A stretch of DNA of 64,000 nucleotides, taken from contig DJHM01000011.1 of NCBI GenBank assembly GCA_002433075.1, positions 216,522 through 280,521 of the forward strand. The letters run 5' to 3'. Positions 1-64,000 of the stretch are shown here, one piece after another. The position numbers were made by a program, and so were the translations under genes. This DNA is from Latescibacteria bacterium UBA6620 (GTDB lineage: Bacteria; Latescibacterota; UBA2968). Under the pieces are notes generated by a model. It was given only the letters and a program-made list of their open reading frames with translations. It searched no databases and was not told the origin of the DNA. Positions within the stretch are counted from its first letter, which is position 1. Every line of letters begins with the position of its first letter.

Positions 1-353
1 CGATAGTGCGGTTCGTGGACGTTCGGTGGCCGCGACTTGAACTCGGTCTGGGAGATCCGCACGTGAGGCTCGAGCATCGCCTGAGCGATACCCACCACGC
101 GATCGTCGCCGAAATACGCGGCCACCGACGGGATGTAGGTAACGACGCTCGGCCCCGGTTCCCCGTTCGGACCCTTCTGATGTCTCAGCAACCCGCCCCA
201 GGCCTCGTAGTCTTCGATCGCCCGCTGATTGCCCGCCACCACTTCGTCGCGGAGCGCCTCGATGCGATCCTGGGGAACGACATCCTCGACGAGGCACCAG
301 CCCTCCTTCTTCAGGTGGAGCACACTTTCTTCGATACTGCTCGACTTCCCCAT
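1..353 (-). CDS. PhyH-family (phytanoyl-CoA dioxygenase-like) 2OG/Fe(II) oxygenase, 5' part only (gene runs off window start)
   Basis: Manual reverse-complement translation from ATG (revcomp of cat 351-353): MGKSSSIEESVLHLKKEGWCLVEDVVPQDRIEALRDEVVAGNQRAIEDYEAW..., a typical PhyH N-terminus. No stop before the window edge, so it is absent from the ORF track. The overlapping + ORF 6..356 reads as Arg/His-rich wrong-frame translation. Confidence 0.5.
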   Translation of the reverse strand, partial: MGKSSSIEESVLHLKKEGWCLVEDVVPQDRIEALRDEVVAGNQRAIEDYEAWGGLLRHQKGPNGEPGPSVVTYIPSVAAYFGDDRVVGIAQAMLEPHVRISQTEFKSRPPNVHEPHY

Positions 354-483
354 TGAACGTCCTTGGTTGAAGCGAGACGACGAAGGCAACGGATACGGAG
401 CCACGTCGTGCCATTTGCCATTTAATCGGGGGGAGTTTCCCATCCCCGTAGAAGCCAGTAATGACGACCACAGACTCCTGATT

Positions 484-1647
484 CTACAGAGGCGTCACGT
501 CTTCCCAGCCACCGCTTTCCCAGGAACGCATCGTCGCCGCCAGTACGTTGGCGTAGGCGTAGGCCTGGGTCAGGCTCGCTGCTCCTTCCTTCCCATCGAC
601 AATAGACTTCAGGAAGTGGTAAGCCTCGATCGTCTTGAGGTCTTCGTAGCCCACGCCGACCCCCGGGCCGGGATTGAAACGACCGTGAAACGGATGCTCT
701 GGACCCGCCAGAATCCGGACGAATCCATCGTGGTCACCCTCATCGGACAGGTGAAGCTCCATCTCGTTCATCTGTTCGAAGTTCCACTTCAGCGCCCCTT
801 TGGTGCCATACACCTCGAGCGCCATTTCACACTGCGGCCCGAAGATCGTACGACTGACCTCGAGTGTGCCGCGCGCACCGTTCTCGAACTGGACCAGTGC
901 GCCGGCGTAGTCTTCGTTCGTCACCGCGCCTGTGGGGTCACCAGCCTTCCCCGTCGAAAAGTGAGTGCCTCGACCAGGAACGGGAAGGGGGCGCTCCTTG
1001 ATGAAGGTTTCCTCTGTTCCCATCACGCGAACGATCGGCCCCGCCAGGAACTGTGCCATATCCGCGACGTGGGGCATCAGGTCTCCCAGCGCGCCCGTCC
1101 CCGACTTCTCCTTCTCGAATCTCCAGGATAGCTGCGCCAGGGGATCGCTTGCGTACATCACGTAGAAACGGCCGTTGTAGTTTGTGATCTCCCCCAGTTT
1201 TCCGTCGACGATCAGTTGGTGGGCATACTGCACGAGCGGCGCCCAGCGGTAATTCACGCCTACGAAACTCAGCAGTCCCGCTGCTCGGGCAGCGTGATAA
1301 ACCTCGGCAGTCTCTTCCGGCGTGCGCCCGACAGGCTTCTCACAGAAGAGGTGCTTCCCGGCCTCGATCGCGGCAAGGGCCATTTCCCGGTGGAGAAAGT
1401 TCGGTGAGGCCACGTTCACGGCCTGAACATCGGGATGGTCGATCACGGCGCGCCAGTCGGTTGTCGACGCCTCGAATCCGAGCCTGGCCTGGGCTTCACG
1501 TGCCCGCGCCTCGACATCGTCCGCGCAGATGACCAAACGCGCGGAAACACCTCTGTTGTGAAACCGATCGCCGACGGCACGATAGGATCGGCCGTGCACC
1601 GTGCCCATCCAGCCCATTCCGATGACGCCGACACCTATTGTCGTCAT
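484..1647 (-). CDS. Gfo/Idh/MocA family NAD(P)-dependent oxidoreductase
   Basis: 387 aa; N-terminal Rossmann motif MTTIGVGVIGMGWMG...; SD-like AGAGGGTGA upstream of the ATG. Confidence 0.85.
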   Translation of the reverse strand: MTTIGVGVIGMGWMGTVHGRSYRAVGDRFHNRGVSARLVICADDVEARAREAQARLGFEASTTDWRAVIDHPDVQAVNVASPNFLHREMALAAIEAGKHLFCEKPVGRTPEETAEVYHAARAAGLLSFVGVNYRWAPLVQYAHQLIVDGKLGEITNYNGRFYVMYASDPLAQLSWRFEKEKSGTGALGDLMPHVADMAQFLAGPIVRVMGTEETFIKERPLPVPGRGTHFSTGKAGDPTGAVTNEDYAGALVQFENGARGTLEVSRTIFGPQCEMALEVYGTKGALKWNFEQMNEMELHLSDEGDHDGFVRILAGPEHPFHGRFNPGPGVGVGYEDLKTIEAYHFLKSIVDGKEGAASLTQAYAYANVLAATMRSWESGGWEDVTPL

Positions 1648-1730
1648 GAATCACCCTCTATTGAATCACAATCGCCATCAGACGTGTGCACCCTCCGGAC
1701 CTCTCCTTTTTCGACCATCCGGCATCAGAA

Positions 1731-2510
1731 TCAACTTGCCTTGAGGCTGTCAACCACGCCCGTTTTCACCAGATGTCTCTTGCCCCGATCAAAGGCATCG
1801 AGCAACATCCTCCCTCTTCCGTTACTCTTGAGAGCAACCGGATACTCGAGCGAGGCATCGAAAGCAGGAAGCTTCCTGTACCTCTCCTGCCAGCCCTCCT
1901 GCCCGAGGACATAGTCCCAAGGGCCCTCGTACCCGACCACACCGTCCAACCGTTTCTGCGACAGCATCACAAAAGCATCGACGATCGAACCCACCTCGTG
2001 CTTGCGAATCGACTCGGCCGCTTTCCATTGGTCACCGCAGTTGAATCCTCGCTTCACCCCGATCCTGTACCTAGCAACGGGCGCCAATCCATCCCATTCT
2101 ACGCTGTTATCTGCACGGACATAGACAACAAAATTGGCCTGGTTTGTCGGCTCTTCCGGGTAATCGAAAGCCCACTCTCTTTCCTGGTTCTTGCCTTCCG
2201 GGAACAGGATATCCGCCTTCCCCTGATTCAGGTAGCTCATCGCCCGGGCCCAGGGGACGACGAACAGTTGAATCGTAAACCCTTCCTGATGATAGCTCTC
2301 TCTCAGCACGTCCCAGCAGTTCCCGCCGAATCCCACGGCGTCGTCGCCAGATGGGATATTCTGATCTCGCTCGATGTTTTCCGACGCGCCGCAGAAAGGT
2401 GCATAGTCCTGCAGCCTAGCAACTCTCACGACCCTTTCCTCGGCCCCAGCCGGGATGCCGAGGAAAAGGACCAGGAGTCCAACGACCATAGACCCTGTCC
2501 ACGCTTTCAT
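1731..2510 (-). CDS. secreted solute-binding protein, family 3 (PBPb-like)
   Basis: 259 aa. N-terminal signal peptide (MKAWTGSMVVGLLVLFLGIPAGA) and SBP_bac_3-like layout (PWARAMSYLNQGKADILFP, RIGVKRGF, LDGVVG). Its stop abuts the start of the next gene, suggesting an operon. Confidence 0.55.
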   Translation of the reverse strand: MKAWTGSMVVGLLVLFLGIPAGAEERVVRVARLQDYAPFCGASENIERDQNIPSGDDAVGFGGNCWDVLRESYHQEGFTIQLFVVPWARAMSYLNQGKADILFPEGKNQEREWAFDYPEEPTNQANFVVYVRADNSVEWDGLAPVARYRIGVKRGFNCGDQWKAAESIRKHEVGSIVDAFVMLSQKRLDGVVGYEGPWDYVLGQEGWQERYRKLPAFDASLEYPVALKSNGRGRMLLDAFDRGKRHLVKTGVVDSLKAS

Positions 2511-3896
2511 TTATCCACCCGTCTCCTGCAGACGCTCCCATCGAGTCTGGAACTCAGGGCGATCCTTCCATTCGGGTATGAGTAGCTCGTAAGAGGGATC
2601 GAGCATCCAGTCGCGTCGTTCCGGATTGGGAACCGTAATCGTACCTTCCGTATAGTCCTCCCCGCGCAGACTGGCTTCGACCTCGAGGTTCCATTCGTCG
2701 TAGCGCTCCTTCATCTCTGCCACGCGGTCCGGCTGTGATTCAGAGAGGTCGGTTGTTTCCCGTGGATCGTCGGCAAGATCGAAGAGCTCCACATCGTCGC
2801 CCTTCACATCGCGCACAACGAGTTTCCGATCGTTGTCGACAAGCGCGCCGCCTCCGTTGTAACGGCAGGGAATGGGTACCTTTCTCGGTCCGAGCTCGTT
2901 TTGGAAAAGGGCATCGAGGCTCCGTCCGTCCTGGCGCTGAACCAGAACAGAATCGTCGATGCCGCAGACTTTGATAACGGTCGGGAAGATGTCCATCGTC
3001 GAAGCCGGATAAGACGTTCGGCGTGGATTCGGGATCCCCTTTGGCCATTCGATTACCGCAGGAACGCGGAGGCCGCCCTCATACAGCGTCCCTTTCCATC
3101 CCCTCAGCCCTCCGACCGTGGCAGGCCCGAACGGCTCGAGGCCACCGTTGTCGCTGTTGAACCAGACCAGAGTGTCCTCCTCGATCTGCAGCTCGCGAAG
3201 GGCCAATCTGAGGGCACCGATACTTCGATCCATCGCCACCAACTCGCCGTAGTGGTTCTGCTCGATGTCACTGAGTTGAGCGAAGTCGACCTTGTCGTCC
3301 TCTCCGGCAATCCACGGACTGTGGGGAGTCCCGTACCAGATCACTGTAAAAAATGGATTCCCCCTGGCGTGCTCTGTCCGGATGAAGTGGATCGCCTGTT
3401 CCATCGCCACATCCGACGAGTCGCCTTCGAATTCCTCGAACGAGCCCAGCCTGCTCATCAAGGGATCGCGATCGAAGAAATTCGTGACGGACAACCAGTG
3501 GTCGAACCCGAAGTGTCCAGGGTGCCTCGGATTCTCTTCCAGGATCGGCGCGCCAGGGCCCATAAACCCACTGAGATGCCATTTCCCGAAGTGGCCCGTC
3601 GAATACCACGCGCTCTGCATCGCCTGTGCGATCGTTTTCTCCTGAAGGCACAGGGGACAACCGTGACTGAACACCCCACACCGGTCGTTCGACCGACCGG
3701 TCATCACCGACGCACGGGTGGGCGAACAAACGGGTGCACCCGCGTAAAATCGGTCGAACCGGAGCCCGTTCCTTTCCATTGCGTCCAGGTTCGGGGTCTT
3801 CAGGATCGGGTGATCGTAATACCCGGTCTGGCCCCAACCCTGGTCGTCGCTCATAATGAGGACAATGTTGGGTCGGGTCGGGTGTTCAGGCATCAA
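2511..3896 (-). CDS. sulfatase (formylglycine-dependent arylsulfatase family), no signal peptide
   Basis: 461 aa. NIVLIMSDDQGWG motif and the C-x-P-x-R formylglycine motif (CSPTRASVMTGR). The N-terminus MMPEHPTRPNIVLI has no hydrophobic leader. Confidence 0.85.
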   Translation of the reverse strand: MMPEHPTRPNIVLIMSDDQGWGQTGYYDHPILKTPNLDAMERNGLRFDRFYAGAPVCSPTRASVMTGRSNDRCGVFSHGCPLCLQEKTIAQAMQSAWYSTGHFGKWHLSGFMGPGAPILEENPRHPGHFGFDHWLSVTNFFDRDPLMSRLGSFEEFEGDSSDVAMEQAIHFIRTEHARGNPFFTVIWYGTPHSPWIAGEDDKVDFAQLSDIEQNHYGELVAMDRSIGALRLALRELQIEEDTLVWFNSDNGGLEPFGPATVGGLRGWKGTLYEGGLRVPAVIEWPKGIPNPRRTSYPASTMDIFPTVIKVCGIDDSVLVQRQDGRSLDALFQNELGPRKVPIPCRYNGGGALVDNDRKLVVRDVKGDDVELFDLADDPRETTDLSESQPDRVAEMKERYDEWNLEVEASLRGEDYTEGTITVPNPERRDWMLDPSYELLIPEWKDRPEFQTRWERLQETGG

Positions 3897-3917
3897 TGGT
3901 TACTCAGCTATAATGTC

Positions 3918-4178
3918 CTATTGCCTGGTACCCATCACGATCGCGGCGCCAAGCGAGATGCCCAGCGAGGTCCCGAGCCCCATGTTGTCGATTGCGGCGC
4001 CTACCGCCGCTCCCACGGCCAACCCGACCCCGGCTCCCAGCGCGATGCCCATCGATACGGAGCTTCCGTCATCCGGTTCCTGTTCGTCATTACGATCGTC
4101 AAAAGACACGTCGTCCCCTCCCGTTGGCTGACACGGGGCGAGCCTCGAATGACTCCAACCGCTGATGTGGACCACCAA
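3918..4178 (-). CDS. small glycine-zipper membrane protein (hypothetical)
   Basis: 86 aa ORF with an acidic N-terminal segment then MGIALGAGVGLAVGAAVGAAIDNMGLGTSLGISLGAAIVMG (GxxxG repeats). It sits between a PhyH gene and the sulfatase. The true start may be the internal Met. Confidence 0.35.
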   Translation of the reverse strand: MVVHISGWSHSRLAPCQPTGGDDVSFDDRNDEQEPDDGSSVSMGIALGAGVGLAVGAAVGAAIDNMGLGTSLGISLGAAIVMGTRQ

Positions 4179-4190
4179 ATCGGGGTGGAA

Positions 4191-5003
4191 TCAGGAGGTA
4201 CGGGTGTAAAGCACCGGAAGATGTTCGTCGTCGGCAAGTACGTCGCCGACTTTCGTGCGAGCCACGACCTCGTCCGGCAGCGCACTCTGCTTGCCGTTGA
4301 AAGTGGCATCCTCCGGCATAAAGAGCAATGCAAAGGCCCGTCGAGGCTGCAACGTCATATTCGGCCCCGCGGCGTGAGCAACCAGACCGCTGATGAAGAT
4401 CCCTGACCCAGCCTCCACCTCAACTGGCTGCGGCTCGATCTCCGACCACTCCGGGTAGCTGTCTATCAGACGACCGATGCCCTCCTCACCCAGCGTGCCA
4501 CTCTCGTCGAACCGGCACGTCTTCTGAGAACCGGGCAGGAAGTAGAGACATCCGTTCTGCAACGTCGCATCGTCGAGGGCAATCCACAGCATCGTGGCCT
4601 GGCTCGAATGGAACAGGTCCATCGGGTTGTCGACGTGGAAGTTGGTGGGATTCGACCACGGTTCCTTGGTGAGCGCGTGGTCGTGATACAATCGAACCCC
4701 CGTCGACCCCGAAACTTCTGTTGCCAGTTTACCCAATCGTTCGTCCAGGACCAGCGCCCTGACTGATTCGTGGGTCTTCCAAAGGTTGACACACTGTACG
4801 AAAACTCCCGAATAGTAGCTGTCGTTCGCCTGGTTGTGGCGCACGACACGGCTGGATGGATCTCGATCCACCATCTCCGCGACGGCCTCGTCGACCGCCT
4901 GTCGCCAGATTCTCAACTCATCCGGATCGAGCAGGTCCGGCACGACCAGGTAGCCATCCCTCCGGTAGCTCCCAGCCTCTTCCCTGGTCAGCGTGGTCCG
5001 CAT
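4191..5003 (-). CDS. PhyH-family 2OG/Fe(II) dioxygenase
   Basis: 270 aa; PhyH-like N-terminus (YRRDGYLVVPDLLDPDEL) and overall family resemblance. Confidence 0.8.
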   Translation of the reverse strand: MRTTLTREEAGSYRRDGYLVVPDLLDPDELRIWRQAVDEAVAEMVDRDPSSRVVRHNQANDSYYSGVFVQCVNLWKTHESVRALVLDERLGKLATEVSGSTGVRLYHDHALTKEPWSNPTNFHVDNPMDLFHSSQATMLWIALDDATLQNGCLYFLPGSQKTCRFDESGTLGEEGIGRLIDSYPEWSEIEPQPVEVEAGSGIFISGLVAHAAGPNMTLQPRRAFALLFMPEDATFNGKQSALPDEVVARTKVGDVLADDEHLPVLYTRTS

Positions 5004-5006
5004 GTC

Positions 5007-5624
5007 TCAGACGCCTGTGTCGAACCACTCACCCCGATCTTCCGCTTGGGAGTAGCTCGGATTCTTGATTTTGATCCAGGGCGTTCGCCCATTCACCTGT
5101 CGGTAAGGGCTGTCCCGGGGTTTCGCCACGATGCCTTCCATATACCGCTCGCAGATCATTCCAAACAGGTCGACCCCATCGCCTTCGATATGATCCACAA
5201 AGTGCAGGCGGGGTGCTCCGCCTTCGACCAGTTCCTTCAGCACACCCTTCCGCTCGATACACGGCTTCTCACGTAGACCTTCACCATCCAGCAGCAGGAT
5301 GTCGAAAGCAAAGAAAACAACGGGGGCGCGTGCGGCCATCAGATCGTCGAATTGCGATACGCCCCGATCGTCGACACAAACGAGTTCACCGTCCAGAACC
5401 GCCTGCCGCGTCATTCCGGACAGTGCGCTCGAAACCTGCCGAAATCGATGGAACGCGTGCCGTTTCGTGAAACGAGCCGGCACGTACCGTCGCCAATGTC
5501 GGCAAGACTTCGGAAGCCGTCGTATTTGACCTCGAACAGCCATCCCGGGTCGTCGAACGGATCCGACTGCTTGATCAAGGGGAGGGGCGTGATGATGATG
5601 ACGTCCCCGAGTTCGAACCCGCAA
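5007..5624 (-). pseudogene. ATP-dependent DNA ligase (LigC/LigD ligase-domain type), frameshifted
   Basis: The C-terminal two-thirds of the ORF match the ligase OB/adenylation C-terminal region (AVLDGELVCVDDRGVSQFDDL, EGIVAKPRDSPYRQVNGRTPWIKIKNP). The N-terminal part of the ORF is Arg/His-rich wrong-frame translation. The true N-terminus (PLPLIKQSDPFDDPGWLFEVKYDGFRSLADIGDGTCRLVSRNG, motif I KYDG) is in a different minus-strand frame covering about 5411-5578. A ±1 frameshift lies near 5440-5460. Confidence 0.55.
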
Positions 5625-5633
5625 GGGTCGAAT

Positions 5634-6455
5634 TCATTCGGTTTTCCTACCGAGTGTAAAACCGAACCCCAGCGGTTCCGAATACTCCCCCCTGGGATCG
5701 AAGTCCAGAAGATGGCGCGTCAGATCCGCTTCGAATCCGTCGGCATCGTCGCCGAGAACGCCTCTCAGGTTCCCCGAACTGGAGTAGAGGTTGCCAATGA
5801 TGGATTCCGGGGGCCAGACGTGGTGGTGTATACTTGGATGATTCTGCACATCGACGAACCCGGCGCCGCGAAACACCTGTTCGGCGTGCTCGGCAGTTCG
5901 TGTGCTGTCACGCACGGCCCCTCTCGGCTTTGAAACCTTGCCCGTCCATTTCTCCAAGACCTCCCGCAGTACGTCTTGCCACGGCTCCAGGCCCCTGCGG
6001 ATTCCGTTGCACCCGAGCGTCGTCAGACACGCTCCCGATAGCAGCCAATCGAGCGACCGTTCGAGCACCCATCGCTGGTCCAGACGATGAAACGCTTCCC
6101 CGATCGTGATCAACTCGATCGTCTCATCCGGAATCTCGAGATCCTCGACTCTCCCCGCACGCCAGTCGATGTTACCGACTTCGTGTCGAGCCGCGACTTG
6201 CCTTCCGACCTCGATCATCTCGGTTTCGTGATCGATCGCGAGGATGTCCTTGAAGTAGGACGCCATCCGAATGGCCACCCGGCCCGGCCCGCAAGCAAGG
6301 TCGACCAGCCGCCCCTCCCCCGTGACGCTCGCCCTCCCCCGCAGGTCCTGCAGCATCTCCTCGGGGCAGGGAACGCGATAGTCGGCATATTAGCGGGCCG
6401 TTCCGGCGAACAGATCGCCGGCGAAATCGGGCTTGATGGGTTGTCCTTTCGACAT
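5634..6455 (-). pseudogene. class I SAM-dependent methyltransferase interrupted by an in-frame TAA
   Basis: The downstream ORF 5634..6356 has the MTase motif I (LVDLACGPG). The same frame continues upstream as MSKGQPIKPDFAGDLFAGTAR-*-YADYRVPCPEE-MLQDL, a canonical MTase N-terminus, broken by TAA at 6390-6392 (revcomp tta). Confidence 0.55.
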
Positions 6456-6637
6456 TGACGTGCTTCCTTAGGAAAACGGTGAGTCGGACCGAACCTATGA
6501 TACGGTCTGTTGCCCGTAATGTCAGAACGTCCGAGTCGTGGGCTGGGGCGCCCGAGCCTATCCCCATTGACAATCTGAAGCGGCCCACTTTGATTAGCCG
6601 CCCGGCGCCCGATCCTCCCACATCAGATGGAGACGAT

Positions 6638-7834
6638 ATGTCTGCTCAGGATACTCCAGCCCCAGCCGAGCCAGCGAGCTCCTACCGTGCTCAGGCCTTC
6701 GCAGATTCCAAACCCGAACTGTCTGCTCCCGGTGCCACACCGGAGCGTCTGGCTCACCTCGAGGAACACGGATTCGTCATCATCACAGACTTCGTCGGAA
6801 ATCCCTGGATCGACATCCTTCGCGAGGCCGGCCGCAGAGTCACCGAAGCCTGCGCACCCGAAAACGGCTACGACAGAATCGACTACTCCAGGGGCTACGT
6901 GCATCGCGCCAAGGGGGACGAGCCCTGGGCGATCCGCGGTCTGGTGCATCCTGCCTTCGGCGAGCCCTCCTTCGCTGAATTCCACGGTTCGGATGACTTC
7001 CTCGGGTTCGTGGACTCCTGGTGCGTCGATGGTCTCAAACCCGACGAGATGACGATGGGCAACCTCCTCCTGTGGTGCAATCCACGAAAGCGCGAGAATC
7101 AACTCAGCTGGCATCGCGACGTCACGTGGTGGGGCACCGGAAAGCCGTATTTCTCGCAACATGAGGTTCGTGGGGATAGCGTGGAAGACTACTCCGAGGA
7201 GGTCGAACGAGCCAGATGGGAGGAAATTCGTGCGGACAACGTCAAGTCGCTCACCGAACGCAACGGCGTCAGTATGTTTCTCGCCCTGGCCCACGACGAG
7301 TGCCACGAACTCATTCCAGGGTCGCACGATCGCTGGCGGACTCCCTTCGAACACGACGTGTTGCTCCCGCAGAAAATGAAGGACGCCGGGGTGCCGCATA
7401 CGCCGAGCTGGAACGGCGAGGACCCGTTGCCGGGTCAGGTCGCCATTCGCCTTAAACCGGGGGAAGCGCTCATCCGTAACGGAACGACCATCCACACGGG
7501 CCGCACCGTCCCCGATCGCGAGCGGAACACGCTTTCGATCGGATGGTCCAGGTGGTCGGGTCCTTTGGACGAGGAGCCGTCCACCGCCGACGCTCGCCAC
7601 GCCTGGCAACTGGATCCTGCCGTTCGCGAAGCAATGCCTCACGACTGGATGAAGGTTGCGTGGGATCGCTGGGCGGAAACGAAGAAACTGGGTGAAACGC
7701 TCGAGGATCGATACGCAGGCTGGGACATCCAGAAGATCAAGGCGGGCGACGTGGTAGGATGGCGAACGGAGCTGGAGAAACAGGCTGCGGCGGCGGGAGA
7801 TTCCTGGGAGGCGTTTCAGACGGTGGAAGAATAA
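6638..7834 (+). CDS. divergent PhyH-superfamily-like 2OG/Fe(II) oxygenase with a C-terminal extension
   Basis: Start chosen at MSAQDT (GGAG 5 nt upstream). WHRD (HxD) and a distal His (IHTGRTV). It is a paralogue of 49417..50565; the two share long blocks (ILREAGRRVTEAC, EPWAIRG, PGSHDRWRTPFEHDVLLP, WDRWAET). Confidence 0.5.
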   Translation: MSAQDTPAPAEPASSYRAQAFADSKPELSAPGATPERLAHLEEHGFVIITDFVGNPWIDILREAGRRVTEACAPENGYDRIDYSRGYVHRAKGDEPWAIRGLVHPAFGEPSFAEFHGSDDFLGFVDSWCVDGLKPDEMTMGNLLLWCNPRKRENQLSWHRDVTWWGTGKPYFSQHEVRGDSVEDYSEEVERARWEEIRADNVKSLTERNGVSMFLALAHDECHELIPGSHDRWRTPFEHDVLLPQKMKDAGVPHTPSWNGEDPLPGQVAIRLKPGEALIRNGTTIHTGRTVPDRERNTLSIGWSRWSGPLDEEPSTADARHAWQLDPAVREAMPHDWMKVAWDRWAETKKLGETLEDRYAGWDIQKIKAGDVVGWRTELEKQAAAAGDSWEAFQTVEE

Positions 7835-7871
7835 GTGCCGTCGGCCTGAATGGAGGATCAGGCTTCGAGTC

Positions 7872-8888
7872 TCAAGCCCCCTCCCAGACCTCGCCGAACA
7901 GGCGTAGCCAGTTCCCTCCCAGGATGCCTGTGATCTCCTCACCCGAGTAGCCGCGACGCTGCAGACCGCTCGCCAGATTTGGCAATTCGTCGGGGCTCGT
8001 GAGATCGTCCGGATACAGCTTGTACTCTTCCCACTTCACGTTCGGATCCTGGAACACGGCCGGATACGATGTGCCCTGCTGCGAACCGATGTATCGCCAG
8101 AACGATTCAGGCTGATCCTGCGTGAAATCGATACCGAACCCGACGTGGTCGGGCCCAATCCGCTGAACCATATCGTCGATCGCATCCAGGTAATCGTCCA
8201 GTGTGGACTCGAACTGCGTCTTCAGGAAAGAGCAGATGGCCGTCGCGCCCACAACGCCCCCCCGTTCCGCCAACAACCTGACCGCTTCGTCGGTCTTGTT
8301 GCGTGGGCGATCGAAATAGCCTTTGCAATTCGCGTGGGTGACCGCGACCGGCTTTTCCGAATGTTCGATGGCCTCCATCGTCGATCGCTCACCGACGTGA
8401 GACAGATCAATCAGGATTCCCAGTCGGTTCATTTCCCGTACGGCATCGCGACCGAAATTGCTCAACCCCGCGTTCGCGCTCTCGTAGCATCCATCTGCCA
8501 GCAGGCTGCGCTCGTGAAACGAAAGCTGGATGATGCGGACACCCAGCGCGTGGAACACGGCCAGATGGCCGAGGTCGTTCTCAATGGGCGTGGCGTTTTG
8601 GAAACCGAGAATGACTCCCACCCTGCCCGTCTCCTTCGCCCGAAGAATGTCCGAGGTCGAATGGATGGGCATCAGAAGGTCCTCGTACGTCTCGTATCGG
8701 CCTAACCACGCCTGAATCTCCAGCAGAGTCTCCTGATAGTTTTCCCACGTCGCGATCGTTGCGTTCATAGCCGTCACACGGCCGTTCCTCAGACTCTCGA
8801 ACACACCCGGGCTGTTCCAGTTGCTGACGTTCAGCCCGTCAATCACGATAGCTCGATCGTAAATCGAGCGGGCATCTTCCTTGCTCAT
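7872..8888 (-). CDS. membrane dipeptidase, peptidase family M19
   Basis: Start at MSKEDARSIYDRAIVIDGL; M19 motifs (VIDGLNVS, EMNRLGILIDLSHVGE, PVAVTHAN). Confidence 0.8.
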   Translation of the reverse strand: MSKEDARSIYDRAIVIDGLNVSNWNSPGVFESLRNGRVTAMNATIATWENYQETLLEIQAWLGRYETYEDLLMPIHSTSDILRAKETGRVGVILGFQNATPIENDLGHLAVFHALGVRIIQLSFHERSLLADGCYESANAGLSNFGRDAVREMNRLGILIDLSHVGERSTMEAIEHSEKPVAVTHANCKGYFDRPRNKTDEAVRLLAERGGVVGATAICSFLKTQFESTLDDYLDAIDDMVQRIGPDHVGFGIDFTQDQPESFWRYIGSQQGTSYPAVFQDPNVKWEEYKLYPDDLTSPDELPNLASGLQRRGYSGEEITGILGGNWLRLFGEVWEGA

Positions 8889-8925
8889 CAGAATTGTGTC
8901 CTGCGTCGTGTATTGTGGGCTGCGA

Positions 8926-9579
8926 TCAGACCTTCGTCGGCTTGTCGGGCGGGAGCGGTTGTGAATCGAATCCGAAAATCCTGCGCATCTCGGGTGTCGC
9001 ACGTGCGACGACTTCTGGTTTCAGGAAGGAGCGACAACAGAAGCAGATCAAGGCGATGCGGGCGCGGTCGGTCCGGTTCGCACCCGCCGAGTGCCAGACC
9101 GCGCCGTTGAACAGCAAGACCGAACCTTTCGGCGCCTCGATCCGGATCTCGTCCGGATGCGAGGAACATTCCGGCTGGGGCCCTTCCGAAAACCGGTGAC
9201 TCCCCGGCACCAATCGGGTCCCACCGTTCTCTGGCGAGAAATCTTCGAGCAGCCACAGGCTGTTCGCTACCATAGGGAACGGCATTACACCCGACATCCT
9301 TCCCACCGCGTGATCTCGATGGTAAGCACCGTCGGGTGCCCCGGGGGAGATGATGTTCGAGGTCAGGGTACTGAGCGTGTAGTCGTCGCCCAGGAGGTAC
9401 TCGAAGAACGGAACCATCTTCGGATGCGCGACGAGTCTTTCGAACATCTCGCCTTTGTTGACGAGCCACCGAACGAGCTGTCCGTGATCGTCGGTGTGCA
9501 TCCTCGCCGAACCGTCTTCCCGCTCAGCAAGTTCCAGGAGTCGAGTCCTATAGGCGTCGATCTCGGACTCTGAGAGCAC
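8926..9579 (-). CDS. PhyH-family 2OG/Fe(II) dioxygenase
   Basis: 217 aa; YHRDH (HxD) and a distal His in VWHSAGAN. Confidence 0.75.
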   Translation of the reverse strand: MLSESEIDAYRTRLLELAEREDGSARMHTDDHGQLVRWLVNKGEMFERLVAHPKMVPFFEYLLGDDYTLSTLTSNIISPGAPDGAYHRDHAVGRMSGVMPFPMVANSLWLLEDFSPENGGTRLVPGSHRFSEGPQPECSSHPDEIRIEAPKGSVLLFNGAVWHSAGANRTDRARIALICFCCRSFLKPEVVARATPEMRRIFGFDSQPLPPDKPTKV

Positions 9580-9672
9580 GTCCGGAACGATCGAGGTCGG
9601 CCTGATGGGACTCTGGGATCGACACTGCGTGGCTTTCGGGTGTGGATCGGTATGCCAAACCGAATCGACCTG

Positions 9673-10593
9673 TCAGCCTCTCTCGCTCTCGAATTCGGGC
9701 AGATACGACTTCACAGATTCGAACGCACGATCCGCATCCTCATCCGACATTGGCGTCTTGGGTGGAGCCACCCACTTTTCCATCAGACCAAGTCGGCTCA
9801 GCACGGCTTTGCCCGCGGCCTGACCGAACGGACTCAGTCCGCGCAGAGTGCCCGCGAATTCGTTCGCTTTGTGCTGCGCGGCAAAAGCTGCGGGATAGTC
9901 CTCGGCACACCAGGCATCGTAGACTCGCGCCGCAAACTGGGGAGCGATGCCCGGCATCAGACCCGTCGTCGCGCATACACCCGCGTCGAGCAGGTGCAGT
10001 AGAAATGCCTCTCCCCCCACGACAACCCGAAAGTCGGAATCGGGCCCCAAGGTACTGAGGAAAGCGAGTGTGTTCGACGGGCTGCCGGAGCTGTCTTTCG
10101 TTCCCTGAACGCCCACCTCCGCCAGTCTCGGGACCGTCGCTGGCTCGACGGCGACTTTGGTCATCGCCGGAATGTTGTAGAGCATCACGGGGATCGGCGA
10201 GACCTTCACCAGCGTCTCGAAGAACCCGACTACCTCTTCCTGCGACATCGGGAAGTAGAACGGAGGGTTGACCAGAATGCCGTCCGCGCCCAGATCTGCC
10301 GCCGCCCTCGCCTGGTCGTGAGTGCGTTTGACGTTCGGCTGCCCGCATCCAACGATCACCGGCGCATCCTTTCCGATCTCCTCGACCACCGACCGAATGG
10401 CCACTTCCCGCTGGTCGTCGTCGACCCCTGCGAACTCACCGGAAGTGCCGACGACGACCACCCCGCGCGAGCCGTGGTCAACGGCTCGGCGTGCCACTTT
10501 CGCCATCGCTTCCCCGTCAACGGTGAAGTCCTGCTTCATCGCCGTCACGATCGCGGGAATGCTGCCCTGTAGCTTCTGTTGGAAAGGTGTCAT
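9673..10593 (-). CDS. DHDPS/N-acetylneuraminate-lyase family class I aldolase
   Basis: 306 aa; DapA/NAL family features (PAIVTAM..., GVVVVGTSGEF, YNIP); the overall TIM-barrel lyase family signature. Confidence 0.8.
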   Translation of the reverse strand: MTPFQQKLQGSIPAIVTAMKQDFTVDGEAMAKVARRAVDHGSRGVVVVGTSGEFAGVDDDQREVAIRSVVEEIGKDAPVIVGCGQPNVKRTHDQARAAADLGADGILVNPPFYFPMSQEEVVGFFETLVKVSPIPVMLYNIPAMTKVAVEPATVPRLAEVGVQGTKDSSGSPSNTLAFLSTLGPDSDFRVVVGGEAFLLHLLDAGVCATTGLMPGIAPQFAARVYDAWCAEDYPAAFAAQHKANEFAGTLRGLSPFGQAAGKAVLSRLGLMEKWVAPPKTPMSDEDADRAFESVKSYLPEFESERG

Positions 10594-10768
10594 AAGTCTC
10601 CTCGTCCGTCATTGAAATCGTTGATCTTCGATCGAAATTGTGGCCCCGATGTCATCTCGACTCGTCTTCGTGCATGCAGAGCAGGCCTTCGCACGAGGAG
10701 AGATCCCTGCGCAACAATCATTGCGTAGTCCAGACCTCCGTAGTCAGGCTCCCCAAGAAACCCAAGCT

Positions 10769-11749
10769 TCAAACTGGCCGAGCGCGCAGCCGGGCCAATT
10801 CGGCATTCTGCATCTCCTCACTCCGCCCCGCATCCTCGTTATCCAGCCCCGCGTCCGACTCGGCATCTCCTGCCACCCGACAGTTCAGCAGCTCGCGGGT
10901 CTCTTCCTGCTCATCGTAGAGACACGCACGATGAAGTAGTCTTCTGTTGTCGAACACAATCAGATCGCCCACCTGCCATTCGTGCTCGTAGACCCTGGGT
11001 GGGCGACACGCTTCCGTCTCGAGCTCGCGAAGCAACGCATCCCCCTCCTCGAGCGGTATCCCGGGAATCCCGAAAGAATGCCTTCCCAGAAAGAGGGATC
11101 GACGACCCGTCACTGGATGAATTCTCACGAGCGGTCGTAGCGGACATTCGGCTCGCATACCAAGGCCGTACGCACCGTCCTCTGGCGTGTCCCCGACGAG
11201 AGCGTGGAGCGTGGTTTCGTTCTCCCTTGTGTGAACCCGTGTGGTCCCCACCAGATTCGAATGGTAGGCGTTCAAGTCTGCGATTCTGCCCTTCGTCAAC
11301 GTATCCAGTGCGTCGTAGGCAGCCCCCATATCGGCGAAGGCCGTCTGACCTCCCTCTTCGGCGACGGACGCAGCCGAAAGAAAGCAGACCTTCGGCATCA
11401 CGTGGTTGAAAGTTCCATCCGTATGCCAGTAACGCGTCGGATAACTGAGCGTGAGCCAGGTTGCGTCCTGCTCCGTAAGTAGAGTCTGGTCCTTACGTCT
11501 GTTCGATATGCTGGCCGCTCGGCCCGCGCCTTTCGCGCCCCCTCCCTGAAGAGACCCGAACCGCTTTGCGAAAACAGGCAGGGCTTCCGCGTCCAGGCCT
11601 TGACCGGGAAAAATGAGCGCGCCGAACTCGTAAAACGCAGTCTCGACGCCCTCCCAGGTCGCATCGGACAGATCTTTCAGGTTGATCCCGGTGACCACCG
11701 CACCGAACGACGTGCCGGGGAGCGGCTCGATATTCATCGTTTCGTCCAT
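10769..11749 (-). CDS. TauD/TfdA-family alpha-ketoglutarate-dependent dioxygenase
   Basis: 326 aa; WHTDGTF (HxD), TauD-like layout (FGAVVTGINL..., RLLHRA). Confidence 0.8.
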   Translation of the reverse strand: MDETMNIEPLPGTSFGAVVTGINLKDLSDATWEGVETAFYEFGALIFPGQGLDAEALPVFAKRFGSLQGGGAKGAGRAASISNRRKDQTLLTEQDATWLTLSYPTRYWHTDGTFNHVMPKVCFLSAASVAEEGGQTAFADMGAAYDALDTLTKGRIADLNAYHSNLVGTTRVHTRENETTLHALVGDTPEDGAYGLGMRAECPLRPLVRIHPVTGRRSLFLGRHSFGIPGIPLEEGDALLRELETEACRPPRVYEHEWQVGDLIVFDNRRLLHRACLYDEQEETRELLNCRVAGDAESDAGLDNEDAGRSEEMQNAELARLRARPV

Positions 11750-11759
11750 CGCCTATCCT

Positions 11760-12071
11760 TCAGTCCTGACTCGAATCGGTCTTCGTCTGCACTTCGAAAT
11801 CGGTCTCAATCCCCACGAACCAACCCGTGGAAAGATTGCAGATCACTGCGCCCGCAACTCCTCCAACGAACCCCGCGATCGCACCGAGGATCGGCATGGT
11901 GGGAATCGCCAGAAAAGCCAGCACCGTCCCTGTGTTGAACCCTGTCGTCGCGGCGTCGTAGATCGCTCCCACGCCGGAGTAAAGAAGTCCCGCGGCCAGA
12001 CCTGCCATACCGAGGATCGAGGCGACCAGCTTTCCGAAGAACAGAAGACCGATTCGTTTCAGGCGTGCCAT
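11760..12071 (-). CDS. small glycine-rich membrane protein (hypothetical)
   Basis: 103 aa, two or three TM segments rich in GxxxG/A (AIAGFVGGVAGAVICN) and an acidic C-terminal tail. Located between a PhyH gene and the TauD gene. Confidence 0.4.
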   Translation of the reverse strand: MARLKRIGLLFFGKLVASILGMAGLAAGLLYSGVGAIYDAATTGFNTGTVLAFLAIPTMPILGAIAGFVGGVAGAVICNLSTGWFVGIETDFEVQTKTDSSQD

Positions 12072-12104
12072 CGTTCGGGCGAGGTCTCGATCGCGTCCCC
12101 GAAC

Positions 12105-12911
12105 CTATGGAGCGGAGCCCACGCCTCGTCGGTAGAGCAGGGGCACCAGGTCGTCGTTGTCGATCGGGTCACCCACGGACAATGATTCTGCATACGCTTT
12201 CGGCAGGACGTTCTTGTTCCCGTTGTAGGTCGAACCATCCGGCATGAACGCGCACGTCATCGCCCGCCTGGCACCCCTCGTCATATTCGCGCCAGCGCCG
12301 TGCACGGTCAGGCCGTTGTGGAAAGAGCAAGCGCCCGCCCTCATCGGAGCGGGAACTGGATCGACCGACTGCAGGGCAGGGTTCTGCTGAAAAATCTCGG
12401 CCATCGGTCGACTGGTCCCAACATCCTCGTACCGCTCGTGATGGGAGCCTGGCACAAAATAGAGACAGCCGTTGTGCGTCGTCACTTCGTCCAACGCAAT
12501 CCAGATGGAGACCGCGTGGTCCGACGTAAACGACCACTTCGGGTTGTCCTGGTGCCACGAAGTGGGATTCCCCCACGGCATTTTGATCAACGTCTGGTCG
12601 TGCCAGACGCGGATCCCGTCCACCCCCTCGAGATCGGCAGCCATCTTCCCGATTCGCTCGTCCAGCATGAGCGCTCGAACCTTATCGTGGTCCATCCAGA
12701 GCTGGAGTCGCTGTTTGAAAACCGCCGAATCGGACCCCCCGAACTTCTTGCCTTCTTCCCCCGGCAGACGGGCTTCGCCTCGCGTCTCTACCGCTTCTCC
12801 GACCGCATCGCGCCACGCCTCCAGTTCGTTGTCCGTCAGAAAATCGTGAATGACGACGAATCCGTTCTCGTGATACGATTCAATTTCCGCCTGGGTAAGT
12901 TCCGATCTCAT
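12105..12911 (-). CDS. PhyH-family 2OG/Fe(II) dioxygenase
   Basis: 268 aa; PhyH-like, highly similar in layout to 4191..5003 (WHQD, HNGLTVHGAGAN). Confidence 0.8.
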   Translation of the reverse strand: MRSELTQAEIESYHENGFVVIHDFLTDNELEAWRDAVGEAVETRGEARLPGEEGKKFGGSDSAVFKQRLQLWMDHDKVRALMLDERIGKMAADLEGVDGIRVWHDQTLIKMPWGNPTSWHQDNPKWSFTSDHAVSIWIALDEVTTHNGCLYFVPGSHHERYEDVGTSRPMAEIFQQNPALQSVDPVPAPMRAGACSFHNGLTVHGAGANMTRGARRAMTCAFMPDGSTYNGNKNVLPKAYAESLSVGDPIDNDDLVPLLYRRGVGSAP

Positions 12912-12953
12912 ACGCCTCCACGTTGAATGAACGAATCCTGGATGGTGGAGTGT

Positions 12954-13991
12954 CTATCCGCTGAGGACTTCGTGGTTCCGGTCTTCACCCGTCAGGGGCA
13001 GATCGACGAACTGGCCGTCTCTGTGGTGCGAAGCGTGGAATCCCACGATGGCTTCGAAGGTCAGTCGTCCCTCCTCCGCGTCGTATGGAAACTCCGCGTT
13101 TCCGTCCAGATGCTGGACGATCTCGTCGACGGCACGATCCATTCCGGTAGGCGATGTCGGGGGCGGTTCCCAGAGTTCGGTTGAACCATCCCATTTCTCG
13201 ATCGTCACTTCGGCCTGGTTCGTCAGCGTTCGGCCGAGGGTACCGTTAATCGTCTTGATTCCGGGCATCGTCGCGTAGTCCGGGGCATCCACTGTCGCGC
13301 GAAGGTTCCCTTCCAGAACGAGGGTCCCCCATCCACCCGGATCCGTGAACTCATCCCCCCGACAATCCGGCTTGCCCGCCAGATCGAGATGACCGGAGAC
13401 CCGCGTCACTTTACGCCCCGTGAGCATCATCAGCCCGTCGATCATATGCGTACCCACGTTACCCAGTCTGCCGTTCCCCCATTGCAGGTTCGCGGAAGTG
13501 AGCTCGCCCAATTCGCCCGCCGCGATATAGTCTCTCAGCCGTCGACAGTTTGAGTTAAACCGCCGTTGATGGTTCAGCACGAGCAACGACCCAGCCTTCT
13601 TGCACGCTTCGACCATCCGATCCGCGTCGGAGAGCCGGGTCGCGATCGGTTTCTCACAGTAGATCGCACGGATTCCAGCGTCCACACACGCCTCGACGAT
13701 CTCTGCGTGATACGGTGCATAGGTCGCCACACTGATGATATCGAACGACTCCTTTTCCAGTAGTTCGCTCCATTGTTCATAGGTGCGGGCGCCCGTCCGG
13801 GCCTCGAATCGTTCGCGACGTCCTGGGTCCCGGGTGCTCCCCGCCACGACGTCGACTCGGGGATGGTTTTCGTAGCCCGCAACGTGAGTCCCGTCCAGAT
13901 TCACGACCTGTTGGCCCAGCGCGTCACCAGAGATCTGATCCCCGCCGCCGATGAAACCCAGTCCGATGATACCGGCTTTGTACTGTGTCAT
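12954..13991 (-). CDS. Gfo/Idh/MocA family oxidoreductase
   Basis: 345 aa; MTQYKAGIIGLGFIGGG Rossmann motif. Confidence 0.85.
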   Translation of the reverse strand: MTQYKAGIIGLGFIGGGDQISGDALGQQVVNLDGTHVAGYENHPRVDVVAGSTRDPGRRERFEARTGARTYEQWSELLEKESFDIISVATYAPYHAEIVEACVDAGIRAIYCEKPIATRLSDADRMVEACKKAGSLLVLNHQRRFNSNCRRLRDYIAAGELGELTSANLQWGNGRLGNVGTHMIDGLMMLTGRKVTRVSGHLDLAGKPDCRGDEFTDPGGWGTLVLEGNLRATVDAPDYATMPGIKTINGTLGRTLTNQAEVTIEKWDGSTELWEPPPTSPTGMDRAVDEIVQHLDGNAEFPYDAEEGRLTFEAIVGFHASHHRDGQFVDLPLTGEDRNHEVLSG

Positions 13992-14025
13992 TGAGTCATT
14001 GCTCCCGCACGTGTCATATCACGAA

Positions 14026-15138
14026 CTATGAAAGAACCGCTGTCTTCCTGTTCTGGATCAGCTCGAAATCGATCTTCGCTCCCAAACCGGGCTCATCGAT
14101 CGCGTGCATCATCCCGTCAGAATCGGGTTCGGCCTCTTCGATCAGACCATACTTCTGCGCCCCTCCGGGCAGAAGGATCTCGAAATACTCGGTGTTCTTG
14201 ATGGCCATCGTGGCCTGAAGGTTGGCGATGTTGTTCAGCGAGTTTCCGCCGTGGTGGATTTCGTAATTCATATGGAAAGCTTCGGCCAGATGGGCAGTCT
14301 TCATCACCGCCGTGATGCCCCCCTTGACGGCGACATCGCCACGCAGATAGTCGGTCGCCTGGGAAACAAGCCACGGAGCGTAAGCAGTGAATCCCCCGGG
14401 TGAATGCTCCGTCGCCATAATCGGAATATCGAGATGGTTTTTCAGCTTTACGTAGCCAAGCATATCGTCACCCGCGAGCGGATCCTCGTACCAGTAATAG
14501 CCGAGTTCCTGAATCGCCTTGCCCACCTCGAGGGCCTGGGGGTAGTCGTAGCCCCAAATCGAGTCCAACATCAGCGGATAGTCATGCCCCACGGCCTTTC
14601 GGACTGCCGTGCAGACCTCGATATCCTCCCGAACGTCCACCGCGGGTGGATGAATCTTGTATCCCCGCAGGCCCTTCGCCTGATACTCCGTCGCTTCGGC
14701 CACGTAGGCCTCCGGAGAGGCAAGACGGGGTGAGCTGACGTAGGCAGGTATGGAGTCCCGGTAGCTTCCCAGCAGTCGATGGATCGGCAGCCCCACGATC
14801 TTCCCTCCGAGGTCCCACAACGCGACGTCCACCGCGCCGACCGCACGCATGGTCGTATTCCGCTGGATGTTGATCATCGGCTCGAACAGTCGCTCCCGGT
14901 CCAGCGGGTTCTGGCCCAGAACGATCGGCTTCAAGTATCGGATGAGAGACCCGGCGTCGAACTCGGCGCTTCGTCCGGAGGATCCGAGGAAAGCGTGGCC
15001 TTCAACACCCTCGTCTGTCGAAAGGGTCAAAAGTCCGAGCTGGCTGTCCCCACCGATGGCCCCGGTATGCCGCTTGGCGATGCCCTTCGGGATGCCCTCC
15101 CATTTGAAGAGCGTGACCGTGAGATCCGTAATCTTCAT
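14026..15138 (-). CDS. enolase-superfamily dehydratase (mandelate racemase/muconate lactonizing enzyme family)
   Basis: Start at MKITDLTVTLF (AGGAG 6 nt upstream). MR/MLE family features (AVDVALWDLGGK, KIHP, metal-ligand region). Confidence 0.8.
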   Translation of the reverse strand: MKITDLTVTLFKWEGIPKGIAKRHTGAIGGDSQLGLLTLSTDEGVEGHAFLGSSGRSAEFDAGSLIRYLKPIVLGQNPLDRERLFEPMINIQRNTTMRAVGAVDVALWDLGGKIVGLPIHRLLGSYRDSIPAYVSSPRLASPEAYVAEATEYQAKGLRGYKIHPPAVDVREDIEVCTAVRKAVGHDYPLMLDSIWGYDYPQALEVGKAIQELGYYWYEDPLAGDDMLGYVKLKNHLDIPIMATEHSPGGFTAYAPWLVSQATDYLRGDVAVKGGITAVMKTAHLAEAFHMNYEIHHGGNSLNNIANLQATMAIKNTEYFEILLPGGAQKYGLIEEAEPDSDGMMHAIDEPGLGAKIDFELIQNRKTAVLS

Positions 15139-15157
15139 TCCGTACTCCTGAGGCCTT

Positions 15158-15994
15158 TCACACCATTCTCTGGCCGCCATCGATGTGAATCGACTGGCCC
15201 GTGATCGAACTCGCATCATCGGAAACGAGGAAGGCCACGAGGTTTCCGATCTCCTCGGGCGTCTGTCCTCTCCCCAGCGGAATCATATCGGCCACATTCT
15301 GATCGAAGATTTCCTGGGGCGCCTTCTCCGCAAGAGAAGGATCCTTCCGCTGTTTTTCAGCGATCGCCGTCACGTGGAAATCGGACCAGACACGACCGGG
15401 GCAGATGGCGTTCACGTTGATGTTGTGCGGTCCGAGACTCGACGCGAGATACTGCGTGTAGTTAATCACGGCAGCTTTGGAGGGTCCATAAGGACTGCCG
15501 AAACCTGCTCCGCCGGGCGGACCCCACAGGATCGGCCCCCTGCCCGCGCCTGACGACGTATTCACGATCTTGCCGTACTTCCGCTCGATGAAATGGCCGA
15601 GGACTGCCTTCGTGCAGCGCATCACGCCCTGAACGTTGATGTCCATCACGGTCGCCCAGTTCTCTTCCCAATCGTCTTCCAGGCCCCCACCCGCCTTCCC
15701 CGCCACGCGGCCGATCCCCGCGTTGTTGACGAGAATGTCCAGATGCCCGAAGCCTTCAATAACCTCCGCAACCGCAGGGCCCACCGAGTCCGGATCGGTC
15801 ACATCCAGATGGACCGAAAAACTCTTTCGACCCAGCGCTTCGATCTCCCCCGCCACGGCGCCTGCGCCCTCGTCGTTGATGTCGGCGATGGCAACGTCGG
15901 CCCCCTGTTCGGCGAGCTTGAGAGCGATCCCACGGCCGATCCCCTGACCGCCGCCCGTCACCAGAGCTGTCTTACCCGAAAGGTCTGCGAGCAT
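15158..15994 (-). CDS. SDR-family short-chain dehydrogenase/reductase
   Basis: 278 aa; TALVTGGGQGIGRGIA (TGxxxGxG), NNAG, catalytic-region layout. Confidence 0.85.
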   Translation of the reverse strand: MLADLSGKTALVTGGGQGIGRGIALKLAEQGADVAIADINDEGAGAVAGEIEALGRKSFSVHLDVTDPDSVGPAVAEVIEGFGHLDILVNNAGIGRVAGKAGGGLEDDWEENWATVMDINVQGVMRCTKAVLGHFIERKYGKIVNTSSGAGRGPILWGPPGGAGFGSPYGPSKAAVINYTQYLASSLGPHNINVNAICPGRVWSDFHVTAIAEKQRKDPSLAEKAPQEIFDQNVADMIPLGRGQTPEEIGNLVAFLVSDDASSITGQSIHIDGGQRMV

Positions 15995-16014
15995 GGTTTT
16001 GCCTGACGCCTTCG

Positions 16015-17130
16015 TTAGGGCACGTTCACCGGACGGTTCGTCTTGCTGGATTCGAGAGCCGCCTGCACGACCGCCACGGTGTCACGTCCATCCGTTTCAT
16101 TGAGGATGGTGTCTTCCCCCGTATCGATCGCGGTCGCGAAGTTCTCCATCAACAGAAAGTCGTTTTCGTTCGCGATCCGTTCGTGCTTGAACTCGGCCTT
16201 GGGTTGATCGCGGTAATAGATACCCACTTCCGGTCGAGCCTCACTGATGACAAGGCCGCCTTTCGTACCCAGGGCGTTAATCTTGATCTCCCCAATGTCC
16301 GGGTGACTGGCTGCTCCGATCCGTCCCATACACAGCGTCCCCACGAGGCCCTCGTCCATCTCGAAAGAAACTGCCGCCAGGTCATCGATATTGTTGTCCA
16401 CGTTGGCCTGGTGAAAGTGAGTGGCCGTCGTCGTAAACACCCGCGTGATCTTCGCCCCGGTCAGTACGCGGACGTAACCAAGGGGATAGATCCCCTCGAT
16501 CTGCAGCTCACCCAGTGGCGCAACACCGACGCCCCCATCCGATCCGTCGGCGTGGGCGTCCCGCTGGCGCTCGAGCCAGTTGATCGGGGAATTCCCTTGC
16601 GCCCGGCTTCCCTTGGGAGGGCCCGCGTCCTTCGAAAAGTAGAAATCGACGTGGATCGCGTAGAGATCGCCGATGGTCCCCGCTTCGATCGTCTCGCGGG
16701 CCTGAATCACCGCAGGCAAAAAGTTGCGATTCCACAACAGATACCTGACCTGATTCCTCTGAACGGCCTCCACCACGCGATCGCATTCCGACAACCGGTT
16801 CGACATCGGCTTGTCGGAGATCACGTGCAGGCCGGCGTTCGATGCCCGGACGGCCAGATCGCAATGCCGCTCCGCTTCCGAGCTCACCACCGCAAGGTCC
16901 AGATCGTAGTCTGAGAACGCCTTTTCGACATCCTTGACGTAGGGGATGTCGAAGCGGTCGGCGAACTCCTGGTTGCGTTCGTGGACCCACTCGGGAGCGG
17001 ACGCGTCGTCGGCTACGGCCACCAGTTCGAATCGCGGATGCGCATCCACGGCGAGCGGAATGTACTCGTGTTTGACGATGCTTAGGACCAGCGCCTTGAA
17101 CGGCCTGTCATTCGAACTCATAGCTGCCAT
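16015..17130 (-). CDS. Gfo/Idh/MocA-family oxidoreductase
   Basis: 371 aa; N-terminal dinucleotide-binding-like fold and C-terminal alpha/beta domain typical of the family. Confidence 0.75.
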   Translation of the reverse strand: MAAMSSNDRPFKALVLSIVKHEYIPLAVDAHPRFELVAVADDASAPEWVHERNQEFADRFDIPYVKDVEKAFSDYDLDLAVVSSEAERHCDLAVRASNAGLHVISDKPMSNRLSECDRVVEAVQRNQVRYLLWNRNFLPAVIQARETIEAGTIGDLYAIHVDFYFSKDAGPPKGSRAQGNSPINWLERQRDAHADGSDGGVGVAPLGELQIEGIYPLGYVRVLTGAKITRVFTTTATHFHQANVDNNIDDLAAVSFEMDEGLVGTLCMGRIGAASHPDIGEIKINALGTKGGLVISEARPEVGIYYRDQPKAEFKHERIANENDFLLMENFATAIDTGEDTILNETDGRDTVAVVQAALESSKTNRPVNVP

Positions 17131-18043
17131 CCTTCCATACCGCGACGCTACCGACTCGCCCCAGCACGGTATCGGAGACGTCGAGGACGTCTGCTGCGTC
17201 CTGCGTCGTGAGGGTTTCCGCGGCCTCGCCTCTCACGTGATTCACGAAGGCCTTCAGCTGGCCGATGAGGTGCGCCTCCCCCTGACCGGTTCGAATGGCG
17301 TGGGGGTGCACACCGTCGACGACCAGGTTCATGTTGCGATGATCGTCGGCGTAGGCCGCTCCCGTTCCGCCGATGACCGTCAGAGAAAAGTAATCGCCCC
17401 CGTCGGGAAGGTCCGCCGTGTCGTCGATGACCACCATCCCGTCGCCTTCGAACTGCAGATGCACCTGGATGTAGTCCTTGCCCGAAGTGCCCTGGAGGGA
17501 GAAGATCTTCGTCGGTCGGTGCCCGAAGAACCACGTGGCGATGTCGATCGCGGGGATGATTCGATCCGCCATATCGCTTGCCTCCGAATGCCAGCGATGG
17601 AGCCGAATCAATCCGATCTCCCCCAGCTTCCCCGCGTCCAGGCTGGCTTTGAGCGATTGGATTGCGGGGATGAATCGCCACGTGAAGGCCGGCACCAGCG
17701 CGCTCCCGTTCATCTCCGAAGTCAGTGCGGCCAGCGCTCCATGGCTGCTGGCCAGAAGAGGCCCCGCCAGGATGGGTTTCCCAGCTTTGCCTGCCGATTT
17801 CGCAGCCTCTTGCAACGACTCGGAAGCTGAGTGAATCACGAACGCATCTAGCTCCTTCGAATGACCCTCCACCAGAGCGTCGATCGAGTCCTCCACGACG
17901 AATGCCCCGAGCGCTTCCTTTCCTTTCGCGGCGTCCGCCCCGTCCATAGGCACGAAGGCCGACCAGTTCGCACCTTCGATCCGGTTCGTGATCGACCCGT
18001 ATCTCACCGCTTCAGACGCTGATCCTGCGAAAGCCAGATTCAA
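17108..18043 (-). CDS. Gfo/Idh/MocA-like protein with a degenerate Rossmann motif
   Basis: TTG/GTG start at about 18043-18046, preceded by AAGGAGG. VLNLAFAGSASEA replaces GxGxxG, but DAFVIHSASESLQEAAKSAGKAGKPIL aligns with the family's helix. The first ~90 codons of the ORF-track frame are wrong-frame overlap with the upstream gene. Confidence 0.5.
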   Translation of the reverse strand: MNLAFAGSASEAVRYGSITNRIEGANWSAFVPMDGADAAKGKEALGAFVVEDSIDALVEGHSKELDAFVIHSASESLQEAAKSAGKAGKPILAGPLLASSHGALAALTSEMNGSALVPAFTWRFIPAIQSLKASLDAGKLGEIGLIRLHRWHSEASDMADRIIPAIDIATWFFGHRPTKIFSLQGTSGKDYIQVHLQFEGDGMVVIDDTADLPDGGDYFSLTVIGGTGAAYADDHRNMNLVVDGVHPHAIRTGQGEAHLIGQLKAFVNHVRGEAAETLTTQDAADVLDVSDTVLGRVGSVAVWKDGSYEFE

Positions 18044-18068
18044 CACACGCCTCCTTGATACGTCGCCA

Positions 18069-19238
18069 TCAGCCCAGTCTCTTCTTTTCTTCGATATGCC
18101 ACTCTTGGTCCGGCATGGGCATCGGCTCCAGCGGGCCCAGGCCCGCTTCGTTCCGCCATCGCGCCAGTGGATGCTCGCGGTTGGCTTGCGGGAGGTTGAC
18201 GCGGGTACCGTAGGCGGCCGACTCGAAGATGCCCATGATGATTTCCACGACGTGGCGGCCTTCGTACCCGCTGCATTCGTGTTCCCGACCTTCATCCAAC
18301 GCCCGGACGTACTCATCGACGAACCAGTAGTCCCCGTCCGTGAGGTTCCCTTCCGGGATCAGCTTGGCCGCTTCCTCGAAGCTATCCGGATAAAGCGGCT
18401 TCAGCTTCTGCCAACGATCCAGTCCGTCTGTCGGCACCGCGTGAGGGTTGGGTAGAAACCAGGCGCCTCGCGTGTGCCAGAGAAGACGGCCCTCGGTCCC
18501 GTAGAGTTCGATCACGTGCGCGTGGACGTCCATCTCTTCGAACTGATGCTGGAGGAGCGTCCCCGTCACACCGTTCTCGAACTGCAAAGTCGCCGTCACG
18601 TGATCCCCAGCGATCGTTCCGTTGCCACGGGGCGCCGGCAGGACGTCTTTCGGCGTAATCGCCCGACCTCGTGTGGTCGCGTGCGCCGTGACACTCTGAC
18701 AGTGACCCCCGAATCTCAGCATGCTGTTCAGCAAGTGCGTGCCGATCTCCATCAACCCGAAGCCGCCGTAGTACCCCTTGCCGCTTGCGAAGATGTATCG
18801 CAGATCTCCGATCCTGCCTTCGTCGAAGAGCTTTCCGACGGCCTGCGCCCATCCGTGGAGGCGCCACTGGTGATGCACGGCGACCCGAACGCCCTTCTCC
18901 TCCGCCTTCGCCATGACAGCATCGGTCTCGAGCAGATCCATCCCCATCGGCTTCTCGACCTCGATGTTGACCCCGTGCTCCAGCACACGCAGCGCCAGAG
19001 GTGCGTGCAGGGCCGGCGCGGTAGGAATCGCGACCAGGTCGGGGCTCGTCTCACGAATCATCTCATCCAGATCCGTAAATCGTGCCGAGACGTTCAGCTC
19101 GTCGCCAAGCGTATCCAGTCGATCCTGCAGCAGATCGCAAAGGCCGACCACTTCAGTACGAGGATGGGCGTGATAGACTCTGGCGGCTGCCGTCCCTCGG
19201 GATCGACAGCCCAGGATAACCACTCGATACGTTTTCAT
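18069..19238 (-). CDS. Gfo/Idh/MocA family oxidoreductase
   Basis: 389 aa; MKTYRVVILGCRSRGTAAA..., EKPMG motif. Confidence 0.85.
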   Translation of the reverse strand: MKTYRVVILGCRSRGTAAARVYHAHPRTEVVGLCDLLQDRLDTLGDELNVSARFTDLDEMIRETSPDLVAIPTAPALHAPLALRVLEHGVNIEVEKPMGMDLLETDAVMAKAEEKGVRVAVHHQWRLHGWAQAVGKLFDEGRIGDLRYIFASGKGYYGGFGLMEIGTHLLNSMLRFGGHCQSVTAHATTRGRAITPKDVLPAPRGNGTIAGDHVTATLQFENGVTGTLLQHQFEEMDVHAHVIELYGTEGRLLWHTRGAWFLPNPHAVPTDGLDRWQKLKPLYPDSFEEAAKLIPEGNLTDGDYWFVDEYVRALDEGREHECSGYEGRHVVEIIMGIFESAAYGTRVNLPQANREHPLARWRNEAGLGPLEPMPMPDQEWHIEEKKRLG

Positions 19239-19299
19239 CGCTCCACGCTTTCTGGAATTGGTTTCCGAAACCAGAGCCTCACGCTCTCAGGTCCCGCAT

Positions 19300-20415
19300 T
19301 TACAAAAGCCACGGATTCGTCGGATCGGCCAGCGGAAGATCAATCCGCTCCCCACTCAGGTGGGACTGATAGGCTCCCACCAGCATCTCCACGCCGATCG
19401 CACCGACCTCGATCGTCGACGACTCGGGACGTGGATCCCCCCCGTCCACGAGTCGCACGAGATCCTCGCAGATGACGTGATTGCTCCAATCGGTCGGATG
19501 CACGCCTTCGGGAATCCAGTCATTGCCCCCCAGAGACTCCCACTCGACCCCCGGCTCTGCGGGAAACACATCTCCGCGGGGGAAGACGTGGAACTGACCG
19601 AGGGGCTGATTGCGAGCAGTAACTACGGCATTCTGGTAGTAGAAATCCACCCCTAGCCGATCGCTCCCGTAGCTGCCGTCGCCGACCGGCATCGATTCGA
19701 ACGTACCTACAACCCCGCTCGGGAACTGATACTGAGCTGAAATCCGATCCCCCGCCATCGGCCCCGCCCCCAGGTACTCGACGTACCGAGCATCGTCTCG
19801 GGTCGCCGGCCTCCCGTCCAGCGTGACGGCGCCCCAACAGGAAGTAGGGGCTTCGCCAGTCAGGTAGAGCATCGAGTCGAACACGTGGGGCGTATGGATC
19901 ATCGCCTCGTGCACACCCGCCCGGTGGTCGCCTTTATCCATCGTGCGCACGCGGGTCAGAGAACCCCATTCCCCTTGAGCTGCTCGTCGACGAATCTCCT
20001 GCATCGTCGGGTGTTCGCGACTGCGATGTGCGAGCACTACCGGCACGCCTCGATCGGCTGCCGTCTGGCGCAGAAGCCTTACCTGATGGGGCCAGGCCGC
20101 GATCGTCTTCTCCGCGAACACCCCTTTCACGCCAGCTTCCAGCGCCGCCAGAAATTCCTCAACGCGCCCATCGTCGAACCAATGACGGGCGATGACGGCG
20201 ATGTCCGGCTTCTCACGTTCCAGCATCTCGCGATAGTCGGCGTAGGACGACGACGCCCCACATTCAGCCGCCAGCCGCGCTCGCCCTTCCGCATCTGGAT
20301 CGGACAGCGCCACCATGTCCACGCGCGAGTTCAGATGAAATGCACGATGCATCCGATGGCCCGCGCCGCCCCGGCTCGTGTCGGCAATCGTCACGGCTCT
20401 ATACGTATCTGCCAC
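19300..20415 (-). CDS. Gfo/Idh/MocA-like oxidoreductase (divergent)
   Basis: 371 aa; family-like layout (VALSDPDAEG..., AEKTIA) but a poor Rossmann consensus. Confidence 0.65.
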   Translation of the reverse strand: MADTYRAVTIADTSRGGAGHRMHRAFHLNSRVDMVALSDPDAEGRARLAAECGASSSYADYREMLEREKPDIAVIARHWFDDGRVEEFLAALEAGVKGVFAEKTIAAWPHQVRLLRQTAADRGVPVVLAHRSREHPTMQEIRRRAAQGEWGSLTRVRTMDKGDHRAGVHEAMIHTPHVFDSMLYLTGEAPTSCWGAVTLDGRPATRDDARYVEYLGAGPMAGDRISAQYQFPSGVVGTFESMPVGDGSYGSDRLGVDFYYQNAVVTARNQPLGQFHVFPRGDVFPAEPGVEWESLGGNDWIPEGVHPTDWSNHVICEDLVRLVDGGDPRPESSTIEVGAIGVEMLVGAYQSHLSGERIDLPLADPTNPWLL

Positions 20416-20845
20416 GATTTCAGATCTCCTCTCTAGCGGGTGACTTAGACTGAGATTGTAATTTGCTCACAAAGCGTCCGTCGTGCTGCGCCAAAGTGCA
20501 ACGGCCGCTCAGACTGGCCGCAGAATTCCCAGCCTCAAAGTGCCTTACGATAATGAGTAAGGGTGACCTTCCTGGCCGCGACAAGGAACCTTGGAAGGAG
20601 ACCATACCGGTCGCCAACCTGGGGGGTCAGGAGGGTCACTCCTTGGCGTCAGTTCAAGCCCTTGTGGGGAGACTGACGATCGCATAGTTTCAGGTATAGA
20701 TCCTGCCGAGGAAGTGAAGGCAGGCCAGATGGCCTTAGCAGCAAGGGTTATCTGCAAGAACCGTTTCCATCCGGGAGCGGGTTGCGGACCCTTGCGCGTG
20801 TTCAGGGCCGGCGACCTCCTTTCGGATGCCACGAAAGGAGAATTT

Positions 20846-21271
20846 TTGTACCGATCTTACAACCAGTCACGGGAGATGTTCGGCAGAAAGAGGCGATTCG
20901 ATCCAGAACACTGGGAGATCCCGGTGGATCCCGAACACCTCTATCGATTTCCATCCAGCGAAGGGTTGCACCACGAATCCGAAGAAGACGCACGTGCCCG
21001 CCAGGAAAGGACCGACTGGGTCCGAAGAGCGTTCCCCGTCGTTGAAAAGCTCATCCAGCAGGTCTTGACCGATCGGCAGAAACAGATCGTCCGAATGTAC
21101 TTCCCGGAACGGATGACCGAAAAGGAGATCGCAGGCAAACTGGGACTGTCCACGACCAGTGTCAGCCAGCACCTGTTTGGAAAGGTTCGGGGTGGGAAGC
21201 GAGTCGGTGGAGCGATCCCAAAGCTCAGGAGAAGATTGAGCGAGGACGATGGTTGGGACGTCCGCCCGTGA
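20846..21271 (+). CDS. small sigma-70 region-4 (HTH) domain protein
   Basis: The C-terminus LTDRQKQIVRMYFPERMTEKEIAGKLGLSTTSVSQHLFG is a sigma70_r4/LuxR-like HTH. Possible TTG start at 20846 after AAAGGAG, or ATG at 20876. No sigma region 2 is visible. Confidence 0.45.
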   Translation: MYRSYNQSREMFGRKRRFDPEHWEIPVDPEHLYRFPSSEGLHHESEEDARARQERTDWVRRAFPVVEKLIQQVLTDRQKQIVRMYFPERMTEKEIAGKLGLSTTSVSQHLFGKVRGGKRVGGAIPKLRRRLSEDDGWDVRP

Positions 21272-21296
21272 CCGAAGATCGCGTTCCCATCGGCTA

Positions 21297-22844
21297 TCAC
21301 GAATCGGCGGGCGATCCCTTGGTGAACTGAAACGCGTAGAGTTTGCAGTCCTGCAGGATGAAGCGGATCCGAATCGACTTTCCGGCCAGTCGCCCCACCC
21401 CAGGGCCATTGGCCCAGGACACCGGCATGCGCACCGAGTTTCCGCATACAAAGACCCCGTCTCGCTCGGCGTAGCCTTCGATCGGCGTGCCATATGCGTC
21501 CTGGAATTCCACCTTGGCCGAACCCCCACCACCGGTATCGACGTTCAACTCCATCCGGTTCCCTTCGAAACGCACGACCGGGGTCACGATCTCCCCACCG
21601 TCATATCCCGCGTCGGCGGACACAAATCCATCCAATCGTAGAATGGCTCGCCCGATCCCCGAAAGGCGCCCTTCCGCAGCAGGATCCACAAAACCGTCGT
21701 GGTCCCGGTTCGCGCCGGTGAAGTAGAACCACAGCTCGTCCCCTATCGGGACCGGGTTTGGCATCGCCCACACGGTGCGGGAGGAGAAACTGCCTTCGGG
21801 TCCGGGACTCAGGAAAGGTCGGCGCCCGCCGCAGCGTTGGAAGTGGATCCCGTCCCGACTGACTGAAAGACGGGCGTCAAAGCGGCTGGGACCGTAGACC
21901 TCCTGCGTTTCCTCGCGGGCGACTTCCAGATCGTCACGGACGGTCGTCACCGTTCGCTCGCGATTGAAGAAGGCCCAGTTGGCCTGAGCAAGCATCACGT
22001 AAACGCCCTGGTCGTCCGGATACTTGAAAACCGCTGCGCCGTAGTAGTCAACGGGCACCCTGCCGTAGGGTTGGTCCGGTCCCAGGGAATCCAACGCCGG
22101 GGTAACGTCGTACGTCGATCGATCGACCTCGTCCGGCCACATCACGATCTTCTGGTTTTCCCAATGAATCAGATCGTCCGACTCGAGCCGCCTGACAGTC
22201 CGGAAGTTCTCGTTCCCTTCGGCCGTGGTGTGGCGCTTGGCGAACCAGTGCCGGGTATAGAGGACATACCGCCCAACCGAAGGGTCCCAGAAGACGATGC
22301 TCTGGGTGTCCCAGCCGCCTCGCTTCTCGAGTTGAATCCGACGCAGGAAGTTCCATTTGAGGCCATCGGGTGAACTGTGCGCGTGAAACTGCATCGCCAC
22401 ATCGGGATTGTAGACTTTAGTCTGATTCTTGTAGCGCTCCTCCGGTGGCGCGTTCGGATCGATCCAGATCGAACATCCGCCCAGCTTGCTCGGAATGACG
22501 ATATTGTTGGCCGTTGAGCCCTCCTCTTCGACGAGACCCAGCTCCGGTTTCTCGAAGTGAACGCCGTCGTCGGACTCAGCGTAGCCGACCCACGCCTGAT
22601 CCAGAGCCCGATCATCGATTCTGTTGACGTGATACCAGACACGAACCTTTCCGTCCACCTTCATCGCGGAGCTGTAAGGCCCGTAGTGTGTGGTCGTCGG
22701 ATCTTCCAACGGCGTATCGGGACGCAGAACCGGGTCCGGACACACATACGGAGTGTTCATCAAGAGTTCCACACCACGACGTGAAGCACACAATCGGTCA
22801 TCGATGAAGAGTTGTTTGCGGTCGGCGATATCAATCGGTTGCAC
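21297..22844 (-). CDS. GH-like beta-propeller protein with N-terminal 'RKQLFIDD' motif and Asp-box-like repeats (predicted glycosidase)
   Basis: 515 aa; MQPIDIADRKQLFIDDRL N-terminus and repeated SxDGxxW/F-like motifs. It is a paralogue of 59857.., 61818.. and 63640... Confidence 0.5.
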   Translation of the reverse strand: MQPIDIADRKQLFIDDRLCASRRGVELLMNTPYVCPDPVLRPDTPLEDPTTTHYGPYSSAMKVDGKVRVWYHVNRIDDRALDQAWVGYAESDDGVHFEKPELGLVEEEGSTANNIVIPSKLGGCSIWIDPNAPPEERYKNQTKVYNPDVAMQFHAHSSPDGLKWNFLRRIQLEKRGGWDTQSIVFWDPSVGRYVLYTRHWFAKRHTTAEGNENFRTVRRLESDDLIHWENQKIVMWPDEVDRSTYDVTPALDSLGPDQPYGRVPVDYYGAAVFKYPDDQGVYVMLAQANWAFFNRERTVTTVRDDLEVAREETQEVYGPSRFDARLSVSRDGIHFQRCGGRRPFLSPGPEGSFSSRTVWAMPNPVPIGDELWFYFTGANRDHDGFVDPAAEGRLSGIGRAILRLDGFVSADAGYDGGEIVTPVVRFEGNRMELNVDTGGGGSAKVEFQDAYGTPIEGYAERDGVFVCGNSVRMPVSWANGPGVGRLAGKSIRIRFILQDCKLYAFQFTKGSPADS

Positions 22845-22919
22845 TGCGACCCCTTATCGCTACTTTGTCAGCGGACCTGCGAGACGTGAGCAATCTATAA
22901 CGAAAAGTGAGAGACACCC

Positions 22920-24071
22920 GTGAAACATTCAGTGCTCTACTTTGATGAGGCTCGATACTCCAGTTTTCCTGACGTCGCGAAGGGAGAAAGCGACAGGCTC
23001 TGGGTCGGCTTCGATTGGAATGCCCACACCCCGCTGGCACGGGGTGCCGAGGGTGCGGCAGCCTCCCACGCCGGGGGGCTGGCGGGGGGTGAAACGGGTC
23101 ACGTGGAGCTCTACTCTCCCAACGGAGGACAGAATTGGCTCGAAGAAGGGAAAGACGATCGATACCGGCCGTGCCCGGAACCACTCAGAAGTGCGGTGCT
23201 TTCCGACGGCACCCAGATCAGAATATCGAAGCCGGTCTCGACCTACCAGCCTGATCAGAAGGAGCTGTTTGAAAAGCGCGGGTTTGCAGTCGAGGTGTAT
23301 CCCGAAAAGATCAACGTCGAACATCGCCTGGAACTACGGAGGAAGAGACCGGGGGAAGAGAGCTGGGAGGTCCGTACGCTCGAAAGTGGCGAGGAGTTGC
23401 CGTTCTTCGCTCTTGCAAGGAACGGCACGGATCTGACGAGCTGCGTCCTCCAGGACGATACCATCGTGCATCAGATCTACGGGAGCGCAGAAGCCGGGGA
23501 TCCGTTTCGTGCGTGGGTACTACGATCGGAGAATGCGGGCGACTCGTGGGAGATGGTGACGATGGCCTACGACGGCGATCTGAACCCGTTCAACGAAAGC
23601 TCCCTGCTGTGTCTTCCGAGCGGCCGTATCGTCGCCCTCGTCCGAACGGCCAGCGCCAGCAAGCGGATTCCCACGGATGAAAAGTATCTGTGGCAGACAC
23701 ACTCCGACGACGGCGGAAAAACGTGGAGCGAGATCAGAAGGACTGACATCTGGGGCTATCCACCCCATCTGTTGAGGCTGAGCAACGGCAGCGTGCTGTG
23801 CAGCTACGGCCACCGGCGAACTCCCTATGGCATCCGCGCCTGCGTTTCCCACGATGAGTGCGAAACGTGGAACATCGAGAATGAAATCGTACTTCGTGCG
23901 GACGGATTGACCACGAACGGAACGGTCACGGGGAAAGGTGTCGCCGCCGATCTGGGATACCCGAGAACCGTCGAGCTCTCCGACGGCTCGCTCTATACGG
24001 TCTACTACATCACCCTTGGCGATGGCGTGACCCACGTGGCTTCCACCCGGTGGTCGCTGGATCGGGCCTAA
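22920..24071 (+). CDS. BNR/Asp-box repeat exo-alpha-sialidase-like glycosidase
   Basis: 383 aa; Asp-boxes SPNGGQNW, SENAGDSW, SDDGGKTW. Confidence 0.75.
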   Translation: MKHSVLYFDEARYSSFPDVAKGESDRLWVGFDWNAHTPLARGAEGAAASHAGGLAGGETGHVELYSPNGGQNWLEEGKDDRYRPCPEPLRSAVLSDGTQIRISKPVSTYQPDQKELFEKRGFAVEVYPEKINVEHRLELRRKRPGEESWEVRTLESGEELPFFALARNGTDLTSCVLQDDTIVHQIYGSAEAGDPFRAWVLRSENAGDSWEMVTMAYDGDLNPFNESSLLCLPSGRIVALVRTASASKRIPTDEKYLWQTHSDDGGKTWSEIRRTDIWGYPPHLLRLSNGSVLCSYGHRRTPYGIRACVSHDECETWNIENEIVLRADGLTTNGTVTGKGVAADLGYPRTVELSDGSLYTVYYITLGDGVTHVASTRWSLDRA

Positions 24072-24114
24072 TCCAAACGCACGTCTGGAATCTCAAAGAA
24101 CCGCGCCGAGTGGG

Positions 24115-24738
24115 CTATGCCTGCCAGCCGTTGTAAACGAACGCGTTCTGGACCGGCTCGGGACTCTCTCGTTCGATTCTGTCCAGCAGGGCCAGTAGGC
24201 GTGATCTGAAATTCTCCTCAACATCCAGCTCGTTCTCAAGCCGGCTGCCCTCTTCCAGGAAATGCTTGAGATCCCTGCCCATAGCGCGTCCCTTCACCGT
24301 ATGCTTGTCCAGGGCGAAATCGGGGATCTCCGGCTTACGTTGACCGATCGCGAATTCCATTTTCACGATGTTCTTCAGGTTGTCACTGGTACGATCTTTC
24401 TTCGCCGCTGCCAGATAACGTATGGCGTGGACGAAGAAGAGAGGGCGATCGCCATCCGCGTAGGGGAAGTCCTTCCGCATCTGATTCAGTGCATTGATCA
24501 GGACCGGTGCGCTGAGATCGCCGAATCCTACATCCTCCACCGAAATGGCCTGAAGCCTTCGCCACAGCTTGTCCTCGAACTGCTCGCTCGTGATATACAT
24601 CTCGTAGGCGAAGGTCACCGCTTCCTCTGCCAACCCTCTCCGAATCGACTTCTGGAGCGCCGAGATGACCAGATCACCTTGAACCCCGTTCCGGGTTGTC
24701 ACTCCGCTCCAGGGATCGTACACCGTAGACTCACTCAT
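24115..24738 (-). CDS. RarA/MgsA C-terminal-half homologue (no AAA+ ATPase domain); possible gene remnant
   Basis: 207 aa; DLVISALQKSIRRG...AVTFAYEM...RRLQAISVEDVGFGDLSAPVLINAL...FVHAIRYLAAAKKDRTSDN aligns with the MgsA_C/AAA_assoc region of RarA. Only 66 nt lie upstream before the next gene, so the ATPase domain is absent. Confidence 0.45.
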   Translation of the reverse strand: MSESTVYDPWSGVTTRNGVQGDLVISALQKSIRRGLAEEAVTFAYEMYITSEQFEDKLWRRLQAISVEDVGFGDLSAPVLINALNQMRKDFPYADGDRPLFFVHAIRYLAAAKKDRTSDNLKNIVKMEFAIGQRKPEIPDFALDKHTVKGRAMGRDLKHFLEEGSRLENELDVEENFRSRLLALLDRIERESPEPVQNAFVYNGWQA

Positions 24739-24804
24739 ATCTGTTCCTGTCCGCGTGATGGTTGTTGCACCAGGTGACGCACGGGTCCACCCTGGACACC
24801 GAAG

Positions 24805-25605
24805 TCAAACCGTCTCTAGAACCGTTTCCGGATCGAGGGCTCCCTCGCCAAAAACCCTGGAGAACGTCGTTCCTTTCTTGTCACTTGCCCAGCCATCCAT
24901 ATAACACACGCTGAAGGCACGACGAGGCACGCGCGTCGGATTAACTTCAGACGTGTGCAGCAGTCTGTTGTGAAGAAGGATCGCGTGGCCTGCCCGACAC
25001 TCGAGCGTTTCCGGTCTACGTTCCTTTAGCGCGTCCTCGACCTGATCACCATCGAGGAAAACCGTGGTGTCGTCTCCCGCGAGAAGATCGTGGCTCCCCT
25101 CGAGAACCTTGATACACCCGTTTGCGGCAGTCGTATCATCCAGCGCGAGCCAGACTGTGATCTCAGGTGGACGATCGATCTGGCCGAAAAAGTCGCGGTG
25201 CCACGGCAGGACCGTGCCCTGCCCAGCCGGCTTGTTCATAAACATCGCTCGAAGAACTGACACGGGCGTACCCTCACCGTACGCCCGTTGACAGATGTGA
25301 TGGAAGAGTGGCTTCTGCGTGTAGGTCAGAAAAAGGGGATCGAACTCCAGTCCTTGCATCTTTCGATACGCCAGAGTCGCGCCTTTATGCCCCTTGGTCT
25401 GCGGATCCATGTCTTCATACCGACCGGTTTGCGTGTCCAGCTGCATCATGATGCGGTCGTAGGGCACGGGTGCCGTCCCCAACATGATTTCGTCGATCCG
25501 GCGACGCAGCCCCTCCAACTCCTCGTCCGTAACCACGCTGCCCAGCCGCACATAGCCACGCTTCTGGAATTCGTTCCACTCTGCGTCTTTGATGGTTCGT
25601 CGCAT
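24805..25605 (-). CDS. PhyH-family 2OG/Fe(II) dioxygenase
   Basis: 266 aa; WHRDF (HxD), HNRLLHTSEVN distal His. Confidence 0.8.
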   Translation of the reverse strand: MRRTIKDAEWNEFQKRGYVRLGSVVTDEELEGLRRRIDEIMLGTAPVPYDRIMMQLDTQTGRYEDMDPQTKGHKGATLAYRKMQGLEFDPLFLTYTQKPLFHHICQRAYGEGTPVSVLRAMFMNKPAGQGTVLPWHRDFFGQIDRPPEITVWLALDDTTAANGCIKVLEGSHDLLAGDDTTVFLDGDQVEDALKERRPETLECRAGHAILLHNRLLHTSEVNPTRVPRRAFSVCYMDGWASDKKGTTFSRVFGEGALDPETVLETV

Positions 25606-25812
25606 TACGCCTTCCTTCCCTTTCCGCCGTTACCCTCAGGTGTCTACCGTGATGACGCGCAAGGAAAGATCTGTTACCTTGATGATCGCTTGTTGAAGTA
25701 GCCAGATAGACTTGGGAAGCCGCAAGGCCCCCAGAAAAAGCCTCGCTTTTGTCGGAAATCTTCTGGCCACTTCCTCTTTTTCTCCAGTCCCCTGGTTATT
25801 GGGGACCGGCCG

Positions 25813-26175
25813 TTACTTCGACCGCCAGCCAGGCATCTCCTTCTCGGTCGCTGCAACCCTCCTGCACCATAGATCCTTTTCGGTTGGATCGCCGTAGGCC
25901 AGTCCGTCGAGCACTTTCAGGACGTCATCGTTGGAACCCTTGATGAGATTCATCGCGCCCGGGATCGCGGGGAAGTAGTCCAGGTCCTCGTGCAAGCAAT
26001 GGATAACGGTGTCGGTCGCCGTCATCTTCTCCCGCGGTGTGCGGGCACGTGGATAATCTTTCTCGAACTTCAGAAACCCCGGCATCGCCCTGCAACCGTG
26101 GATGAGTCGCTTCTTGTAGGAATTACGATAACGACGCCAGGTCGTTTCCCATCCACACGCTCTACACGTCGCCAT
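25813..26175 (-). CDS. hypothetical protein with N-terminal CxxC
   Basis: 120 aa, MATCRACGW... A second in-frame CxxC (CPVCEESLEVENGAG) lies immediately upstream, but it is separated from any start by a stop. No recognisable family. Confidence 0.3.
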   Translation of the reverse strand: MATCRACGWETTWRRYRNSYKKRLIHGCRAMPGFLKFEKDYPRARTPREKMTATDTVIHCLHEDLDYFPAIPGAMNLIKGSNDDVLKVLDGLAYGDPTEKDLWCRRVAATEKEMPGWRSK

Positions 26176-26688
26176 CCCCGCCCCGTTCTCGACCTCCAGA
26201 CTCTCCTCGCAAACCGGACAAAGTCGGGCCCGTCACGATACGGATCGCTCGGCATCGCACCATCAGGGTGATCCCAACCTCCTCGAGCAGATCTTCGTCA
26301 ACCAGACCGCTCGCCTCTGACGCGTAAAGGCGAACGAGTTTCGATGGCTCGAGTGCGGGCGCCCATCTCAGTTCCTCCGGGCGCTGCCATCCAGATTTCC
26401 CCGTGTTCGATTCTCCCGCAGGGTTATTTCCCTGCTCGTTTCGCGTGATTCTTGGGCCGTTCCCGTCGGAACTCTCGTCGGCGTCCAGAGTCCTTTTCTT
26501 AGACGATCCAGCCGCTCCTCACGCTTCATCAGCCCACGAGGTTCACGTCGCCGACCCCAAAGGATGAGCTCCTGAATTACAGACTCCACAGCGAACTCGC
26601 CCTGATCCTGGGCGCAATCCTGTTTCATGGGTGTGGGGACCGTCGACCGACTGAGCCGGGACCTCTTTCCATCGAGGACCATACGCAG

Positions 26689-27279
26689 GTGCTGTTCTTC
26701 GGGACCGGCCGACTGGGCCGCAATGCCTGTCTCGGGACCCATTGGGTAACCTACCGCGAGGGTTCACGGATCGAGGTCATCCTCGGTTCCACCGTATGCC
26801 CTGAATGTCGTGACCTGGTCGCGACGGAAGTCGCCCGGGTGAACGACGCCGTCCAGGGCTATTTCGTCATGACCACCCGGCAGAGCGACGTCGTGCGCCC
26901 TCCCATCGAACCGGCAATCATCACCGTCGTTGTCCTTCCCATCCCCGAGCTCGTGGCTGACAGTATATGCGGAGATGGCGCCCTCGGCGCTTGTTCCCAT
27001 CCCCTGTTCGACGACGGTTACCTCGAGGGAGGCGAGACGTTCTATCCCGCCAACGAAAACGTGTTCGACATAAACGAAATCGGACACCTGATCGGGCTGT
27101 GCCACGTCCATCCCGAATACGAACCGGGCGGGACGATGGCTGCTGTGGGAATCGATCGCAGTCGCGCCCGATTCAGTGATGAGGAGATGGAGGCGATCCG
27201 GCGCGTCTACTCCGCGGATCTCCCCAACCGGGCGTCTGAGTCCGTCTTTCGGGAGCGCGGCCTCATCCCCGACAACTGA
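26689..27279 (+). CDS. matrixin-like (M10/metzincin) domain protein with NExxHxxGxxH variant
   Basis: VFDINEIGHLIGLCHVHPE aligns with HEXXHXXGXXH but with Asn at the first His position. FSDEEMEAIRRVYS resembles the matrixin C-terminal motif. No clear signal peptide; the start is uncertain. Confidence 0.4.
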   Translation: MLFFGTGRLGRNACLGTHWVTYREGSRIEVILGSTVCPECRDLVATEVARVNDAVQGYFVMTTRQSDVVRPPIEPAIITVVVLPIPELVADSICGDGALGACSHPLFDDGYLEGGETFYPANENVFDINEIGHLIGLCHVHPEYEPGGTMAAVGIDRSRARFSDEEMEAIRRVYSADLPNRASESVFRERGLIPDN

Positions 27280-27293
27280 AACGAGGATCCTCC

Positions 27294-28121
27294 CTACGAC
27301 TCCTGCCTCTGAATTGTATCCGCGCGATTCCACAGGTAAGGAGCTTCGAGCATCCGACGAGCTTCCAGGCTCCAATCATCCTCACCGCTGGGCGACGTCC
27401 GAGGGTATCCGCCATCGGGTTCCTCACGACCGTCTTCACGATAACGCCCCACGAAAGCCATATGACCCGGAGTGTAGCGGCAGAAAAGAGCTCGACGTTC
27501 GTGGTCCGCAGTCCACGGCAGGGTACCGTGAGTGAGCGCTTCCGTAAAAATCACCGCCGCGCCAGCTTTCTGGGGGACGGGCTTCAACCACGGACCCGTT
27601 TCCTCAAAGGAAACGAAACTGGACGGGCAGGCAAAGTTGCTCTTATGACTGCCCGGCAACACGCAGAGTCCCCCATCCCCCTCGTCGACATCGCACAATG
27701 CGTATTCGACCACCAGAAGTTCGGAGCGGATTTGCCCGTCCACGACCTCGTAACGGATACCGGGTTGACGAGGCACCCCACCTCCGTGCAATTCGAAGGG
27801 CCCTCCACCTTCCCGCATCAGCATCGCGTGGCCGTGATCATAGCGAAATTGGCTACCTAGAAGGTCGGCCAGATAAGGAAGAATCCGCCTGTGGCCGATC
27901 AGTTGCCGAAAGGGTGCGGAGAACTGATGAAGCGGTCCGGCTGAAATCTGGCGATCGCCATTTCTCCAGATGTCGAAGAATCCATCTTCGTATCCTGGCT
28001 CACGCCAGAGATCATACTCGTCCAGCTCTTCATTGAGAGTTTCAAGCTCCTGTCTCCGAAGCACGTCGTCGATCACCAGGAAGCCCTGAAGATCGAACAG
28101 ATAGCGTTCTCTGTCGGTCAT
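27294..28121 (-). CDS. PhyH-superfamily-like dioxygenase
   Basis: 275 aa. The N-terminus MTDRERYLFDLQGFLVIDDVL is shared with 36699..37493 (MTDREKYLFDVAGYLVIEDVL). Has YDHGH and LTHGTLPW His motifs. Confidence 0.65.
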   Translation of the reverse strand: MTDRERYLFDLQGFLVIDDVLRRQELETLNEELDEYDLWREPGYEDGFFDIWRNGDRQISAGPLHQFSAPFRQLIGHRRILPYLADLLGSQFRYDHGHAMLMREGGGPFELHGGGVPRQPGIRYEVVDGQIRSELLVVEYALCDVDEGDGGLCVLPGSHKSNFACPSSFVSFEETGPWLKPVPQKAGAAVIFTEALTHGTLPWTADHERRALFCRYTPGHMAFVGRYREDGREEPDGGYPRTSPSGEDDWSLEARRMLEAPYLWNRADTIQRQES

Positions 28122-28297
28122 ATCCCTCTCGGTTGCTGACCTTCGTAAGGATATCGGGGCGCAATGGCAAGGTAAACCCTTGACTGCGCTCTCAACTCTC
28201 TTTAGCCTATCTAATGGTACGAGTGAAAGTTGTGGCCGAACACCCTAGGCCGGATGGCTCCCAGTCTTGCCCCTTAACCTCTAAAGAGACCCAAAAA

Positions 28298-29365
28298 ATG
28301 GCATTGCCCGAAGAAGAACAATCGACGGCTTCCCGCGTCCTCGACGATGGCACCGAAACTCGGGACGCGAAAGGCGAATGGACACCCCGCATTCTGGGCA
28401 AGACCATGCCTTTTTCGTGGCCGATTCAGCCCCAGAAACTCGGCAAGTTCTTCCTAGGATTCCCCGGGTTCCTCTGGCCGTTCGGCGCTGCCGCCTACTA
28501 TGCCCTGGGCTATGTGACGTGGACCTACCTTCAGCCCGGGGCCCACGACCCCGCGACCTTCAGCCAGCTGAGCTTCGACTGGATCTGGCCGATGTTCGTT
28601 CGAAACTACGTGATGCTGGCGATCGTCGGCACCACGCTGCACGGCATTCTCTACTGGCGACGTGTACAGGGGAAGCGCTTTAAATACAATTCTCGCTGGC
28701 CCGCCACCGACAGCAAGGCATTCCTGTTCAGGGATCAGGTCTGGGACAACGTTTTCTGGACGATGGTCAGCGGGGGGACGATCTGGACCCTCTATGAGGT
28801 TCTCATGCTGTGGGCCTACGGCAAGGGTTGGGCCCCCCTGATGACGTTCGCAGACAATCCGGTCTGGTTTGTCGTCCTCGCCTTCCTCCTCCCCTTCTGG
28901 CAGGACCTGCACTTCTACCTCGTTCACCGGATTTCTCACTGGAAGTGGCTCTACGACAACGCCCACTACCTGCACCACCGCAACACCAACGTGGGACCGT
29001 GGTCGGGTCTCTCGATGCACCCCATCGAGCACCTGATCTACTTCACACGATGGGTCATCTTCTTCATCATCCCCTCACATCCGATCCATATGTTCTATGT
29101 GATGCAGCGCCCCGCGCTCAACCCGGCCCTGGGTCACACCGGGTTCGACCGACTCGTCCTCAAGGACGACAGCGAAGGCATCAGTATCGATACTTTCTTC
29201 CACTATCTCCATCACCGCTATTTCGAATGCAACTACGGCACCTCCACGGTGCCGCTGGACCGATGGTTCGGCACCCTCCACGACGGCACCCCGGAATCGT
29301 ACGAGAAAATGCGTCAGGCACGGAAACTCCCAAAGGAAGCAGGAGAGGCTCCCGCCTCAGCCTAG
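28298..29365 (+). CDS. fatty-acid hydroxylase/sterol desaturase superfamily membrane protein
   Basis: Start at MALPEEE. His boxes HRISHWKWLY, HYLHHR, HYLHHRYFECNYG. Several TM segments. Confidence 0.8.
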   Translation: MALPEEEQSTASRVLDDGTETRDAKGEWTPRILGKTMPFSWPIQPQKLGKFFLGFPGFLWPFGAAAYYALGYVTWTYLQPGAHDPATFSQLSFDWIWPMFVRNYVMLAIVGTTLHGILYWRRVQGKRFKYNSRWPATDSKAFLFRDQVWDNVFWTMVSGGTIWTLYEVLMLWAYGKGWAPLMTFADNPVWFVVLAFLLPFWQDLHFYLVHRISHWKWLYDNAHYLHHRNTNVGPWSGLSMHPIEHLIYFTRWVIFFIIPSHPIHMFYVMQRPALNPALGHTGFDRLVLKDDSEGISIDTFFHYLHHRYFECNYGTSTVPLDRWFGTLHDGTPESYEKMRQARKLPKEAGEAPASA

Positions 29366-29393
29366 CCTGAAGTTTGCCGGGTCACCCAAGCGT

Positions 29394-29409
29394 AGGGGTT
29401 TACACCCCT
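29394..29409 (+). terminator. GC-rich hairpin downstream of the desaturase gene (AGGGGT-ttac-ACCCCT)
   Basis: Perfect 6-bp stem with a 4-nt loop, 29 nt after the stop; no T-tract follows. Confidence 0.3.
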
Positions 29410-29569
29410 CCGGCGAAGGGTGGGATCTTCCCCCAAGCATGATCGGGCAGAGCAGATGCCCCCGTTGCAACCCGTAAGACCCCCATCCGCATATACGCCA
29501 GCTCGGTAACGGATCGCCCACGGAGACAATCTACGCCTCGATTGGGTAAAGCTTCCCGTACGAATTGTG

Positions 29570-29598
29570 TTGACATTCACCTGGGCATTCTGCATAGT
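29570..29598 (+). promoter_or_regulatory. sigma70-like promoter: TTGACA -17 bp- CATAGT
   Basis: Consensus -35 TTGACA (29570-29575), 17-bp spacer, -10-like CATAGT (29593-29598), inside an AT-rich stretch. Confidence 0.4.
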
Positions 29599-29609
29599 GT
29601 GCGCATCGA

Positions 29610-29629
29610 ATGTTTTATTAATAAAACAT
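29610..29629. promoter_or_regulatory. perfect 20-bp AT-rich palindrome (aTGTTTTATTAATAAAACAt), putative operator
   Basis: Each half is the exact reverse complement of the other. It sits 12-31 bp downstream of the -10, i.e. over the predicted transcription start. Confidence 0.45.
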
Positions 29630-30032
29630 ATGAACACCACATATTACATTTGGGCGGTCCAGTTGTCTCTTTGCTCTTCGGTCTTCGTGTTCAGGGCGGC
29701 CGAAATCATAACCAAGGTCATTTGTAACGATCCAGATGGGAGGATCTCCTGAGTGTTCGTGAGAACACCATTGCAGAACCTCCGGGCTATTCGTCACGGG
29801 GTTGCTCACTGCGACCGAAGACGACCATCCTTGCGGGCGCAAGTTCCCTACTGCTATTGCTCTCGCCCGATGGTGTCTACCTGTGGGCGTGCGTCACGGC
29901 TGTGACGTTGTCAATAATGCTCTCCGAGGCCTACAGCAAGAGACACGTGCTACCACCTGCCGAACACAGCTCGCTTCGAGCGCGGTGGCAGCATCACAAG
30001 AAAGCTTTTCCCATAGAAGAGGAGGAATCTGA

Positions 30033-30383
30033 GTGGAACCACTGTTCCTGTCTGAAAGGCAAGGCAAAAGACCCATGGGTGTCTATCTCTGCCACGCCAA
30101 GCGAATCCACGTCGTCTATGACTTCTTCGATGTCTGTCTCGGCCTGGAAGGGTTCAAGAAGCTGAGGGAAATGGTATCGAGCCTGCTGGTGGATCCCGGG
30201 TCCGCCTCCAGCTTCGCCCTGCACTTTGCCTGTGCAGGCATCTCCGTTCCCCTCGACGACCTCCTGACACTGAGAGGGGTCCTGGATGAAGCCATGGATC
30301 GCGTCGCCGAGCTCGAGCTGGAGGATGAAACACGGAGCGATCCACACGTCGGCAACGACTGGTATGAAGTCGGCACCAACTGA
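30033..30383 (+). CDS. hypothetical protein (lower-GC stretch)
   Basis: GTG start with a strong SD (GAGGAGG, 7-nt spacer). 116 aa; no recognisable family. Overlaps an alternative 102-aa ORF (29857..30165) that has one TM segment. Confidence 0.35.
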   Translation: MEPLFLSERQGKRPMGVYLCHAKRIHVVYDFFDVCLGLEGFKKLREMVSSLLVDPGSASSFALHFACAGISVPLDDLLTLRGVLDEAMDRVAELELEDETRSDPHVGNDWYEVGTN

Positions 30384-30460
30384 AACCCACTCACCCCTTC
30401 GGTTGACCGAGACGACTCAATCACACGCGATGAACCCATAGTACCTTTGAAAGAAGGCCG

Positions 30461-30796
30461 CCGTTGATTACGGTCGCGAACAGAATCTACGTACACCGCG
30501 ACCACGCAGAGGCGTTCGAGGAGCGGTTTAGCAACCGCGCACATCTCGTTGACGGAATGCCTGGCTTCATATCGAACCAGGTCTTGCGTCCCACGACGGA
30601 GGGGGACCCCTACGTCGTCTTCACGCTCTGGGAGTCCAAGGAAGATTTCGAAGGGTGGGTCAGTTCGGACGCATTCCGGAAAGGACACGCGAAGTCAGGA
30701 TCCCTCCCCAAGGGTGCATTCACCCACGAAAACAAGCTGGAGATCCACGAGGTGTTTCTCGACTCGACTCGCCGCCAGGAAGAGGCGCGTGCGTGA
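30461..30796 (+). CDS. ABM-domain (antibiotic-biosynthesis-monooxygenase-like) protein
   Basis: About 110 aa; MPGFISNQVLRP...DPYVVFTLWESKEDFEGWVSSDAFRKGH is typical of the ABM/IsdG-like ferredoxin-fold. Confidence 0.6.
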   Translation, partial: PLITVANRIYVHRDHAEAFEERFSNRAHLVDGMPGFISNQVLRPTTEGDPYVVFTLWESKEDFEGWVSSDAFRKGHAKSGSLPKGAFTHENKLEIHEVFLDSTRRQEEARA

Positions 30797-30807
30797 AATC
30801 GATCCGA

Positions 30808-30987
30808 ATGAGCCTTCTCTTTGCCTGCGTAGTGGGTCTGACCGCACCCGCGCAGCCCCAGGATCGCATACGGATCGTATCTATCGGTGGCGCGGTGACC
30901 GAAATCCTGTTCGCACTGGGCGCGGAATCAGACATCGTAGACTGCGATTCCACAAGCGATTACCCTTCAGGGAACTGCCAAACATAG
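30808..30987 (+). pseudogene. N-terminal fragment (59 aa) of a BtuF/FhuD-like periplasmic binding protein
   Basis: MSLLFACVVGLTAPAQPQDRIRIVSIGGAVTEILFALGAESDIVDCDSTSDYPSGNCQT* has a signal peptide plus the first strand/helix of a cluster-A SBP, then stops. The next gene has its own promoter and RBS. Confidence 0.45.
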
Positions 30988-31033
30988 TGCCCACCATTAC
31001 CTGATTGGTGTAGAATATAGAAAGGAGAGTTTC

Positions 31034-31612
31034 GTGAGTGTCAAAGTGACCACAAATCCTACGATCGATCTTCTACTTAAGCGTCGTTCGCTGGTCGTTG
31101 CCAACATGACCAATCCCGGGCCTTCAGTCGAAGAACTGAGGATAATTCTTCGATGCGCAACACGAGTGCCGGATCACGGCAAGCTGACCCCCTGGCGAAT
31201 TTCAGTCATCCAGGGAAACGCGAGGAAAGAAGTGGGTCAGATCTGGGGCGACACGTTCAGGGAGAAAAACCCGGATGCCACTGAGGAACAGATTCAGGCA
31301 GAATATGAGCGTCCGGCACGTGCTCCGGTGATGCTGGTCGTCAGTACTAAAATCGAGAGTGACAGGGTTCCCGAGTGGGAACAGATCCTGTCCGGTGCAG
31401 CAGTCTGTCAGAACACGTTGGTGGCAGCAACAGCTCTGGGATACCACGCCCAGTGGCTTTCGGAGTGGCCCAACTACGACGACGACGTCAAGCGGGAGAT
31501 GGGGCTGGCGCCCGAGGACCAGTTCCTAGGCTTCATCTACATTGGTACAGCCGAACGCCCCCCGGTGGAACGACCCAGACCTGAGCTATCCGACGTCGTC
31601 TCATACTGGTGA
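31034..31612 (+). CDS. nitroreductase-family protein
   Basis: 192 aa; GTG start after AAAGGAGAG, with a TAGAAT -10-like element upstream. Nitroreductase fold motifs (LLLKRRS, RVPDHGKLTPWR). Confidence 0.75.
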   Translation: MSVKVTTNPTIDLLLKRRSLVVANMTNPGPSVEELRIILRCATRVPDHGKLTPWRISVIQGNARKEVGQIWGDTFREKNPDATEEQIQAEYERPARAPVMLVVSTKIESDRVPEWEQILSGAAVCQNTLVAATALGYHAQWLSEWPNYDDDVKREMGLAPEDQFLGFIYIGTAERPPVERPRPELSDVVSYW

Positions 31613-31652
31613 GTGCTCGTCAGATTCCTTACGAGATGTCTGGACTCGCGAG

Positions 31653-32756
31653 CTAATCAACAGACCTGGCAACAACGAGATCTTCGTTCAGCCGGAACCC
31701 GAGGCCCGGGCCCTCGGGCAGGATGAGATGACCATTCTCGACGCGGCTGGGCGGATAGAGCAGGTCGTTTTCCCATTCGTTTTTTGGTGCACCTCCAGCA
31801 TACTCCTGATAGAGCAGGTTCGGGACCGTCGCACACACGTGTGAGGCCGCTCTCGTGACGACCGGTCCACACCAGTTGTGAATGGCAATGTCGACGCCGT
31901 AGACTTGCGCCAGCGATGCGGTCTTGCAGCTCTCGAGGATCCCGCCGTTCGTACCAGTCTCAGGCTGGAAGTAAGCCAGAGCGCCGCTGTCCAACACAGC
32001 CTTCGCTTCCGCCCGGGAACACGTGAGCTCGCCGGTGGCCAGTGGGATGGACGTGGCATCCGCAATTCGTCTCAGCAGGTCTGGATCGTCTTCTGTTGGC
32101 GCCTCGAAGAAAAGGATGTCCAGCGGCTCTAGGGCTTCGGCGGCCATCAACGCGCCCTCCAGACTGAAGCGGTTGTGTGCATCGATGGCCAGCCGATAAC
32201 CGTCACCGACGGCGTTGCGCACCTGCTCCACCCGTGCGATCTGGCTCGCCAACTCGCGCGGGTCAGGCGTTCCACGGCCCTCGAATGGATCCCATTTGAA
32301 CATCTCGAAACCCGCTTCTTTGGCCGCAACAATTCGTTCGACCCTCTCTCCCCAGTCGTCAGCTCCATCGAAGACTCCGTGGTCTGCGTAAAGGGGGATG
32401 GCCTGTCGCCGCTGTCCGCCCAGCAAGGCGCAGACCGGAAGCTCTGCGACCTGTCCCAGAATGTCCCAGAGAGCGATTTCCAACGCCGACACTGCTGCGC
32501 ACGCTTCGCGGCCATCCGCAATCGGGAGAAAGCGATCGACGAAAGACTCGATCGCCAGCGGATCGCCCCCGACCAGCTCCTGGCCAATTGACACGATGTG
32601 GTTCCGTACGGCGTTGGCTTCTCCCCGCCAGGTGAACCCTTCCCCGATTCCTTCAATACCCTGATCGGTCTGAACCTTGACCATTACCCATTCGCCATAG
32701 CCTCGGGTCGCCTGAATCGTGACGGGCACAACGTTACGAATCCGTATCTGACTCAT
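31653..32756 (-). CDS. enolase-superfamily dehydratase (MR/MLE family)
   Basis: Start at MSQIRIRNV. ALEIALWDILGQ, metal-binding D/E pattern, KWDPF. Confidence 0.8.
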   Translation of the reverse strand: MSQIRIRNVVPVTIQATRGYGEWVMVKVQTDQGIEGIGEGFTWRGEANAVRNHIVSIGQELVGGDPLAIESFVDRFLPIADGREACAAVSALEIALWDILGQVAELPVCALLGGQRRQAIPLYADHGVFDGADDWGERVERIVAAKEAGFEMFKWDPFEGRGTPDPRELASQIARVEQVRNAVGDGYRLAIDAHNRFSLEGALMAAEALEPLDILFFEAPTEDDPDLLRRIADATSIPLATGELTCSRAEAKAVLDSGALAYFQPETGTNGGILESCKTASLAQVYGVDIAIHNWCGPVVTRAASHVCATVPNLLYQEYAGGAPKNEWENDLLYPPSRVENGHLILPEGPGLGFRLNEDLVVARSVD

Positions 32757-32925
32757 CGCTCTTTCCTCACAGTGGAAACTCGCTTCGTGTCGACCGCATC
32801 CAGCTATCTCCCACAACGAAACGATGATAGCCCTCACCCACCCAGGTCGTCAAACCAGTGGGAGGATCTCTTGTTTCCCACCCACCGGTCCCTAACTTGT
32901 AGACCAGAAAAGGAGGTCCCAAACG

Positions 32926-33180
32926 ATGAAGACTCTGGCTCAACTAGTGATGACTGTCCTCGGCTGCCTCGCGTTCCTGGTGGAAACCAGGGCAGAGGAA
33001 CTCAGGGTGGCATTCGGACAGGGTCGCCCACCGTTTGTCTACGAAGTTGATGGGATGTGGGAGGGCTTTGAAATCGATATCGTCCGGGAAGTCCTCGCGG
33101 TCAGGGGGCACTCGATCGAAGCGAAGCGACACTTCCCCAACACCAAGCTGGCCAGGGTTGTGAAACCTCATCCGACCCCA
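32926..33180 (+). pseudogene. N-terminal ~80-aa fragment of a family-3 solute-binding protein
   Basis: MKTLAQLVMTVLGCLAFLVETRAEELRVAFGQGRPPFVYEVDGMWEGFEIDIVREVL... has a signal peptide plus an SBP_bac_3 N-terminus. The reading frame then runs antisense through the fpg-like gene (33184..33978) as nonsense. Confidence 0.3.
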
Positions 33181-33183
33181 CGA

Positions 33184-33978
33184 TCAATGCTGAAGATCGG
33201 GTACCCAGGCGGTTGTTCTCCCCCCGACCTCATCGAAAACCACCTTTTCTCCGCTCCTGGTTACCGCATCCGCCGACCTGCCCCATCTGACGTGGAAAAG
33301 CCAGCTCTTGGGGAACCGGTCCGAGTCCGCGTCCACCGATACGGCCTTCTTGATGACGCTCATCACCGCGCTCCGAAGCCGCTTCACCTCTTCCCAATCG
33401 AGCGATTGCGCCGGACGGCGAGGCGCGATTCCCGACCTGAACAGAACTTCGTCGGCGATCCAGTTACCCACCCCGGCCACGAAGGACTGATCGAGGAGCA
33501 GCGCTTTGATGGGTCCCCGCCGGCCCGCGAGCCGTTCTCGCAGTTGACGCGCGGAGATCGGGGCGATCAGGGGGTCGAACCCAAGCTCACTGATCGGGGG
33601 TTCTGTTTCCGGGTCCCCCACGAGCCGGATTCTGCCCAGCCGTCGGCGATTGTCGTAGACCACACGCCCTGTGGCCGTAACCAGATCGAGCTTCACGTAT
33701 CTCTCGCGCGGCTCGGTTGGCTGAAGCGCCTCGAACCGACCCGTCATTCCGAAATGAAAAACCGGGTGCGGTGGACGATCGAGGATGATCCACGCGTACT
33801 TCCCCCGTCGATCCGTACCCACAACCCGACGCCCTTTCAGCTTCCCCGACAGCGTGCGTGGCGCCACTCCCGATATCACAATTCGGTCATCGGCCGCCCA
33901 GACTTTTTCGATTCGCTCACCGGAGAGAACGCGCTCCGCGATCCGGCGGAACGATTCAACTTCAGGTAACTCTGGCAC
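33184..33978 (-). CDS. Fpg/Nei-family DNA glycosylase/AP lyase (zincless-finger type)
   Basis: MPELPEVE N-terminus (catalytic Pro2, Glu3), H2TH region. No C-terminal Cys4 zinc finger. Confidence 0.8.
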   Translation of the reverse strand: MPELPEVESFRRIAERVLSGERIEKVWAADDRIVISGVAPRTLSGKLKGRRVVGTDRRGKYAWIILDRPPHPVFHFGMTGRFEALQPTEPRERYVKLDLVTATGRVVYDNRRRLGRIRLVGDPETEPPISELGFDPLIAPISARQLRERLAGRRGPIKALLLDQSFVAGVGNWIADEVLFRSGIAPRRPAQSLDWEEVKRLRSAVMSVIKKAVSVDADSDRFPKSWLFHVRWGRSADAVTRSGEKVVFDEVGGRTTAWVPDLQH

Positions 33979-34001
33979 GCTTCACTCCAGTTTCGCTCCC
34001 G

Positions 34002-35273
34002 TCAATCACTCAGCTGACCCGTGGGTACACGAATGTGCGCGTTGGCTTCGGCGACGCTGTCGGCATCCTCTTCCACCTGGCGGTATCCGTAATCGTCGCG
34101 ATCGCCGGCGGCCTGGGAGCGGGCCAGGACGGATTGCTGAAGGGTATCGTGTTCATCCGGGCAGACGTGACGGAGGAGGGGCTGCAGATCGGCAGGTAGA
34201 TCGAGGTATTCGGAGTGGGACAGGGGCCGACAAACCTGGTTGACATTGTAGTTCACGCCAGGGGCAAAGTCGTCGACGGACACCCACCACGGACACCATC
34301 GGTTGACCACGACGACCCGTTGCCGACCGCTGTTGTTGTGCGCGGCGGCCGCGTGCCAGCATCGGGAATCCTGGATGTAGACCGATCCCGCCGACGCCTC
34401 GATCTGCATGTCACCGGGGATGGGTGCCGAGACGATCACGCCGTCGTTCGGTCCACGTGGATTCCGCTTGTCTCTATGCGATCCCGGAACGACCCACGTC
34501 CCCGCCGATGTTTCGTCCACGTCCGTGAGATTCCAGATCATCACGAGACACATCGTGACATCGGGGAACGGCTGTCGAATGCAACCGACGTTCAGACTTG
34601 GGTCGCTCCTCCCATAAGCAGAGAGATCGTGGGGCCAGTCGGTGTGCCACTTGCGGAGGTGAAACGTCTCCGAACCCGATTGGATGGGTTCACCACGCGA
34701 TGGGCGATCTTCGAGGACGCGGATGTGGAGCTGCGCGATCCGCATGTGATCGTCGAGCACCCGTCTGGCGACGGCCGTGACGACGGGATGAGCGAGGTAG
34801 CGAGCGTAGCTCGGCATCCAGATGATTTCACACGGGATCTTTGGCGGATGGCCGACACGCCGGACAGGTCGCAGTTCGACGCCCCTGGCGTTCGCTTCTT
34901 CGAGTAAGGCCGCTCCTTCCAGACCCGTTTCGGAATGCAGGTCTTTGACCGCCTCTAGGTTCCGGTCGACTTTCGATCGAGCGGCGATCGCCTCATCACG
35001 GATGGCCGCGACTTCCTCCTGAGGAATGACATTGTCGATCACGCAGAACCCGAGATTGCGGATCGATTCTGAGCATTTCTCCACAGCCCCCTCGGATGCG
35101 GCATCGAAGGCGTAGGCCCGGGTGAGCTTCAGCTCGGCGGATACAGCTTCGGGATCGGTCGCTTGTTGAAGCTCGTCACGAGCGACTTCGAGCTCCTGCT
35201 CGAGGCGGGAAACTTTCGAACGGAGTGCGTTGACGTCCACGTCTGACCTCTGCTTTGTGTTTGACCCACTCAC
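34002..35273 (-). CDS. PhyH-family dioxygenase with N-terminal coiled-coil extension
   Basis: 423 aa. About 60 aa of heptad-like sequence (NALRSKVSRLEQELEVARDELQQA), then a PhyH-like domain (WHTDWPHD, CWHAAAAHNN). Confidence 0.6.
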   Translation of the reverse strand: MSGSNTKQRSDVDVNALRSKVSRLEQELEVARDELQQATDPEAVSAELKLTRAYAFDAASEGAVEKCSESIRNLGFCVIDNVIPQEEVAAIRDEAIAARSKVDRNLEAVKDLHSETGLEGAALLEEANARGVELRPVRRVGHPPKIPCEIIWMPSYARYLAHPVVTAVARRVLDDHMRIAQLHIRVLEDRPSRGEPIQSGSETFHLRKWHTDWPHDLSAYGRSDPSLNVGCIRQPFPDVTMCLVMIWNLTDVDETSAGTWVVPGSHRDKRNPRGPNDGVIVSAPIPGDMQIEASAGSVYIQDSRCWHAAAAHNNSGRQRVVVVNRWCPWWVSVDDFAPGVNYNVNQVCRPLSHSEYLDLPADLQPLLRHVCPDEHDTLQQSVLARSQAAGDRDDYGYRQVEEDADSVAEANAHIRVPTGQLSD

Positions 35274-35408
35274 GATTCAGGCGAAACGATTAGGTCGTCT
35301 CCACTCAGGGCAACTGTCAGCCATGTGTCATCCCGGTATGCTTCTTGGCCGGGATCCATTTTCCGGCCTTGATCGCCCGCGTGGTTCGAGATCCGGCCCC
35401 CACCCGAC

Positions 35409-36680
35409 TCAATGAATAGAATGGTACTGGTGTGCGTAGAACTCTTCGCAATGGGCCCGCAGAGAGGCGTCCGTCGGGTAATCGTCACCGAAACGGTCGA
35501 CTCGGAGCACGCTCGCATCGATCCAAGGTTCGCGTCCACAGATGATGTCCGCAACGATTCTGCCTGTGCCTGGAGAACGGTTGACACCGCCCACGCAGCA
35601 CCCCGAGAGCACAATGAGACCTTTCAGACCGGCCGGCTCGGAAAGGATGAGCCTTCCGTCCGGAGTCATCGTCGGCAAACCGCGACGCTCACGAACAATC
35701 GTGGCGTCCGACAGGGCCGGGAAGAAGGCAGTGGCCGCATCCCTCAGCTGCTGGTAGTAGATTGGATCGGCTTCCAGTGCGGAGATTTCGAATCTGCGGT
35801 CGAAGTCATCCATGTCGAAGCTGAGGGGGCGATAGCCATATCCGCCGACGAGCAGTCCCCCTGCTTCGGGTCTGACGTAAATCTGAGGTTCGGTGATCCG
35901 AACGATCGGCTGCCCCGGCGAGACATCGCCTATCGGTCCGGTATCGAAGGCCTGATGCCGCACCGCTACCGTGTGCAGATTCAGGCCGAGTCGATGTCCG
36001 AACTGCCGAACCCACGCCCCCGCAGCCAGCACGACCCATTTCGCTTCAATCGTGCCGTCGGCGGTCTCAACGCCCGTGACGCGACCATCCTCAACCAGAA
36101 GTCCGGTCGCCTCCGTACGGGTGCGGATTTCAACGCCACGATCCGCAGCGGCCGCTGCAAAGGCCACGGCCACGGACTTCGGCTCAACGTAGCCATCCTG
36201 CGGGATCGACAGAATCCGACAATCTGCAGGAGGAGCGAAGGTGGGCACCAGCTCCCGGGCTTTGTCGGGTGAGATGAATTCGACTTCGTTCTTCAGATGC
36301 GGGACGGCCGCACTGGCTTCAAGTTCATCTTTGAACTTCTCAGTCAAGGCGACACGTAGGCTTCCCGTTTGTCGAAAGTCGATCGCCCTTCCTGTGCGCT
36401 GCTCGAAATCCTCGAAGAATTCGGCGCAGTACTTCCCGAACTCGAAAGCAAAAGGGTCGACGTTCAGGTAGCCTGTCTGGCCGGCAGCCTGCGGCGACGT
36501 ACCGCTGGCGATCGGTCCGCGGTCGAGGAGAACGACATCCTCCTGGCCTGCGTCGCTCAGGTGAAATGCCGCGCCCGTTCCGAAGACCCCTCCGCCGATA
36601 ATGACGGTATTCGCTGATTTTGGAATCAAAGTTCTGTCCTTGATGTTGCAGTGGTAAGGTGGGTTTGGACATCTCCGCAA
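35409..36680 (-). CDS. FAD-dependent oxidoreductase (DAO/sarcosine-oxidase-beta-like)
   Basis: 423 aa; VIIGGGVFGTGAAFHLS dinucleotide-binding motif, C-terminal GxGxxG-like VVLAAGAW. Confidence 0.8.
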   Translation of the reverse strand: MRRCPNPPYHCNIKDRTLIPKSANTVIIGGGVFGTGAAFHLSDAGQEDVVLLDRGPIASGTSPQAAGQTGYLNVDPFAFEFGKYCAEFFEDFEQRTGRAIDFRQTGSLRVALTEKFKDELEASAAVPHLKNEVEFISPDKARELVPTFAPPADCRILSIPQDGYVEPKSVAVAFAAAAADRGVEIRTRTEATGLLVEDGRVTGVETADGTIEAKWVVLAAGAWVRQFGHRLGLNLHTVAVRHQAFDTGPIGDVSPGQPIVRITEPQIYVRPEAGGLLVGGYGYRPLSFDMDDFDRRFEISALEADPIYYQQLRDAATAFFPALSDATIVRERRGLPTMTPDGRLILSEPAGLKGLIVLSGCCVGGVNRSPGTGRIVADIICGREPWIDASVLRVDRFGDDYPTDASLRAHCEEFYAHQYHSIH

Positions 36681-36698
36681 AGCATGGAGCGAGATGAA

Positions 36699-37493
36699 CT
36701 ATATGCCTGGGTGAAGAATAGGCTCCCTCCGGCTGTCGGCCGCCACTTCGGTATAGAAGAGACGCTGGGCCGGCGTCATCCGTTCGAGTGCTTCCCTGGG
36801 GGGCCAGTAGGAGCGCCATTTCATGCCGGCATGGTTGTACTTATAGAACAGGTTGACTCGATCGTGGTCCCGATTCCAGGGCAAGGCGCCGTGCGCCAGA
36901 GCCTCCGGAAAGATGACGACCGAACCGGCCTTGCAGGGAACCGACCGCAGGACCGAGCTGTCGAACGTGCCGTTGCTGAAGTCCGTGAGATCCACGGGGG
37001 TTTGGAAGTGGGAGTTATGACTCCCGGGAACGCACACAAACCCGCCTTCCTCTTCGGTTACGTCGGTCAGGTTGAAGGAGACCACCGTGTGACCGGCAAA
37101 GATCTTCCCGTTAGCGTGTTGATACGTGAAGTTGGGATCGATATCGTCTCTCGCTCCGCCGTGAAGATTGAGGCCGCCATACCCGTTCCGTCGAATGCGC
37201 CCATAGGCGACCTCCAGCCTCAGCTGCGGACTGATGATTTCTGTGAGGATATCGATGACAGGGGGAAGGTCGATCAGGTCCACGAAGTCCGGCCCGATAC
37301 TGGCCAGGTCGCCCACGCTGGTTTCGCCGGAGGAAGGTTCGGAATAGGACACTCCCTTAGGCAACCGATCGAGAGGTGTGTCGATCACCTCGTGAAGCGC
37401 CCCAATCAGTCGCTCGCAAAGGTCACGCGACAGCACGTCCTCGATCACAAGGTAGCCGGCCACGTCGAAGAGATACTTCTCTCTATCCGTCAT
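36699..37493 (-). CDS. PhyH-superfamily-like dioxygenase
   Basis: 264 aa; paralogue of 27294..28121 (shared N-terminus and VCVPGSHNS/VLPGSHKS, ALAHGALPW/ALTHGTLPW). Confidence 0.65.
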   Translation of the reverse strand: MTDREKYLFDVAGYLVIEDVLSRDLCERLIGALHEVIDTPLDRLPKGVSYSEPSSGETSVGDLASIGPDFVDLIDLPPVIDILTEIISPQLRLEVAYGRIRRNGYGGLNLHGGARDDIDPNFTYQHANGKIFAGHTVVSFNLTDVTEEEGGFVCVPGSHNSHFQTPVDLTDFSNGTFDSSVLRSVPCKAGSVVIFPEALAHGALPWNRDHDRVNLFYKYNHAGMKWRSYWPPREALERMTPAQRLFYTEVAADSRREPILHPGI

Positions 37494-37537
37494 CGATCCT
37501 TCCTCCTGTATTTTTCACTTTGCACTCCGCGTCAGCG

Positions 37538-39814
37538 CTACACGTTCTGCCCAAGCATGATGGTCGCACAGGGTGTGTTACGCGCGACCTGTAAAGCCAG
37601 CTCGCCGAACGTTCTATATCGCCGGTTGGTGCGCTTCAGTCCGACGACCGCCAGGTCGCAGTCACTGGCCTTCCGGGCGATTTCATCCACAACGGAGTCG
37701 TTGATGCCTACCCCGTGCGTGCTCCCCGGAGCCTTGTCCCAGGCAATCTGAGCCAATTCACGCTCGGCCCTGACAATCTCGGCACGTGATGCACTTTCCG
37801 GAAGCACGCTCATGAAAACGATCTCGATGTCACCCCCCCCCCGTCTAAGGCTACCCAGTAGTCGAGCGCGCTGCTCGTCGTGTGAGCCCTTCCCCCCGAC
37901 GGGCACGAGCACGCGTCTCACATTCACGAGATTCCATCCGGGCTGAGCTCGGAGAATCGCCACGTCGCAGTCTACCGAGTTGATCAATTCCTCCAGGTCC
38001 GTTCCCACGAACTCGTCAGACAGATCGCTGATTCCCAAAAGAAGTCCCTCGCAGCGGTGTTCATGCGCCACCCTCGCAATCTCGGACCAGGGAACAGGCG
38101 CAATGGTGATCAGAGCCTCAGGAGACAGACCCGCCGCGAAAGAGACCGTGAGACTTTCTCGGATGACCGACTGGGCATCGATGAGCTGGGGCGGGCTGTG
38201 CTCGGGGTGCCAGTCATCCGGTGGCGACACGACAGAAAGGAGGAGCACCCGCCCGACTCCAGGGGGAGCAAGCGCGCTAGCGACGCCGACCATGGCCGCG
38301 GAACTGGCCGGATTGGCAATGGGCACCAGGATGAGGGGGGTCTTCCCCCGCGTGCGGACGAGTTGAGGATCGACGGCTTCCGCAGCCGCATCGACGACGC
38401 GCGCTCTCCGGGCGAAGAGAAACAGATAGAGGATACCGCCGAGCGTCAGCCACGAATAGGTGATCCAGCCTGCCTCGGGTACGGTGATTCCCTGAAAGAC
38501 GGCAAGTGCGGTACACGAGACGGCCCCGATGGTGGGCAACACCGGAAACAGGGGCGCCGTGAAGGCCTCCACCACCGGAGAACGACGGGTTCGAGCCAGG
38601 ATGCTCGTCACGTGAACCAGCGCAAAGGAGATCAGAAAGATGAGACTTGCGGCCGCGCCCGCAGAGCAGACATCGGGGATCGCAACGATAATGACGGTAA
38701 CGAAAACGGCCGTGAGCAGGATCGCGGACGTCGGCGTCCCGCGTCGAGGACTGACCCGGGCAAGGAAATGGGGCAGCGTTCGGTCGTGCGCCATGACCAG
38801 CGAGATCCGGGATGCGGCATACAGATTCGCATACAGCGCGGAAAGCATGGAGAGGAGAGCGGCGATGACGACGAGCCAGAATCCCGTTCGGCCGAGGAAA
38901 TTCTCCGCCGCAACTGCGATCACGGTCTCGGGATGGCTGGAACTCATCTCTACGATCGACGCTCCAACCGGCACGCCCACCGTGGAAACGATGAAGAGGA
39001 GGGGCAGATAGATGACAAGAGCGATCCCAAGGGAGAGGAGCATGGCCCGTGGTAGGACGCGGGATGGATCCCGAACGTCGCCTGCAACCGCGGCAACCAG
39101 GTCATAGCCTTGCAGGGCGATGAAAGTGAACCCCATTGCCTGCAGCAGGCCGATCGAGCCGTGCGCGAAAAAGGGCGTCAGGTTCGAATAGACCGATTGG
39201 GGCGGACGACGACTCAACGCCCACACCCCTGCAATGATCAGGAAGACGAACAGGACGACCTTTCCGATCGTCGACCACTGGGCCCCTCCGGGACGCCTCA
39301 GAACCAGACTGATTGAATAGATGGCGACCGATCCAACAGCCAGCGCGGTGATCGCCAATCGTTCGTTCACGGCCGGCAAAGCCGATTGGAAGACGACCTC
39401 CCACAACGGTTCCAACAAGACTAGAGCAAAGGCCGCGAAGCCCACGGCATAGAGGACGCTGGCCACGATCGAAGCGAACCACACAATCCAGCCCACCGCA
39501 AAAGCGGCTCGAATCGTCAGGACCTTCTTGGCGAACGTATACGACCCGCCCGACTCCGGAAACGCGGTGGACATCTCCGAGAAGCTCGCAACGGTGAGCA
39601 GAGCGATCAGCCCGTTGAGAGCGAAGGCCAGAATCGCACTCGGGCCGGTCGTCTGAAACGCGACACCCGCGAGCGCAAGGATGCCGCCGCCGACGATAGC
39701 TCCCACCCCGAGGCTTGTCGCACCGACGAGGCCCAGCGTACGATGATTGTCCGATGTGTTCATGAGATCAGGAGATGTGCCTGGGTAAGCAAAAATTGGA
39801 CGAAACTGACCCAC
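37538..39814 (-). CDS. APC-family amino-acid permease fused to tandem universal-stress-protein (UspA) domains
   Basis: 758 aa. About 12 TM segments (GATSLGVGAIVGGGILALAG...), then two Usp-like alpha/beta domains (VLVPVGGKGSHDE..., ...ATIMLGQNV). The alternative start MNTSDNH is at 39763. Confidence 0.8.
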   Translation of the reverse strand: MGQFRPIFAYPGTSPDLMNTSDNHRTLGLVGATSLGVGAIVGGGILALAGVAFQTTGPSAILAFALNGLIALLTVASFSEMSTAFPESGGSYTFAKKVLTIRAAFAVGWIVWFASIVASVLYAVGFAAFALVLLEPLWEVVFQSALPAVNERLAITALAVGSVAIYSISLVLRRPGGAQWSTIGKVVLFVFLIIAGVWALSRRPPQSVYSNLTPFFAHGSIGLLQAMGFTFIALQGYDLVAAVAGDVRDPSRVLPRAMLLSLGIALVIYLPLLFIVSTVGVPVGASIVEMSSSHPETVIAVAAENFLGRTGFWLVVIAALLSMLSALYANLYAASRISLVMAHDRTLPHFLARVSPRRGTPTSAILLTAVFVTVIIVAIPDVCSAGAAASLIFLISFALVHVTSILARTRRSPVVEAFTAPLFPVLPTIGAVSCTALAVFQGITVPEAGWITYSWLTLGGILYLFLFARRARVVDAAAEAVDPQLVRTRGKTPLILVPIANPASSAAMVGVASALAPPGVGRVLLLSVVSPPDDWHPEHSPPQLIDAQSVIRESLTVSFAAGLSPEALITIAPVPWSEIARVAHEHRCEGLLLGISDLSDEFVGTDLEELINSVDCDVAILRAQPGWNLVNVRRVLVPVGGKGSHDEQRARLLGSLRRGGGDIEIVFMSVLPESASRAEIVRAERELAQIAWDKAPGSTHGVGINDSVVDEIARKASDCDLAVVGLKRTNRRYRTFGELALQVARNTPCATIMLGQNV
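37833..37842. repeat. C10/G10 homopolymer inside the permease-Usp CDS (encodes Gly-Gly-Gly in the linker)
   Basis: caCCCCCCCCCCgt on the + strand; a rare homopolymer length for this composition. Confidence 0.6.
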
Positions 39815-39868
39815 CTGTCACTGGCGGGGTTTCGCCACCAGCGATAACTCGCCCTGAGCTGGACCAGC

Positions 39869-40783
39869 TCAGGATGGCATCAGCTTCTCGTGCATCGTGC
39901 GGCGCTTGCGCTGTTGCAGGGGAACACGCTCATCGACGTCCGGATCCGAGGCGAGGCCAGTCTCGCGATCGAGAAACAGGGGGAAGTCCTCGACCGGCGG
40001 CTTTGCGCGATCATAGCCATTGGTGTAGCTCCGCATGATAATGCGCTGTTCCCTGTTCAGCGTCTCGAGCCAATTGGGGGAAGACTGGATCCGATCGCCT
40101 TCACAGATCCAGGAGGGACAATACGCGAGAAAGAGGTTCTTCCGGACCACGTCGCTCTCGTTGGGTTCCACCCGATGCCAGGTATTGCACTGAACCAGCG
40201 TCATCGCACCCTTCGGTACGCAAAGGATCTTCTCCCCCGGGATGCTGTCGTGCGTCCAGTAGTGCTCCGAGTATTGGGATCGGTGACTTCCGGGCAGGTA
40301 AACGAAGTTGCCCATTCCCGAACGTGGCAGATCCGTCAGCCAGTAACTGACCTTCACCTGAAGTGAGAGATCCGGGGCGAAAACCGCATAGGGCACGACG
40401 CGTGCGCCGTCGGGGTGCCAATGGTTGTGCACACTGTCGCGGGGTCTAACGAAAATCTGTGACAGGTGCAGTTTGAGCAGTTCTCCGTAGATATCATACA
40501 CATAGCCCAGGTGACGAGGGTGATCGATCAGCTCGGAGAAGATTGGATCCCTTTCGACGATATTCTCGGTCATATAGAACGTAGTGGGGTCGAAACTCGA
40601 ATCGGCAGCGCAGCACCGGTCAAGAGCTTCGATATAGCGATCGATCTCGTCGTCGGAAAGAGCGCCCTCAATCACGAGCATACCTTCGGTCGTAAACTGC
40701 TCCCATTGCTCGGGCGTGAACCCCCGTGGGGCGCGTCGATACTGCGGTTCGGACATTGCCGACTCCTTCTCAGTTGATCGCAT
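39869..40783 (-). CDS. PhyH-family 2OG/Fe(II) dioxygenase
   Basis: 304 aa; WHPDG (HxD), NTWHRVEPN distal His. Confidence 0.8.
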   Translation of the reverse strand: MRSTEKESAMSEPQYRRAPRGFTPEQWEQFTTEGMLVIEGALSDDEIDRYIEALDRCCAADSSFDPTTFYMTENIVERDPIFSELIDHPRHLGYVYDIYGELLKLHLSQIFVRPRDSVHNHWHPDGARVVPYAVFAPDLSLQVKVSYWLTDLPRSGMGNFVYLPGSHRSQYSEHYWTHDSIPGEKILCVPKGAMTLVQCNTWHRVEPNESDVVRKNLFLAYCPSWICEGDRIQSSPNWLETLNREQRIIMRSYTNGYDRAKPPVEDFPLFLDRETGLASDPDVDERVPLQQRKRRTMHEKLMPS

Positions 40784-40858
40784 TGCTTGAGTTCAATCGT
40801 TGTCAGACACGCTGGAAGTGCCGGTCACTTCTTCGCAGCTCGGTGAAGACCGGTTTCA

Positions 40859-41740
40859 TCAGTCGCGGTCTGCAAATACGGCGGAAAGCACATCTCGAGC
40901 ATATCGAACCATACCGGGATTGGTATCCCGATAGTAGGGAAGCGCGATGACAGCAATGGACAGCGCCCACCCTCGACCTCTGGCCCAGGTCGCATCGTCC
41001 ACCGATGTAGCCGCTTGAAATCGGTCTCGATCCTCGGGTGTGAGCAGATCCCACGAGACGATCAGATCGCAGGCGGGATCGCCGACACCCAGCCCTCCGA
41101 AATCGAGAACGGCTGTGATCTCATCTCCGACACGAAGCAGGTTGTCGGACTTCAAATCCCCGTGAATCCAGAGATCCGGCCCCGTCCACGGTGGCGCCTC
41201 GAGGGTCCTCTCCCAGGCCTCCGTGGCCATAGAAGTGTCGATCGTGTCGTTCAGGCCATGAATCGAGCGACGCGTCTGTTCGTCCCGATCCGCCAGTGCA
41301 ACACCGCGGAAGAAGTTGTGCGATCCCGGACCGAGTCCACCGCTTGGATCCAGCCCGTGCCGAATGCGTACAAAGTGCCCAAGTGACGTTGCTACGTCGC
41401 GGGGATCTACCCCTCGTCGCGAGCTCGCCCTCGACGAGGGGTAGATCGACCACGGTAACGGACATCCTTCGGCGGGCTCGCCCCTCGCAACGGGGATCGG
41501 GACCGCCAGCGGAAGCGCGGGACCCAGTATGGGCATCCAGCAGTGGAGCTTTTGGACCTGCTCCGCCGCGTGAGGTCTCCGAGACAGTCGTACGACCCTC
41601 TTCTGTCCGAGTCGATAGAGCGTGTTCTCCGTTCCAGCGGAGGACACCGGCTCGAGAGTCAGATCGGACCACTGCGGGAACTGCGTCTCGATCAATCTCC
41701 GGACGAGAGCCACATCGGTGAAAATCTCGTCCGCGTGCAT
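40859..41740 (-). CDS. aminoglycoside/choline-kinase-type phosphotransferase (APH family)
   Basis: 293 aa; IHGDLKSDNLL catalytic loop, DFGGLGVGDP (DFG-like). Confidence 0.7.
   Translation of the reverse strand: MHADEIFTDVALVRRLIETQFPQWSDLTLEPVSSAGTENTLYRLGQKRVVRLSRRPHAAEQVQKLHCWMPILGPALPLAVPIPVARGEPAEGCPLPWSIYPSSRASSRRGVDPRDVATSLGHFVRIRHGLDPSGGLGPGSHNFFRGVALADRDEQTRRSIHGLNDTIDTSMATEAWERTLEAPPWTGPDLWIHGDLKSDNLLRVGDEITAVLDFGGLGVGDPACDLIVSWDLLTPEDRDRFQAATSVDDATWARGRGWALSIAVIALPYYRDTNPGMVRYARDVLSAVFADRD
41404..41447. repeat. 44-bp palindromic element in-frame within the APH gene (16-bp arms GATCTACCCCTCGTCG / CGACGAGGGGTAGATC)
   Basis: Perfect inverted 16-mers flank a 12-nt spacer containing the palindrome CGAGCTCG. 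The element encodes IYPSSRASSRRGVD. Confidence 0.6.
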
Positions 41741-41882
41741 CCTGCTGGCAGATCCTATCCTGTCGTCCCCCTATGGACCCTGGTCAATGTCGGCAAACTT
41801 TCGACAGCCGAGGCGGTTCTGCTTCCGCAGCAACGGGTGTGTCGCAAACTCATCTCCAGCAACGTCATCACAGGCAGGTGGT

Positions 41883-43496
41883 CTAGGAGGCGAAGACCGC
41901 TGATCCGCCGTCCCTGCGTGGATCCGAAGCAGCGCGAAAGCCGTCGGGTTCCATGAGGATGCATTGAGCCCTCCCGAAAGAGGGGGCGTAGTTATAGGGC
42001 AACTGTTCGACCTGCATCCCCCGGTCACGCATGGAAGCCACGGTAGCCCGGGGAATCCGCATCTCACAATACACAGGCTGTCCTTCGCTGTGGAAACGCG
42101 CCGCCGAAACGGCCTCAGTCGGCGCCATCCCGAAGTCGATGACATTGACCAGGGTCTGCAGGACGGCGGAAGTGATCGACCAGCCTCCCGGCGCCCCGAG
42201 GATCATGACCGGCTTCCCGTCCCGAAAGACGATCGTTGGTGACACAGCGCTCGCACGCGCTCTCCCCGGCAGGTAGGAGTTAGGTCGCCCGGGCACGGGG
42301 TCCATCAACGCCACACAGTCGTTCCAGAACGTTCCCGTGCCGGGAACGACAACTCCGCTGCAGGTCGTCAGCGTGTGGGTGATGGAAACGCAGTTGTTGT
42401 TTTCGTCGGCAACGCATAGATGGGTCGTGTGACCCGGCGCGTTGAGTGCCGTCTGATCGGGCAACTCACCCCGTCGTATCCGATCTGCGATCTTCTCGGC
42501 GTGCTCTTCGGAAAGAAGCTCTTCGGCAGGCACATCCCAGAACCGAGGATCGGCCAGGTGCCTGAATCGTGTCACCCCCGCCCAGGAGAGCGTTGCGGCA
42601 ACGATGTAGGCGTGCTCCGGACCGTTCGGCTCGAGAGACGACAAGTCGAAGAGACCAAGCACATTGAGCATCTGCTGCAGCAAGAGTCCCCCGCCCGGCA
42701 GCGGAGAGGTTTGTATCTGGCAATCCCGGTACGACCCCTGAATCGGAGGATCGTTCCGCACATGATAATCATTCAAGTCGTTCCGCGTAACGAAGGCGTC
42801 ATTCTCTTCGAAGTCTCGGATGATGATGTCGGCCAGCTCCCCGTGATAGAAATCATCCGGGCCGTACCGTGCCAGTCGTTCGAAGGTGCGTCCCTGATCG
42901 GGATTGCTGTAGCGTTCGCCACGTTCGATAAGCTCCCCATCGGCATTCTGCCACAGTTCACGGATGGCTGGCGTGTGTTGGGCACGACGAACTGGATGCG
43001 GCAGTCCCTGGATCGTCTGCTCCCGCAAGGAGCGGGCGATGTACTCGGGGACGGGGTAACCTCGGTCGCTCCATTCGATAGCCGGCTTCAGAAGCTCAGC
43101 CAGAGGCCGGGTGCAGAAGCGCCGATGCAGCTCCCCCAGTCCGGCGACCGTACCCGGCGTCATGATCGCCTGGTAACCGAGGATATTTCGAAAATCATCG
43201 AACAGTGCGAAGTGCCAGATGTCCGTATAACCCTGTACATCGTCGGTCCAGATTTCCGGGTGCATCCTCTCGCCGATCGTCGGCCAGAACCCGATGCTTT
43301 CCGTCGTGGAGGTCGACGCGTCGTAGACGGTCGCACACCCCCAGCCGCCGAGCCCACACATGAACGGATCGAACACGATCTGGGCCGCCGCGGCGGCCAC
43401 GGCTGCATCGAATGCGTTCCCTCCACCTTCGAGCACGCGTGCCCCGATTTCGGTGGGGATGGGTTGGGGTGCGACGACAGCTCCTTTCACACCCAA
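41883..43496 (-). CDS. ggt: gamma-glutamyltranspeptidase family protein
   Basis: 537 aa; GGNAFDAAVAAAAA, catalytic Thr region TTHLCVADENNN, GGxxI. Confidence 0.85.
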   Translation of the reverse strand: MGVKGAVVAPQPIPTEIGARVLEGGGNAFDAAVAAAAAQIVFDPFMCGLGGWGCATVYDASTSTTESIGFWPTIGERMHPEIWTDDVQGYTDIWHFALFDDFRNILGYQAIMTPGTVAGLGELHRRFCTRPLAELLKPAIEWSDRGYPVPEYIARSLREQTIQGLPHPVRRAQHTPAIRELWQNADGELIERGERYSNPDQGRTFERLARYGPDDFYHGELADIIIRDFEENDAFVTRNDLNDYHVRNDPPIQGSYRDCQIQTSPLPGGGLLLQQMLNVLGLFDLSSLEPNGPEHAYIVAATLSWAGVTRFRHLADPRFWDVPAEELLSEEHAEKIADRIRRGELPDQTALNAPGHTTHLCVADENNNCVSITHTLTTCSGVVVPGTGTFWNDCVALMDPVPGRPNSYLPGRARASAVSPTIVFRDGKPVMILGAPGGWSITSAVLQTLVNVIDFGMAPTEAVSAARFHSEGQPVYCEMRIPRATVASMRDRGMQVEQLPYNYAPSFGRAQCILMEPDGFRAASDPRRDGGSAVFAS

Positions 43497-43529
43497 TCTC
43501 CTGGTCGAAAAGTCATGTCGAACTCCTCG

Positions 43530-44390
43530 CTATAGAACCGTACGGTCTCTGGAACGCCCGTCACACACGAGCCGGCCGCTATGGTAGGTACCCTGCATAC
43601 ATCGGTCACGCCACGCGACAGATGCATCGTAGCAATTCACGGCAGGATCGATGTCGGTCACGAGCACACCAGGCCTGTGGGTGCGGGCCTTGTTGACAAT
43701 CCAACCCTCTGGATCGATGACGAGGTTGGGCCAGGCGTACTTTCGGGTACCGTTATTTGCGCTGACCCAGTAGTAATTGCTCGCGGCGGCAGCCTGCAGC
43801 GTTGCGGGCACCGACATCAGATAGTGTCTGTACTGCTTCGCAGTCATGTTGGCGTTGTGGAAGGAAACGAGCATCAACTGCACCCCTCGTTTCTTGTATT
43901 CCCTGAAGAGCTCCGGATAGCGGAAGTCGTGGCAAATCAACAGACCGCACTTTACCTCACGCAGAGTAAAGGTGACAAGGTCGGAACCCGGACTGTAATG
44001 TTTCAAGTCGCCGGTGTTGTCACTCGATCCCGTACAGAACAGCTTGTCGTAGCGTGTCTCGATGCGGCCCTTTTCGTCGATGACATACAGGGAATTGTGA
44101 GGCTTGTGTTCGCCCGTCAGTCGATGATTGGCGCCCAGAACGACACTGAGGCCCAGTTCGCGGGCAAGCTCCCTGACTGCCTCCACGCACTCCCGCACCT
44201 CGTCCCAATCAGTCTCCGACACGGATTTCAACTCGGCGCCCAGATACCCCGTCAGACAGGCCTCCGGAAAGTGGATGAGATGGGCCTCCCTCCGCTTCGC
44301 GGTCCGCATATGACGGACAATGCTGGCTATATTGCGACCTGGGTGTTTCTCGACCTGGAACTGGCTGGTTGCCAGTCTGAGTTTGGGCAT
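43530..44390 (-). CDS. carbon-nitrogen hydrolase (nitrilase superfamily)
   Basis: 286 aa; E-K-C triad context (FPEACLTGY, LLICHDFRYPE). Confidence 0.8.
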   Translation of the reverse strand: MPKLRLATSQFQVEKHPGRNIASIVRHMRTAKRREAHLIHFPEACLTGYLGAELKSVSETDWDEVRECVEAVRELARELGLSVVLGANHRLTGEHKPHNSLYVIDEKGRIETRYDKLFCTGSSDNTGDLKHYSPGSDLVTFTLREVKCGLLICHDFRYPELFREYKKRGVQLMLVSFHNANMTAKQYRHYLMSVPATLQAAAASNYYWVSANNGTRKYAWPNLVIDPEGWIVNKARTHRPGVLVTDIDPAVNCYDASVAWRDRCMQGTYHSGRLVCDGRSRDRTVL

Positions 44391-44544
44391 GCACTTCTCC
44401 TATCAGATTTTCCGTTTGGAAATTTGAGGAGAGGAGCAAACGGATGATTCCGACTTCACCATCTCGCGTGGAGATCTCTCACCAGTGAATAGAGCCTGCC
44501 CTCGCAGGCGCGATGCTAGTTCGAGGACAGACTCTGTTTCCGTC

Positions 44545-46062
44545 CTACACCCCGTTCAATCCCAATCGCACCCGCTGTTCGGGAGGCGCTTTCAATCGGG
44601 CCAGCTCTTCCCGCAGTCTATCCTGCATTGCCTTGAGCTGGTCCGGCTGTTCTTCCACGAGGTTCACCAGTTCGTTCGGGTCGGCTCTCTTGTCGTGGAG
44701 CGAAGTCGGGTCCGGCCAGGTCCTGCCGTCCCCGACCGCTCGCCGACCCTCCTCATAGGGCCCGAGTTCGTAGCGAACGAATCGCGCAAGATGGTATCCG
44801 TACCAGTAGAGCGGCTGATTCTCCTCGGTCGGCGACTGATGAAGGGTCCACGTTCCGTCTGTGATGGACACGCTCTTGCCAAACATGCCCATCAGCGCGA
44901 CGTCTCGTGTCCGGGCAGTCGAATCTTCCAGAACAGGAAGCAGATCGATCCCGTGCAGGGGTCGCTCCGGCGGCATTTCGGGCAACGACCTGCCGACTGC
45001 CGACAAGACAGTGGGATAAATGTCTATCAGCTGGACCAATTGGTCACGCCGCTCGCCGTGTCCCATCTCCGGGTGGCAGACGATGAAAGGGATGTGCGCG
45101 CAGCCGTCATACTGGTGCGTGTTCAGCTTCCCCGTACGACCGTGATCTCCGTTCCAAGTTCCGTGATCGGTCGTGAAGATCAACAAGGTGTCTCGCCACA
45201 GGTCCAGCTCATCCATTTTGTCGAAGATCACGCCCAGCCATCGATCGAGAAAGACAACCTTGGCCGCATATCGGGCGCGCATGTTGTTGAACTGTTCATC
45301 GTTGTAGTGGTCGCGCCACGGCGCATACGGGGCTCCCGCACGCAGGCCTTCCACCGCATACCCCTTGGGATCGAACTGCTTCAGAATCGCCTCCGGCGGA
45401 TCCCAGGGCTCGTGAGGGTCGAAGATGTCGAGATGGAGGTAGAAGTCTTTATGTTCGCGGTTGCGCTGGAGCCAATCCGCAGCCTTGCTGCAAACCTGGG
45501 CGCAGAAGTAGTCCTCTTCGCTCTGGCGAATGAAGTGGACGTTGCGCCAATGACGTTCGTTTTTCCCCAGTCGATCGCCCTCCGGACACGGGAAGTCTAT
45601 CGGATCCGTGTAGAGCGCGTCGCTTTCGATGCCCCGCACGAATTCGAAACCCGTATAACCCATATGGTAGTTTCCCGAACCCTGTTCCCACAGATGGAAG
45701 TGGTCCGTCAGCAGGCAACTCACACGGTCGCCTTGCTCCATCATGAGTTGCACCGAGCGGTTGGGTGGCCCCGAGACCTGCCGCGGCAGGTCTCGATCGT
45801 CCTCTTCCAACGGTCCCCAGCCACGTTCGAGGAACTCGAGACGGCCGGTGTAGATGTCCCGGCGAGCGGGCATGCACGGAGTGGACCCGATGTAGGCGTT
45901 GTCGAAAACCGTACCGCGGTCGATCAGGCGATCCAGGTTGGGTGTCGGAACGGACCAGGACGGAGCCTCTTTGCTCCAGCATTGGTCGAGAGGTTTTCCG
46001 CCGTTGTAGGCGCCGACGTGGTCGCGACGCAAGGTGTCACAGAGAATGGTGATGACGTTCAT
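44545..46062 (-). CDS. sulfatase (formylglycine type), no signal peptide
   Basis: 505 aa; MNVITILCDTLRRDH, C-x-P-x-R (STPCMPARRDIYTG). Confidence 0.85.
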   Translation of the reverse strand: MNVITILCDTLRRDHVGAYNGGKPLDQCWSKEAPSWSVPTPNLDRLIDRGTVFDNAYIGSTPCMPARRDIYTGRLEFLERGWGPLEEDDRDLPRQVSGPPNRSVQLMMEQGDRVSCLLTDHFHLWEQGSGNYHMGYTGFEFVRGIESDALYTDPIDFPCPEGDRLGKNERHWRNVHFIRQSEEDYFCAQVCSKAADWLQRNREHKDFYLHLDIFDPHEPWDPPEAILKQFDPKGYAVEGLRAGAPYAPWRDHYNDEQFNNMRARYAAKVVFLDRWLGVIFDKMDELDLWRDTLLIFTTDHGTWNGDHGRTGKLNTHQYDGCAHIPFIVCHPEMGHGERRDQLVQLIDIYPTVLSAVGRSLPEMPPERPLHGIDLLPVLEDSTARTRDVALMGMFGKSVSITDGTWTLHQSPTEENQPLYWYGYHLARFVRYELGPYEEGRRAVGDGRTWPDPTSLHDKRADPNELVNLVEEQPDQLKAMQDRLREELARLKAPPEQRVRLGLNGV

Positions 46063-46345
46063 GGAACACTCCGGATTTGAACGAAACTCGACGGACCGAG
46101 CGAGAATATTCGCCTCGAACGGTTCACCGACGAATGGAAGGCGGCTCGGGGCGCGATCCCAGTGACGAACAGGTCCTGTGTGATTCGCCGCCAGACTTTA
46201 TATTCAAGAACGCATCTTCCGCGACTGCCAACCACTGTTTTCGACGAAACTCATGGTTCGACGATGGACCTACGGAGTGCCACAGTCGCCACACTCTGAA
46301 GCAGGAACTCACCTGCCGGCGGGCAGCATGCTGTAGGAGGCTGAC

Positions 46346-47530
46346 TTGAAGATCAAAGAGATTCGTGCCGCTGTCGTCGACCTGACACCCGAAGGCAAAA
46401 CAGAGCCACGTGTGCCCGAGTTGAAGACGGACGGTTTCACGAGCCCAATGGCAAGATACCCGGATTTCAAACAAGGCGATTGGAATCCCGGTTGGGGGCG
46501 TGTCGCGTGTGTGGTGACAGCAGAAGACGGGACCTGGGGGCTGGGCCTCACAACACACAGCGGCCCTGTCGTCAGTCTGATCAACGATCATTTCGCGCCG
46601 CTGCTCGTCGGACAGGATTGTACGGGGACGGAGAAAGCGTGGGACCTGATGCGCCGGGCCTCGGCCCAATACCACACCGCCGGCCTGGCCAGCTACGCGA
46701 TCAGTGCAGTCGACAACGCACTGTGGGACCTCAAGGGAAAGCTGCTGGGATGTCCTGTGTATACCCTTCTTGGGGGGCCCCAGAAAGAGAAGATCTTCTG
46801 CTACGCCAGCAACACGATCCTCTCCTACGGCACGCAGAACAGCATCGAATGGTTCCTGGAGTTGGGATTCAAGGCCGTGAAGCTTTTCGCTCGCCACGGG
46901 CCGGAGTCGGACCTCGAAGGGATTCGGAAGACGGAGGAACTGGTCGCCCGTACCCGGGAGCAGATTGGAGACGATGTCGAGCTCATGCTGGATGCCTGGA
47001 TGTCCTTCAACGTGGAGTATGTCGTGAGGCTCGTCGAAGCGCTGAAGCCTTACCGCCTGAAATGGCTGGAGGACTACCTGCTACCCGAGGACATGGACAG
47101 CTACATCAAAGTACGTCAGAGAGTGCCGGATCAGATCCTAGCCACCGGCGAACACTGGTATACGATTCACCCTTTCGCGCTGGCCGCCGGCCAGGGCCTG
47201 GTGGACATCCTCCAACCCGATGTCGCCTGGGCAGGTGGTATTACCGCACTGGTCCGCATCTGCCACATCGCCGAAGCGCACGGCTTGTCGGTGATCGCTC
47301 ACGGCGGGATGAACTATCCGTATGGCCAGCATCTCTCCTACGCAATGCCGGCCATCCAGTGGGGAGAACGTTCTGAAGGCGTATCGCCACCCGGCGTTCC
47401 GCTCGAGGAGAGGGTCATCCTTCCCGGGACTCCGGTGATCAAGGACGGCTATGTGACCCCAAGCGATGCGCCCGGATTCGGGATCGAAGTGACGAAGGAG
47501 TGGCTGGAGGAAAGGACATTGAGCACATGA
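46346..47530 (+). CDS. enolase-superfamily dehydratase (rhamnonate/galactonate-dehydratase-like)
   Basis: 394 aa; AVDNALWDLKGK, KLFA, metal-ligand D/E spacing. Confidence 0.85.
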   Translation: MKIKEIRAAVVDLTPEGKTEPRVPELKTDGFTSPMARYPDFKQGDWNPGWGRVACVVTAEDGTWGLGLTTHSGPVVSLINDHFAPLLVGQDCTGTEKAWDLMRRASAQYHTAGLASYAISAVDNALWDLKGKLLGCPVYTLLGGPQKEKIFCYASNTILSYGTQNSIEWFLELGFKAVKLFARHGPESDLEGIRKTEELVARTREQIGDDVELMLDAWMSFNVEYVVRLVEALKPYRLKWLEDYLLPEDMDSYIKVRQRVPDQILATGEHWYTIHPFALAAGQGLVDILQPDVAWAGGITALVRICHIAEAHGLSVIAHGGMNYPYGQHLSYAMPAIQWGERSEGVSPPGVPLEERVILPGTPVIKDGYVTPSDAPGFGIEVTKEWLEERTLST

Positions 47531-47639
47531 ACATTGAGCATTTAGCAGAGAACATAGAACGTGTTGAACGTCCTTGTAGCGACCGTGACATCGGCCTGCG
47601 CGACAAGGCCACGATGCCCCAGGAGCAACGCTGCGAGTC

Positions 47640-48359
47640 ATGATCGTACACCTGATCGACGGAACTTACGAGCTGTTTCGCCATTTCTACGGCCTTCGGC
47701 GAGGTACGAAGGGCGAGGATCGGCAGCTGGGTGCGGTGAGAGGCGTTCTCGGAACCGTGCTGAAGATGATCGAAGACGGGGCCACCCACATCGGCGTAGC
47801 GACCGACCACGTGATCGAATCATTCCGGAACGACCTCTGGCCCGGCTACAAGACTGGAGCCGGAATCGATCCAACGCTATGGGCCCAGTTCAAACCGCTG
47901 GAGGAAGCGCTGGAGGCGATGGGCGTCCGGGTCTGGCCGATGGTAGAGCTCGAAGCGGACGACGCCCTGTGCTCGGCCGCACTCCAGGCGGAGACGGATG
48001 ACCGGGTCGACAAGGTCTGCATCTGGACTCCGGACAAGGATCTGGCGCAATGCGTCCGGGGTGACCGGGTCGTGCAGATCGACAGGCGGAAGAACATCAT
48101 CCGGGACGCCTCGGGGGTCCGCATCAAGTTTGGCGTCGATCCCGAACAGATCCCCGACTACCTCGCGCTCGTGGGAGACTCGGCGGACGGTTTCCCCGGC
48201 ATCCGCGGAATCGGGCCGAAGACGGCAGCGCGTCTACTCGAGGAATACGGATCCATCGATTCGTTCCCACCAGAGGTCATCGGAGAGAACGATCGGAAAG
48301 ACGCTCTTCTGTTCAAGGACCTTGGCGACCCTTCGGGAGGATGCGAGCGTCTTCGATGA
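47640..48359 (+). CDS. 5'-3' exonuclease/flap-endonuclease domain protein (ExoIX/YpcP-like)
   Basis: 239 aa; LIDGTYELFRHFY, ELEADDAL, LVGDSADGFPGIRGIGPKTAARLLEEYGS (H3TH). Confidence 0.75.
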   Translation: MIVHLIDGTYELFRHFYGLRRGTKGEDRQLGAVRGVLGTVLKMIEDGATHIGVATDHVIESFRNDLWPGYKTGAGIDPTLWAQFKPLEEALEAMGVRVWPMVELEADDALCSAALQAETDDRVDKVCIWTPDKDLAQCVRGDRVVQIDRRKNIIRDASGVRIKFGVDPEQIPDYLALVGDSADGFPGIRGIGPKTAARLLEEYGSIDSFPPEVIGENDRKDALLFKDLGDPSGGCERLR

Positions 48360-48841
48360 TGTAGAGGAGCTGAGATGGAGGGGAGCTGGAGACTGTTTCA
48401 AGGTGTGGGTGGAGCAACTGGGCATGACAAGCTTGCCGCCGGTTCCCAGCTCCTCCTGAATTGAACCCGCCGATATATGCCGAAGGACTCAGATTCGACC
48501 CTGAACACCGAGGTTGGTTCTGAGAAAACAGTTACGGTTGCGACTGAACCTGAATGGTTCCTCCGCCATCTCTCAGATCGCCTCCTCCGAAGTAAAGAGG
48601 TGGATCGGATGCTGAACGCCTGAGTTGAAAATTGATGAAATCTTCCCTGCCGTATCGGTCGCCATCGCGAAGGGTAGCAAAGAAGAAGATGGATACCGAC
48701 CCCCCGGCTTTTCGGTGATCACTTCACACGCGCCGTCGAGTGCCAGAACCATTTGGACGGGGACTTCCTTGACAACGATCCATCTGAGGGGACTACCCTT
48801 CCCTTTCACCCTCAATTGGCGCCCTGACAAGCCCAGTTCGC

Positions 48842-49174
48842 TCAACGCCGCAGCGGCGAATCCAGAGCCGTGATCGACAGCGTGAAAGTTAGCATCGATG
48901 CCAGCCGGCCCGCTCTGCGCAAGCTGACATTGAAGTTGATATATGCGCTACCGAATCCGTTGAATGGCGACATGACCGTATAGCCTGCGCCGCTGGCTAT
49001 GACCGGGCTGCTGGCAGCTCGTTTACTTAAGACACGATTCTCTTCGGGTGCAGTTGGTTGAGTCATTTGATCAGAACACCCGACAAGAGCAATAGTCGCG
49101 CAGAGAAGAAAGGGAATAGAAACAGGAACGGTCACGTGGGTACCTTTCACTTTAAGAGCTGGTCTGGCTGTCAT
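48842..49174 (-). CDS. putative lipoprotein
   Basis: 110 aa; signal peptide with lipobox (LLCATIALVGC|S). Lower-GC region. A second ORF (48573..48845) overlaps by ATGA and may be a continuation. Confidence 0.3.
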   Translation of the reverse strand: MTARPALKVKGTHVTVPVSIPFLLCATIALVGCSDQMTQPTAPEENRVLSKRAASSPVIASGAGYTVMSPFNGFGSAYINFNVSLRRAGRLASMLTFTLSITALDSPLRR

Positions 49175-49416
49175 CTTTGTTCGGCCACATTCACCCTAGC
49201 AAGCGCATCACAGTGCCAGGACGACGACTCCTCGAGTCATAGGCACGTCCATGAGCTTGTTCCCGGCCATTACCCGACTCACCAACAGCTCTACACATAC
49301 GAAGGAATATAGGTCAAGTTGGTCTCATCCTTGTAATCCACACAAAGTTGCTCAACCCGCTTTGGTGTAGGCCAAAAGCTTGTTTCCGCCGACTGACAGA
49401 GCCCGGCATCAGGCCC

Positions 49417-50565
49417 TTACTCACCCGAGTCCTCACCCGCTGCTGCAGCCTGTTTCTCCAGTTCGCCTCTCCACCCCACGACCTGCCCTGACTTGATGTT
49501 CTTGATGTCCCATTCCGCGTAGCGATCCTCGAGCGTATCCCCGAGTTTCTCCGTCTCCGCCCATCGATCCCACGCGGTCTTCATCCATTCGTGAGAAAGC
49601 GCTTCGCGAACGGCCGGATCGTGCTGCCAGGCCCAACGCGCGTCGGTTACTTTGGGCTCACCCTCGAATGGACCGTCCCATCTTGACCAGCCGATGGCCA
49701 GCGAATTGCGCTCGCGACCAGGCACCGTGTGGCCGGTGTGAATGTTCGTGCCGACCCGAATCAAGGCCTGCCCCTCCTTGAGCCGCACCGCGGTCTGGCC
49801 GGGAATCGGACTCTCCCCATCCCAGCTGGGCGTGTGAGGCACACCCGCTTCCTTCATGGTTTTGGGTAACAGGACGTCGTGTTCGAACGGCGTTCGCCAT
49901 CGATCGTGGCTTCCGGGAACGATCTCGTGGCACTCGTCGTCTACCAGGGCTAGGAAGATGCCCACACTGTCTCGCTTTTCGATCTGTTTGTGGTTCCGCT
50001 CCCGAATCTTCTCCCAAGCCACCCTCTCGGCCTCTTCAGAATACGCCTCGGGATCCGGAGGCCCGCCCTCCTGGGAATTTCCGCGCTCGCCCTCCCCCCA
50101 CCAGACCGCATCTCGATGCCATCCGAGCCGGTGTTCGTGCTTTGGATTGTTGCACCAGAGCAGGATCGTGGTAAGTGTCGTGTCTTCCGGCCGCAGACCG
50201 TCGCACCAGCCCTCGACGAACGCCGTGAACTCTTCGGAGCCTTGGAACTCGGCGAAGGAGGGCTCGCCGAACGCCGGATGAATGATTCCGCGGATCGCCC
50301 ACGGTTCGTCCTCCTCCGTTCTATGCACATATCCCTTCGACGTATCGATCACGTCGTAGCCCTTCTCCGGCCGACACGCTTCGGTCACGCGACGGCCCGC
50401 TTCACGCAGGATGGGGATCCAGTCGCTACCGACGAAATCATCGATGATGACGACGCTCGTCTCCCGCAGAGCATCGAGACGGGCCTCAGTGGCCCCCTTG
50501 CCTGACCATTCGGGCTGGAAATCAATGAACGCAGGGGCGCGATAGACGGTAGTGGAACCGGCCAT
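49417..50565 (-). CDS. divergent PhyH-superfamily-like oxygenase (paralogue of 6638..7834)
   Basis: 382 aa; WHRD, IHTGHTV; long identical blocks with 6638..7834. Confidence 0.5.
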   Translation of the reverse strand: MAGSTTVYRAPAFIDFQPEWSGKGATEARLDALRETSVVIIDDFVGSDWIPILREAGRRVTEACRPEKGYDVIDTSKGYVHRTEEDEPWAIRGIIHPAFGEPSFAEFQGSEEFTAFVEGWCDGLRPEDTTLTTILLWCNNPKHEHRLGWHRDAVWWGEGERGNSQEGGPPDPEAYSEEAERVAWEKIRERNHKQIEKRDSVGIFLALVDDECHEIVPGSHDRWRTPFEHDVLLPKTMKEAGVPHTPSWDGESPIPGQTAVRLKEGQALIRVGTNIHTGHTVPGRERNSLAIGWSRWDGPFEGEPKVTDARWAWQHDPAVREALSHEWMKTAWDRWAETEKLGDTLEDRYAEWDIKNIKSGQVVGWRGELEKQAAAAGEDSGE

Positions 50566-50807
50566 TAAGTTTCTCCTGGTGCGAAAACGGAGGTCGCAAA
50601 CTCCGAGGACGTTTCGATCACAATGCCATCTGTATCGTTCGTTCGCAAGGATATTGTCACACAGCGGGGGCGATCATCCACCCTGAACGGAACGGTAAAG
50701 ATCCAGACGATCTGAAGGAGCTTTCTCTACCTGGCAGCTGTTGCGTAAGTTCCCTTCTAATTCAGAACGTAACTGCTTTGAGCATGGACTCATGGGGGAC
50801 CCAGACA

Positions 50808-51647
50808 ATGCCGGACCGCGCCGATGCCCACATTCACCTTTTCGAAGGTGGCTTTCAGGGAAATTCATTTGTCAAACGATTGGGAATGCCCATCGACGAA
50901 GCAGTCTGTTACCACTCACTGGCAGCCGACCACGACGTCAAAGCGGCTCTGATTGTAGGGTATGCAGATGAGCCGTGGTGCGAAGGAAACCACGGCTACC
51001 TCGTGGACATGGCGGCTCGATACGACTGGGTGCGTCCCGCGACCTACATCGACGCAACATCCCCCCCGACGGTCAACGATCTCGAGCGTTACCGGTCACA
51101 GGGATTCGTGGGAATCACCTTCTATATCTCCGGACCCGAACGGGTCGCCGCGCTGAAAGCCATTCCCGATGTGTTCTGGGACTGGATCGTGGTTCACCGA
51201 TGGTTGGTCAGCGTAAACTCAAAAGGCGAAGACTGGACGGCCTGGCAGCACGCCCTGGATCGGCATCCTCAGTTGCGTGTGCTCGTGTCACACCTGGGGC
51301 TACCGCCTCAAGTGAGCCATCCCCCTTCTCCCGATGAGACCCGGAGCTCGTTGGCTTCCGTTCTCTCCCTAGCGGCCTATTCGGAGGTTCGTGTGAAGCT
51401 CAGCGGTTTCTACGCCCTCTCCGATCCTGGCTCCGACTTCCCGCATCGTGCGGCCTGGCCTTATGTCGAAGCCCTGATCGACAGCTTCGGAACGGATCGC
51501 CTGCTCTGGGCATCTGACTTCTCGCCGTGTCTCGACAATCTCAGTTTCCCACAGACTTTCGGACTGTTTTCTCACATGCCTTTCCTCAATGATTCGGATC
51601 GAGCAAAGATCGAAGGCCGTAATCTGCTCGCACTGCTCGACGCTTGA
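50808..51647 (+). CDS. amidohydrolase-2 family metal-dependent hydrolase
   Basis: DAHIHLF metal-binding motif at the N-terminus, TIM-barrel hydrolase layout. Alternative start at 50778. Confidence 0.75.
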   Translation: MPDRADAHIHLFEGGFQGNSFVKRLGMPIDEAVCYHSLAADHDVKAALIVGYADEPWCEGNHGYLVDMAARYDWVRPATYIDATSPPTVNDLERYRSQGFVGITFYISGPERVAALKAIPDVFWDWIVVHRWLVSVNSKGEDWTAWQHALDRHPQLRVLVSHLGLPPQVSHPPSPDETRSSLASVLSLAAYSEVRVKLSGFYALSDPGSDFPHRAAWPYVEALIDSFGTDRLLWASDFSPCLDNLSFPQTFGLFSHMPFLNDSDRAKIEGRNLLALLDA

Positions 51648-51971
51648 GCGCTGCTTGTTGGGGGAGCGCGTTGCGGGGATGCACGAGATCGCGCTCGCAG
51701 GATCCCACGTGTTCGCGGACTCCACCAGGGCTGTACCGAGTCCTCGTCGGCGCCACGACGGATGTACCATCACGTAGAGGTTGTGAGAACCGGAGCGATA
51801 GCCTGGGGTGTGGAAGATGGCCCAATGGGCGACGGGAGCATCAGACCCGGGCTCGAGTGCGACGAGTTGCCGGCTATGGGGTTCGCGAAGACGGTCGAAG
51901 TCAAAGGCTGGATCGAAGTCCCGGATCGCCGTGATGTCTGCGGAGGTCGCATTCCGGATGACGTCTGTCAA
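51369..51971 (-). CDS. GNAT-family N-acetyltransferase (N-terminal ~100 aa convincing; C-terminus doubtful)
   Basis: YVMVHPSWRRRGLGTALVE is GNAT motif A. The ORF tail overlaps the amidohydrolase gene convergently by 279 bp and does not look GNAT-like. Confidence 0.4.
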   Translation of the reverse strand: MTDVIRNATSADITAIRDFDPAFDFDRLREPHSRQLVALEPGSDAPVAHWAIFHTPGYRSGSHNLYVMVHPSWRRRGLGTALVESANTWDPASAISCIPATRSPNKQRSSVEQCEQITAFDLCSIRIIEERHVRKQSESLWETEIVETRREVRCPEQAIRSEAVDQGFDIRPGRTMREVGARIGEGVETAELHTNLRIGR

Positions 51972-52087
51972 GGCAAGCCTCTGGGTACCGGTCGTGGGAA
52001 CGAAGTGTGCGCCTATCCCACATGACGAATCTGAGACCTTCAGGGCTTCAGATCAGATGCGCCTTCACCTGCGAACCAGGAGTGCTT

Positions 52088-53080
52088 TCAGGGCTCTATC
52101 AGAATCTTGCAGCAGCTGTCGGGGTCACAGGCCAGTTCGAAAGCGTCTCGTGCGTCAGCGAGGGGAAATCGATGTGTGACGAGTCTCAGGATTTCACTCC
52201 CCCGCGACCCCAAAATCTCGATCGCCTCCGAGGCATAGGCATCCAGCGGCGCCCCCGTCATCCCCAGCACTTTCAGGCCCTTCGTCACAACGCTCATCAA
52301 CGGAATGCCAACCGCCGTACGGGAGAGCGCAACCATCATAAGCGTGCCCCCTCGAGCGACAATCTCCACAGCCTGAGCGATGGAGTCCTCTGAGCCGGCG
52401 CATTCAATCACAATGTCGGCGCCCTGGTCCGCATTCACGGCGGCCCTGAGTCGTTCCAGCCCATCATCGCCCCCGGATTCGACGGTTCGCGCCCCGAGGG
52501 ACTCGGCAATGTCGCGCCGGAGGCTCGACGGCTCACTCACCACGATGTCCGTGTGCCCGTGAGCTTGGGCAGCCAGCAGTACACAGAGCCCGATGGTGCC
52601 CCCACCCAGGATGACAATGTGGGGACGAGCATCCGGCCCAGAGGACGGCGTACACTGTTTCAGCGCGTTCAGTCCTACCGTGACCGGCTCGATGAGTGAG
52701 ATCAGCGCGGGATCTAGGGCTTCACTCTCTGTTGCAGCGCCGAGTGAGATCAGATTGCGATCCGCATCCAGTATCAGCAGGTACTCCGCAAAGGCGCCTC
52801 CGTGCTCGACCCAGCTGGGATGACCAGTCACCCACTCGCCGGGCTTAAAACCAGTGACGTGTTCCCCAACGGTGACCACCTCTCCCGCGAACTCGTGACC
52901 CGAGTTCAGAGGATAACGAAACCGGCTTCCATACGCGTCGACGAGGTATCGGTGAACGTCAGATCCACAAATGCCACAGGCGTGGATCCGTAGCAGCGCG
53001 TCGTCAGCACCGACTTCCGGAATCGGGACCCGGTTCACATCCAACCTCCGCGGACCCTGTATCTCCGCGGTCATCATTGA
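52088..53080 (-). CDS. zinc-dependent medium-chain alcohol/polyol dehydrogenase
   Basis: Start at MMTAEIQG. LRIHACGICGSDVH zinc motif; GGGTIGLCVLLAA Rossmann motif. Confidence 0.85.
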   Translation of the reverse strand, partial: SMMTAEIQGPRRLDVNRVPIPEVGADDALLRIHACGICGSDVHRYLVDAYGSRFRYPLNSGHEFAGEVVTVGEHVTGFKPGEWVTGHPSWVEHGGAFAEYLLILDADRNLISLGAATESEALDPALISLIEPVTVGLNALKQCTPSSGPDARPHIVILGGGTIGLCVLLAAQAHGHTDIVVSEPSSLRRDIAESLGARTVESGGDDGLERLRAAVNADQGADIVIECAGSEDSIAQAVEIVARGGTLMMVALSRTAVGIPLMSVVTKGLKVLGMTGAPLDAYASEAIEILGSRGSEILRLVTHRFPLADARDAFELACDPDSCCKILIEP

Positions 53081-53342
53081 TTTTTCAGATGTCGTATCGG
53101 AGTTCGGCAATTTTGCGGCCCTTCCTTCGTGAGTTCGCGTGATTCGATACGGCGTCCATATTCCTCGTCGCTGTGTGATGCGGCGGGCTCATTGGTCACC
53201 CCAAGAGACCCAATCGTGGACCCCTCGGCTGCGCTCGGGGCAGGCTCTTCAGCCCGCGTTTCGCCCGCCTGTTGTTGCGGTTACCCAGCCTGTTGGGATA
53301 GGCTCTACGATCGCGGACCCTTGGCCCACCTTCGCCGCCTAT

Positions 53343-54587
53343 TCAGATCGCAACCAGGCTTCTGAAATCCCGTACGGTATGGAACGTAATCAGGTTTCCG
53401 TCGTGAGCGTTTTTGGCTCGATGATCTCCCGAACGGGACAGGATGTGCAGATCATCACCGTCCGTCACCATGCTGGCGTAGTGCCTGGACTCCCCTGCCG
53501 TGTTCCCCTTCGCCACAATGCCAGCCGGGATCCAGTCGATACAGTTCCTCGAGTAATGAAGGCCCTGCACATGGCGTTCGTTGTTCGGGAGATTGTATCG
53601 ATTTTCCGGCATCTGCTCCGGTTTGCAGGCACTGTCCGTGGCAATGCTTCCCAGCAGCCAGAACAGCTGTGTGGGCTCGTCGTACAGAATATGGAAGCGC
53701 ATCTGGCCGCCAGGGCACGGTACATAGAGGAAGGGTTGCCCGGCAGGCGTCTGCTCCAGCATCGTCGTCATCTGCCCGTTCTCATCCTCTACCACCTTTG
53801 CCACGCATGCCAACCCTGTCCCACCTGTGTGGGCCCTCATCCAGAGATGGAACCTACGTCCTGATGGATCGTGCCAGACGTGATCGGGGTCGAGGAACTG
53901 AACCACGTTGCTCTCCAGCCACCCGATGGGGTTCATCTTACGCCCCTCGCTCACGGTTCCCGGATTGAAGAACGGAACCGGCACATTCCCGAGTGTCGCC
54001 TCCACCTCATAGAACGGTAGCTCGCTCGCGAACGTCCAGCTCGCAGCCTCTGTAAGATCGGCGCTCAAAGGTCCCTTCATCAATACGGGTGCCAGTTCGC
54101 TGACATACCAGCCCGGGTGATCGAATCGTGTTCTCCGTTCCATCACCAGATAGACCGCATCGTTGGCGTAGATCACGTTACACGCCGACTGGTGCCAGAA
54201 CTGATCCGACGTAAGCTCGACCGGACCAGACCACGTCACTCCCCCATCGTCGCTGGCGATGATCGTCAGATCGGAATTGTGTCCGAGTACGTAGACCCGG
54301 TCGCCCGCCACAAAAGGCCGAGCGTGCATGAACGGAAAGCGTGTCCGCTCGACCCAGGTGGCTCCGTGGTCGTCCGACGTCCAGACGATCCCCTGCCAGG
54401 GGTTCCTGCCATCGCCCAGAAGGCCTTTCGGCCCCTCCAGGTCCGCCACACCGGGCCCGCCCTGGTCCATCGTGGCGACCAACCGTCCAGATCTGAGTCG
54501 ACAGATGCCGGGCGTATACGCGTAGAGCCGATCCGGATCCACCGACTCGTAGAGCACGTGATGTTCGTTTGCCAACAGTTCTGCCAA
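53343..54587 (-). CDS. BNR/Asp-box repeat sialidase-like glycosidase
   Basis: 414 aa; Asp-boxes SDDHGATW, SDDGGVTW. Confidence 0.75.
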   Translation of the reverse strand: MAELLANEHHVLYESVDPDRLYAYTPGICRLRSGRLVATMDQGGPGVADLEGPKGLLGDGRNPWQGIVWTSDDHGATWVERTRFPFMHARPFVAGDRVYVLGHNSDLTIIASDDGGVTWSGPVELTSDQFWHQSACNVIYANDAVYLVMERRTRFDHPGWYVSELAPVLMKGPLSADLTEAASWTFASELPFYEVEATLGNVPVPFFNPGTVSEGRKMNPIGWLESNVVQFLDPDHVWHDPSGRRFHLWMRAHTGGTGLACVAKVVEDENGQMTTMLEQTPAGQPFLYVPCPGGQMRFHILYDEPTQLFWLLGSIATDSACKPEQMPENRYNLPNNERHVQGLHYSRNCIDWIPAGIVAKGNTAGESRHYASMVTDGDDLHILSRSGDHRAKNAHDGNLITFHTVRDFRSLVAI

Positions 54588-54638
54588 GGAGATCCTCCAG
54601 TGCGGCTCGGATGCAAGGACGGAAGCAGGGATAGATGT

Positions 54639-54956
54639 TCAGCTTCTGGAGATGAGATGGACGATGTTCGCGGGACTGCTGATCCAGCAACCCTCGAATC
54701 CTTCGGGCAAGGGTTCGATCTCGTCACACCGAACCACCTCTTCCTGTTCGAGATACTCTTTGGCGACCGTCACGTCGGGCGTGTCCACCTGTAGCCACAA
54801 TTCGGCTTGACTCACCGTGGCAACGCGGTCGAGCCAAAGCTGGACCGCGCCGAACTGGAACCCGCACATTTCGGGTTCCTGCTTCAGCGGGGGCAAGCTC
54901 AGTGTATCGCGGTAAAAGGCGACTGTCTGGTCGAACTCGTGCGGTGGAAGCTTCAT
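54639..54956 (-). CDS. VOC/glyoxalase-like small protein
   Basis: Start at MKLPPHEF. A betaalphabetabetabeta-like pattern with conserved acidic residues. Confidence 0.4.
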   Translation of the reverse strand: MKLPPHEFDQTVAFYRDTLSLPPLKQEPEMCGFQFGAVQLWLDRVATVSQAELWLQVDTPDVTVAKEYLEQEEVVRCDEIEPLPEGFEGCWISSPANIVHLISRS

Positions 54957-55057
54957 CGCGATGTTCTTCCCGCCTTCAAAGTGAGACCGCGATCGATTCA
55001 TCCACTTCTCCCACGATGACAGACTCGCCCAAAGGGGCCCAACCGCTGAGCCCCCAC

Positions 55058-56223
55058 TCAATGGTGGAAAAGTCTTACGCCTGAAAGAACCATCGCCATC
55101 CCGTATTCATCGCACGCCTGTTTCACCTGGTCGTCCGCGATAGAACCCCCGGGTTGCACGACGTACTGAACCCCACTTCGCCTCGCGCGATCGACGTTGT
55201 CTCTGAAAGGCAGGTGACCATCGGAGCTGAGGACAACGTCCTCGAGCCCTCGAAGCCACGACGTCTTCTCTGTCCGGGACAGCCTCTTCGGAATCTCCTG
55301 AAAAGCACTTTTCCACACGCGCTCTTCTGCGACGGTCAGACGTCCATCAAATGCTGATCGATCGCGTTGTCCTTATACGAACGTTTCAGACCTTTCCTGA
55401 AGGACAGCGCCAGTACGGATGGATGTTGACGGAGATACCAGGCGTCTGCCTTCGCCGACGCAATCCGGGTGCAGTGAATTCGTGACTGCTGACCCGCTCC
55501 GATTCCGATCACCTGGCCATCGTGCGCGAGGCAGACCGCATTCGACTGGGTGTATTTCACCGCGATGGTTGCAACGAGCATATCCCGAAAGGCCAATTCC
55601 GGTTCCCGAAGACCACATTTTGCACTACCCCAGGTGAAAGCACCAGATCATTTCGGCGCTGTCGCAGCACCAGGCCGAACACATCCCTGAATTCGCTGTC
55701 GTCAGGTACGTATCGAGGGTCCATCTGAAGCACCACATACTTCCCCGAGAATTTCTTCCGCAGGATTTCCAGCGCGGTGGCTTCATACCCTGGCGCGATT
55801 ACGCCGCAGGAAAACTCACGTCTCAGCAATCTTGCCGTAGAGGAATCGACCGGTTCGCTGAGGGCGACCCAGTCTCCGTAGGATGAAACGCGGTCCGCTC
55901 CCCGAGCCCTGGCATACGCACAGGCCAACGGAGAAAGTTCCAGGTCGTCAACGAAGTAAGCACGTTTCAGGTGATCGCTTAGAGGTAAGCCCACCGCAGC
56001 CCCAGCGGGACTCACGTGCTTGAAGGACGTGGGCGGATGGGAGCCCCGTCGCGGAGCTGAGCTCCTGCACCAGCTGCCACGATTGCAGGGCATCCAGCGG
56101 ATTTACGTATCCGGGCGCGCCGTTGAGCACCTGGAATGACAACGAATCCATCTCTCGGTGGACCGAGGCGGGTTGTTGATGGGGATTGCATCCGTATCTC
56201 AACGTCAGCTGATCCGCGCTCAT
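55058..56223 (-). pseudogene. purH: AICAR transformylase domain of PurH, broken into four frames
   Basis: Four successive minus-strand ORFs in three frames carry contiguous PurH AICARFT sequence: [12 protein letters not shown]; [11 protein letters not shown]...; [33 protein letters not shown]; LSSDGHLPFRDNVDRARRSGVQYVVQPGGSIADDQV...MAMVLSGVRLFHH. No IMP-cyclohydrolase (MGS-like) domain lies upstream. Confidence 0.6.
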
Positions 56224-56417
56224 CTCCTACCTCCGAAGGAAAACGCCCAAACCCCTCATACAGGGGCCCAGGCGCGCGGCATACAGCTCAATCTCTGACC
56301 CAACGCTCCACCGTGGTTCATTCCACGTCGAATCGCCAGTTACGTCGGGTACGTGGTTGACTCAGAATATAGAGAAGTCCCCTACCAGGGGCACATCGCA
56401 TTTACCTGGAGATTAGA

Positions 56418-57128
56418 TCACTCAGTGGGTGCTATTGTCTGAGCTTGTACGATCTGACAGAACTCCTCCCAGCTCTTCACCTCCACGTCCGGGGCGACTC
56501 CCTCTGGATCGAATCCGTGACGGTTGTACCAGATGGCTACAAGGCCGGCGGATCTTGCGCTTTCGATGTCGTACTTCAGACTGTTCCCACAATACCAGGC
56601 CTGATCCGCAGGGATCCCCAGCTTCGCGAGCGCCACCTCCAGGATCAGAGGATGGGGTTTCCTTATCGCACGGTCAGCGCTTGAAAGGACGAACGAGAAG
56701 GCGTCACGTAGGCCGTGATTCTGGAGTTCCCATTCCAGAGCCGGCCCCTAGAAGGGATTGTTGCTGACCACGGCCATCTGGATCTTCATTCGCTTCAAAT
56801 CTTCGAGAACGCTCGCGATCCCCGGTTCGGAGCTGAAGCGGACCGCGCCCTTCCAGAACTCCAGTTCCATCTCTGAGAGTGAAATTCGAAACTGGATTCC
56901 GAGCAAATCGAACAGGGTCCAAAGAAACGTCTGGAACGGCAACTCGATCAGCCCATAGTGTTCCTCCAACTCGGCGCCCATCTGACTCGACGCAGCCTGG
57001 ACCTCCTCCGACGTGTGGGTGGAATCCGTAAAGCCAAGGAGCCTGGCATAGCCCTTTTCGGGATCGTAACGTCGATCTCCGAGAAGGGTACCCCCAAAAT
57101 CGAAAAGAATGGCAAGGGGTCGGTTCAT
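56418..57128 (-). pseudogene. HAD-superfamily hydrolase interrupted by an in-frame TAG
   Basis: Motif I LAILFDFGGTL and motif II VVSNNPF, then TAG (revcomp cta 56748-56750). The same frame continues GPALEWELQNHGLRDAFSFVLSSADRAIRKPHPLILEVALAKLGIPADQAWYCGNSLKYDIESARSAGL (motifs III/IV). Confidence 0.55.
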
Positions 57129-57384
57129 GCGGTTAATCCGTTGGAATCTTGAAATCGTGAAGGTTACAGCTCAAGAACGGTGAATTGCGAATGTGTGCAA
57201 ACTGAAAACCCGGATGATGCGAACGATCGACAGGCTCAGTCATCCATTCGATCCGATCCGATCGTTCCCCTTCACGCGGATCGTGCCATCGGCAGACCGG
57301 ACTTGCTTCGGAATATGAGAACGCCGTTTATTCCCCTGTTCGTTCGTATACAGTGACCTCCCGCTTCAATCATTACGACAGGAC

Positions 57385-58650
57385 TTGAATTCAACGATGA
57401 GCCGACACATGCAAGAAATCGCCGATGCCATGACGACGGCGGATCTCTGGAAAATGATGAGACGACGAGTTCCCCCGATCGTGTCCGAGTATTTCCGTGG
57501 TGGAGCAGACACGGAAACCACGCTTCGCGGGAACGTGCGTGCGTTCCAACAGTCCATGACCACGGCTTATGGCGCACTGAAATTCTCCTCCCTGGACACG
57601 CGCACCACAACCGTGGGCCACGATCTGGCCATCCCCTGGTTCATTACGCCAGTGGGAAGCCTTCGGACACTCTACCCGATGGGCGATGCGGTTGCCTCAC
57701 GCGTAGCCGGTGAGTTCGGGACCGTGATGGCCCAGTCGACCCTTTCGGGAACCCCGATGGAAGATGTGGCGGCGGCCTCAAAGGATCAGTGCTGGTACCA
57801 GCTCTACCTCTGCGGAGGTCGTGATACGGCATTACGGAGCATTGAGCGAGCCAGGAATGCGGGCTTCACCGCGCTCATTCTGACGATGGACACGGGCGTC
57901 TCCGGATTGAGGATTCTGCACGCCAAGATGAAACCCATGCAATCGATGGGTCCCTTCCGTGGCTTGAGTTTCGGTCAGAAGATCGTAAAAGCGTTCAGAA
58001 AACTGGCACTCGCCCCACAGATGCTATCCTGTCTGCCGTGGCTGATCGACTATTACCGGGACGGCGGGTTGATGGAGTTCGTGAACATCATCGATGACGA
58101 TGGCGAACCCATGCCCTACACGGATATCGGGACCCAGCTCGCGGCTTCAGCCGTGACGTGGGACGACCTTACGTGGATCAAGGAAGCCTGGGGGGACAAG
58201 CCGCTGATCGTAAAGGGCGTTCATTGCGCCTACGACGCCCGGAAGGCGGAGGAGATGGGAGCCTCCGGCGTGATCTGGTCGAACCACGGGGGTCGACAGC
58301 AGGATCGCGTGCCTCCGGTGCTTCATATCGTAGCCCAGGAAATGCCTCTCGTCGGGGACACGCAGCTGGACTTCATGATGGATGGCGGCATTCGGAACGG
58401 GACCGATATCCTGATCGCATTGTCCTACGGCCTGAAGGCAGTAGGCATCGGACGGGTGACGGCGGCAGGCATCGGCGCCGGAGGACACACCGGGCTTACG
58501 CGTGCATTCGAGATCCTGCACGAGGACCTCGATCGGGCAATGCGACTGGTCGGCGTGCAGAGCGTGGAGGAAATCCGCAGCCGCGGAGCGGAGATCCGGC
58601 GCGAGAGTCTTCTGCAAGGCGATGATCATCTTCCCCCATTCGTATTCTAG
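57385..58650 (+). CDS. FMN-dependent alpha-hydroxy-acid dehydrogenase/oxidase (LldD/glycolate-oxidase family)
   Basis: 421 aa; YQLY, SNHGGRQ, C-terminal FMN-binding GGIRNGTD. Confidence 0.85.
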   Translation: MNSTMSRHMQEIADAMTTADLWKMMRRRVPPIVSEYFRGGADTETTLRGNVRAFQQSMTTAYGALKFSSLDTRTTTVGHDLAIPWFITPVGSLRTLYPMGDAVASRVAGEFGTVMAQSTLSGTPMEDVAAASKDQCWYQLYLCGGRDTALRSIERARNAGFTALILTMDTGVSGLRILHAKMKPMQSMGPFRGLSFGQKIVKAFRKLALAPQMLSCLPWLIDYYRDGGLMEFVNIIDDDGEPMPYTDIGTQLAASAVTWDDLTWIKEAWGDKPLIVKGVHCAYDARKAEEMGASGVIWSNHGGRQQDRVPPVLHIVAQEMPLVGDTQLDFMMDGGIRNGTDILIALSYGLKAVGIGRVTAAGIGAGGHTGLTRAFEILHEDLDRAMRLVGVQSVEEIRSRGAEIRRESLLQGDDHLPPFVF

Positions 58651-58801
58651 CCGGTTCAGGGAACAGCCGAGTCAGTTTCCTGATTTGTCCTCACTCTTGA
58701 GTTCGCCCCACCCCTTCGTCACGGGCCTCCCGGCCAAACCTGCCTCGGGTGGCTACGTACGACAGTAAGTCAGATACGCTCGGAAAAGAAAGGTTCGTAC
58801 G

Positions 58802-59719
58802 ATGCCAGATGCGGAAGACCTGCCCGTTCGTGAATTGGGAAAGACCGGTGTCCACGTTTCGATCGTTGGCTTCGGTGGTGGACATAGCGTTCGGCCGGAT
58901 ATCGACGAACAGATGACGGTTCGCTTGATCCAATCTTCGATCGACGAAGGCATGACGTTTATGGACAACGCCTGGGAATACCACGATGGCGAGGCCGAGC
59001 GCCGAATGGGCATCGCGCTCAAGGGACGGAGGGACCAGGTCACGCTGATGACGAAAGTTTGTGGGCGCGATCGGAAGACCGCTGAGGAACAACTCCACGA
59101 AAGTCTGCGCCGCCTGCAGACTGACGTGATCGATGTGTGGCAGTTCCACGAGATCAACTACGACAACGACCCCGATCTGGTTTTCCAACCCGGAGGGGCG
59201 TTGGAAGCGGCGGTGGCGTCGCGTGAGGCAGGCAAAGTCCGATTCATCGGTTTTACCGGTCACAAGAGTCCGCATATCCTGCAGAGAATGCTCGACCAGG
59301 ACTTTGACTGGGACACCTGCCAGATGCCGATCAATGTCGCGGATGCGCATTTTCGCAGTTTCCAGAAAGAGATCCTGCCCGAACTGAATCGACGGAACAT
59401 CGGTGTGATCGGAATGAAGAGTCTGGGAGGGCGCGGACAGCTCGTTACCGAAGCTGGCTTTACGGCAGAGGCGTGCCGTCGATACGCACTCTCCTTACCC
59501 ATCGACGTCCTGGTCTGTGGGATCCAGTCACCGGAGGACCTGAAGCAGGATGTCGATATGGCCCGCTCGTTTTCGGCCATGTCTGCAGCGGAAGCGCTGG
59601 AGATGGAGGAGCAGGTCTACGACCAGGCCGCGGACGGACGACACGAGTGGTTCAAGACGACCCAACATTTCGACTCACAATATCACCGCGATCAGCACGG
59701 GTTTCCCGTGCTTAACTAG
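58802..59719 (+). CDS. aldo/keto reductase
   Basis: 305 aa; FMDNAWEYHDGEAERRMG, IGFTGH, the typical AKR barrel. Confidence 0.85.
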   Translation: MPDAEDLPVRELGKTGVHVSIVGFGGGHSVRPDIDEQMTVRLIQSSIDEGMTFMDNAWEYHDGEAERRMGIALKGRRDQVTLMTKVCGRDRKTAEEQLHESLRRLQTDVIDVWQFHEINYDNDPDLVFQPGGALEAAVASREAGKVRFIGFTGHKSPHILQRMLDQDFDWDTCQMPINVADAHFRSFQKEILPELNRRNIGVIGMKSLGGRGQLVTEAGFTAEACRRYALSLPIDVLVCGIQSPEDLKQDVDMARSFSAMSAAEALEMEEQVYDQAADGRHEWFKTTQHFDSQYHRDQHGFPVLN

Positions 59720-59856
59720 GAACTCCTGACGTTGATGCAAATAAGGATACTCTACTCACGGTGATGGGCGAGTTCTCGATGGAGTTTATCCTGAGCCTGC
59801 CGAAGGGCTCGAACTGACGCCGCTCAGGTACCACGCGGGGTTAGGGGGTATCAAAA

Positions 59857-60882
59857 ATGTTTCTACACAAGCTGGACTGGCAGCGGAATGTGATCGACGT
59901 AAAGGTCAATCACCGCGACGAGGCGCCCCGGGTGAACCAACCCGTGCTCTCCGCGATGACCACACGGCAGGATTGGTGCACGGTTCAGCTCTACAGCCCC
60001 GCCGTCGTCCGTGTGGATGGCACGTACCACATGTGGTACGTCGGCAACCCCATGGCCACCCGCGTTGACAACCTCTCACTGGGATACGCGGAATCCGTCG
60101 ACGGGCTCGTCTGGAACGAACACGAAAACAACCCGATTCTTACGCCCGCAGACCTGCCGTTCGGGGCATCCTGGCAAACACCCCGGGTACTGTTCGACGA
60201 GGCGCGAGGGCTGTTCAGGATGTGGTTCGTGTCGGGTGGGGTCGAGAACGACGATGAGGGCGCCCCGACTCTTCGTCGTCAGTTTGCCGGATATGCCGAG
60301 AGCGAGGATGGTCTTTCCTGGAAGATTCATCCCGAGCCTGTTTATCCGAGCGGTCGGGGGCCTTGCGTTCTGATAGAAGAAGAGGGCGGATACACGATGT
60401 GGATGAACTCCGCTCCAGAGCCTGACGACGAGTTTGCGCGGCTTGCGGCCAACATCTTCAGGTTCAGCTCCAGCGACGGCCTCGAATGGACACGGGATCC
60501 CGATCCTGTCGTCACAGCGGGCGGTCCGACACGGAGCAACGTTTATCCATTCGTGTTCAAGGATCGGGGTGACTATACGATGTGGTATACGTGTGCGGTC
60601 GAGGGTGGGCACTGTGAACTCTATTCCTCGACTTCTTCAGATGGCGTTACCTGGACTCACCATCGAGACGAGCCTTCCTTTCCCGCCACCCGGAACCCGG
60701 ACGACTTCGACGGCAGGTATACCTCGACGCCCTGCGTCCTCGACGACGGGGATCGGTATCTGCTCTACTATTCCGCACGAGATCCGGGGAACCTCTACGG
60801 GGCTGGTGATGGAACGCTGAAGGTGGATCGGATGGGGATTTATCGGCATATCGGAGTGGCCGTCTGTGAGAAAGCACAGTGA
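59857..60882 (+). CDS. GH-like beta-propeller protein with Asp-box-like SxDGxxW repeats
   Basis: 341 aa; SVDGLVW, SEDGLSW, SSDGLEW, SSDGVTW; related to 21297.. and 61818... Confidence 0.5.
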   Translation: MFLHKLDWQRNVIDVKVNHRDEAPRVNQPVLSAMTTRQDWCTVQLYSPAVVRVDGTYHMWYVGNPMATRVDNLSLGYAESVDGLVWNEHENNPILTPADLPFGASWQTPRVLFDEARGLFRMWFVSGGVENDDEGAPTLRRQFAGYAESEDGLSWKIHPEPVYPSGRGPCVLIEEEGGYTMWMNSAPEPDDEFARLAANIFRFSSSDGLEWTRDPDPVVTAGGPTRSNVYPFVFKDRGDYTMWYTCAVEGGHCELYSSTSSDGVTWTHHRDEPSFPATRNPDDFDGRYTSTPCVLDDGDRYLLYYSARDPGNLYGAGDGTLKVDRMGIYRHIGVAVCEKAQ

Positions 60883-60949
60883 ACAGTTCAAACTGCAAAA
60901 TGCAAAGTGACCGCCCCGACTTTCCACAGCGTGGCCTTCTCCTGGAGGG

Positions 60950-61801
60950 GTGCCAATGAGCCAACTTCGCATTGGTCTTGCGCAGACGCGTCAGACTGCA
61001 GATCGAGACGACAATCGACAGGCGATCCTGGATGCGTTCGGTGAGGCGGCGGCGCAGGATGTACAGATTCTCTGTTTTCCTGAGGCACAGACCGTCGGCT
61101 ACCGTGTAGACGTATCCCCATCGGACGCGCCGGTTCCGGTCGAGTGGCTCGAGAAGGTTCACGCAGAGGTGGCGGAACTGTGTGGGCGGCACCACATGGC
61201 CTGTATTCTTGGAACCGAGATGCAATCGGAGGCAGGCAAGCCGTTCAATACCGCGCTGGTAATCGACGAGTACGGGAACCCGCTCGGCGCACACCACAAA
61301 ACCATGCTGACGCCGCCGGACGCGCTGGCCTACGCCCCTGGGGCCGAGCAGCATACGTTCGAGCTTTACGGCGTCACCGTTGGCGTGGTCATCTGTTTCG
61401 AGGCGCTGCGTTTCGCCGAGACGACAGCCGAATGTGTCCGCCGCGGCGCCCAGGTCGTCTTCCATCCACAGAACAACACCACCCGTCCGAATGACTGGAA
61501 GATCCCGATCCACCACGCCATGATCGTCACCCGTGCGGCGGAAAACACGGTCTGGTTCGCCTCGTGCAACGCCTGTCTGCATCATCAGAACAGCCGCAGC
61601 CTGATTGTCGCTCCGGATGGACGCATCCACGCACAGACGGAGCTGGCTCGCGAGGAGTTGCTCGTAAGCGACCTCGACCTCGAACTCGCGACCCAGGCCA
61701 TGTTCCGACTGGGTGAGGAGGGCTCGGCGTCAAAGGCACTGGGAGACACCCAACCCTTGTTGTTTGGCGAGACGATGAAAGTGCTCGGACGAGATCGATG
61801 A
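60950..61801 (+). CDS. carbon-nitrogen hydrolase (nitrilase superfamily)
   Basis: 283 aa; ILCFPEAQTVGY, VVICFEALRFAE (catalytic Cys context). Confidence 0.8.
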   Translation: MPMSQLRIGLAQTRQTADRDDNRQAILDAFGEAAAQDVQILCFPEAQTVGYRVDVSPSDAPVPVEWLEKVHAEVAELCGRHHMACILGTEMQSEAGKPFNTALVIDEYGNPLGAHHKTMLTPPDALAYAPGAEQHTFELYGVTVGVVICFEALRFAETTAECVRRGAQVVFHPQNNTTRPNDWKIPIHHAMIVTRAAENTVWFASCNACLHHQNSRSLIVAPDGRIHAQTELAREELLVSDLDLELATQAMFRLGEEGSASKALGDTQPLLFGETMKVLGRDR

Positions 61802-61817
61802 ATCCGGAGCGGAGAGC

Positions 61818-63383
61818 TTGATACGCGCCGTCTTTCACGTCGAGTCCGGGGAGCGCCAACTCTTCCTGGACGACTACGGGATCGAGGAGATCCGCGATCT
61901 CCGACGCACTCTGCACCAGCCAGAGAAGAAAGGGGCCGTGATCGAACCGGAGGGCGACGAGCGAAGCATCCAGATTCGCTCCGCTCCCTCGTGGGACCCT
62001 GAAGCCAGACGCTACAAGCTGTGGTTCATGTGCGAGGGAAACATCGGGCTCGCCCAAAGCGTCGACGGCCTCAACTGGGAACGTCCCGCGCTGCGCGTGC
62101 GGGAACATAAAGGGTCGTTGGACAACTGCATGGTGGCGGGTCCGTGCGGCGAGCACGTCGTGTTCGATCCAACCGCCTCAGACGCATCGCAACGTTACAA
62201 GAGTCTCAAGCTGCGGGGATCGTCGGAACGCATGGTGAGCCCGATTGCCGACCACTGGAGGCTCATCCACAATCCGTGGCGGTTGGTCTATCCACGGAAT
62301 CACGTGCTGAACGATCCCCGTCAGTACCAGTTGAGCTGGGTGATCAACGTCTGCGAACGGCCCGATGACCCCGCCGACGAGCGTTTCGAGGGCGTGGGTC
62401 GCTTCCAGACCCAGGACATCTGTGTCAGTGCCGACGGGATCCATTGGCGCGTGCTGGACAACCCCGGGCTGCCTTCGGGCGACGAGGCCAACCTGAGTTA
62501 CGACCAGAAGGAAGGGATTTACATCGCCACCCTCAAACAAGGGGAGATGGGTCCCTACGGGCGCTCGATCTCCCTGTCGACGAGCAGGGATTTCATTCGA
62601 TGGAGCAATCCCGTGCTGGTGTTCCACGCGGATGCGGACGACCAGGCATTGAACCACGAAATCATCGCCGCACGGTACGACGACCCTACCCTGATCCACC
62701 CACCCCACAATGTCCCCGCAGAGTACTTCGTCGACGTCTACAACATGGGGGTCTTCAGATACGAGGGCGTCTACATCGGTCTTCCCGCCTTCTTCCACCA
62801 CACGGGTGACCGAAACGAAAACTCGGATGGTTTCCACCAGGTGCAGCTCACCTGCAGTCGCGATCTGCGCAGCTGGACGCGCCTGGGCGGACGGGAAGCG
62901 TTCATCGGGCCGTCGTCGATCGAGTCGGGGGCATATGACCTGAGCGGAATCATGCCACCGTCATCCGCGATTCGCAGGGAGGACGAGCTCTGGTTCTACT
63001 ACACGGGCACGAAATATCGCACTTCGCCAGAGGACGCCGATTGGAAGCGAACAGCCGCCTGCCTTGCCGTGTTGCGTCGAGATGGGTTCATGTCGCTCGA
63101 TGGCGGTCCTGACGGTGGCTCATTGTTGACCGAGCCGTTCCTGATGCCGACAACGTGGTTGTGCATGAACCTGGATGCGGGCGACGGATCGATTGAGGTG
63201 CAAGCGCTGGATGAATCGGGTGACGTCGTAGCCGAATCTGAGTCCCTCACCGGTGATGGACTACGCTCCACCGTGAAATGGAAGCGCGGAGACCTGATAC
63301 CCTTGACCCGTTCTCCGGGACGACTGCGGTTCAATGTGATAGATGCGTCGATCTATTCGTACTGGTTTGAGGAAGACAATTAG
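61818..63383 (+). CDS. GH-like beta-propeller protein with N-terminal 'RQLFLDD' motif
   Basis: 521 aa; SGERQLFLDDYGIEE, SVDGLNW, SADGIHW. Confidence 0.5.
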   Translation: MIRAVFHVESGERQLFLDDYGIEEIRDLRRTLHQPEKKGAVIEPEGDERSIQIRSAPSWDPEARRYKLWFMCEGNIGLAQSVDGLNWERPALRVREHKGSLDNCMVAGPCGEHVVFDPTASDASQRYKSLKLRGSSERMVSPIADHWRLIHNPWRLVYPRNHVLNDPRQYQLSWVINVCERPDDPADERFEGVGRFQTQDICVSADGIHWRVLDNPGLPSGDEANLSYDQKEGIYIATLKQGEMGPYGRSISLSTSRDFIRWSNPVLVFHADADDQALNHEIIAARYDDPTLIHPPHNVPAEYFVDVYNMGVFRYEGVYIGLPAFFHHTGDRNENSDGFHQVQLTCSRDLRSWTRLGGREAFIGPSSIESGAYDLSGIMPPSSAIRREDELWFYYTGTKYRTSPEDADWKRTAACLAVLRRDGFMSLDGGPDGGSLLTEPFLMPTTWLCMNLDAGDGSIEVQALDESGDVVAESESLTGDGLRSTVKWKRGDLIPLTRSPGRLRFNVIDASIYSYWFEEDN

Positions 63384-63547
63384 GAAACTAAGCAATTGAG
63401 ATACTGGCCGCTCGCTGGCGATTGCCACTGAGCAGGGAAATTCGATGCCCCCGTGCAAAGCACAGGGGCAAGCGTCGCGCATCGTTTATACTGGGCCCGG
63501 TACTAGCGGCGCCCCTAAGACCGGGCCCGTCACCCAATGGCGACTGC

Positions 63548-63574
63548 TCGTCCTCGTGCTCTGCACGAGGACGA
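63548..63574 (+). promoter_or_regulatory. perfect 12-bp-stem hairpin (TCGTCCTCGTGC-tct-GCACGAGGACGA) in an intergenic region
   Basis: Lies between the stop of 61818..63383 and the start of the next paralogue. No T-tract follows, so it may be a GC-type terminator or an RNA structure. Confidence 0.35.
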
Positions 63575-63639
63575 AGGTGTTCTACTACCATTCCCCATAG
63601 CGCACTCTTAGCTCTTGTACAGCCCGGAGGTAACAAGAG

Positions 63640-64000
63640 ATGGCTCTCATCGACATCGGTTCACGGAAGCAGCTCTTTGTCGACGACTATCTGATCGAGA
63701 GCATGGACCATTGCGTCAAGACCATGAATCGGGCCGAGAAGGTACCCGGAAATCCAGTGCTTCGGGCTGAGCATCCCTGGGAAGGGCGCCACCTGATTGT
63801 GGACGAAGTATGGTGGGACGACGAGGCAGGGCGTTTCGAGATGCGCTACTCGGCGAGAACGTGGGTCGGGCGACGCGTCAAAGACGAGGTCCTCCTGGAA
63901 GAGAAAGACAGGAGCCGGACCTGTCTGGCCGTCTCCGAAGATGGCATCGAATGGGAGAAGCCGGTTGTCGGAGAAGTTGAGTTCGAGGGCTCGAAGCAGA
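63640..64000 (+). CDS. GH-like beta-propeller paralogue, 5' part (runs off window end)
   Basis: MALIDIGSRKQLFVDDYLIESMDH... matches the N-terminal signature of 21297..22844. Confidence 0.45.
   Translation, partial: MALIDIGSRKQLFVDDYLIESMDHCVKTMNRAEKVPGNPVLRAEHPWEGRHLIVDEVWWDDEAGRFEMRYSARTWVGRRVKDEVLLEEKDRSRTCLAVSEDGIEWEKPVVGEVEFEGSKQ

Follow-up and report, generated by a model that had tools for sequence, protein, structure and literature searches.

Divergent PhyH-family oxygenases among catabolic genes of a probable marine Latescibacterota genome

The window analysed here, a stretch of 64 kb, spans positions 214,521-278,520 of a Tara Oceans scaffold that is 355,771 bp long. Going by the NCBI names of the nearest matches, the closest named relatives of its PhyH proteins come from Latescibacterota MAGs, and the window is probably a piece of a marine Latescibacterota genome. 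It carries 11 PhyH-type and one TauD/TfdA-type Fe/2OG oxygenase among catabolic genes. All twelve genes of the original prediction exist and are as follows:

1-353, minus strand: PhyH of clade III, the N-terminal 117 codons of a 293-aa protein whose remainder lies left of the window; WHSD...H...R
4191-5003, minus strand: PhyH of clade I; FHVD...H...R, triad found in the alignment; PF05721 114 bits
6638-7834, plus strand: long PhyH subfamily, clade IV; WHRD...IHTG...R and a helical tail of ~100 aa; PF05721 21.8 bits, just sub-threshold
8926-9579, minus strand: short PhyH of clade III; YHRD...H...R; PF05721 86 bits; best PDB match SptF (6e-13)
10769-11749, minus strand: TauD/TfdA-family 2OG oxygenase; WHTD...H; PF02668 175 bits
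12105-12911, minus strand: PhyH of clade I; WHQD...H...R; PF05721 126 bits; best PDB match SnoK (7e-23), also SnoN
24805-25605, minus strand: PhyH of clade I (distant); WHRD...H...R; PF05721 95 bits; best PDB match EvdO2 (4e-7)
27294-28121, minus strand: HygX-type PhyH, clade II; LHGG at 111-114, E194-x3-H198; PF05721 53 bits
34002-35273, minus strand: PhyH of clade III, 423 aa; WHTD...H...R, N-terminal extension and acidic tail; PF05721 41 bits; no PDB sequence match
36699-37493, minus strand: second HygX-type PhyH; LHGG, PEALAHG; PF05721 59 bits
39869-40783, minus strand: clade II-related PhyH with a canonical WHPD; PF05721 47 bits; best PDB match HygX (4e-6)
49417-50565, minus strand: second long-subfamily PhyH, clade IV; no Pfam match; 366 homologues at 65-82% identity

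The family assignment of these genes was borne out by profile search. In a Pfam scan of the window genes, eight pass the PF05721 cut-off of 22 bits directly, and 10769-11749 is recognised by PF02668. The fragment at 1-353 gives no Pfam match alone, but the complete gene (Tara scaffold, locus L074, 11295-12176) scores 48 bits; the fragment shares 25% identity with 34002-35273 (E 1.6e-11). The two long genes are placed by motifs and a structural model. Several homologues of this subfamily carry precomputed PF05721 matches, and H150-x-D152, H276 and R286 are invariant in a family alignment of 20 members. The AlphaFold model of 49417 (pLDDT 62, pTM 0.68) has a PhyH-type fold and matches EvdO1, AviO1, KanJ, EctD and FtmOx1 at a probability of 1.0. 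6638 and 49417 represent a conserved, sub-threshold PhyH subfamily; no conserved neighbours were found for its relatives in the loci of related genomes. There are no further PhyH copies among window ORFs of at least 70 aa, and no PhyH copy reaches an NCBIfam equivalog cut-off.

At the sequence level, the metal and 2OG ligands are kept in all the copies, and in every PhyH copy the distal histidine is followed by an arginine about 10 residues later. The expected HxD...H triad is present in nine of the PhyH copies; in 27294 and 36699 it is replaced by LHGG and E-x3-H, that is, an H-x-G...E-x3-H site whose motifs are invariant across 30 homologues. It is this pair that resembles HygX, the hygromycin B orthoester synthase (PDB 4XC9, 4XCA, 4XCB, 4ZPI), in the N-terminal motif, the metal site and the fold. 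27294 matches HygX by sequence at 4e-9, and the best 16 Foldseek matches of its model (pLDDT 86, pTM 0.88) are all HygX, with E 1e-19, TM 0.69/0.76 and 25% identity for the comparison of HygX with a HygX-type copy. HygX also acts on a glycoside; it is, however, a Streptomyces biosynthetic enzyme, whereas the window genes stand in a catabolic context and their relatives in operons with sulfatase, GH78 and ABC-transporter genes.

In the halogenases SyrB2, WelO5 and BesD, halide binds where the carboxylate ligand has been lost. The presence of H-x-G in place of H-x-D, in an organism of halide-rich seawater, could therefore indicate that the two copies are 2OG-dependent halogenases. A 'chlorinating enzyme' model also matches 4191, 12105 and 24805, and SyrB2 and CytC3 match 12105, but these weak matches fall on HxD and not on HxG copies. 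The invariant glutamate four residues before the distal histidine matches the shifted carboxylate ligand seen in HygX, an oxygenase/cyclase, and the catabolic surroundings include no carrier proteins or biosynthetic genes. Halogenation is, for these reasons, extremely improbable.

The nearest solved PhyH relatives modify sugars: SnoK/SnoN, HygX, EvdO2 and EvdO1/AviO1/KanJ. SnoK/SnoN, EvdO1/EvdO2/AviO1 and KanJ, which match clades I and IV best by sequence or structure, carry out epimerisation, cyclisation and oxidative deamination at carbohydrate carbons. They differ from the window copies in being secondary-metabolite tailoring enzymes, at 13-25% identity (E 1e-23 to 1e-6). As SnoK, HygX, EvdO and SptF are the best PDB matches, and most of the solved PhyH relatives tailor antibiotics or meroterpenoids, the region might be taken for a natural-product biosynthetic cluster. 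This is hardly credible, since the window lacks genes for a PKS, an NRPS, a terpene synthase or a glycosyltransferase, and the PhyH copies are surrounded by hydrolase, dehydrogenase and permease genes with housekeeping genes in between.

Only three PhyH pairs in the window exceed 30% identity, namely 4191/12105 (41%), 27294/36699 (37%) and 6638/49417 (66%). Relatives in other genomes are much closer than these paralogs: 75-86% for 12105, in Latescibacterota-labelled MAGs, 82% for 49417, 80% for 27294 and 72% for 4191. With identities of 23-29%, the window's other paralog families (GFO, MR_MLE, CN-hydrolase) are just as old. PhyH genes are never adjacent to one another in the window; nine lie within three co-directional strings of four, two and three copies, while 6638 and 49417 stand apart. 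Judged by these identities, the PhyH copies are ancient paralogs in four deep clades and not the product of recent tandem amplification. The proposal of at least three sub-clades is thus upheld, but the term 'local expansion' is misleading for genes whose closest relatives reside in other genomes.

The density of PhyH genes is nevertheless high, at 11 of ~59 window genes (19%). The two 10-kb flanks hold about one PhyH in 20 genes, and loci of related genomes about four extra PhyH per 60 kb; over the flanks and seven sampled loci of related assemblies, there is one extra PhyH per 10-20 kb or so. The binomial probability of the observed density is 7e-4 against a background of 6% and 1e-8 against 1.9%, neither value being corrected for the choice of the window on account of its PhyH richness. 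Another Tara MAG contains five PhyH genes within 7.3 kb. The PhyH-rich locus is not an assembly artefact, as the gene order is identical across independent NCBI, JGI, ENA and Logan assemblies.

That PhyH can be the most abundant family of a lineage is already known from Candidatus Poribacteria, where it is the top Pfam family, with >1.9% of genes and 305 sequences in 193 clusters (PMC3909097). The likeness extends further: that uncultured heterotroph is also marine and rich in carbohydrate-degrading genes, and holds hundreds of highly divergent PF05721 copies without assigned function (PMC3909097). Poribacteria are, however, another lineage, and >1.9% is a genome mean, as against the local ~19% here; neither a HygX-type clade nor a linkage to sulfatase or GH78 genes was reported (PMC3909097). 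Similarly, SAR202 is a pelagic heterotroph with many old enolase-superfamily, dehydrogenase and oxygenase paralogs, and its paralog expansions are read by the authors as widening the choice of dissolved organic compounds that can be oxidised (PMC6946804, PMC10444878). SAR202 belongs to another phylum, and a term search gave no occurrence of 'phytanoyl-CoA dioxygenase' in either paper.

The PhyH neighbours overall are GFO/IDH/MocA and SDR oxidoreductases, enolase-type dehydratases, a DHDPS-type lyase, hydrolases (sulfatases, CN-hydrolases, M19 dipeptidase, GGT) and transport proteins:

484-1647, minus strand: GFO/IDH/MocA oxidoreductase, co-directional with flanking PhyH and sulfatase genes; PF01408, PF22725, PF02894
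1731-2510, minus strand: solute-binding-protein-like gene with a signal-peptide-like N-terminus (MKAWTGSMVVGLLVLFLGIPAGA); weak SBP_bac_3 match
2511-3896, minus strand: cytoplasmic Cys-type S1 sulfatase, CSPTR; PF00884 163 bits from residue 9
7872-8888, minus strand: M19 dipeptidase, 338 aa, closing the 13-gene minus-strand string 20415-7872; PF01244 274 bits
9673-10593, minus strand: DHDPS-family lyase; PF00701 147 bits
12954-20415, minus strand: GFO, enolase-superfamily (MR_MLE), SDR and then four GFO/IDH/MocA-type ORFs (Pfam), the upstream part of string 20415-7872, with gaps of 19-61 nt or overlaps
35409-36680, minus strand: FAD-dependent oxidoreductase of the DAO family, flanked by a PhyH gene on either side; PF01266 222 bits
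37538-39814, minus strand: amino-acid permease fused to Usp domains; PF13520, PF00324, PF00582
40859-44390, minus strand: APH-type kinase, gamma-glutamyltranspeptidase (GGT) and CN-hydrolase (Pfam), in string 46062-33184, whose gaps are 18-154 nt
44545-46062, minus strand: second cytoplasmic Cys-type sulfatase, CMPAR, opening string 46062-33184; PF00884 100 bits from residue 2

The formylglycine-type sulfatases had been predicted to be cytoplasmic, and this is borne out, as both lack room for a signal peptide. A leader on 2511-3896 is impossible because of a stop codon just upstream, and 44545-46062 has no start codon upstream. The solute-binding-protein-like gene abuts 2511-3896 with zero intergenic gap (2510/2511). 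The PhyH proteins of the window are cytoplasmic as well. The PhyH genes had been described as interleaved with sulfatases, but within the window only 4191 adjoins one, and this adjacency is absent in 16 loci of 4191 relatives (56-72% identity). 27294 itself has no sulfatase next door within the window.

Comparison with related genomes gave a different picture for the relatives of 27294, the 'MTDRE(R/K)YLFD' copy (56-77% identity), which directly adjoin S1 sulfatases in four of six sampled loci of other assemblies, an unexpected point in favour of the original prediction. GH78 rhamnosidases occur in three of these loci and MalK-type ATPases in two. L101 and L102 have the operon GH78-sulfatase-PhyH-PhyH-MalK and may not be independent, since one arrangement is common to both. 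L100 has the order sulfatase-PhyH-sulfatase and L098 PhyH-sulfatase; in L103, the relative stands with a sugar ABC transporter, SDR, MR_MLE and DHDPS genes. Directly outside the left edge of the window lies a sulfatase that shares 58% identity with the PhyH-adjoining one of L098. The neighbourhoods of 12105 and 4191 are not conserved in their closest relatives; in Caldilineaceae, the 12105 clade lies in a conserved cluster SBP-PhyH-AhpC-TIM barrel-lactonase-sulfatase-DHDPS-PhyH-GFO. The 27294-relative and Caldilineaceae linkages make it plausible that some of the PhyH set serve in the catabolism of sulfated sugars.

That PhyH genes stand right beside Cys-type sulfatase genes in L098 and L100-L102 could also mean that the PhyH proteins there are maturases, turning the active-site cysteine into formylglycine through hydroxylation at its beta-carbon. 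The net reaction should be chemically feasible, and neither FGE (PF03781) nor a radical-SAM maturase is present among the window genes scanned, but the maturase could sit elsewhere in the genome. The fold and the nearest relative, HygX, imply a pocket for a sugar-sized small molecule, the PhyH genes come in tandem pairs, and L103 is without any sulfatase. Such a role is very improbable.

The tight linkage of HxG-clade relatives to sulfatases bears, too, on the original prediction of an AtsK-like battery, in which hydroxylation of the sulfate-ester carbon of sulfated glycans or lipids lets sulfate leave without hydrolysis. An analogous case within the PhyH family is KanJ, which removes an amino group oxidatively from a sugar carbon, and any keto-sugar product could be reduced by the abundant GFO/SDR reductases. 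AtsK and Rv3406 set a precedent for the sulfate-releasing chemistry (SulfAtlas family S2; PMC5066984). This precedent, however, belongs to the TauD family, with which 10769-11749 shares the fold and the HxD...H site, whereas the 11 PhyH genes fall under another Pfam family. Even that sole TauD-family gene ranks closer to TfdA-like 5bke (125 bits) than to TauD (76) or AtsK (68) among PDB scores; its Tara annotation is K06912 tfdA, and it scores 98 bits against the taurine dioxygenase equivalog (cut-off 313). The literature searched yielded no sulfate-ester oxygenase of the PhyH family. Nine of the 11 PhyH copies lack a sulfatase as direct neighbour, clade I and IV relatives never directly adjoin one, and with hydrolytic sulfatases in the same operons, another route of desulfation could exist but would not be needed. 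The battery is distinctly unlikely.

It may instead be that the co-occurrence with sulfatases is merely regional, both families being abundant, and that the PhyH proteins act on amino-acid derivatives, osmolytes or phosphonates (cf. EctD, amino-acid hydroxylases, PhnY). The amino-acid permease, DAO, GGT, two CN-hydrolases and M19 dipeptidase of the window would fit such substrates, as would the lack of nearby sulfatases for 4191 and 49417 relatives and the PhnY-like copies of Poribacteria (Kamke et al. 2014, PMC3909097). The best, though weak, NCBIfam matches are methylphosphonate and ectoine hydroxylases, which also favours this reading. Against it, all NCBIfam scores lie far below the cut-offs, and the window has no HD-phosphohydrolase (PhnZ) and no ect genes. 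The HxG-clade operons, with gaps of -4 to 60 nt to sulfatase, GH78 and MalK genes, also speak against it, and the account is unlikely.

The best explanation as a whole, to which a probability of roughly 60% is given, is a lineage-wide, ancient and diversified PhyH family whose copies act on different small molecules, the window being a local peak of its abundance as gauged from ~20 kb of flanks and the seven related-assembly loci. This agrees with the earlier view that the locus does not encode a single pathway. Each copy would have an imported small molecule of its own as substrate, in which it activates a C-H bond with the help of 2OG and O2, and the hydroxylation may open an inert position, or a substituent-bearing carbon, to neighbouring dehydrogenases, dehydratases and lyases. 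Since all the copies are distant from characterised enzymes, substrates are inferred from the neighbours. Those of 27294 and 36699 would most likely be sulfated rhamnose-containing oligosaccharides or monomers, processed with cytoplasmic S1 sulfatases; the copies beside the permease, DAO, GGT and dipeptidase are more likely to have amino-acid-derived substrates. The sulfatase linkage thus offers a lead to HygX-type oxygenases in sulfated-sugar catabolism.

Housekeeping genes, for Fpg, a 5'-3' exonuclease and a sigma factor, are interspersed in the window as well.

The original prediction had counted eleven PhyH genes and one TauD/TfdA gene in the window, and this count was borne out: eight of the PhyH genes are recognized by Pfam directly, one through its full-length gene and two through family evidence. 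In a Pfam scan of all plausible ORFs of the window, the eight matched PF05721 outright (41-126 bits against a cut-off of 22), and the TauD/TfdA gene, 10769-11749, matched PF02668 with 175 bits. The 1-353 fragment at the window edge gave no Pfam match by itself; its complete 293-aa protein, encoded on a Tara scaffold, reaches 48 bits on PF05721, carries WHSD...H...R and is 25% identical to 34002-35273. A phmmer search against all window ORFs of at least 70 aa revealed no further hidden PhyH copies. The genes, named hereafter by their start coordinates, are as follows.

PhyH genes of the window, with HxD-type motifs and with clades assigned by all-against-all BLAST of the window copies
4191-5003, minus strand: clade I, FHVD
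12105-12911, minus strand: clade I, 41% identical to 4191, WHQD
24805-25605: clade I, distant, WHRD
27294-28121: clade II, LHGG in place of HxD
36699-37493, minus strand: clade II, 37% identical to 27294, LHGG in place of HxD
39869-40783, minus strand: clade II, 25% identity, canonical HxD (WHPD)
34002-35273, minus strand: clade III (25-28% identity within the clade), WHTD
1-353 and beyond the left edge, minus strand: clade III, WHSD in the completed gene
8926-9579, minus strand: clade III, YHRD
6638-7834: clade IV, 66% identical to 49417, WHRD
49417-50565: clade IV, WHRD

The two clade IV genes were placed in the family indirectly. The gene 6638 scores 21.8 bits on PF05721, slightly below the cut-off of 22, and 49417 has no direct Pfam match. 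The 366 homologues detected for them, at 65-82% identity, include some with precomputed PF05721 matches, and H150-x-D152, H276 and R286 are invariant across a 20-member alignment of this family. The AlphaFold model of 49417 (pLDDT 62.5, pTM 0.68), in which the catalytic loops are of low confidence, matches EvdO1, AviO1, KanJ, EctD and FtmOx1 at a probability of 1.0, with TM scores of only 0.32-0.62; a sequence search of solved structures with the family profile found none. The most fitting description of 6638 and 49417 is an uncharacterised PhyH subfamily of their own, with strong conservation. As a long, conserved subfamily that Pfam does not call, it is new relative to the literature found. 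No conserved neighbours of 49417 were seen in three genomes.

It had been stipulated that the PhyH copies should possess their catalytic triads, and these are present, with two copies using a known variant. In the joint alignment, every full-length copy has the distal histidine and an arginine about 10 residues further on, and nine of the PhyH copies show the pattern HxD...H...R. In 27294 and 36699, which share the signature 'MTDRE(R/K)YLFD', LHGG replaces HxD and is followed by E-x3-H...R (TEALTHG and PEALAHG in the two copies). Such a site, written 'H-X-G ... E-X3-H', with the acidic ligand relocated, is known from HygX, as described in a review of orthoester biosynthesis (PMC13374393). HygX is also the best solved relative of 27294 by sequence (E 4e-9). 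The model of 27294 (pLDDT 86, pTM 0.88) folds as a PhyH-type double-stranded beta-helix that matches HygX, SptF, SnoK and others; in Foldseek, its top 16 matches are all HygX (E 1e-19, TM 0.69/0.76). Across 30 homologues of 43-80% identity, L111, G113, G114, E194, L196, H198 and G199 show no variation and H112 almost none; LHGG and E-x3-HG are also invariant, or nearly so, in eight sequences of relatives from other loci. Judged by sequence, 27294 and 36699 carry a HygX-type relocated-carboxylate site, with the glutamate as the predicted metal ligand. The HxG copies were also considered as halogenases; this was rejected, as the glutamate stands four residues before the distal histidine as in HygX, and the context is catabolic. 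A third HygX-type copy (MDDLERLEYVFDIQGYLVI…RLHGG) is found about 10 kb to the right of the window, at 21204-21566 of the right-flank locus L077; this one genome thus carries no fewer than three HygX-type copies in a stretch of 85 kb.

The PhyH set as a whole is predicted from sequence to comprise cytoplasmic Fe(II)/2OG oxygenases. None of these genes comes near the cut-off of an NCBIfam equivalog. Identity with EctD or PhnY* was rejected, the ectoine hydroxylase model giving at most 39 bits against 336, and the methylphosphonate hydroxylase model, the best of all, giving 59-69 bits and thus at most 69 against 500. A natural-product cluster was likewise rejected, since the neighbours in the window are hydrolases, dehydrogenases and permeases, with no PKS, NRPS, terpene synthase or glycosyltransferase.

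The window had been described as an extreme local expansion. Taken as recent duplication, this does not hold: the paralogs are old, because each has far closer relatives in other genomes and their mutual identity is low. The nearest relatives elsewhere are 75-86% identical for 12105, 82% for 49417, 80% for 27294 and 72% for 4191, and PhyH pairs of the window outside the named close ones are below 30% identity or undetectable. Other repeated families of the window (GFO/IDH/MocA, MR_MLE, CN-hydrolase and a three-member unannotated family) are equally divergent. As for density, PhyH genes make up 11 of about 59 window genes (19%), and in the 10-kb flanks about one gene in 20 is a PhyH gene. The binomial tail for the window count is 7e-4 at a background of 6% and 1e-8 at 1.9%, the share reported for Poribacteria; neither value allows for the choice of the window by this very feature. 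Three loci of 49417 relatives in other assemblies have four further PhyH genes in about 60 kb, loci of 27294 relatives have one or two more each, and a 7.3-kb contig of another Tara MAG has five; the 20-kb loci of 12105 relatives from most other phyla contain the seed gene alone or one more. In our reading, the window is a local PhyH maximum within a lineage that is PhyH-rich throughout. In Poribacteria, PF05721 is the most abundant domain family, accounting for more than 1.9% of genes; its 305 sequences form 193 clusters at 60% identity and are of largely unknown function (Kamke et al., PMC3909097). The high count here is the same PhyH-expansion phenomenon, but in a different, Latescibacterota-like pelagic lineage. 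The finding thus adds members to known kinds, since every gene belongs to a known family and the expansion has its precedent in another candidate phylum.

The gene order of the window recurs in an ENA Tara scaffold (TARA_SAMEA2622823_METAG-scaffold_20, 355,771 bp), in a JGI Tara metagenome and in Logan assemblies, and is split over two contigs of the MAG GCA_002346595.1. On the Tara scaffold, the position of gene 484-1647 puts the window at about 214,521-278,520; the G+C content of the window is even (0.57-0.62). The closest named relatives come from MAGs labelled Candidatus Latescibacterota or 'Gemmatimonadetes bacterium RS821' (75-86% identity for 12105, 78% for 49417). By these labels, which differ from a phylogenetic placement, the host is a probable marine Latescibacterota relative. 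An origin from SAR202, to which the enolase, SDR and oxygenase paralogs had first seemed to point, was rejected in view of them. The PhyH genes never adjoin each other, and most of them lie in three co-directional strings with short gaps.

Gene strings of the window that contain PhyH genes
6356 to 1 and beyond, minus strand: methyltransferase, ligase remnant, PhyH 4191, small ORF, sulfatase, binding protein, GFO, PhyH; beyond the left edge, on the Tara scaffold, a 767-aa protein and then a third sulfatase
20415 to 7872, minus strand: four GFO-type ORFs, SDR, enolase-type gene, GFO, PhyH 12105, 103-aa ORF, TauD/TfdA, DHDPS-type gene, PhyH 8926, M19 dipeptidase
46062 to 33184, minus strand: sulfatase, CN-hydrolase, GGT, APH kinase, PhyH 39869, amino-acid permease-Usp, PhyH 36699, DAO, PhyH 34002, Fpg

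Housekeeping genes (Fpg, a 5'-3' exonuclease and a sigma factor) are interspersed, and a single gene has a signal-peptide-like start. Some smaller features were noted in the first two strings. The ligase piece at 5007-5624, 3 nt upstream of PhyH 4191-5003, comprises no more than the C-terminal portion of the adenylation domain of an ATP-dependent DNA ligase (a 135-aa gene call) and is probably a remnant. Between the same PhyH gene and the sulfatase, at 3921-4112 (minus strand), lies a 63-codon Gly/Ala-rich ORF (…GIALGAGVGLAVGAAVGAAIDNMGLG…), called as a gene in the Tara scaffold too, which may encode a small membrane protein. The 103-aa ORF at 11760-12071 (minus strand), between PhyH 12105 and TauD/TfdA, has no Pfam match and is called in four assemblies of the same sequence (L001-L004). 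The ORF at 17108-18316 (minus strand) overlaps the next GFO gene (18069-19238) by 248 nt, with only a weak GFO C-terminal match and a low-complexity N-terminus; its start may be mis-set or the gene degraded.

The two sulfatases of the window, 2511-3896 and 44545-46062, match PF00884 with 163 and 100 bits and carry the motifs CSPTR and CMPAR. Their domains begin at residue 9 and residue 2, with no start codon upstream in the open frame. They may thus be regarded, as had been proposed, as two cytoplasmic S1 sulfatases of the formylglycine type, having PF00884, C-x-P-x-R and no room for a leader.

It had further been suggested, on the precedent of AtsK, that the oxygenases remove sulfate oxidatively. 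AtsK and Rv3406 constitute SulfAtlas family S2, within the TauD/TfdA superfamily, to which an enzyme is assigned by at least 30% identity to AtsK over some 300 residues, a place in the AtsK clade and HxD/E...H (PMC5066984). The only TauD-family gene of the window, 10769-11749, has WHTD and a C-terminal histidine. Against the PDB, it ranks TfdA-like proteins first (125 and 117 bits), followed by RdpA-type proteins (about 90), TauD (76) and AtsK (68, in 14th place). It is annotated K06912 tfdA in the Tara data, and scores 98 bits against a cut-off of 313 on the taurine dioxygenase equivalog. At the sequence level, this ranking and the K06912 annotation point away from S2. AtsK is a TauD-family enzyme. 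Homology therefore does not carry the precedent over to this window, since the TauD gene is nearer to TfdA and TauD and the eleven PhyH genes lie in another family. Oxidative removal of sulfate by any copy is chemically reasonable by analogy with AtsK, which acts on sulfate esters, and with KanJ, but the data neither require nor indicate it, since hydrolytic sulfatases share the operons.

The adjacency of PhyH and sulfatase genes fared differently from clade to clade. For 4191, the only PhyH gene of the window with a sulfatase as direct neighbour, 16 metagenome loci of relatives (56-72% identity) have no sulfatase within 6 kb; SDR genes and further PhyH copies recur there instead. The operon of 12105 has no neighbours in common with its closest relatives (L005-L007), and in the 8.4-Mb Latescibacterota chromosome OZ240241.1 only the PhyH-TauD pair recurs (L008, 8394-13218). 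Both genes of this pair are split in two by about 1.4-1.6 kb of inserted sequence. Among 69 loci of 12105 relatives, 17 have a sulfatase within 10 kb, and 15 of these 17 are labelled Caldilineaceae, Caldilineales or Anaerolineales. They hold a conserved co-directional cluster of SBP_bac_5, PhyH, AhpC, a xylose-isomerase-like TIM barrel, a 7-bladed lactonase, a leaderless sulfatase, a DHDPS-type gene, a second PhyH and GFO (L024 7891-17960 and 14 other loci), the first PhyH being 54% identical to 12105. The names of several of these MAGs suggest a sponge origin.

The strongest sulfatase signal was given by the HygX-type clade, for which four of six sampled relatives of 27294 (56-77% identity, in other assemblies) are embedded with sulfatases.

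Loci of 27294 relatives
L098: PhyH, then after 25 nt an IS-disrupted sulfatase; one further sulfatase and two additional PhyH genes
L100: sulfatase, PhyH and a convergent sulfatase, with gaps of 13 and 33 nt; a GH78-type gene and an enolase
L101 (2037-10015) and L102 (2015-10160): polysaccharide deacetylase-GH78 rhamnosidase fusion, S1 sulfatase, two tandem HxG PhyH genes, MalK-type ABC ATPase; a divergent sulfatase upstream; gaps of -4 to 60 nt in L101
L099: sulfatase 7 kb away
L103: no sulfatase; sugar-type ABC transporter, SDR, second HxG copy, MalK, enolases, DHDPS, GFO

The disrupted sulfatase of L098 shares 58% identity with the one beyond the left edge of the window. Within L098 2080-13300, several transposase genes (Transposase_mut, IS66, DDE_Tnp_1) surround the PhyH gene, one of them interrupting the adjacent sulfatase. 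Over all loci fetched from other genomes, ORFs within 0.5 kb of a sulfatase number 4 of 12 for the HxG clade; for clades I, III and IV the counts are 0 of 107, 0 of 7 and 0 of 3. This is a small, seeded sample, but the operon structure is tight. The 767-aa protein beside the left-flank sulfatase was considered as a GH78 enzyme and rejected, as it has only a weak Ig_Rha78A_N match and BLAST did not connect it with the GH78 genes of L100 or L101. In the literature searched for PhyH linked to sulfatases, rhamnosidases or Latescibacteria, nothing was found beyond the Poribacteria paper (PMC3909097). The recurrent operon linkage of HygX-type PhyH, sulfatase and GH78 is thus new relative to the literature found.

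The gene observation is solid, most of the original inference is unsupported, and one testable lead is left. The window set may be seen as old, functionally distinct cytoplasmic Fe(II)/2OG oxygenases, each of which would have been taken into a small catabolic module of its own. For the HygX-type clade, the most likely substrates are sulfated sugars with rhamnose that have been imported, on which it would work together with cytoplasmic S1 sulfatases and GH78. What it forms would enter a non-phosphorylative sugar-acid route, for which Pfam matches in the window include GFO/SDR dehydrogenases, amidohydrolase_2, enolase-type dehydratases and a DHDPS-type enzyme; from what is known of its family, amidohydrolase_2 could serve as the lactonase. 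For the PhyH copies beside the permease, DAO, GGT and dipeptidase, amino-acid-derived compounds are the more likely substrates. Among solved structures, clades I, II and IV come nearest to SnoK/SnoN, HygX, EvdO1/2, AviO1 and KanJ. Being sugar-modifying enzymes at 13-25% identity, they are compatible with carbohydrate substrates, and only suggestive of them.

KanJ is a PhyH-family enzyme that takes the amino group off a sugar carbon, leaving a ketone. On a bolder reading, to which we would give roughly one chance in seven, marine bacteria have in the HygX-type clade a new class of carbohydrate-active oxygenases, which act on glycans in an AtsK- or KanJ-like way. The enzymes would work intracellularly on sulfated, rhamnose-containing sugars. 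A ring carbon bearing a sulfate, O-methyl or amino group might be oxidised, whereupon the group would leave and a keto-sugar form, to be reduced by the abundant GFO/SDR enzymes. With a glycine where the carboxylate normally stands, there would be space for the anionic substituent, and the other clades would follow the same strategy in variants specific for a position or a substrate. Marine sulfated polysaccharides make up a large pool of carbon, whose breakdown is regarded as purely hydrolytic or lytic, through glycoside hydrolases, lyases and S1 sulfatases. If PhyH enzymes do take part, models of algal glycan turnover would need to include steps that depend on O2 and 2OG, and the hundreds of PhyH genes in uncultured marine and sponge-associated phyla, a question since 2014, would begin to be explained. 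The GH78-sulfatase-PhyH-PhyH-MalK operons, together with gene 27294, provide a concrete test set.

Two further observations concern the right part of the window. At 55100-57380, purH (AICARFT/IMPCHase) survives only in short pieces (an ORF of 178 aa in the window; gene calls of 81 and 91 aa at L077), flanked by unusually long non-coding gaps of 450 and 1291 nt, and looks like a decayed gene. The members of the three-member paralog family are given below.

Three-member paralog family
21297-22844, minus strand
61818-63383, plus strand
63634-64000, plus strand, cut by the window edge; 484 aa when complete, at L077 11823-13277

The family has no Pfam match and no PDB sequence match. Its members are 24-29% identical to each other and have a common N-terminal motif, '(R)KQLF[ILV]DD'. 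One of them is weakly similar to the GH32-like gene 59857-60882, and the three may represent an unannotated glycoside-hydrolase-like family.

Follow-up and report, generated by a model that had tools for sequence, protein, structure and literature searches.

An AT-rich dyad beside a conserved sigma-70-type promoter as a candidate operator of a predicted heme/iron operon in a Latescibacterota bacterium

Iron limitation shapes open-ocean microbial life, and the regulatory signals of its uncultured lineages are almost unknown. A contig of Latescibacteria bacterium UBA6620 contains a stretch of lowered GC content in which a consensus-like promoter is followed at once by a palindrome, and this raises the question of what the palindrome does and which genes it serves. 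The window (i.e. the whole 64,000-nucleotide stretch of DNA that was analysed) is considered here alongside sister strains and related loci on marine metagenome contigs. The features are as follows.

29570-29598, forward strand: sigma-70-type promoter TTGACA-N17-CATAGT (-35 at 29570-29575, -10 at 29593-29598)
29599-29660, no strand: substitution hotspot around the dyad, from comparison with strain L111
29606-29633, no strand: AT-rich dyad, candidate operator or 5′ stem-loop; its core is a perfect 20-bp palindrome at 29610-29629
29630-29752, forward strand: 40-codon ORF, decayed remnant of the ORF1 family (58-62 aa in relatives, MTIRFVSFQAVL...)
29809-29960, forward strand: homologue of ORF2, a small single-pass membrane peptide in relatives (~41-48 aa there, core ...SSLLLLLSPDGVYLWACVTAVTLSIMLSEAY)
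30033-30383, forward strand: ORF3, 116 aa, uncharacterised family, GTG start after GAGGAGG-N7
30464-30796, forward strand: IsdG/HmoB/HmuQ-type heme-degrading monooxygenase with ABM fold (Pfam ABM, 7.7e-23)
30793-30987, forward strand: truncated N-terminal fragment (64 aa) of a periplasmic hemin-binding protein of HmuT/HutB type
31034-31612, forward strand: nitroreductase-family flavoprotein (Pfam Nitroreductase, 1.6e-21), last gene of the putative operon

The reading that we prefer, with a probability of roughly 0.4, is that the AT-rich stretch makes up the conserved promoter and leader region of a heme/iron operon, and that the dyad is the operator of a trans-acting and probably iron-responsive repressor. 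The promoter would fire ~5 nt upstream of the dyad, to which a repressor encoded elsewhere would bind. In iron-replete cells the bound repressor would block initiation or escape, and its release would let transcription proceed across what is left of ORF1 and ORF2 into ORF3 and the genes behind it, namely the IsdG-type heme oxygenase gene, the dead fragment of hmuT and the nitroreductase gene.

The promoter is present as the earlier note had described it. In a consensus scan it matches at 10 of 12 positions with a 17-nt spacer, and no other site in the 64 kb combines a perfect -35 hexamer with 17-nt spacing. Matches scoring at least 10/12 are not rarer than chance in the window (three observed, 2.6 expected). 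The counterpart is TTGACA-N17-TATTGT in the L005 lineage and TTGACT-N17-TATAAT in L014/L103, so that the hexamers, the 17-nt spacing and the position are kept in three lineages that otherwise cannot be aligned in the non-coding DNA around the promoter. Relative to L111, none of the 29 nucleotides of the promoter is substituted while the adjoining intergenic DNA is ~6% different, and among eight strain haplotypes the only promoter change is CATAGT to CATAAT. This is consistent with a near-consensus sigma-70 promoter with a predicted start at ~29605.

The palindrome ATGTTTTATTAATAAAACAT is perfect over 10 + 10 nucleotides, as had been claimed, and it lies downstream of the -10 element at a measured distance of 11 nt rather than the 12 bp given before. 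The dyad overlaps the start region, from ~+2 to +30 of the predicted transcript. The window holds three perfect palindromes with arms of at least 10 nt, this one included, and at least one such palindrome turned up in 9 of 100 block shuffles. There is no second copy of the palindrome in the 64-kb window with up to three mismatches allowed (none is expected). Neither was a further copy of the motif found in the window, with up to three mismatches or with variable spacing, or in ~90 kb of related loci. The nearest approach to it is a weak TGTTT-N8-AAACA in L104, where it precedes the gene of a substrate-binding protein. Matches to the palindrome in viral contigs were rejected as chance, the contigs having 19-34% GC.

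At the homologous position the L005 element is TTTGTATTA-TTAC-TAATACAAA, and that of L014/L103 is GTTTTGTATTA...CTAAAACA. The dyad is found 6-11 nt past the -10 element in every lineage, with arms that are kept within lineages and a centre that is variable. The half-sites are alike across the lineages, conforming to T[G/T]TT[T/G]TATTA and TAA[A/T]ACA. A 12-mer, CGTTTTGTATTA, is identical in the L005 and L014 lineages where the untranslated regions are otherwise unalignable, which favours recognition of the sequence itself over mere pairing; the window half-site matches it at 8 of 10 positions. The promoter and the adjacent dyad are a real cis element, as the earlier note had proposed, kept in three diverged lineages and eight strain haplotypes. 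The half-sites stand N4 apart in the window, against N7 in L014/L103 and N10 in L005, and such unconserved spacing fits poorly with a single conserved dimeric regulator.

Which regulator might bind was approached from known sites and from neighbouring genes. Boxes for Fur, Zur, PerR, IdeR, Irr, RirA, CRP, FNR, LexA, NikR, IscR and ArgR, compared as consensus strings, gave no match beyond shuffles; in each of the five variants of the element the best scores are the same as the shuffle means (e.g. 9-11 of 19 for the Fur consensus, against a null of 10.1-10.5). Searches of the window by tblastn with Fur, Zur and IscR of E. coli and with DtxR of C. diphtheriae found no homologue. One Fur alignment at 62595-62942 was rejected as spurious, since a 521-aa gene on the opposite strand encloses it. 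Across the loci, the module has no regulator gene as a constant neighbour.

The main rival to the operator model places the function in the RNA: a stem-loop at the 5′ end would shield the mRNA from 5′-end-dependent decay or bind an RNA-binding factor, and thereby set expression of the operon. The predicted start would put the base of the hairpin 1-3 nt from the 5′ end in all lineages. Folded as RNA the window dyad has a free energy of -6.1 kcal/mol (z = -3.2) and those of the sister strains -6.6 to -13, so that all five window-lineage haplotypes fold, with z between -1.9 and -4.8; the haplotype with a U.U mismatch also has a 3-bp CAG/CUG extension of the stem. Moreover the arms of the window and L005 differ twice, in mirrored fashion on both sides, and are still complementary, with L014/L103 having a mixed, unpaired intermediate state. 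Yet the L005 fold has z = -1.7, and those of L014 and L103 (z = 0.06 and -0.5) are no better than shuffles. A covariation test on the strain haplotypes found no compensatory pairs (no change from one standard pair to another, and no pair altered on both sides), with a score equal to that of shuffles. The stems are all A-U or G-U, and no part of the region matches Rfam at the gathering threshold; the single match at E <= 1 was spurious, with 21 bits where the gathering score is 43. The identical 12-mer is unexpected for a purely structural element, and pairing of this kind can arise by template switching without selection. We regard a 5′ mRNA hairpin as possible, and would hold to it only tentatively.

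Template switching bears equally on how the palindrome came to be perfect. It is so in the window strain only, the sister strains having one or two mismatches. The left arm ATGTTTTATTA is invariant across the eight haplotypes; three bases (A, C or G) occur at the central position 29621, and a single A/T polymorphism lies in the right arm. Compared with L111, 6 of 11 nucleotides are changed between the -10 element and the dyad and 7 of 31 just past it, against 1 of 20 within it and ~1% in the genes. Similarly, 10 of the ~25 polymorphic sites within the clade are packed into 58 nt. The perfect palindrome is one strain's sharpened form of a conserved, ancestrally imperfect element, and the strain-specific symmetry could plausibly have been produced by replication template switching on a quasi-palindrome, which would also account for the substitution hotspot around the dyad. 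Such switching is a documented mutational mechanism (PMC7202029, PMC8794818).

Taken to its conclusion, this would make the AT-rich quasi-palindrome in the initially transcribed sequence a template-switch hotspot, its symmetry a by-product, and the promoter the only functional part. The restriction of perfection to one strain, the hypervariable flanks, the lack of real symmetry in L014/L103 and the lack of other copies in the 64-kb window are all in keeping with this. It is hard to reconcile with a left arm that does not vary in eight haplotypes while 13 of 42 flanking positions do, with the 12-mer shared between lineages, and with the conserved placement relative to the -10 element. We consider such wholly neutral symmetry unlikely. 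It nevertheless urges caution, in that a perfect palindrome need not be a selected operator.

We turn to the genes that the promoter would serve. The 40-codon ORF starting at 29630 exists as earlier described. As a gene it is not conserved: four of the eight haplotypes (L111, L113, L114 and L116) have CTG in place of its ATG, and relative to L111, a strain that is 96.5% identical, 10 nucleotide differences change 7 of the 40 residues. Alignment with the relatives indicates that a ~57-nt deletion took the Shine-Dalgarno sequence and ATG of ORF1 in the window lineage, leaving the remnant. A profile search with ORF1 found two proteins only. The frame-1 translation of 29809-29960 aligns with a 48-aa ORF in L005 and a 41-aa ORF in L110. 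This ORF2 homologue has no canonical start, there being no ATG, GTG or TTG in frame upstream of 29857, and a 1-nt indel polymorphism at 29951 alters the frame of its tail among strains. ORFs 1-3 have no match in Pfam, NCBIfam, PHROGs or PADLOC, and a sequence search of the PDB found nothing significant.

ORF3 is a real gene. The Shine-Dalgarno sequence and GTG start noted earlier are present, there are homologues with 39-64% identity, and the absence of a Pfam family agrees with the previous description. The family is very small. A profile search of 1.84 billion representatives gave only 8 matches, so no deep alignment is possible; the profile found no relative in representative genomes, and a metagenome scan contributed one additional locus. 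The predicted fold is PUR/Whirly-like with a moderate resemblance (TM 0.49), and ORF3 has no sequence-profile similarity to the PUR families. On this model ORF3 may bind nucleic acid. Cys20, His26 and Cys35 are invariant, and could be ligands for a metal or heme.

These properties suggest two further schemes. ORF3 might bind the AT-rich dyad, which melts easily, whether in the form of single-stranded DNA, hairpin DNA or RNA, and so control its own promoter and the iron genes downstream. The fold that suggests this is a model of limited resemblance and lacks a profile link to PUR proteins, the invariant Cys and His residues could equally mean a metal or heme role, and L104 and L110 have an ORF3 paralogue with no such dyad upstream. 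Self-regulation of this kind therefore seems improbable. We attach equally little weight to a broader proposal, that the promoter, dyad and ORFs 1-3 form a portable, self-contained control module for iron starvation, with ORF3 recognizing the melted or hairpin dyad and perhaps sensing iron or heme through its Cys and His residues. Were it true, ORF3 would represent a small regulator of a novel type, one that takes the place of Fur or adds to it at such operons.

Monooxygenase and nitroreductase genes follow on the same strand, as had been claimed. The best NCBIfam matches of the ABM protein are all heme oxygenases and all fall under their cut-offs. In the PDB it matches TT1380 (3e-35), HmoB, MhuD and IsdI (1e-15 to 1e-8) and also IsdG, and in the aligned sequences its Asn6, Trp65 and His75 correspond to the catalytic triad of IsdG. 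By fold, triad and similarity it is a predicted heme oxygenase of the IsdG family. The next gene is a fragment, residues 24-60 of which match the first ~50 residues of HutB (6.7e-6), HmuT, ShuT and PhuT (full chains ~255-283 aa); L001 and L111 likewise have it as a predicted gene of 64 aa. NtrA (a nitroreductase) and IruO are described as reductases for IsdG and IsdI in S. aureus. The gene beyond the nitroreductase is convergent. A nitroreductase orthologue directly follows the module in L014, L015, L104 and L110, and a scan of representative genomes found only distant homologues, with up to 73% identity (in a MAG labelled Gemmatimonadaceae). Co-transcription, which the operator model supposes, would not be universal; in the P0004 lineage ORF3 and the ABM gene are separated by 327 nt with strong hairpins.

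The module (i.e. promoter, dyad and three small ORFs) is found again on marine metagenome contigs, in no fewer than three diverged lineages. What follows it in L005 is a MxcH-like TonB receptor of siderophore type; L102 also has a TonB receptor there, and in L104 and L110 it is found with a nitroreductase and a long-chain flavodoxin. That the module is followed by a TonB receptor, an IsdG/HmoB-type oxygenase or a nitroreductase with flavodoxin points to iron or heme starvation and not to a generic redox cassette. The "redox/stress cassette" of the earlier note is thus better read as a locus of heme/iron utilization, given also the triad and the HmuT/HutB fragment, and this iron theme is a prediction drawn entirely from gene content. 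Two other candidates were set aside. The substrate-binding protein of L104 was dropped as an FbpA-type iron binder and as iron evidence because its NCBIfam matches (SfuA/PhnS/ThiB-type) are all sub-threshold. A role for zinc and Zur, suggested by L28 and S4 genes adjoining the module in L104, was dropped since these look like ordinary, cysteine-free forms and may be the only copies, and since Zur boxes are unmatched.

The remaining alternative is the original one: a redox/stress cassette of low GC, acquired horizontally and controlled by its own dimeric regulator. A GC trough does exist: the region picked out in the earlier note has 54.5% GC, in the lowest 1.2% of 841-nt windows, and 29476-29775 is the lowest 300-nt window in the 64 kb (48%). 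It is a dip from a mean of 59.5% rather than ~62%, and its strong part extends over ~400-500 nt of non-coding or decayed sequence rather than ~0.9 kb; other intergenic regions fall to 50-51%. In tetranucleotide distance 29366-31612 is in the top 2% of windows, but it is the non-coding sequence that accounts for this. The coding span (30033-31612) does not stand out, 18% of windows being as distant or more so, and GC3 values of 0.71 for ORF3, 0.74 for the ABM gene and 0.63 for the nitroreductase gene lie within the host range of 0.60-0.77. The k-mer check that had been suggested for a foreign origin thus finds the genes to be host-like in tetranucleotide usage. An excisionase-like HTH_17 gene lies upstream in the L005 lineage, but there are no mobility genes within ~10 kb on either side (in the L001 gene list) and no plasmid or phage matches for the segment. 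As the linkage of module and nitroreductase is also common to relatives, and the gene content indicates heme or iron rather than redox stress, horizontal acquisition of such a cassette is very improbable.

The promoter and control element of this locus are well footprinted and match none of the known metalloregulator boxes compared as consensus strings. The locus also offers, in ORF3, a tiny ocean-restricted family that is always beside genes of iron/heme acquisition and has a predicted fold of nucleic-acid-binding type, and a possible natural case of a quasi-palindrome perfected in different directions in sister lineages. If expression proves to be iron-dependent, metatranscriptomes of this group could be screened for iron stress with the module as marker.

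Finally we compare the locus with known systems. At quasi-palindrome hotspots (E. coli thyA and the homogenization of inverted-repeat arms; PMC7202029, PMC8794818) multi-nucleotide substitutions cluster at or beside an imperfect inverted repeat, as they do here. Several of the present substitutions raise the complementarity of the arms, and independent lineages perfected the repeat in opposite directions. Unlike the thyA-type hotspots, the mechanism is deduced here from the patterns in five haplotypes and three lineages.

Like the stabilizing stem-loops of the ompA 5′ UTR type, the predicted hairpin begins a few nucleotides from the 5′ end of the transcript and its stability is kept across strain haplotypes. 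By contrast its stem is all A-U or G-U, it is unstable in L014/L103 and it lacks covariation support. When ORF3 is set beside PUR-domain and Whirly-like proteins such as Pur-alpha and the Bpur of Borrelia, its second repeat is shortened, and its conserved Cys and His residues are atypical of PUR.

As in the loci of IsdG/IsdI, HmoB, MhuD and HmuQ with their reductase partners (IruO, NtrA), an ABM protein bearing the triad adjoins a hemin-binding-protein gene and a nitroreductase. The locus departs from the IsdG/HmuQ type in that hmuT is cut to 64 codons, the transporter genes are gone and the operon is headed by three small ORFs of a sort not known from such loci.

The operator model is to be compared with Fur-type operators, as at the promoters of TonB receptors, isd/hmu genes and flavodoxins. 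The 19-bp Fur box and the 7-1-7 Fur/PerR/Zur boxes, as consensus strings, match the dyad no better than shuffles, the half-site spacing varies, and neither a Fur-family gene nor more sites are seen in the available DNA. In common with those operators, however, the locus has a strong sigma-70 promoter with an AT-rich dyad over the start, and the module precedes a heme oxygenase, a TonB-dependent receptor or a flavodoxin.

The locus in the window is genuine: a promoter with a control element, both conserved, that heads a putative iron/heme operon. The control element is of a familiar kind, but its motif has no assignment, and alongside it is a small uncharacterised protein family.

Features of the locus in the window
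29570-29575 and 29593-29598: -35 and -10 elements of the promoter TTGACA-N17-CATAGT (consensus scan, 10/12)
29610-29629: perfect 20-bp palindrome ATGTTTTATTAATAAAACAT, starting 11 nt past the -10
30033-30383: ORF3, 116 aa, intact in the window lineage
30793-30987: truncated gene (64 codons) for a HutB/HmuT-type hemin-binding protein of the periplasm, E 7e-6, overlapping the ABM stop codon and followed by the nitroreductase gene

Promoter and palindrome are as the earlier note described them, except that the gap to the -10 is 11 and not 12 nt. A promoter match of this grade is unremarkable in itself. The window has three 10/12 promoter matches where 2.6 are expected, and a palindrome with arms of at least 10 arises in 9 of 100 block shuffles, so that the case for function rests on conservation and not on the matches. 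No further copy of the palindrome occurs in the window even at three mismatches, and none is expected. Two more perfect palindromes with arms of at least 10 lie within long ORFs, at 45772-45795 (CGAGACCTGCCGCGGCAGGTCTCG) and 60022-60041 (ACGTACCACATGTGGTACGT); three per 64 kb exceeds the block-shuffle yield.

The drop in GC content is also real. The region has 54.5% GC (lowest 1.2% of equal-sized windows) and includes the lowest-GC 300-nt stretch of the 64 kb (29476-29775, 48%). The mean is 59.5%, however, not ~62%, and the deep trough spans ~400-500 nt and not 0.9 kb; elsewhere intergenic dips reach 50-51%. A low-GC stretch at 57101-57400 lies near a ZMP/ZTP riboswitch on the minus strand (56259-56353; 54 bits, gathering score 39). 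The proposal that the region was horizontally acquired finds no support in its coding content. GC3 values for ORF3 (0.71), the ABM gene (0.74) and the nitroreductase gene (0.63) fall inside the 0.60-0.77 span of the genes around them, mobility genes are absent for ~10 kb on both sides, neither plasmids nor phages give a match, and linkage of the module to the nitroreductase is common to relatives. Tetranucleotide usage likewise gives no sign of foreign origin in the coding part, where it is unremarkable; deviation is limited to the non-coding leader.

The window matches part of contig DEAC01000026.1 (MAG GCA_002346595.1, uncultured marine bacterium), and contigs identical or nearly identical to it are present in Tara and other ocean assemblies. 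In related marine loci the arrangement upstream of ORF3 is constant, comprising a sigma-70 promoter, an AT-rich dyad 6-11 nt further on, ORF1, ORF2 and ORF3. The non-coding DNA around promoter and dyad is otherwise unalignable between lineages.

The module and its neighbours in related marine loci (L and P numbers)
Promoter: TTGACA-N17-TATTGT in L005; TTGACT-N17-TATAAT in L014 and L103
ORF1: 58-62 aa in relatives, MTIRFVSFQAVL...
ORF2: ~41-48 aa in relatives, one membrane helix
Upstream: fatty-acid hydroxylase in the window; rpmB in L104; excisionase-like HTH_17 gene in L005
Downstream: MxcH-like TonB-dependent siderophore receptor in L005; TonB receptor in L102; IsdG/HmoB-type ABM protein in the window and P0004 lineages; nitroreductase, long-chain flavodoxin, rpsD, then an ORF3 paralogue in L104 and L110

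In L005 the HTH_17 gene (147-449) precedes the module promoter at a distance of ~300 nt, and ahead of the gene, at 20-60, is the inverted repeat GTGACAAA-N15-TTTGTCAC. In the P0004 lineage the 327 nt between ORF3 and the ABM gene (L097 505-831) contain two long GC-rich hairpins of terminator- or REP-like appearance. By the L001 gene list, window positions 20463-40800 hold at least six PhyH (phytanoyl-CoA dioxygenase) paralogues in ~20 kb, an unusual density; among them are a fatty-acid hydroxylase, a BNR-repeat protein and an ECF-type sigma factor gene.

On comparative grounds ORF3 is a real gene. Its homologues are 50-64% identical (39% for a paralogous branch) with a start position common to all, and between the window and the sister strain L111 (96.5% identical in DNA) it has three nucleotide changes and one amino-acid change. 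It has no match in Pfam, NCBIfam, PHROGs or PADLOC, as the earlier note expected, and the family is tiny, with eight representatives among 1.84 billion proteins. The 40-codon hydrophobic ORF, by contrast, is not conserved as a gene; ten nucleotide changes from L111 give seven amino-acid changes, and the start is CTG instead of ATG in four of eight haplotypes. A ~57-nt deletion in the window lineage cost ORF1 its Shine-Dalgarno sequence and ATG, and the 40-codon frame is the remnant, which a chance ATG directly next to the palindrome opens. The homologue of ORF2 retains the membrane core but lacks a canonical start codon, and a 1-nt insertion/deletion at 29951 makes the reading frame of its tail differ among strains.

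The AlphaFold2 model of ORF3, built on an eight-sequence alignment, is confident (pLDDT 81, pTM 0.77) and has four strands, a helix, two strands, a helix and a final strand. The modelled fold is a lead to single-stranded nucleic-acid binding and not a family assignment. ORF3 might act autoregulatorily on an easily melted dyad, though we consider this quite improbable. For the invariant Cys20, His26 and Cys35, together with several aromatic residues, metal or heme binding could equally be the role. In L104 (9520-9867) and L110 (2926-3273) the second, diverged paralogue (39% identity) lies a few genes downstream from ORF3, beyond nitroreductase, flavodoxin and rpsD. Its neighbours are ABC-transporter genes, in L104 one for a substrate-binding protein and in L110 the C-terminal portion of an ABC ATPase. 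A ~45-nt tandem direct repeat, ...AAAGAGCAGTT[A/G]TAG[T/C]ATGCCTGCCTTGGTTCCTTCCC..., follows the paralogue at L110 3274-3530.

Among eight haplotypes of the window lineage the promoter shows a single change, an improvement of the -10. The dyad does not vary in its left arm (ATGTTTTATTA); its centre can be A, C or G, and in the right arm a pair is lost through one A/T polymorphism. Between lineages the half-sites remain recognisably the same, T[G/T]TT[T/G]TATTA on the left and TAA[A/T]ACA on the right, but their spacing is N4, N7 and N10 in the window, L014/L103 and L005 respectively. We tentatively favour an operator, at a probability of roughly 0.4. The dyad overlaps the start region, its arms are conserved with the centre free to vary, and a near-consensus promoter is typical of repressed promoters; the 12-mer CGTTTTGTATTA, identical in L005 and L014, points to conservation at the level of sequence. 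Against this, half-site spacing is not constant, there are no other dyad copies in the window or ~90 kb of related loci, the consensus strings of known regulator boxes that were compared give no match, and neither the gene list nor tblastn of the window reveals a regulator gene nearby. Upstream of an SfuA/PhnS-type substrate-binding-protein gene, L104 10010-10055 contains the direct repeat TTGGCTAAC twice, plus TGTTT-N8-AAACA. The latter has GAATGTTT-N7-AAAACA in common with the window palindrome, and may be a second site or a coincidence.

The dyad could instead form a 5′ RNA hairpin, a possible but doubtful reading that we rank second. Only 1-3 nt would separate its base from the predicted 5′ end, and the predicted hairpin is stable in all window-lineage haplotypes (-6.1 to -13 kcal/mol). 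However, it is not stable in L014/L103, population haplotypes show no compensatory changes, and the hairpin has no Rfam family match.

The surroundings of the dyad are hypervariable. Compared with L111, 6 of 11 nt before it and 7 of 31 after it differ, against ~6% in other intergenic DNA and ~1% in genes; thus in 29599-29660, 13 of 42 flanking positions differ versus 1 of 20 inside the dyad. Ten of the ~25 polymorphic sites within the clade are packed into 58 nt around it. Among the strains of the window lineage only the window strain has a perfect palindrome; in others the pairing is instead lengthened outward (CAG...CTG, GCA...TGC). In both the window and L005 the arms are perfect, and the two sets of arms differ at two mirrored positions. 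L014/L103 combine the left arm of one with the other's right arm, and their folding is no stronger than that of shuffled sequence. Such a pattern would be expected of an imperfect ancestral quasi-palindrome that was surrounded by a mutation hotspot and homogenised in opposite directions. Replication template switching yields a pattern of this kind (PMC7202029, PMC8794818, PMC13100816), and the hotspot is compatible with it; selection for pairing is the alternative. That the dyad is a neutral by-product, the reading we rank third, seems unlikely. The locus has an instructive quasi-palindrome history.

The window ABM protein has the IsdG triad (Asn6, Trp65 and His75), and its best solved relatives are TT1380, HmoB, MhuD and IsdI/G. 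The remaining heme ABC transporter genes are absent, so a heme-uptake operon appears decayed or rearranged in the window lineage; the truncated hmuT points to local rearrangement rather than to a foreign origin. Classical iron-starvation functions include all of the siderophore receptor, the flavodoxin and the heme oxygenase, the last of which has a possible flavin reductase partner. The cassette therefore reads as one for heme/iron utilisation and less as one for the general redox/stress role proposed earlier. In S. aureus, IruO and the nitroreductase NtrA provide a precedent as reductases for IsdG/IsdI.

Follow-up and report, generated by a model that had tools for sequence, protein, structure and literature searches.

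Bifunctional PurH (ATIC; TIGR00355) combines an AICAR formyltransferase (AICARFT) domain with an N-terminal IMP cyclohydrolase (IMPCH) domain, and in some bacteria the AICARFT is a protein of its own. PMC6797443 uses the name PurH2 for the IMP-cyclohydrolase part and PurH1 for the AICARFT part, and the AICARFT-only protein is the PurV of Cruz et al. 2019 (PMC6486802). Their complete-genome survey covered 81 bacteria with purV, of which 63 had no purH and paired purV with purJ or purO, and 18 also had purH (PMC6486802). Genes for this enzyme are linked to a well-described regulatory RNA: purH is among the most frequent targets of the pfl/ZTP RNAs, which act as ON switches and for which ZMP/ZTP is the signal of a shortage of 10-formyl-THF (PMC2864571, PMC7266159). 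A terminator overlapping the 3' part of the pfl RNA is the layout described for such an ON switch (PMC2864571).

The stand-alone AICARFT family, the ZTP riboswitch and the decay of bacterial genes into pseudogenes are each already known, and in this work we describe a locus where they are combined. The locus lies within a stretch of 64,000 nucleotides from Latescibacteria bacterium UBA6620 (contig DJHM01000011.1), which as a whole is called the window below. We put the probability at about 90% that it is a genuine pseudogene which has become fixed in its population and which once encoded an AICAR formyltransferase of the folate-dependent, stand-alone kind (PurV or PurH1-type, family NF005492). 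The case is mildly interesting, as a riboswitch has been left stranded before a dead gene and a staged decay is readable from public assemblies. Three-frame translation of positions 54950-56450 showed that the AICARFT-like sequence, at 55058-56223 on the minus strand, consists of four consecutive segments which lie in three reading frames and are separated by three frame changes. The start signals and the segments are the following:

56221 to 56234, minus strand: Shine-Dalgarno sequence GGAGGTAGGAG (56234-56224) and ATG (56223-56221) of the AICARFT gene, read from the sequence
56032 to 56223, minus strand: AICARFT segment 1, frame 2, 64 codons, M1...LPSA
55590 to 56030, minus strand: AICARFT segment 2, frame 0, 147 codons, with the intact SFKHVSPAG motif inside
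55342 to 55587, minus strand: AICARFT segment 3, frame 2, 82 codons, containing a 14-residue motif
55058 to 55339, minus strand: AICARFT segment 4, frame 1, 93 codons and stop, ...VRLFHH*

The sequence-only reading had placed the AICARFT in three reading frames with at least three indels, and this is borne out by the four segments and by the three lesions whose sizes are given below; its title, which spoke of four frames, was loose in that the segments are four and the frames three. Joined together, the segments give a protein of about 391 aa which matches NCBIfam NF005492 with 574.9 bits over model positions 3-390 of 390. This model is the same as PRK07106, phosphoribosylaminoimidazolecarboxamide formyltransferase, with a length of 390 aa and a cutoff of 415 bits. 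Pfam gives PF01808 alone (E=7e-59) for the joined protein, and both profile matches are far beyond chance. With PurV of this family the window gene shares the length of about 391 aa, the end-to-end profile match, the lack of an IMPCH/MGS domain and the conservation of SFKHVSPAG and of a 12-residue motif. It differs from PurV in having three frameshifts instead of being an ORF and in its surroundings, since many members adjoin purO, purJ or other pur genes and the window copy does not. K69, H70 and the residues surrounding them are invariant in the homolog alignment and present in the window; we take the Lys-His of SFKHVSPAG to be the active-site motif, with the catalytic role that it has in ATIC. 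The AICARFT domain of bifunctional PurH is homologous and positions 205-511 of 511 of TIGR00355 are matched, but with 288 bits the match stays below the cutoff of 528, and there is no N-terminal IMP cyclohydrolase domain.

It had also been claimed from the sequence that no MGS-like IMPCH domain lies upstream, and we agree: the protein aligns from model position 3 onwards and has its own Shine-Dalgarno sequence, and what lies 5' of it is the riboswitch and a HAD hydrolase gene. The IMPCH domain was never part of NF005492 and was not lost by truncation; its absence is the normal state. The accompanying proposal, that the ancestral gene was already split or PurH2-type, is right in its first half, the ancestor being a full-length NF005492 member of about 390 aa. 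The label PurH2-type is wrong, because in the naming of PMC6797443 an AICARFT-only protein is PurH1-type, or PurV. Searched against the PDB, the reconstructed protein matched the AICARFT domain of eukaryotic ATIC with about 460 bits (1g8m and 1p4r; 462 bits for the avian and human domain) and bacterial PurH structures with at most 95 bits. The stand-alone bacterial family resembles this domain of eukaryotic ATIC far more than it does the solved bacterial PurH structures.

Over its full length, the reconstructed protein is 60-66% identical to hundreds of homologs of about 391 aa from Chloroflexota, Latescibacterota, Gemmatimonadota, Firmicutes and others, and the best of 80 loci in GTDB representative genomes is 64% identical to it. 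Among 5.8 billion proteins no close intact ortholog was found, the best homolog being 66% identical. Neither was synteny seen in the relatives identified through the FMN dehydrogenase (85-89% identity), where the neighbourhoods differ and neither a HAD nor an AICARFT gene is present; those homologs of the window's FMN dehydrogenase and 5'-3' exonuclease that carry organism names are scattered over phyla. As there is no such ortholog and no such synteny, we infer the ancestral working state from family membership only. The present state can be read directly. The three frame changes leave no uninterrupted coding sequence, which makes the locus a pseudogene of NF005492 and not a working member, and its only translatable product is a 91-aa N-terminal fragment. 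The host is an uncultured marine bacterium and the loss of the gene is ordinary gene loss.

The sizes of the indels were obtained from conserved anchor motifs in comparison with 117 intact homologs, from reading of the DNA, and from a sister lineage with about 98.7% nucleotide identity, represented by loci L098-L103 from Station ALOHA and other samples. The lesions are:

56031, minus strand: lesion 1, +1 nt, an extra C in the CCC run 56033-56031; the length here is the same in 117 of 117 homologs
55588 to 55589, minus strand: lesion 2, a net deletion of 10 nt which leaves a remnant TT between P and RD
55340 to 55341, minus strand: lesion 3, a 1-nt deletion, GAT to G-T, in the window lineage only

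Between the anchors flanking lesion 2, 115 of the 117 homologs have 37 residues, compared with 33 codons and 2 nt in the window. A 7-nt direct repeat, TTCGGGA, lies in its vicinity, and the site aligns without gaps to the sister loci L098 and L099. For lesion 3, the distance is 14 residues in all 117 homologs and 13 codons plus 2 nt in the window; in L098 and L099 the missing A is still there (GAT, Asp) and the C-terminal ORF is fused to 174 aa. The 91-aa product truncated by lesion 1 is found in both the window lineage and the sister lineage.

Directly upstream of the dead gene lies a ZTP riboswitch which the sequence-only reading did not contain and which changes the reading of the gene. The leader and the flanking genes comprise:

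56259 to 56353, minus strand: aptamer of a ZMP/ZTP riboswitch (pfl motif, RF01750), Rfam cmscan 54.4 bits, model positions 1-86 of 86
56236 to 56275, minus strand: expression platform, an intrinsic-terminator hairpin with a 14-bp stem (56275-56243) followed by the T-rich TTTTCCTT, from a terminator scan
56418 to 57128, minus strand: HAD-IA family hydrolase pseudogene, in a single frame with a premature TAG at 56748-56750
54639 to 55001, minus strand: ORF of 120 aa from no recognised family, 57 nt downstream of the AICARFT gene and N-terminally truncated in a deletion haplotype (junction 54935)

RF01750 is the sole Rfam match in the 64-kb window (E = 2e-8 in a local search; gathering cutoff 39 bits), and the conserved elements ACUGGCG, GUGGAA...ACCAC and CGCCUGGGC are all found in the aptamer. 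The 5' arm of the terminator, GCGCCUGGGCCCCU, reuses the conserved 3' strand of the aptamer, and the stem includes CGCCUGGGC. The folded leader RNA has an energy of -45.3 kcal/mol (z = -3.8). The aptamer ends 36 nt upstream of the AICARFT start codon, and the 194 nt 5' of the ATG hold the riboswitch and then the end of the HAD gene. In all these respects the element resembles a described RF01750 riboswitch, with a full-length aptamer, a terminator over its 3' strand and an AICARFT gene, the classic target, downstream; the difference is that the controlled gene is dead. The same riboswitch exists in front of living genes. In a Latescibacterota MAG (L024), a marine Gemmatimonadota MAG (L025) and Clostridium moutaii (L049), Rfam places RF01750 immediately 5' of an intact member of the family. 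A covariance model built from these three aptamers and that of the window gave same-strand matches in 16 of 96 loci, 5' of the gene or of its operon. The aptamer differs from that of the sister lineage by a single A to G change at 56350 which retains the pair (A-U to G-U), although at a divergence of about 1.3% the conservation of a 95-nt element is uninformative on constraint.

How would this leader have worked? In the working state, the AICARFT gene would have been transcribed behind the ZMP/ZTP riboswitch. When ZMP (AICAR) built up, for example through a shortage of 10-formyl-THF, the ligand would hold the CGCCUGGGC strand in the aptamer. The overlapping terminator would then not be formed and transcription would reach the AICARFT gene, whose product would consume ZMP. 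The leader would thus have responded to the ligand, and the genes of the module were presumably once co-regulated. The riboswitch and the terminator appear intact and are probably a regulatory relic, and the leader may still be transcribed today. A riboswitch can outlive the gene that it controls, and regulon predictions from MAGs should check whether the downstream gene is alive.

The HAD gene upstream is broken in a different way. Its translation reads ...VVSNNPF*GPALEW... at the stop, and in another haplotype (L123, see below) this codon is TCG (Ser). With the stop read as Ser, the protein matches PF13419 and PF00702 and covers positions 4-219 of 221 of TIGR02253. Its motif IV is GN, not GD, and it has a weak resemblance to nucleotidase-type HADs (TIGR02254, YjjG, E = 8e-16, under the cutoff). 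A link between this protein and the dephosphorylation of ZMP is only speculation. Searches of Pfam, NCBIfam and the PDB with the 120-aa ORF gave no match; this ORF is probably the last gene of the AICARFT unit. When the neighbours of the window gene were compared by tblastn with the 80 loci, the module of HAD, AICARFT and 120-aa genes was seen in none of them, and the module is lineage-specific.

The sister lineage and the third haplotype allow the decay to be put in order. The sister lineage has the HAD TAG and lesions 1 and 2 in common with the window and is without lesion 3. In haplotype L123, window position 56679 is joined directly to 54935, and the HAD gene has TCG rather than TAG. The stretch which it has lost is:

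54936 to 56678, no strand: deleted in L123, 1,743 bp, from blastn of L123 against the window

In this alignment, positions 1-754 of L123 correspond to window positions 57437-56679 and positions 748-1069 to 54935-54614. The deletion removes the riboswitch and all of the AICARFT pseudogene, together with the 3' part of the HAD gene on one side and the 5' end of the 120-aa ORF on the other, and since one haplotype has deleted it, the AICARFT module is dispensable. One further locus, L100, contains the L123 junction and the full-length sequence together and looks like a chimeric assembly of two co-occurring haplotypes.

The substitutions between lineages tell of relaxed selection. Between the window and L098, pN/pS is 0.78 for the HAD gene and 0-0.32 for five intact neighbours; the value for the AICARFT gene, 0.98, rests on 12 differences and has a wide error. 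Pooled nonsynonymous and synonymous counts are 17/6 for the dead genes versus 12/25 for the neighbours (Fisher p = 0.003, with small counts). At positions conserved in at least 97% of the homologs, the window deviates at 7 of 128, whereas intact homologs deviate at 1.3 on average and at 5 at most. Substitutions at conserved residues have arisen separately on both sides: P29S, L42P and A65T in the window lineage, and D44G, W119R and A246V, at invariant or conserved residues, in the sister lineage. The order of decay is inactivation, then neutral drift with more lesions, then deletion. In the history that we read from this, the common ancestor of the sampled lineages had its AICARFT gene inactivated by the +1 insertion and the 10-nt deletion, and the neighbouring HAD phosphatase gene suffered a nonsense mutation from TCG to TAG. 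Later evolution was neutral: the window lineage gained the third frameshift, conserved residues were substituted independently in each lineage, and the whole module was deleted in one haplotype. Such a decay can be ordered from public assemblies, with nonsense and frameshift mutations first, then neutral drift and then deletion.

Could the frameshifts simply be errors in an indel-rich patch of one assembly, the true gene being intact? This was the alternative offered by the sequence-only reading, and three frame changes in 1.2 kb next to a broken neighbour gene are suspicious at first sight. However, at least five assemblies, made from different samples with different pipelines, have the same DNA: GCA_002346595.1 (contig DEAC01000026.1), JGI 3300020477, Logan ERR599156 and Logan ERR594323 agree with the window at 100% identity over the 2,601 nt of 54600-57200, and the contig in ENA ERR594339 (locus L015) is identical across the 1,487 nt which it covers, 55714-57200. 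By exact-protein look-up, the truncated product of 91 aa is annotated in about 15 contigs of independent assemblies. One of the lesions is a deletion of 10 nt and the one in the HAD gene is a base substitution, neither of which is typical indel noise. Lesions 1 and 2 are common to a lineage which differs at 1.3% of sites, and lesion 3 is not. The undamaged allele of lesion 1 was not found in JGI metagenome contigs, in which a pattern search for the intact site gave 16 matches, all of them distant homologs with 51-63% amino acid identity. The assembly patch is refuted for practical purposes, and we see scarcely any chance that the gene is intact in the organism. A gene that looks shattered in a MAG can be a true pseudogene, and this one is a cautionary case. 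It might also be supposed that a functional enzyme is still made, by programmed ribosomal frameshifting or from assembled fragments, as the riboswitch, the Shine-Dalgarno sequence, the start codon and the presumably catalytic SFKHVSPAG motif are all intact. We find this hardly believable. Three unlike shifts (+1, -10 and -1 nt in the DNA) would be required, the sequence at all three junctions was read and has no slippery heptamer or prfB-like site, and the internal segments have no start signals of their own. Lesion 2 removes residues where the length is fixed in 115 of the 117 homologs, lesion 3 is absent from the sister lineage, the gene is wholly deleted in another haplotype, and pN/pS is about 1. 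Programmed frameshifting was rejected because of the missing recoding sites, the three shifts, the relaxed selection and the deletion haplotype.

If the locus is a genuine pseudogene, was it the only AICARFT of the organism, and has the lineage lost de novo purine synthesis and come to live on salvage? The survey mentioned above speaks in favour of this, as bifunctional purH was missing from 63 of the 81 bacteria that had a stand-alone AICARFT (PMC6486802). No other pur gene lies within the 64-kb window: when the 145 proteins encoded beside intact members of the family (purO, purD, purM, purN and others) were compared with it by tblastn, the pseudogene was the sole match. In other genomes, the family sits in pur operons, and intact members often have IMP cyclohydrolase (PF07826, 22 of 74 upstream neighbours), purD, purM or purN beside them. 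Here, in contrast, the gene stands alone among catabolic genes, neither purO nor purJ lies near it, and it is controlled by an alarm-type ON riboswitch and is not part of a housekeeping operon. Histidine synthesis moreover inevitably releases AICAR, which an AICARFT has to recycle, so that total loss would be costly. Contigs of 7-8 Mb in close relatives fit a large free-living genome, and the lineages with the dead gene have diverged by 1.3%, one of them having deleted it. None of these points is decisive, and we regard it as unlikely that the only AICARFT was lost. We infer that, more likely, a second AICARFT elsewhere in the genome made this enzyme dispensable.

The pseudogene is not yet evidence of purine dependence. 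Had the only AICARFT been lost, the organism would be a purine auxotroph with a large genome, free-living and globally distributed in the sea, in which the riboswitch was perhaps kept for another role; this is quite improbable. Such an auxotroph would also have to cope with the ZMP from histidine synthesis, and its riboswitch could be, for instance, a ZMP-sensing leader for the 120-aa ORF or a ligand sponge. Metabolic reconstructions of this lineage should count the AICARFT and the adjacent HAD phosphatase as absent, and what this means for purine synthesis is decided by what else the genome encodes.

Another frameshift is present elsewhere in the window:

47640 to 48459, plus strand: 5'-3' exonuclease gene with a +1 frameshift at about 48323-48324, CTTGGCG versus CTGGCG in relatives

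The exonuclease ORF ends at 48359, which gives 239 aa compared with about 272 aa, and the truncated product occurs in 16 contigs. Four loci from independent assemblies were compared here and agree at 100% of the nucleotides. The gene is intact in the sister lineage (L098) and in protein P0288, which is 99% identical, and the frameshift is, after lesion 3, the second lesion confined to the window lineage. The ORF at 5007-5624 on the minus strand covers only positions 58-204 of 204 of PF01068, the ATP-dependent DNA ligase domain, and may be a truncated ligase remnant. The amino-acid permease/Usp gene (positions 1-584 of the locus, at about 37538-39814 of the window) encodes 741 aa in the NCBI MAG (L005) and is divided into 650 and 91 aa in the JGI assembly (L006), which suggests a polymorphic or assembly-specific interruption. 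The window as a whole is dominated by paralogous PhyH dioxygenases, Gfo/Idh/MocA oxidoreductases, enolase-superfamily (MR_MLE) proteins, sulfatases and BNR-repeat proteins.
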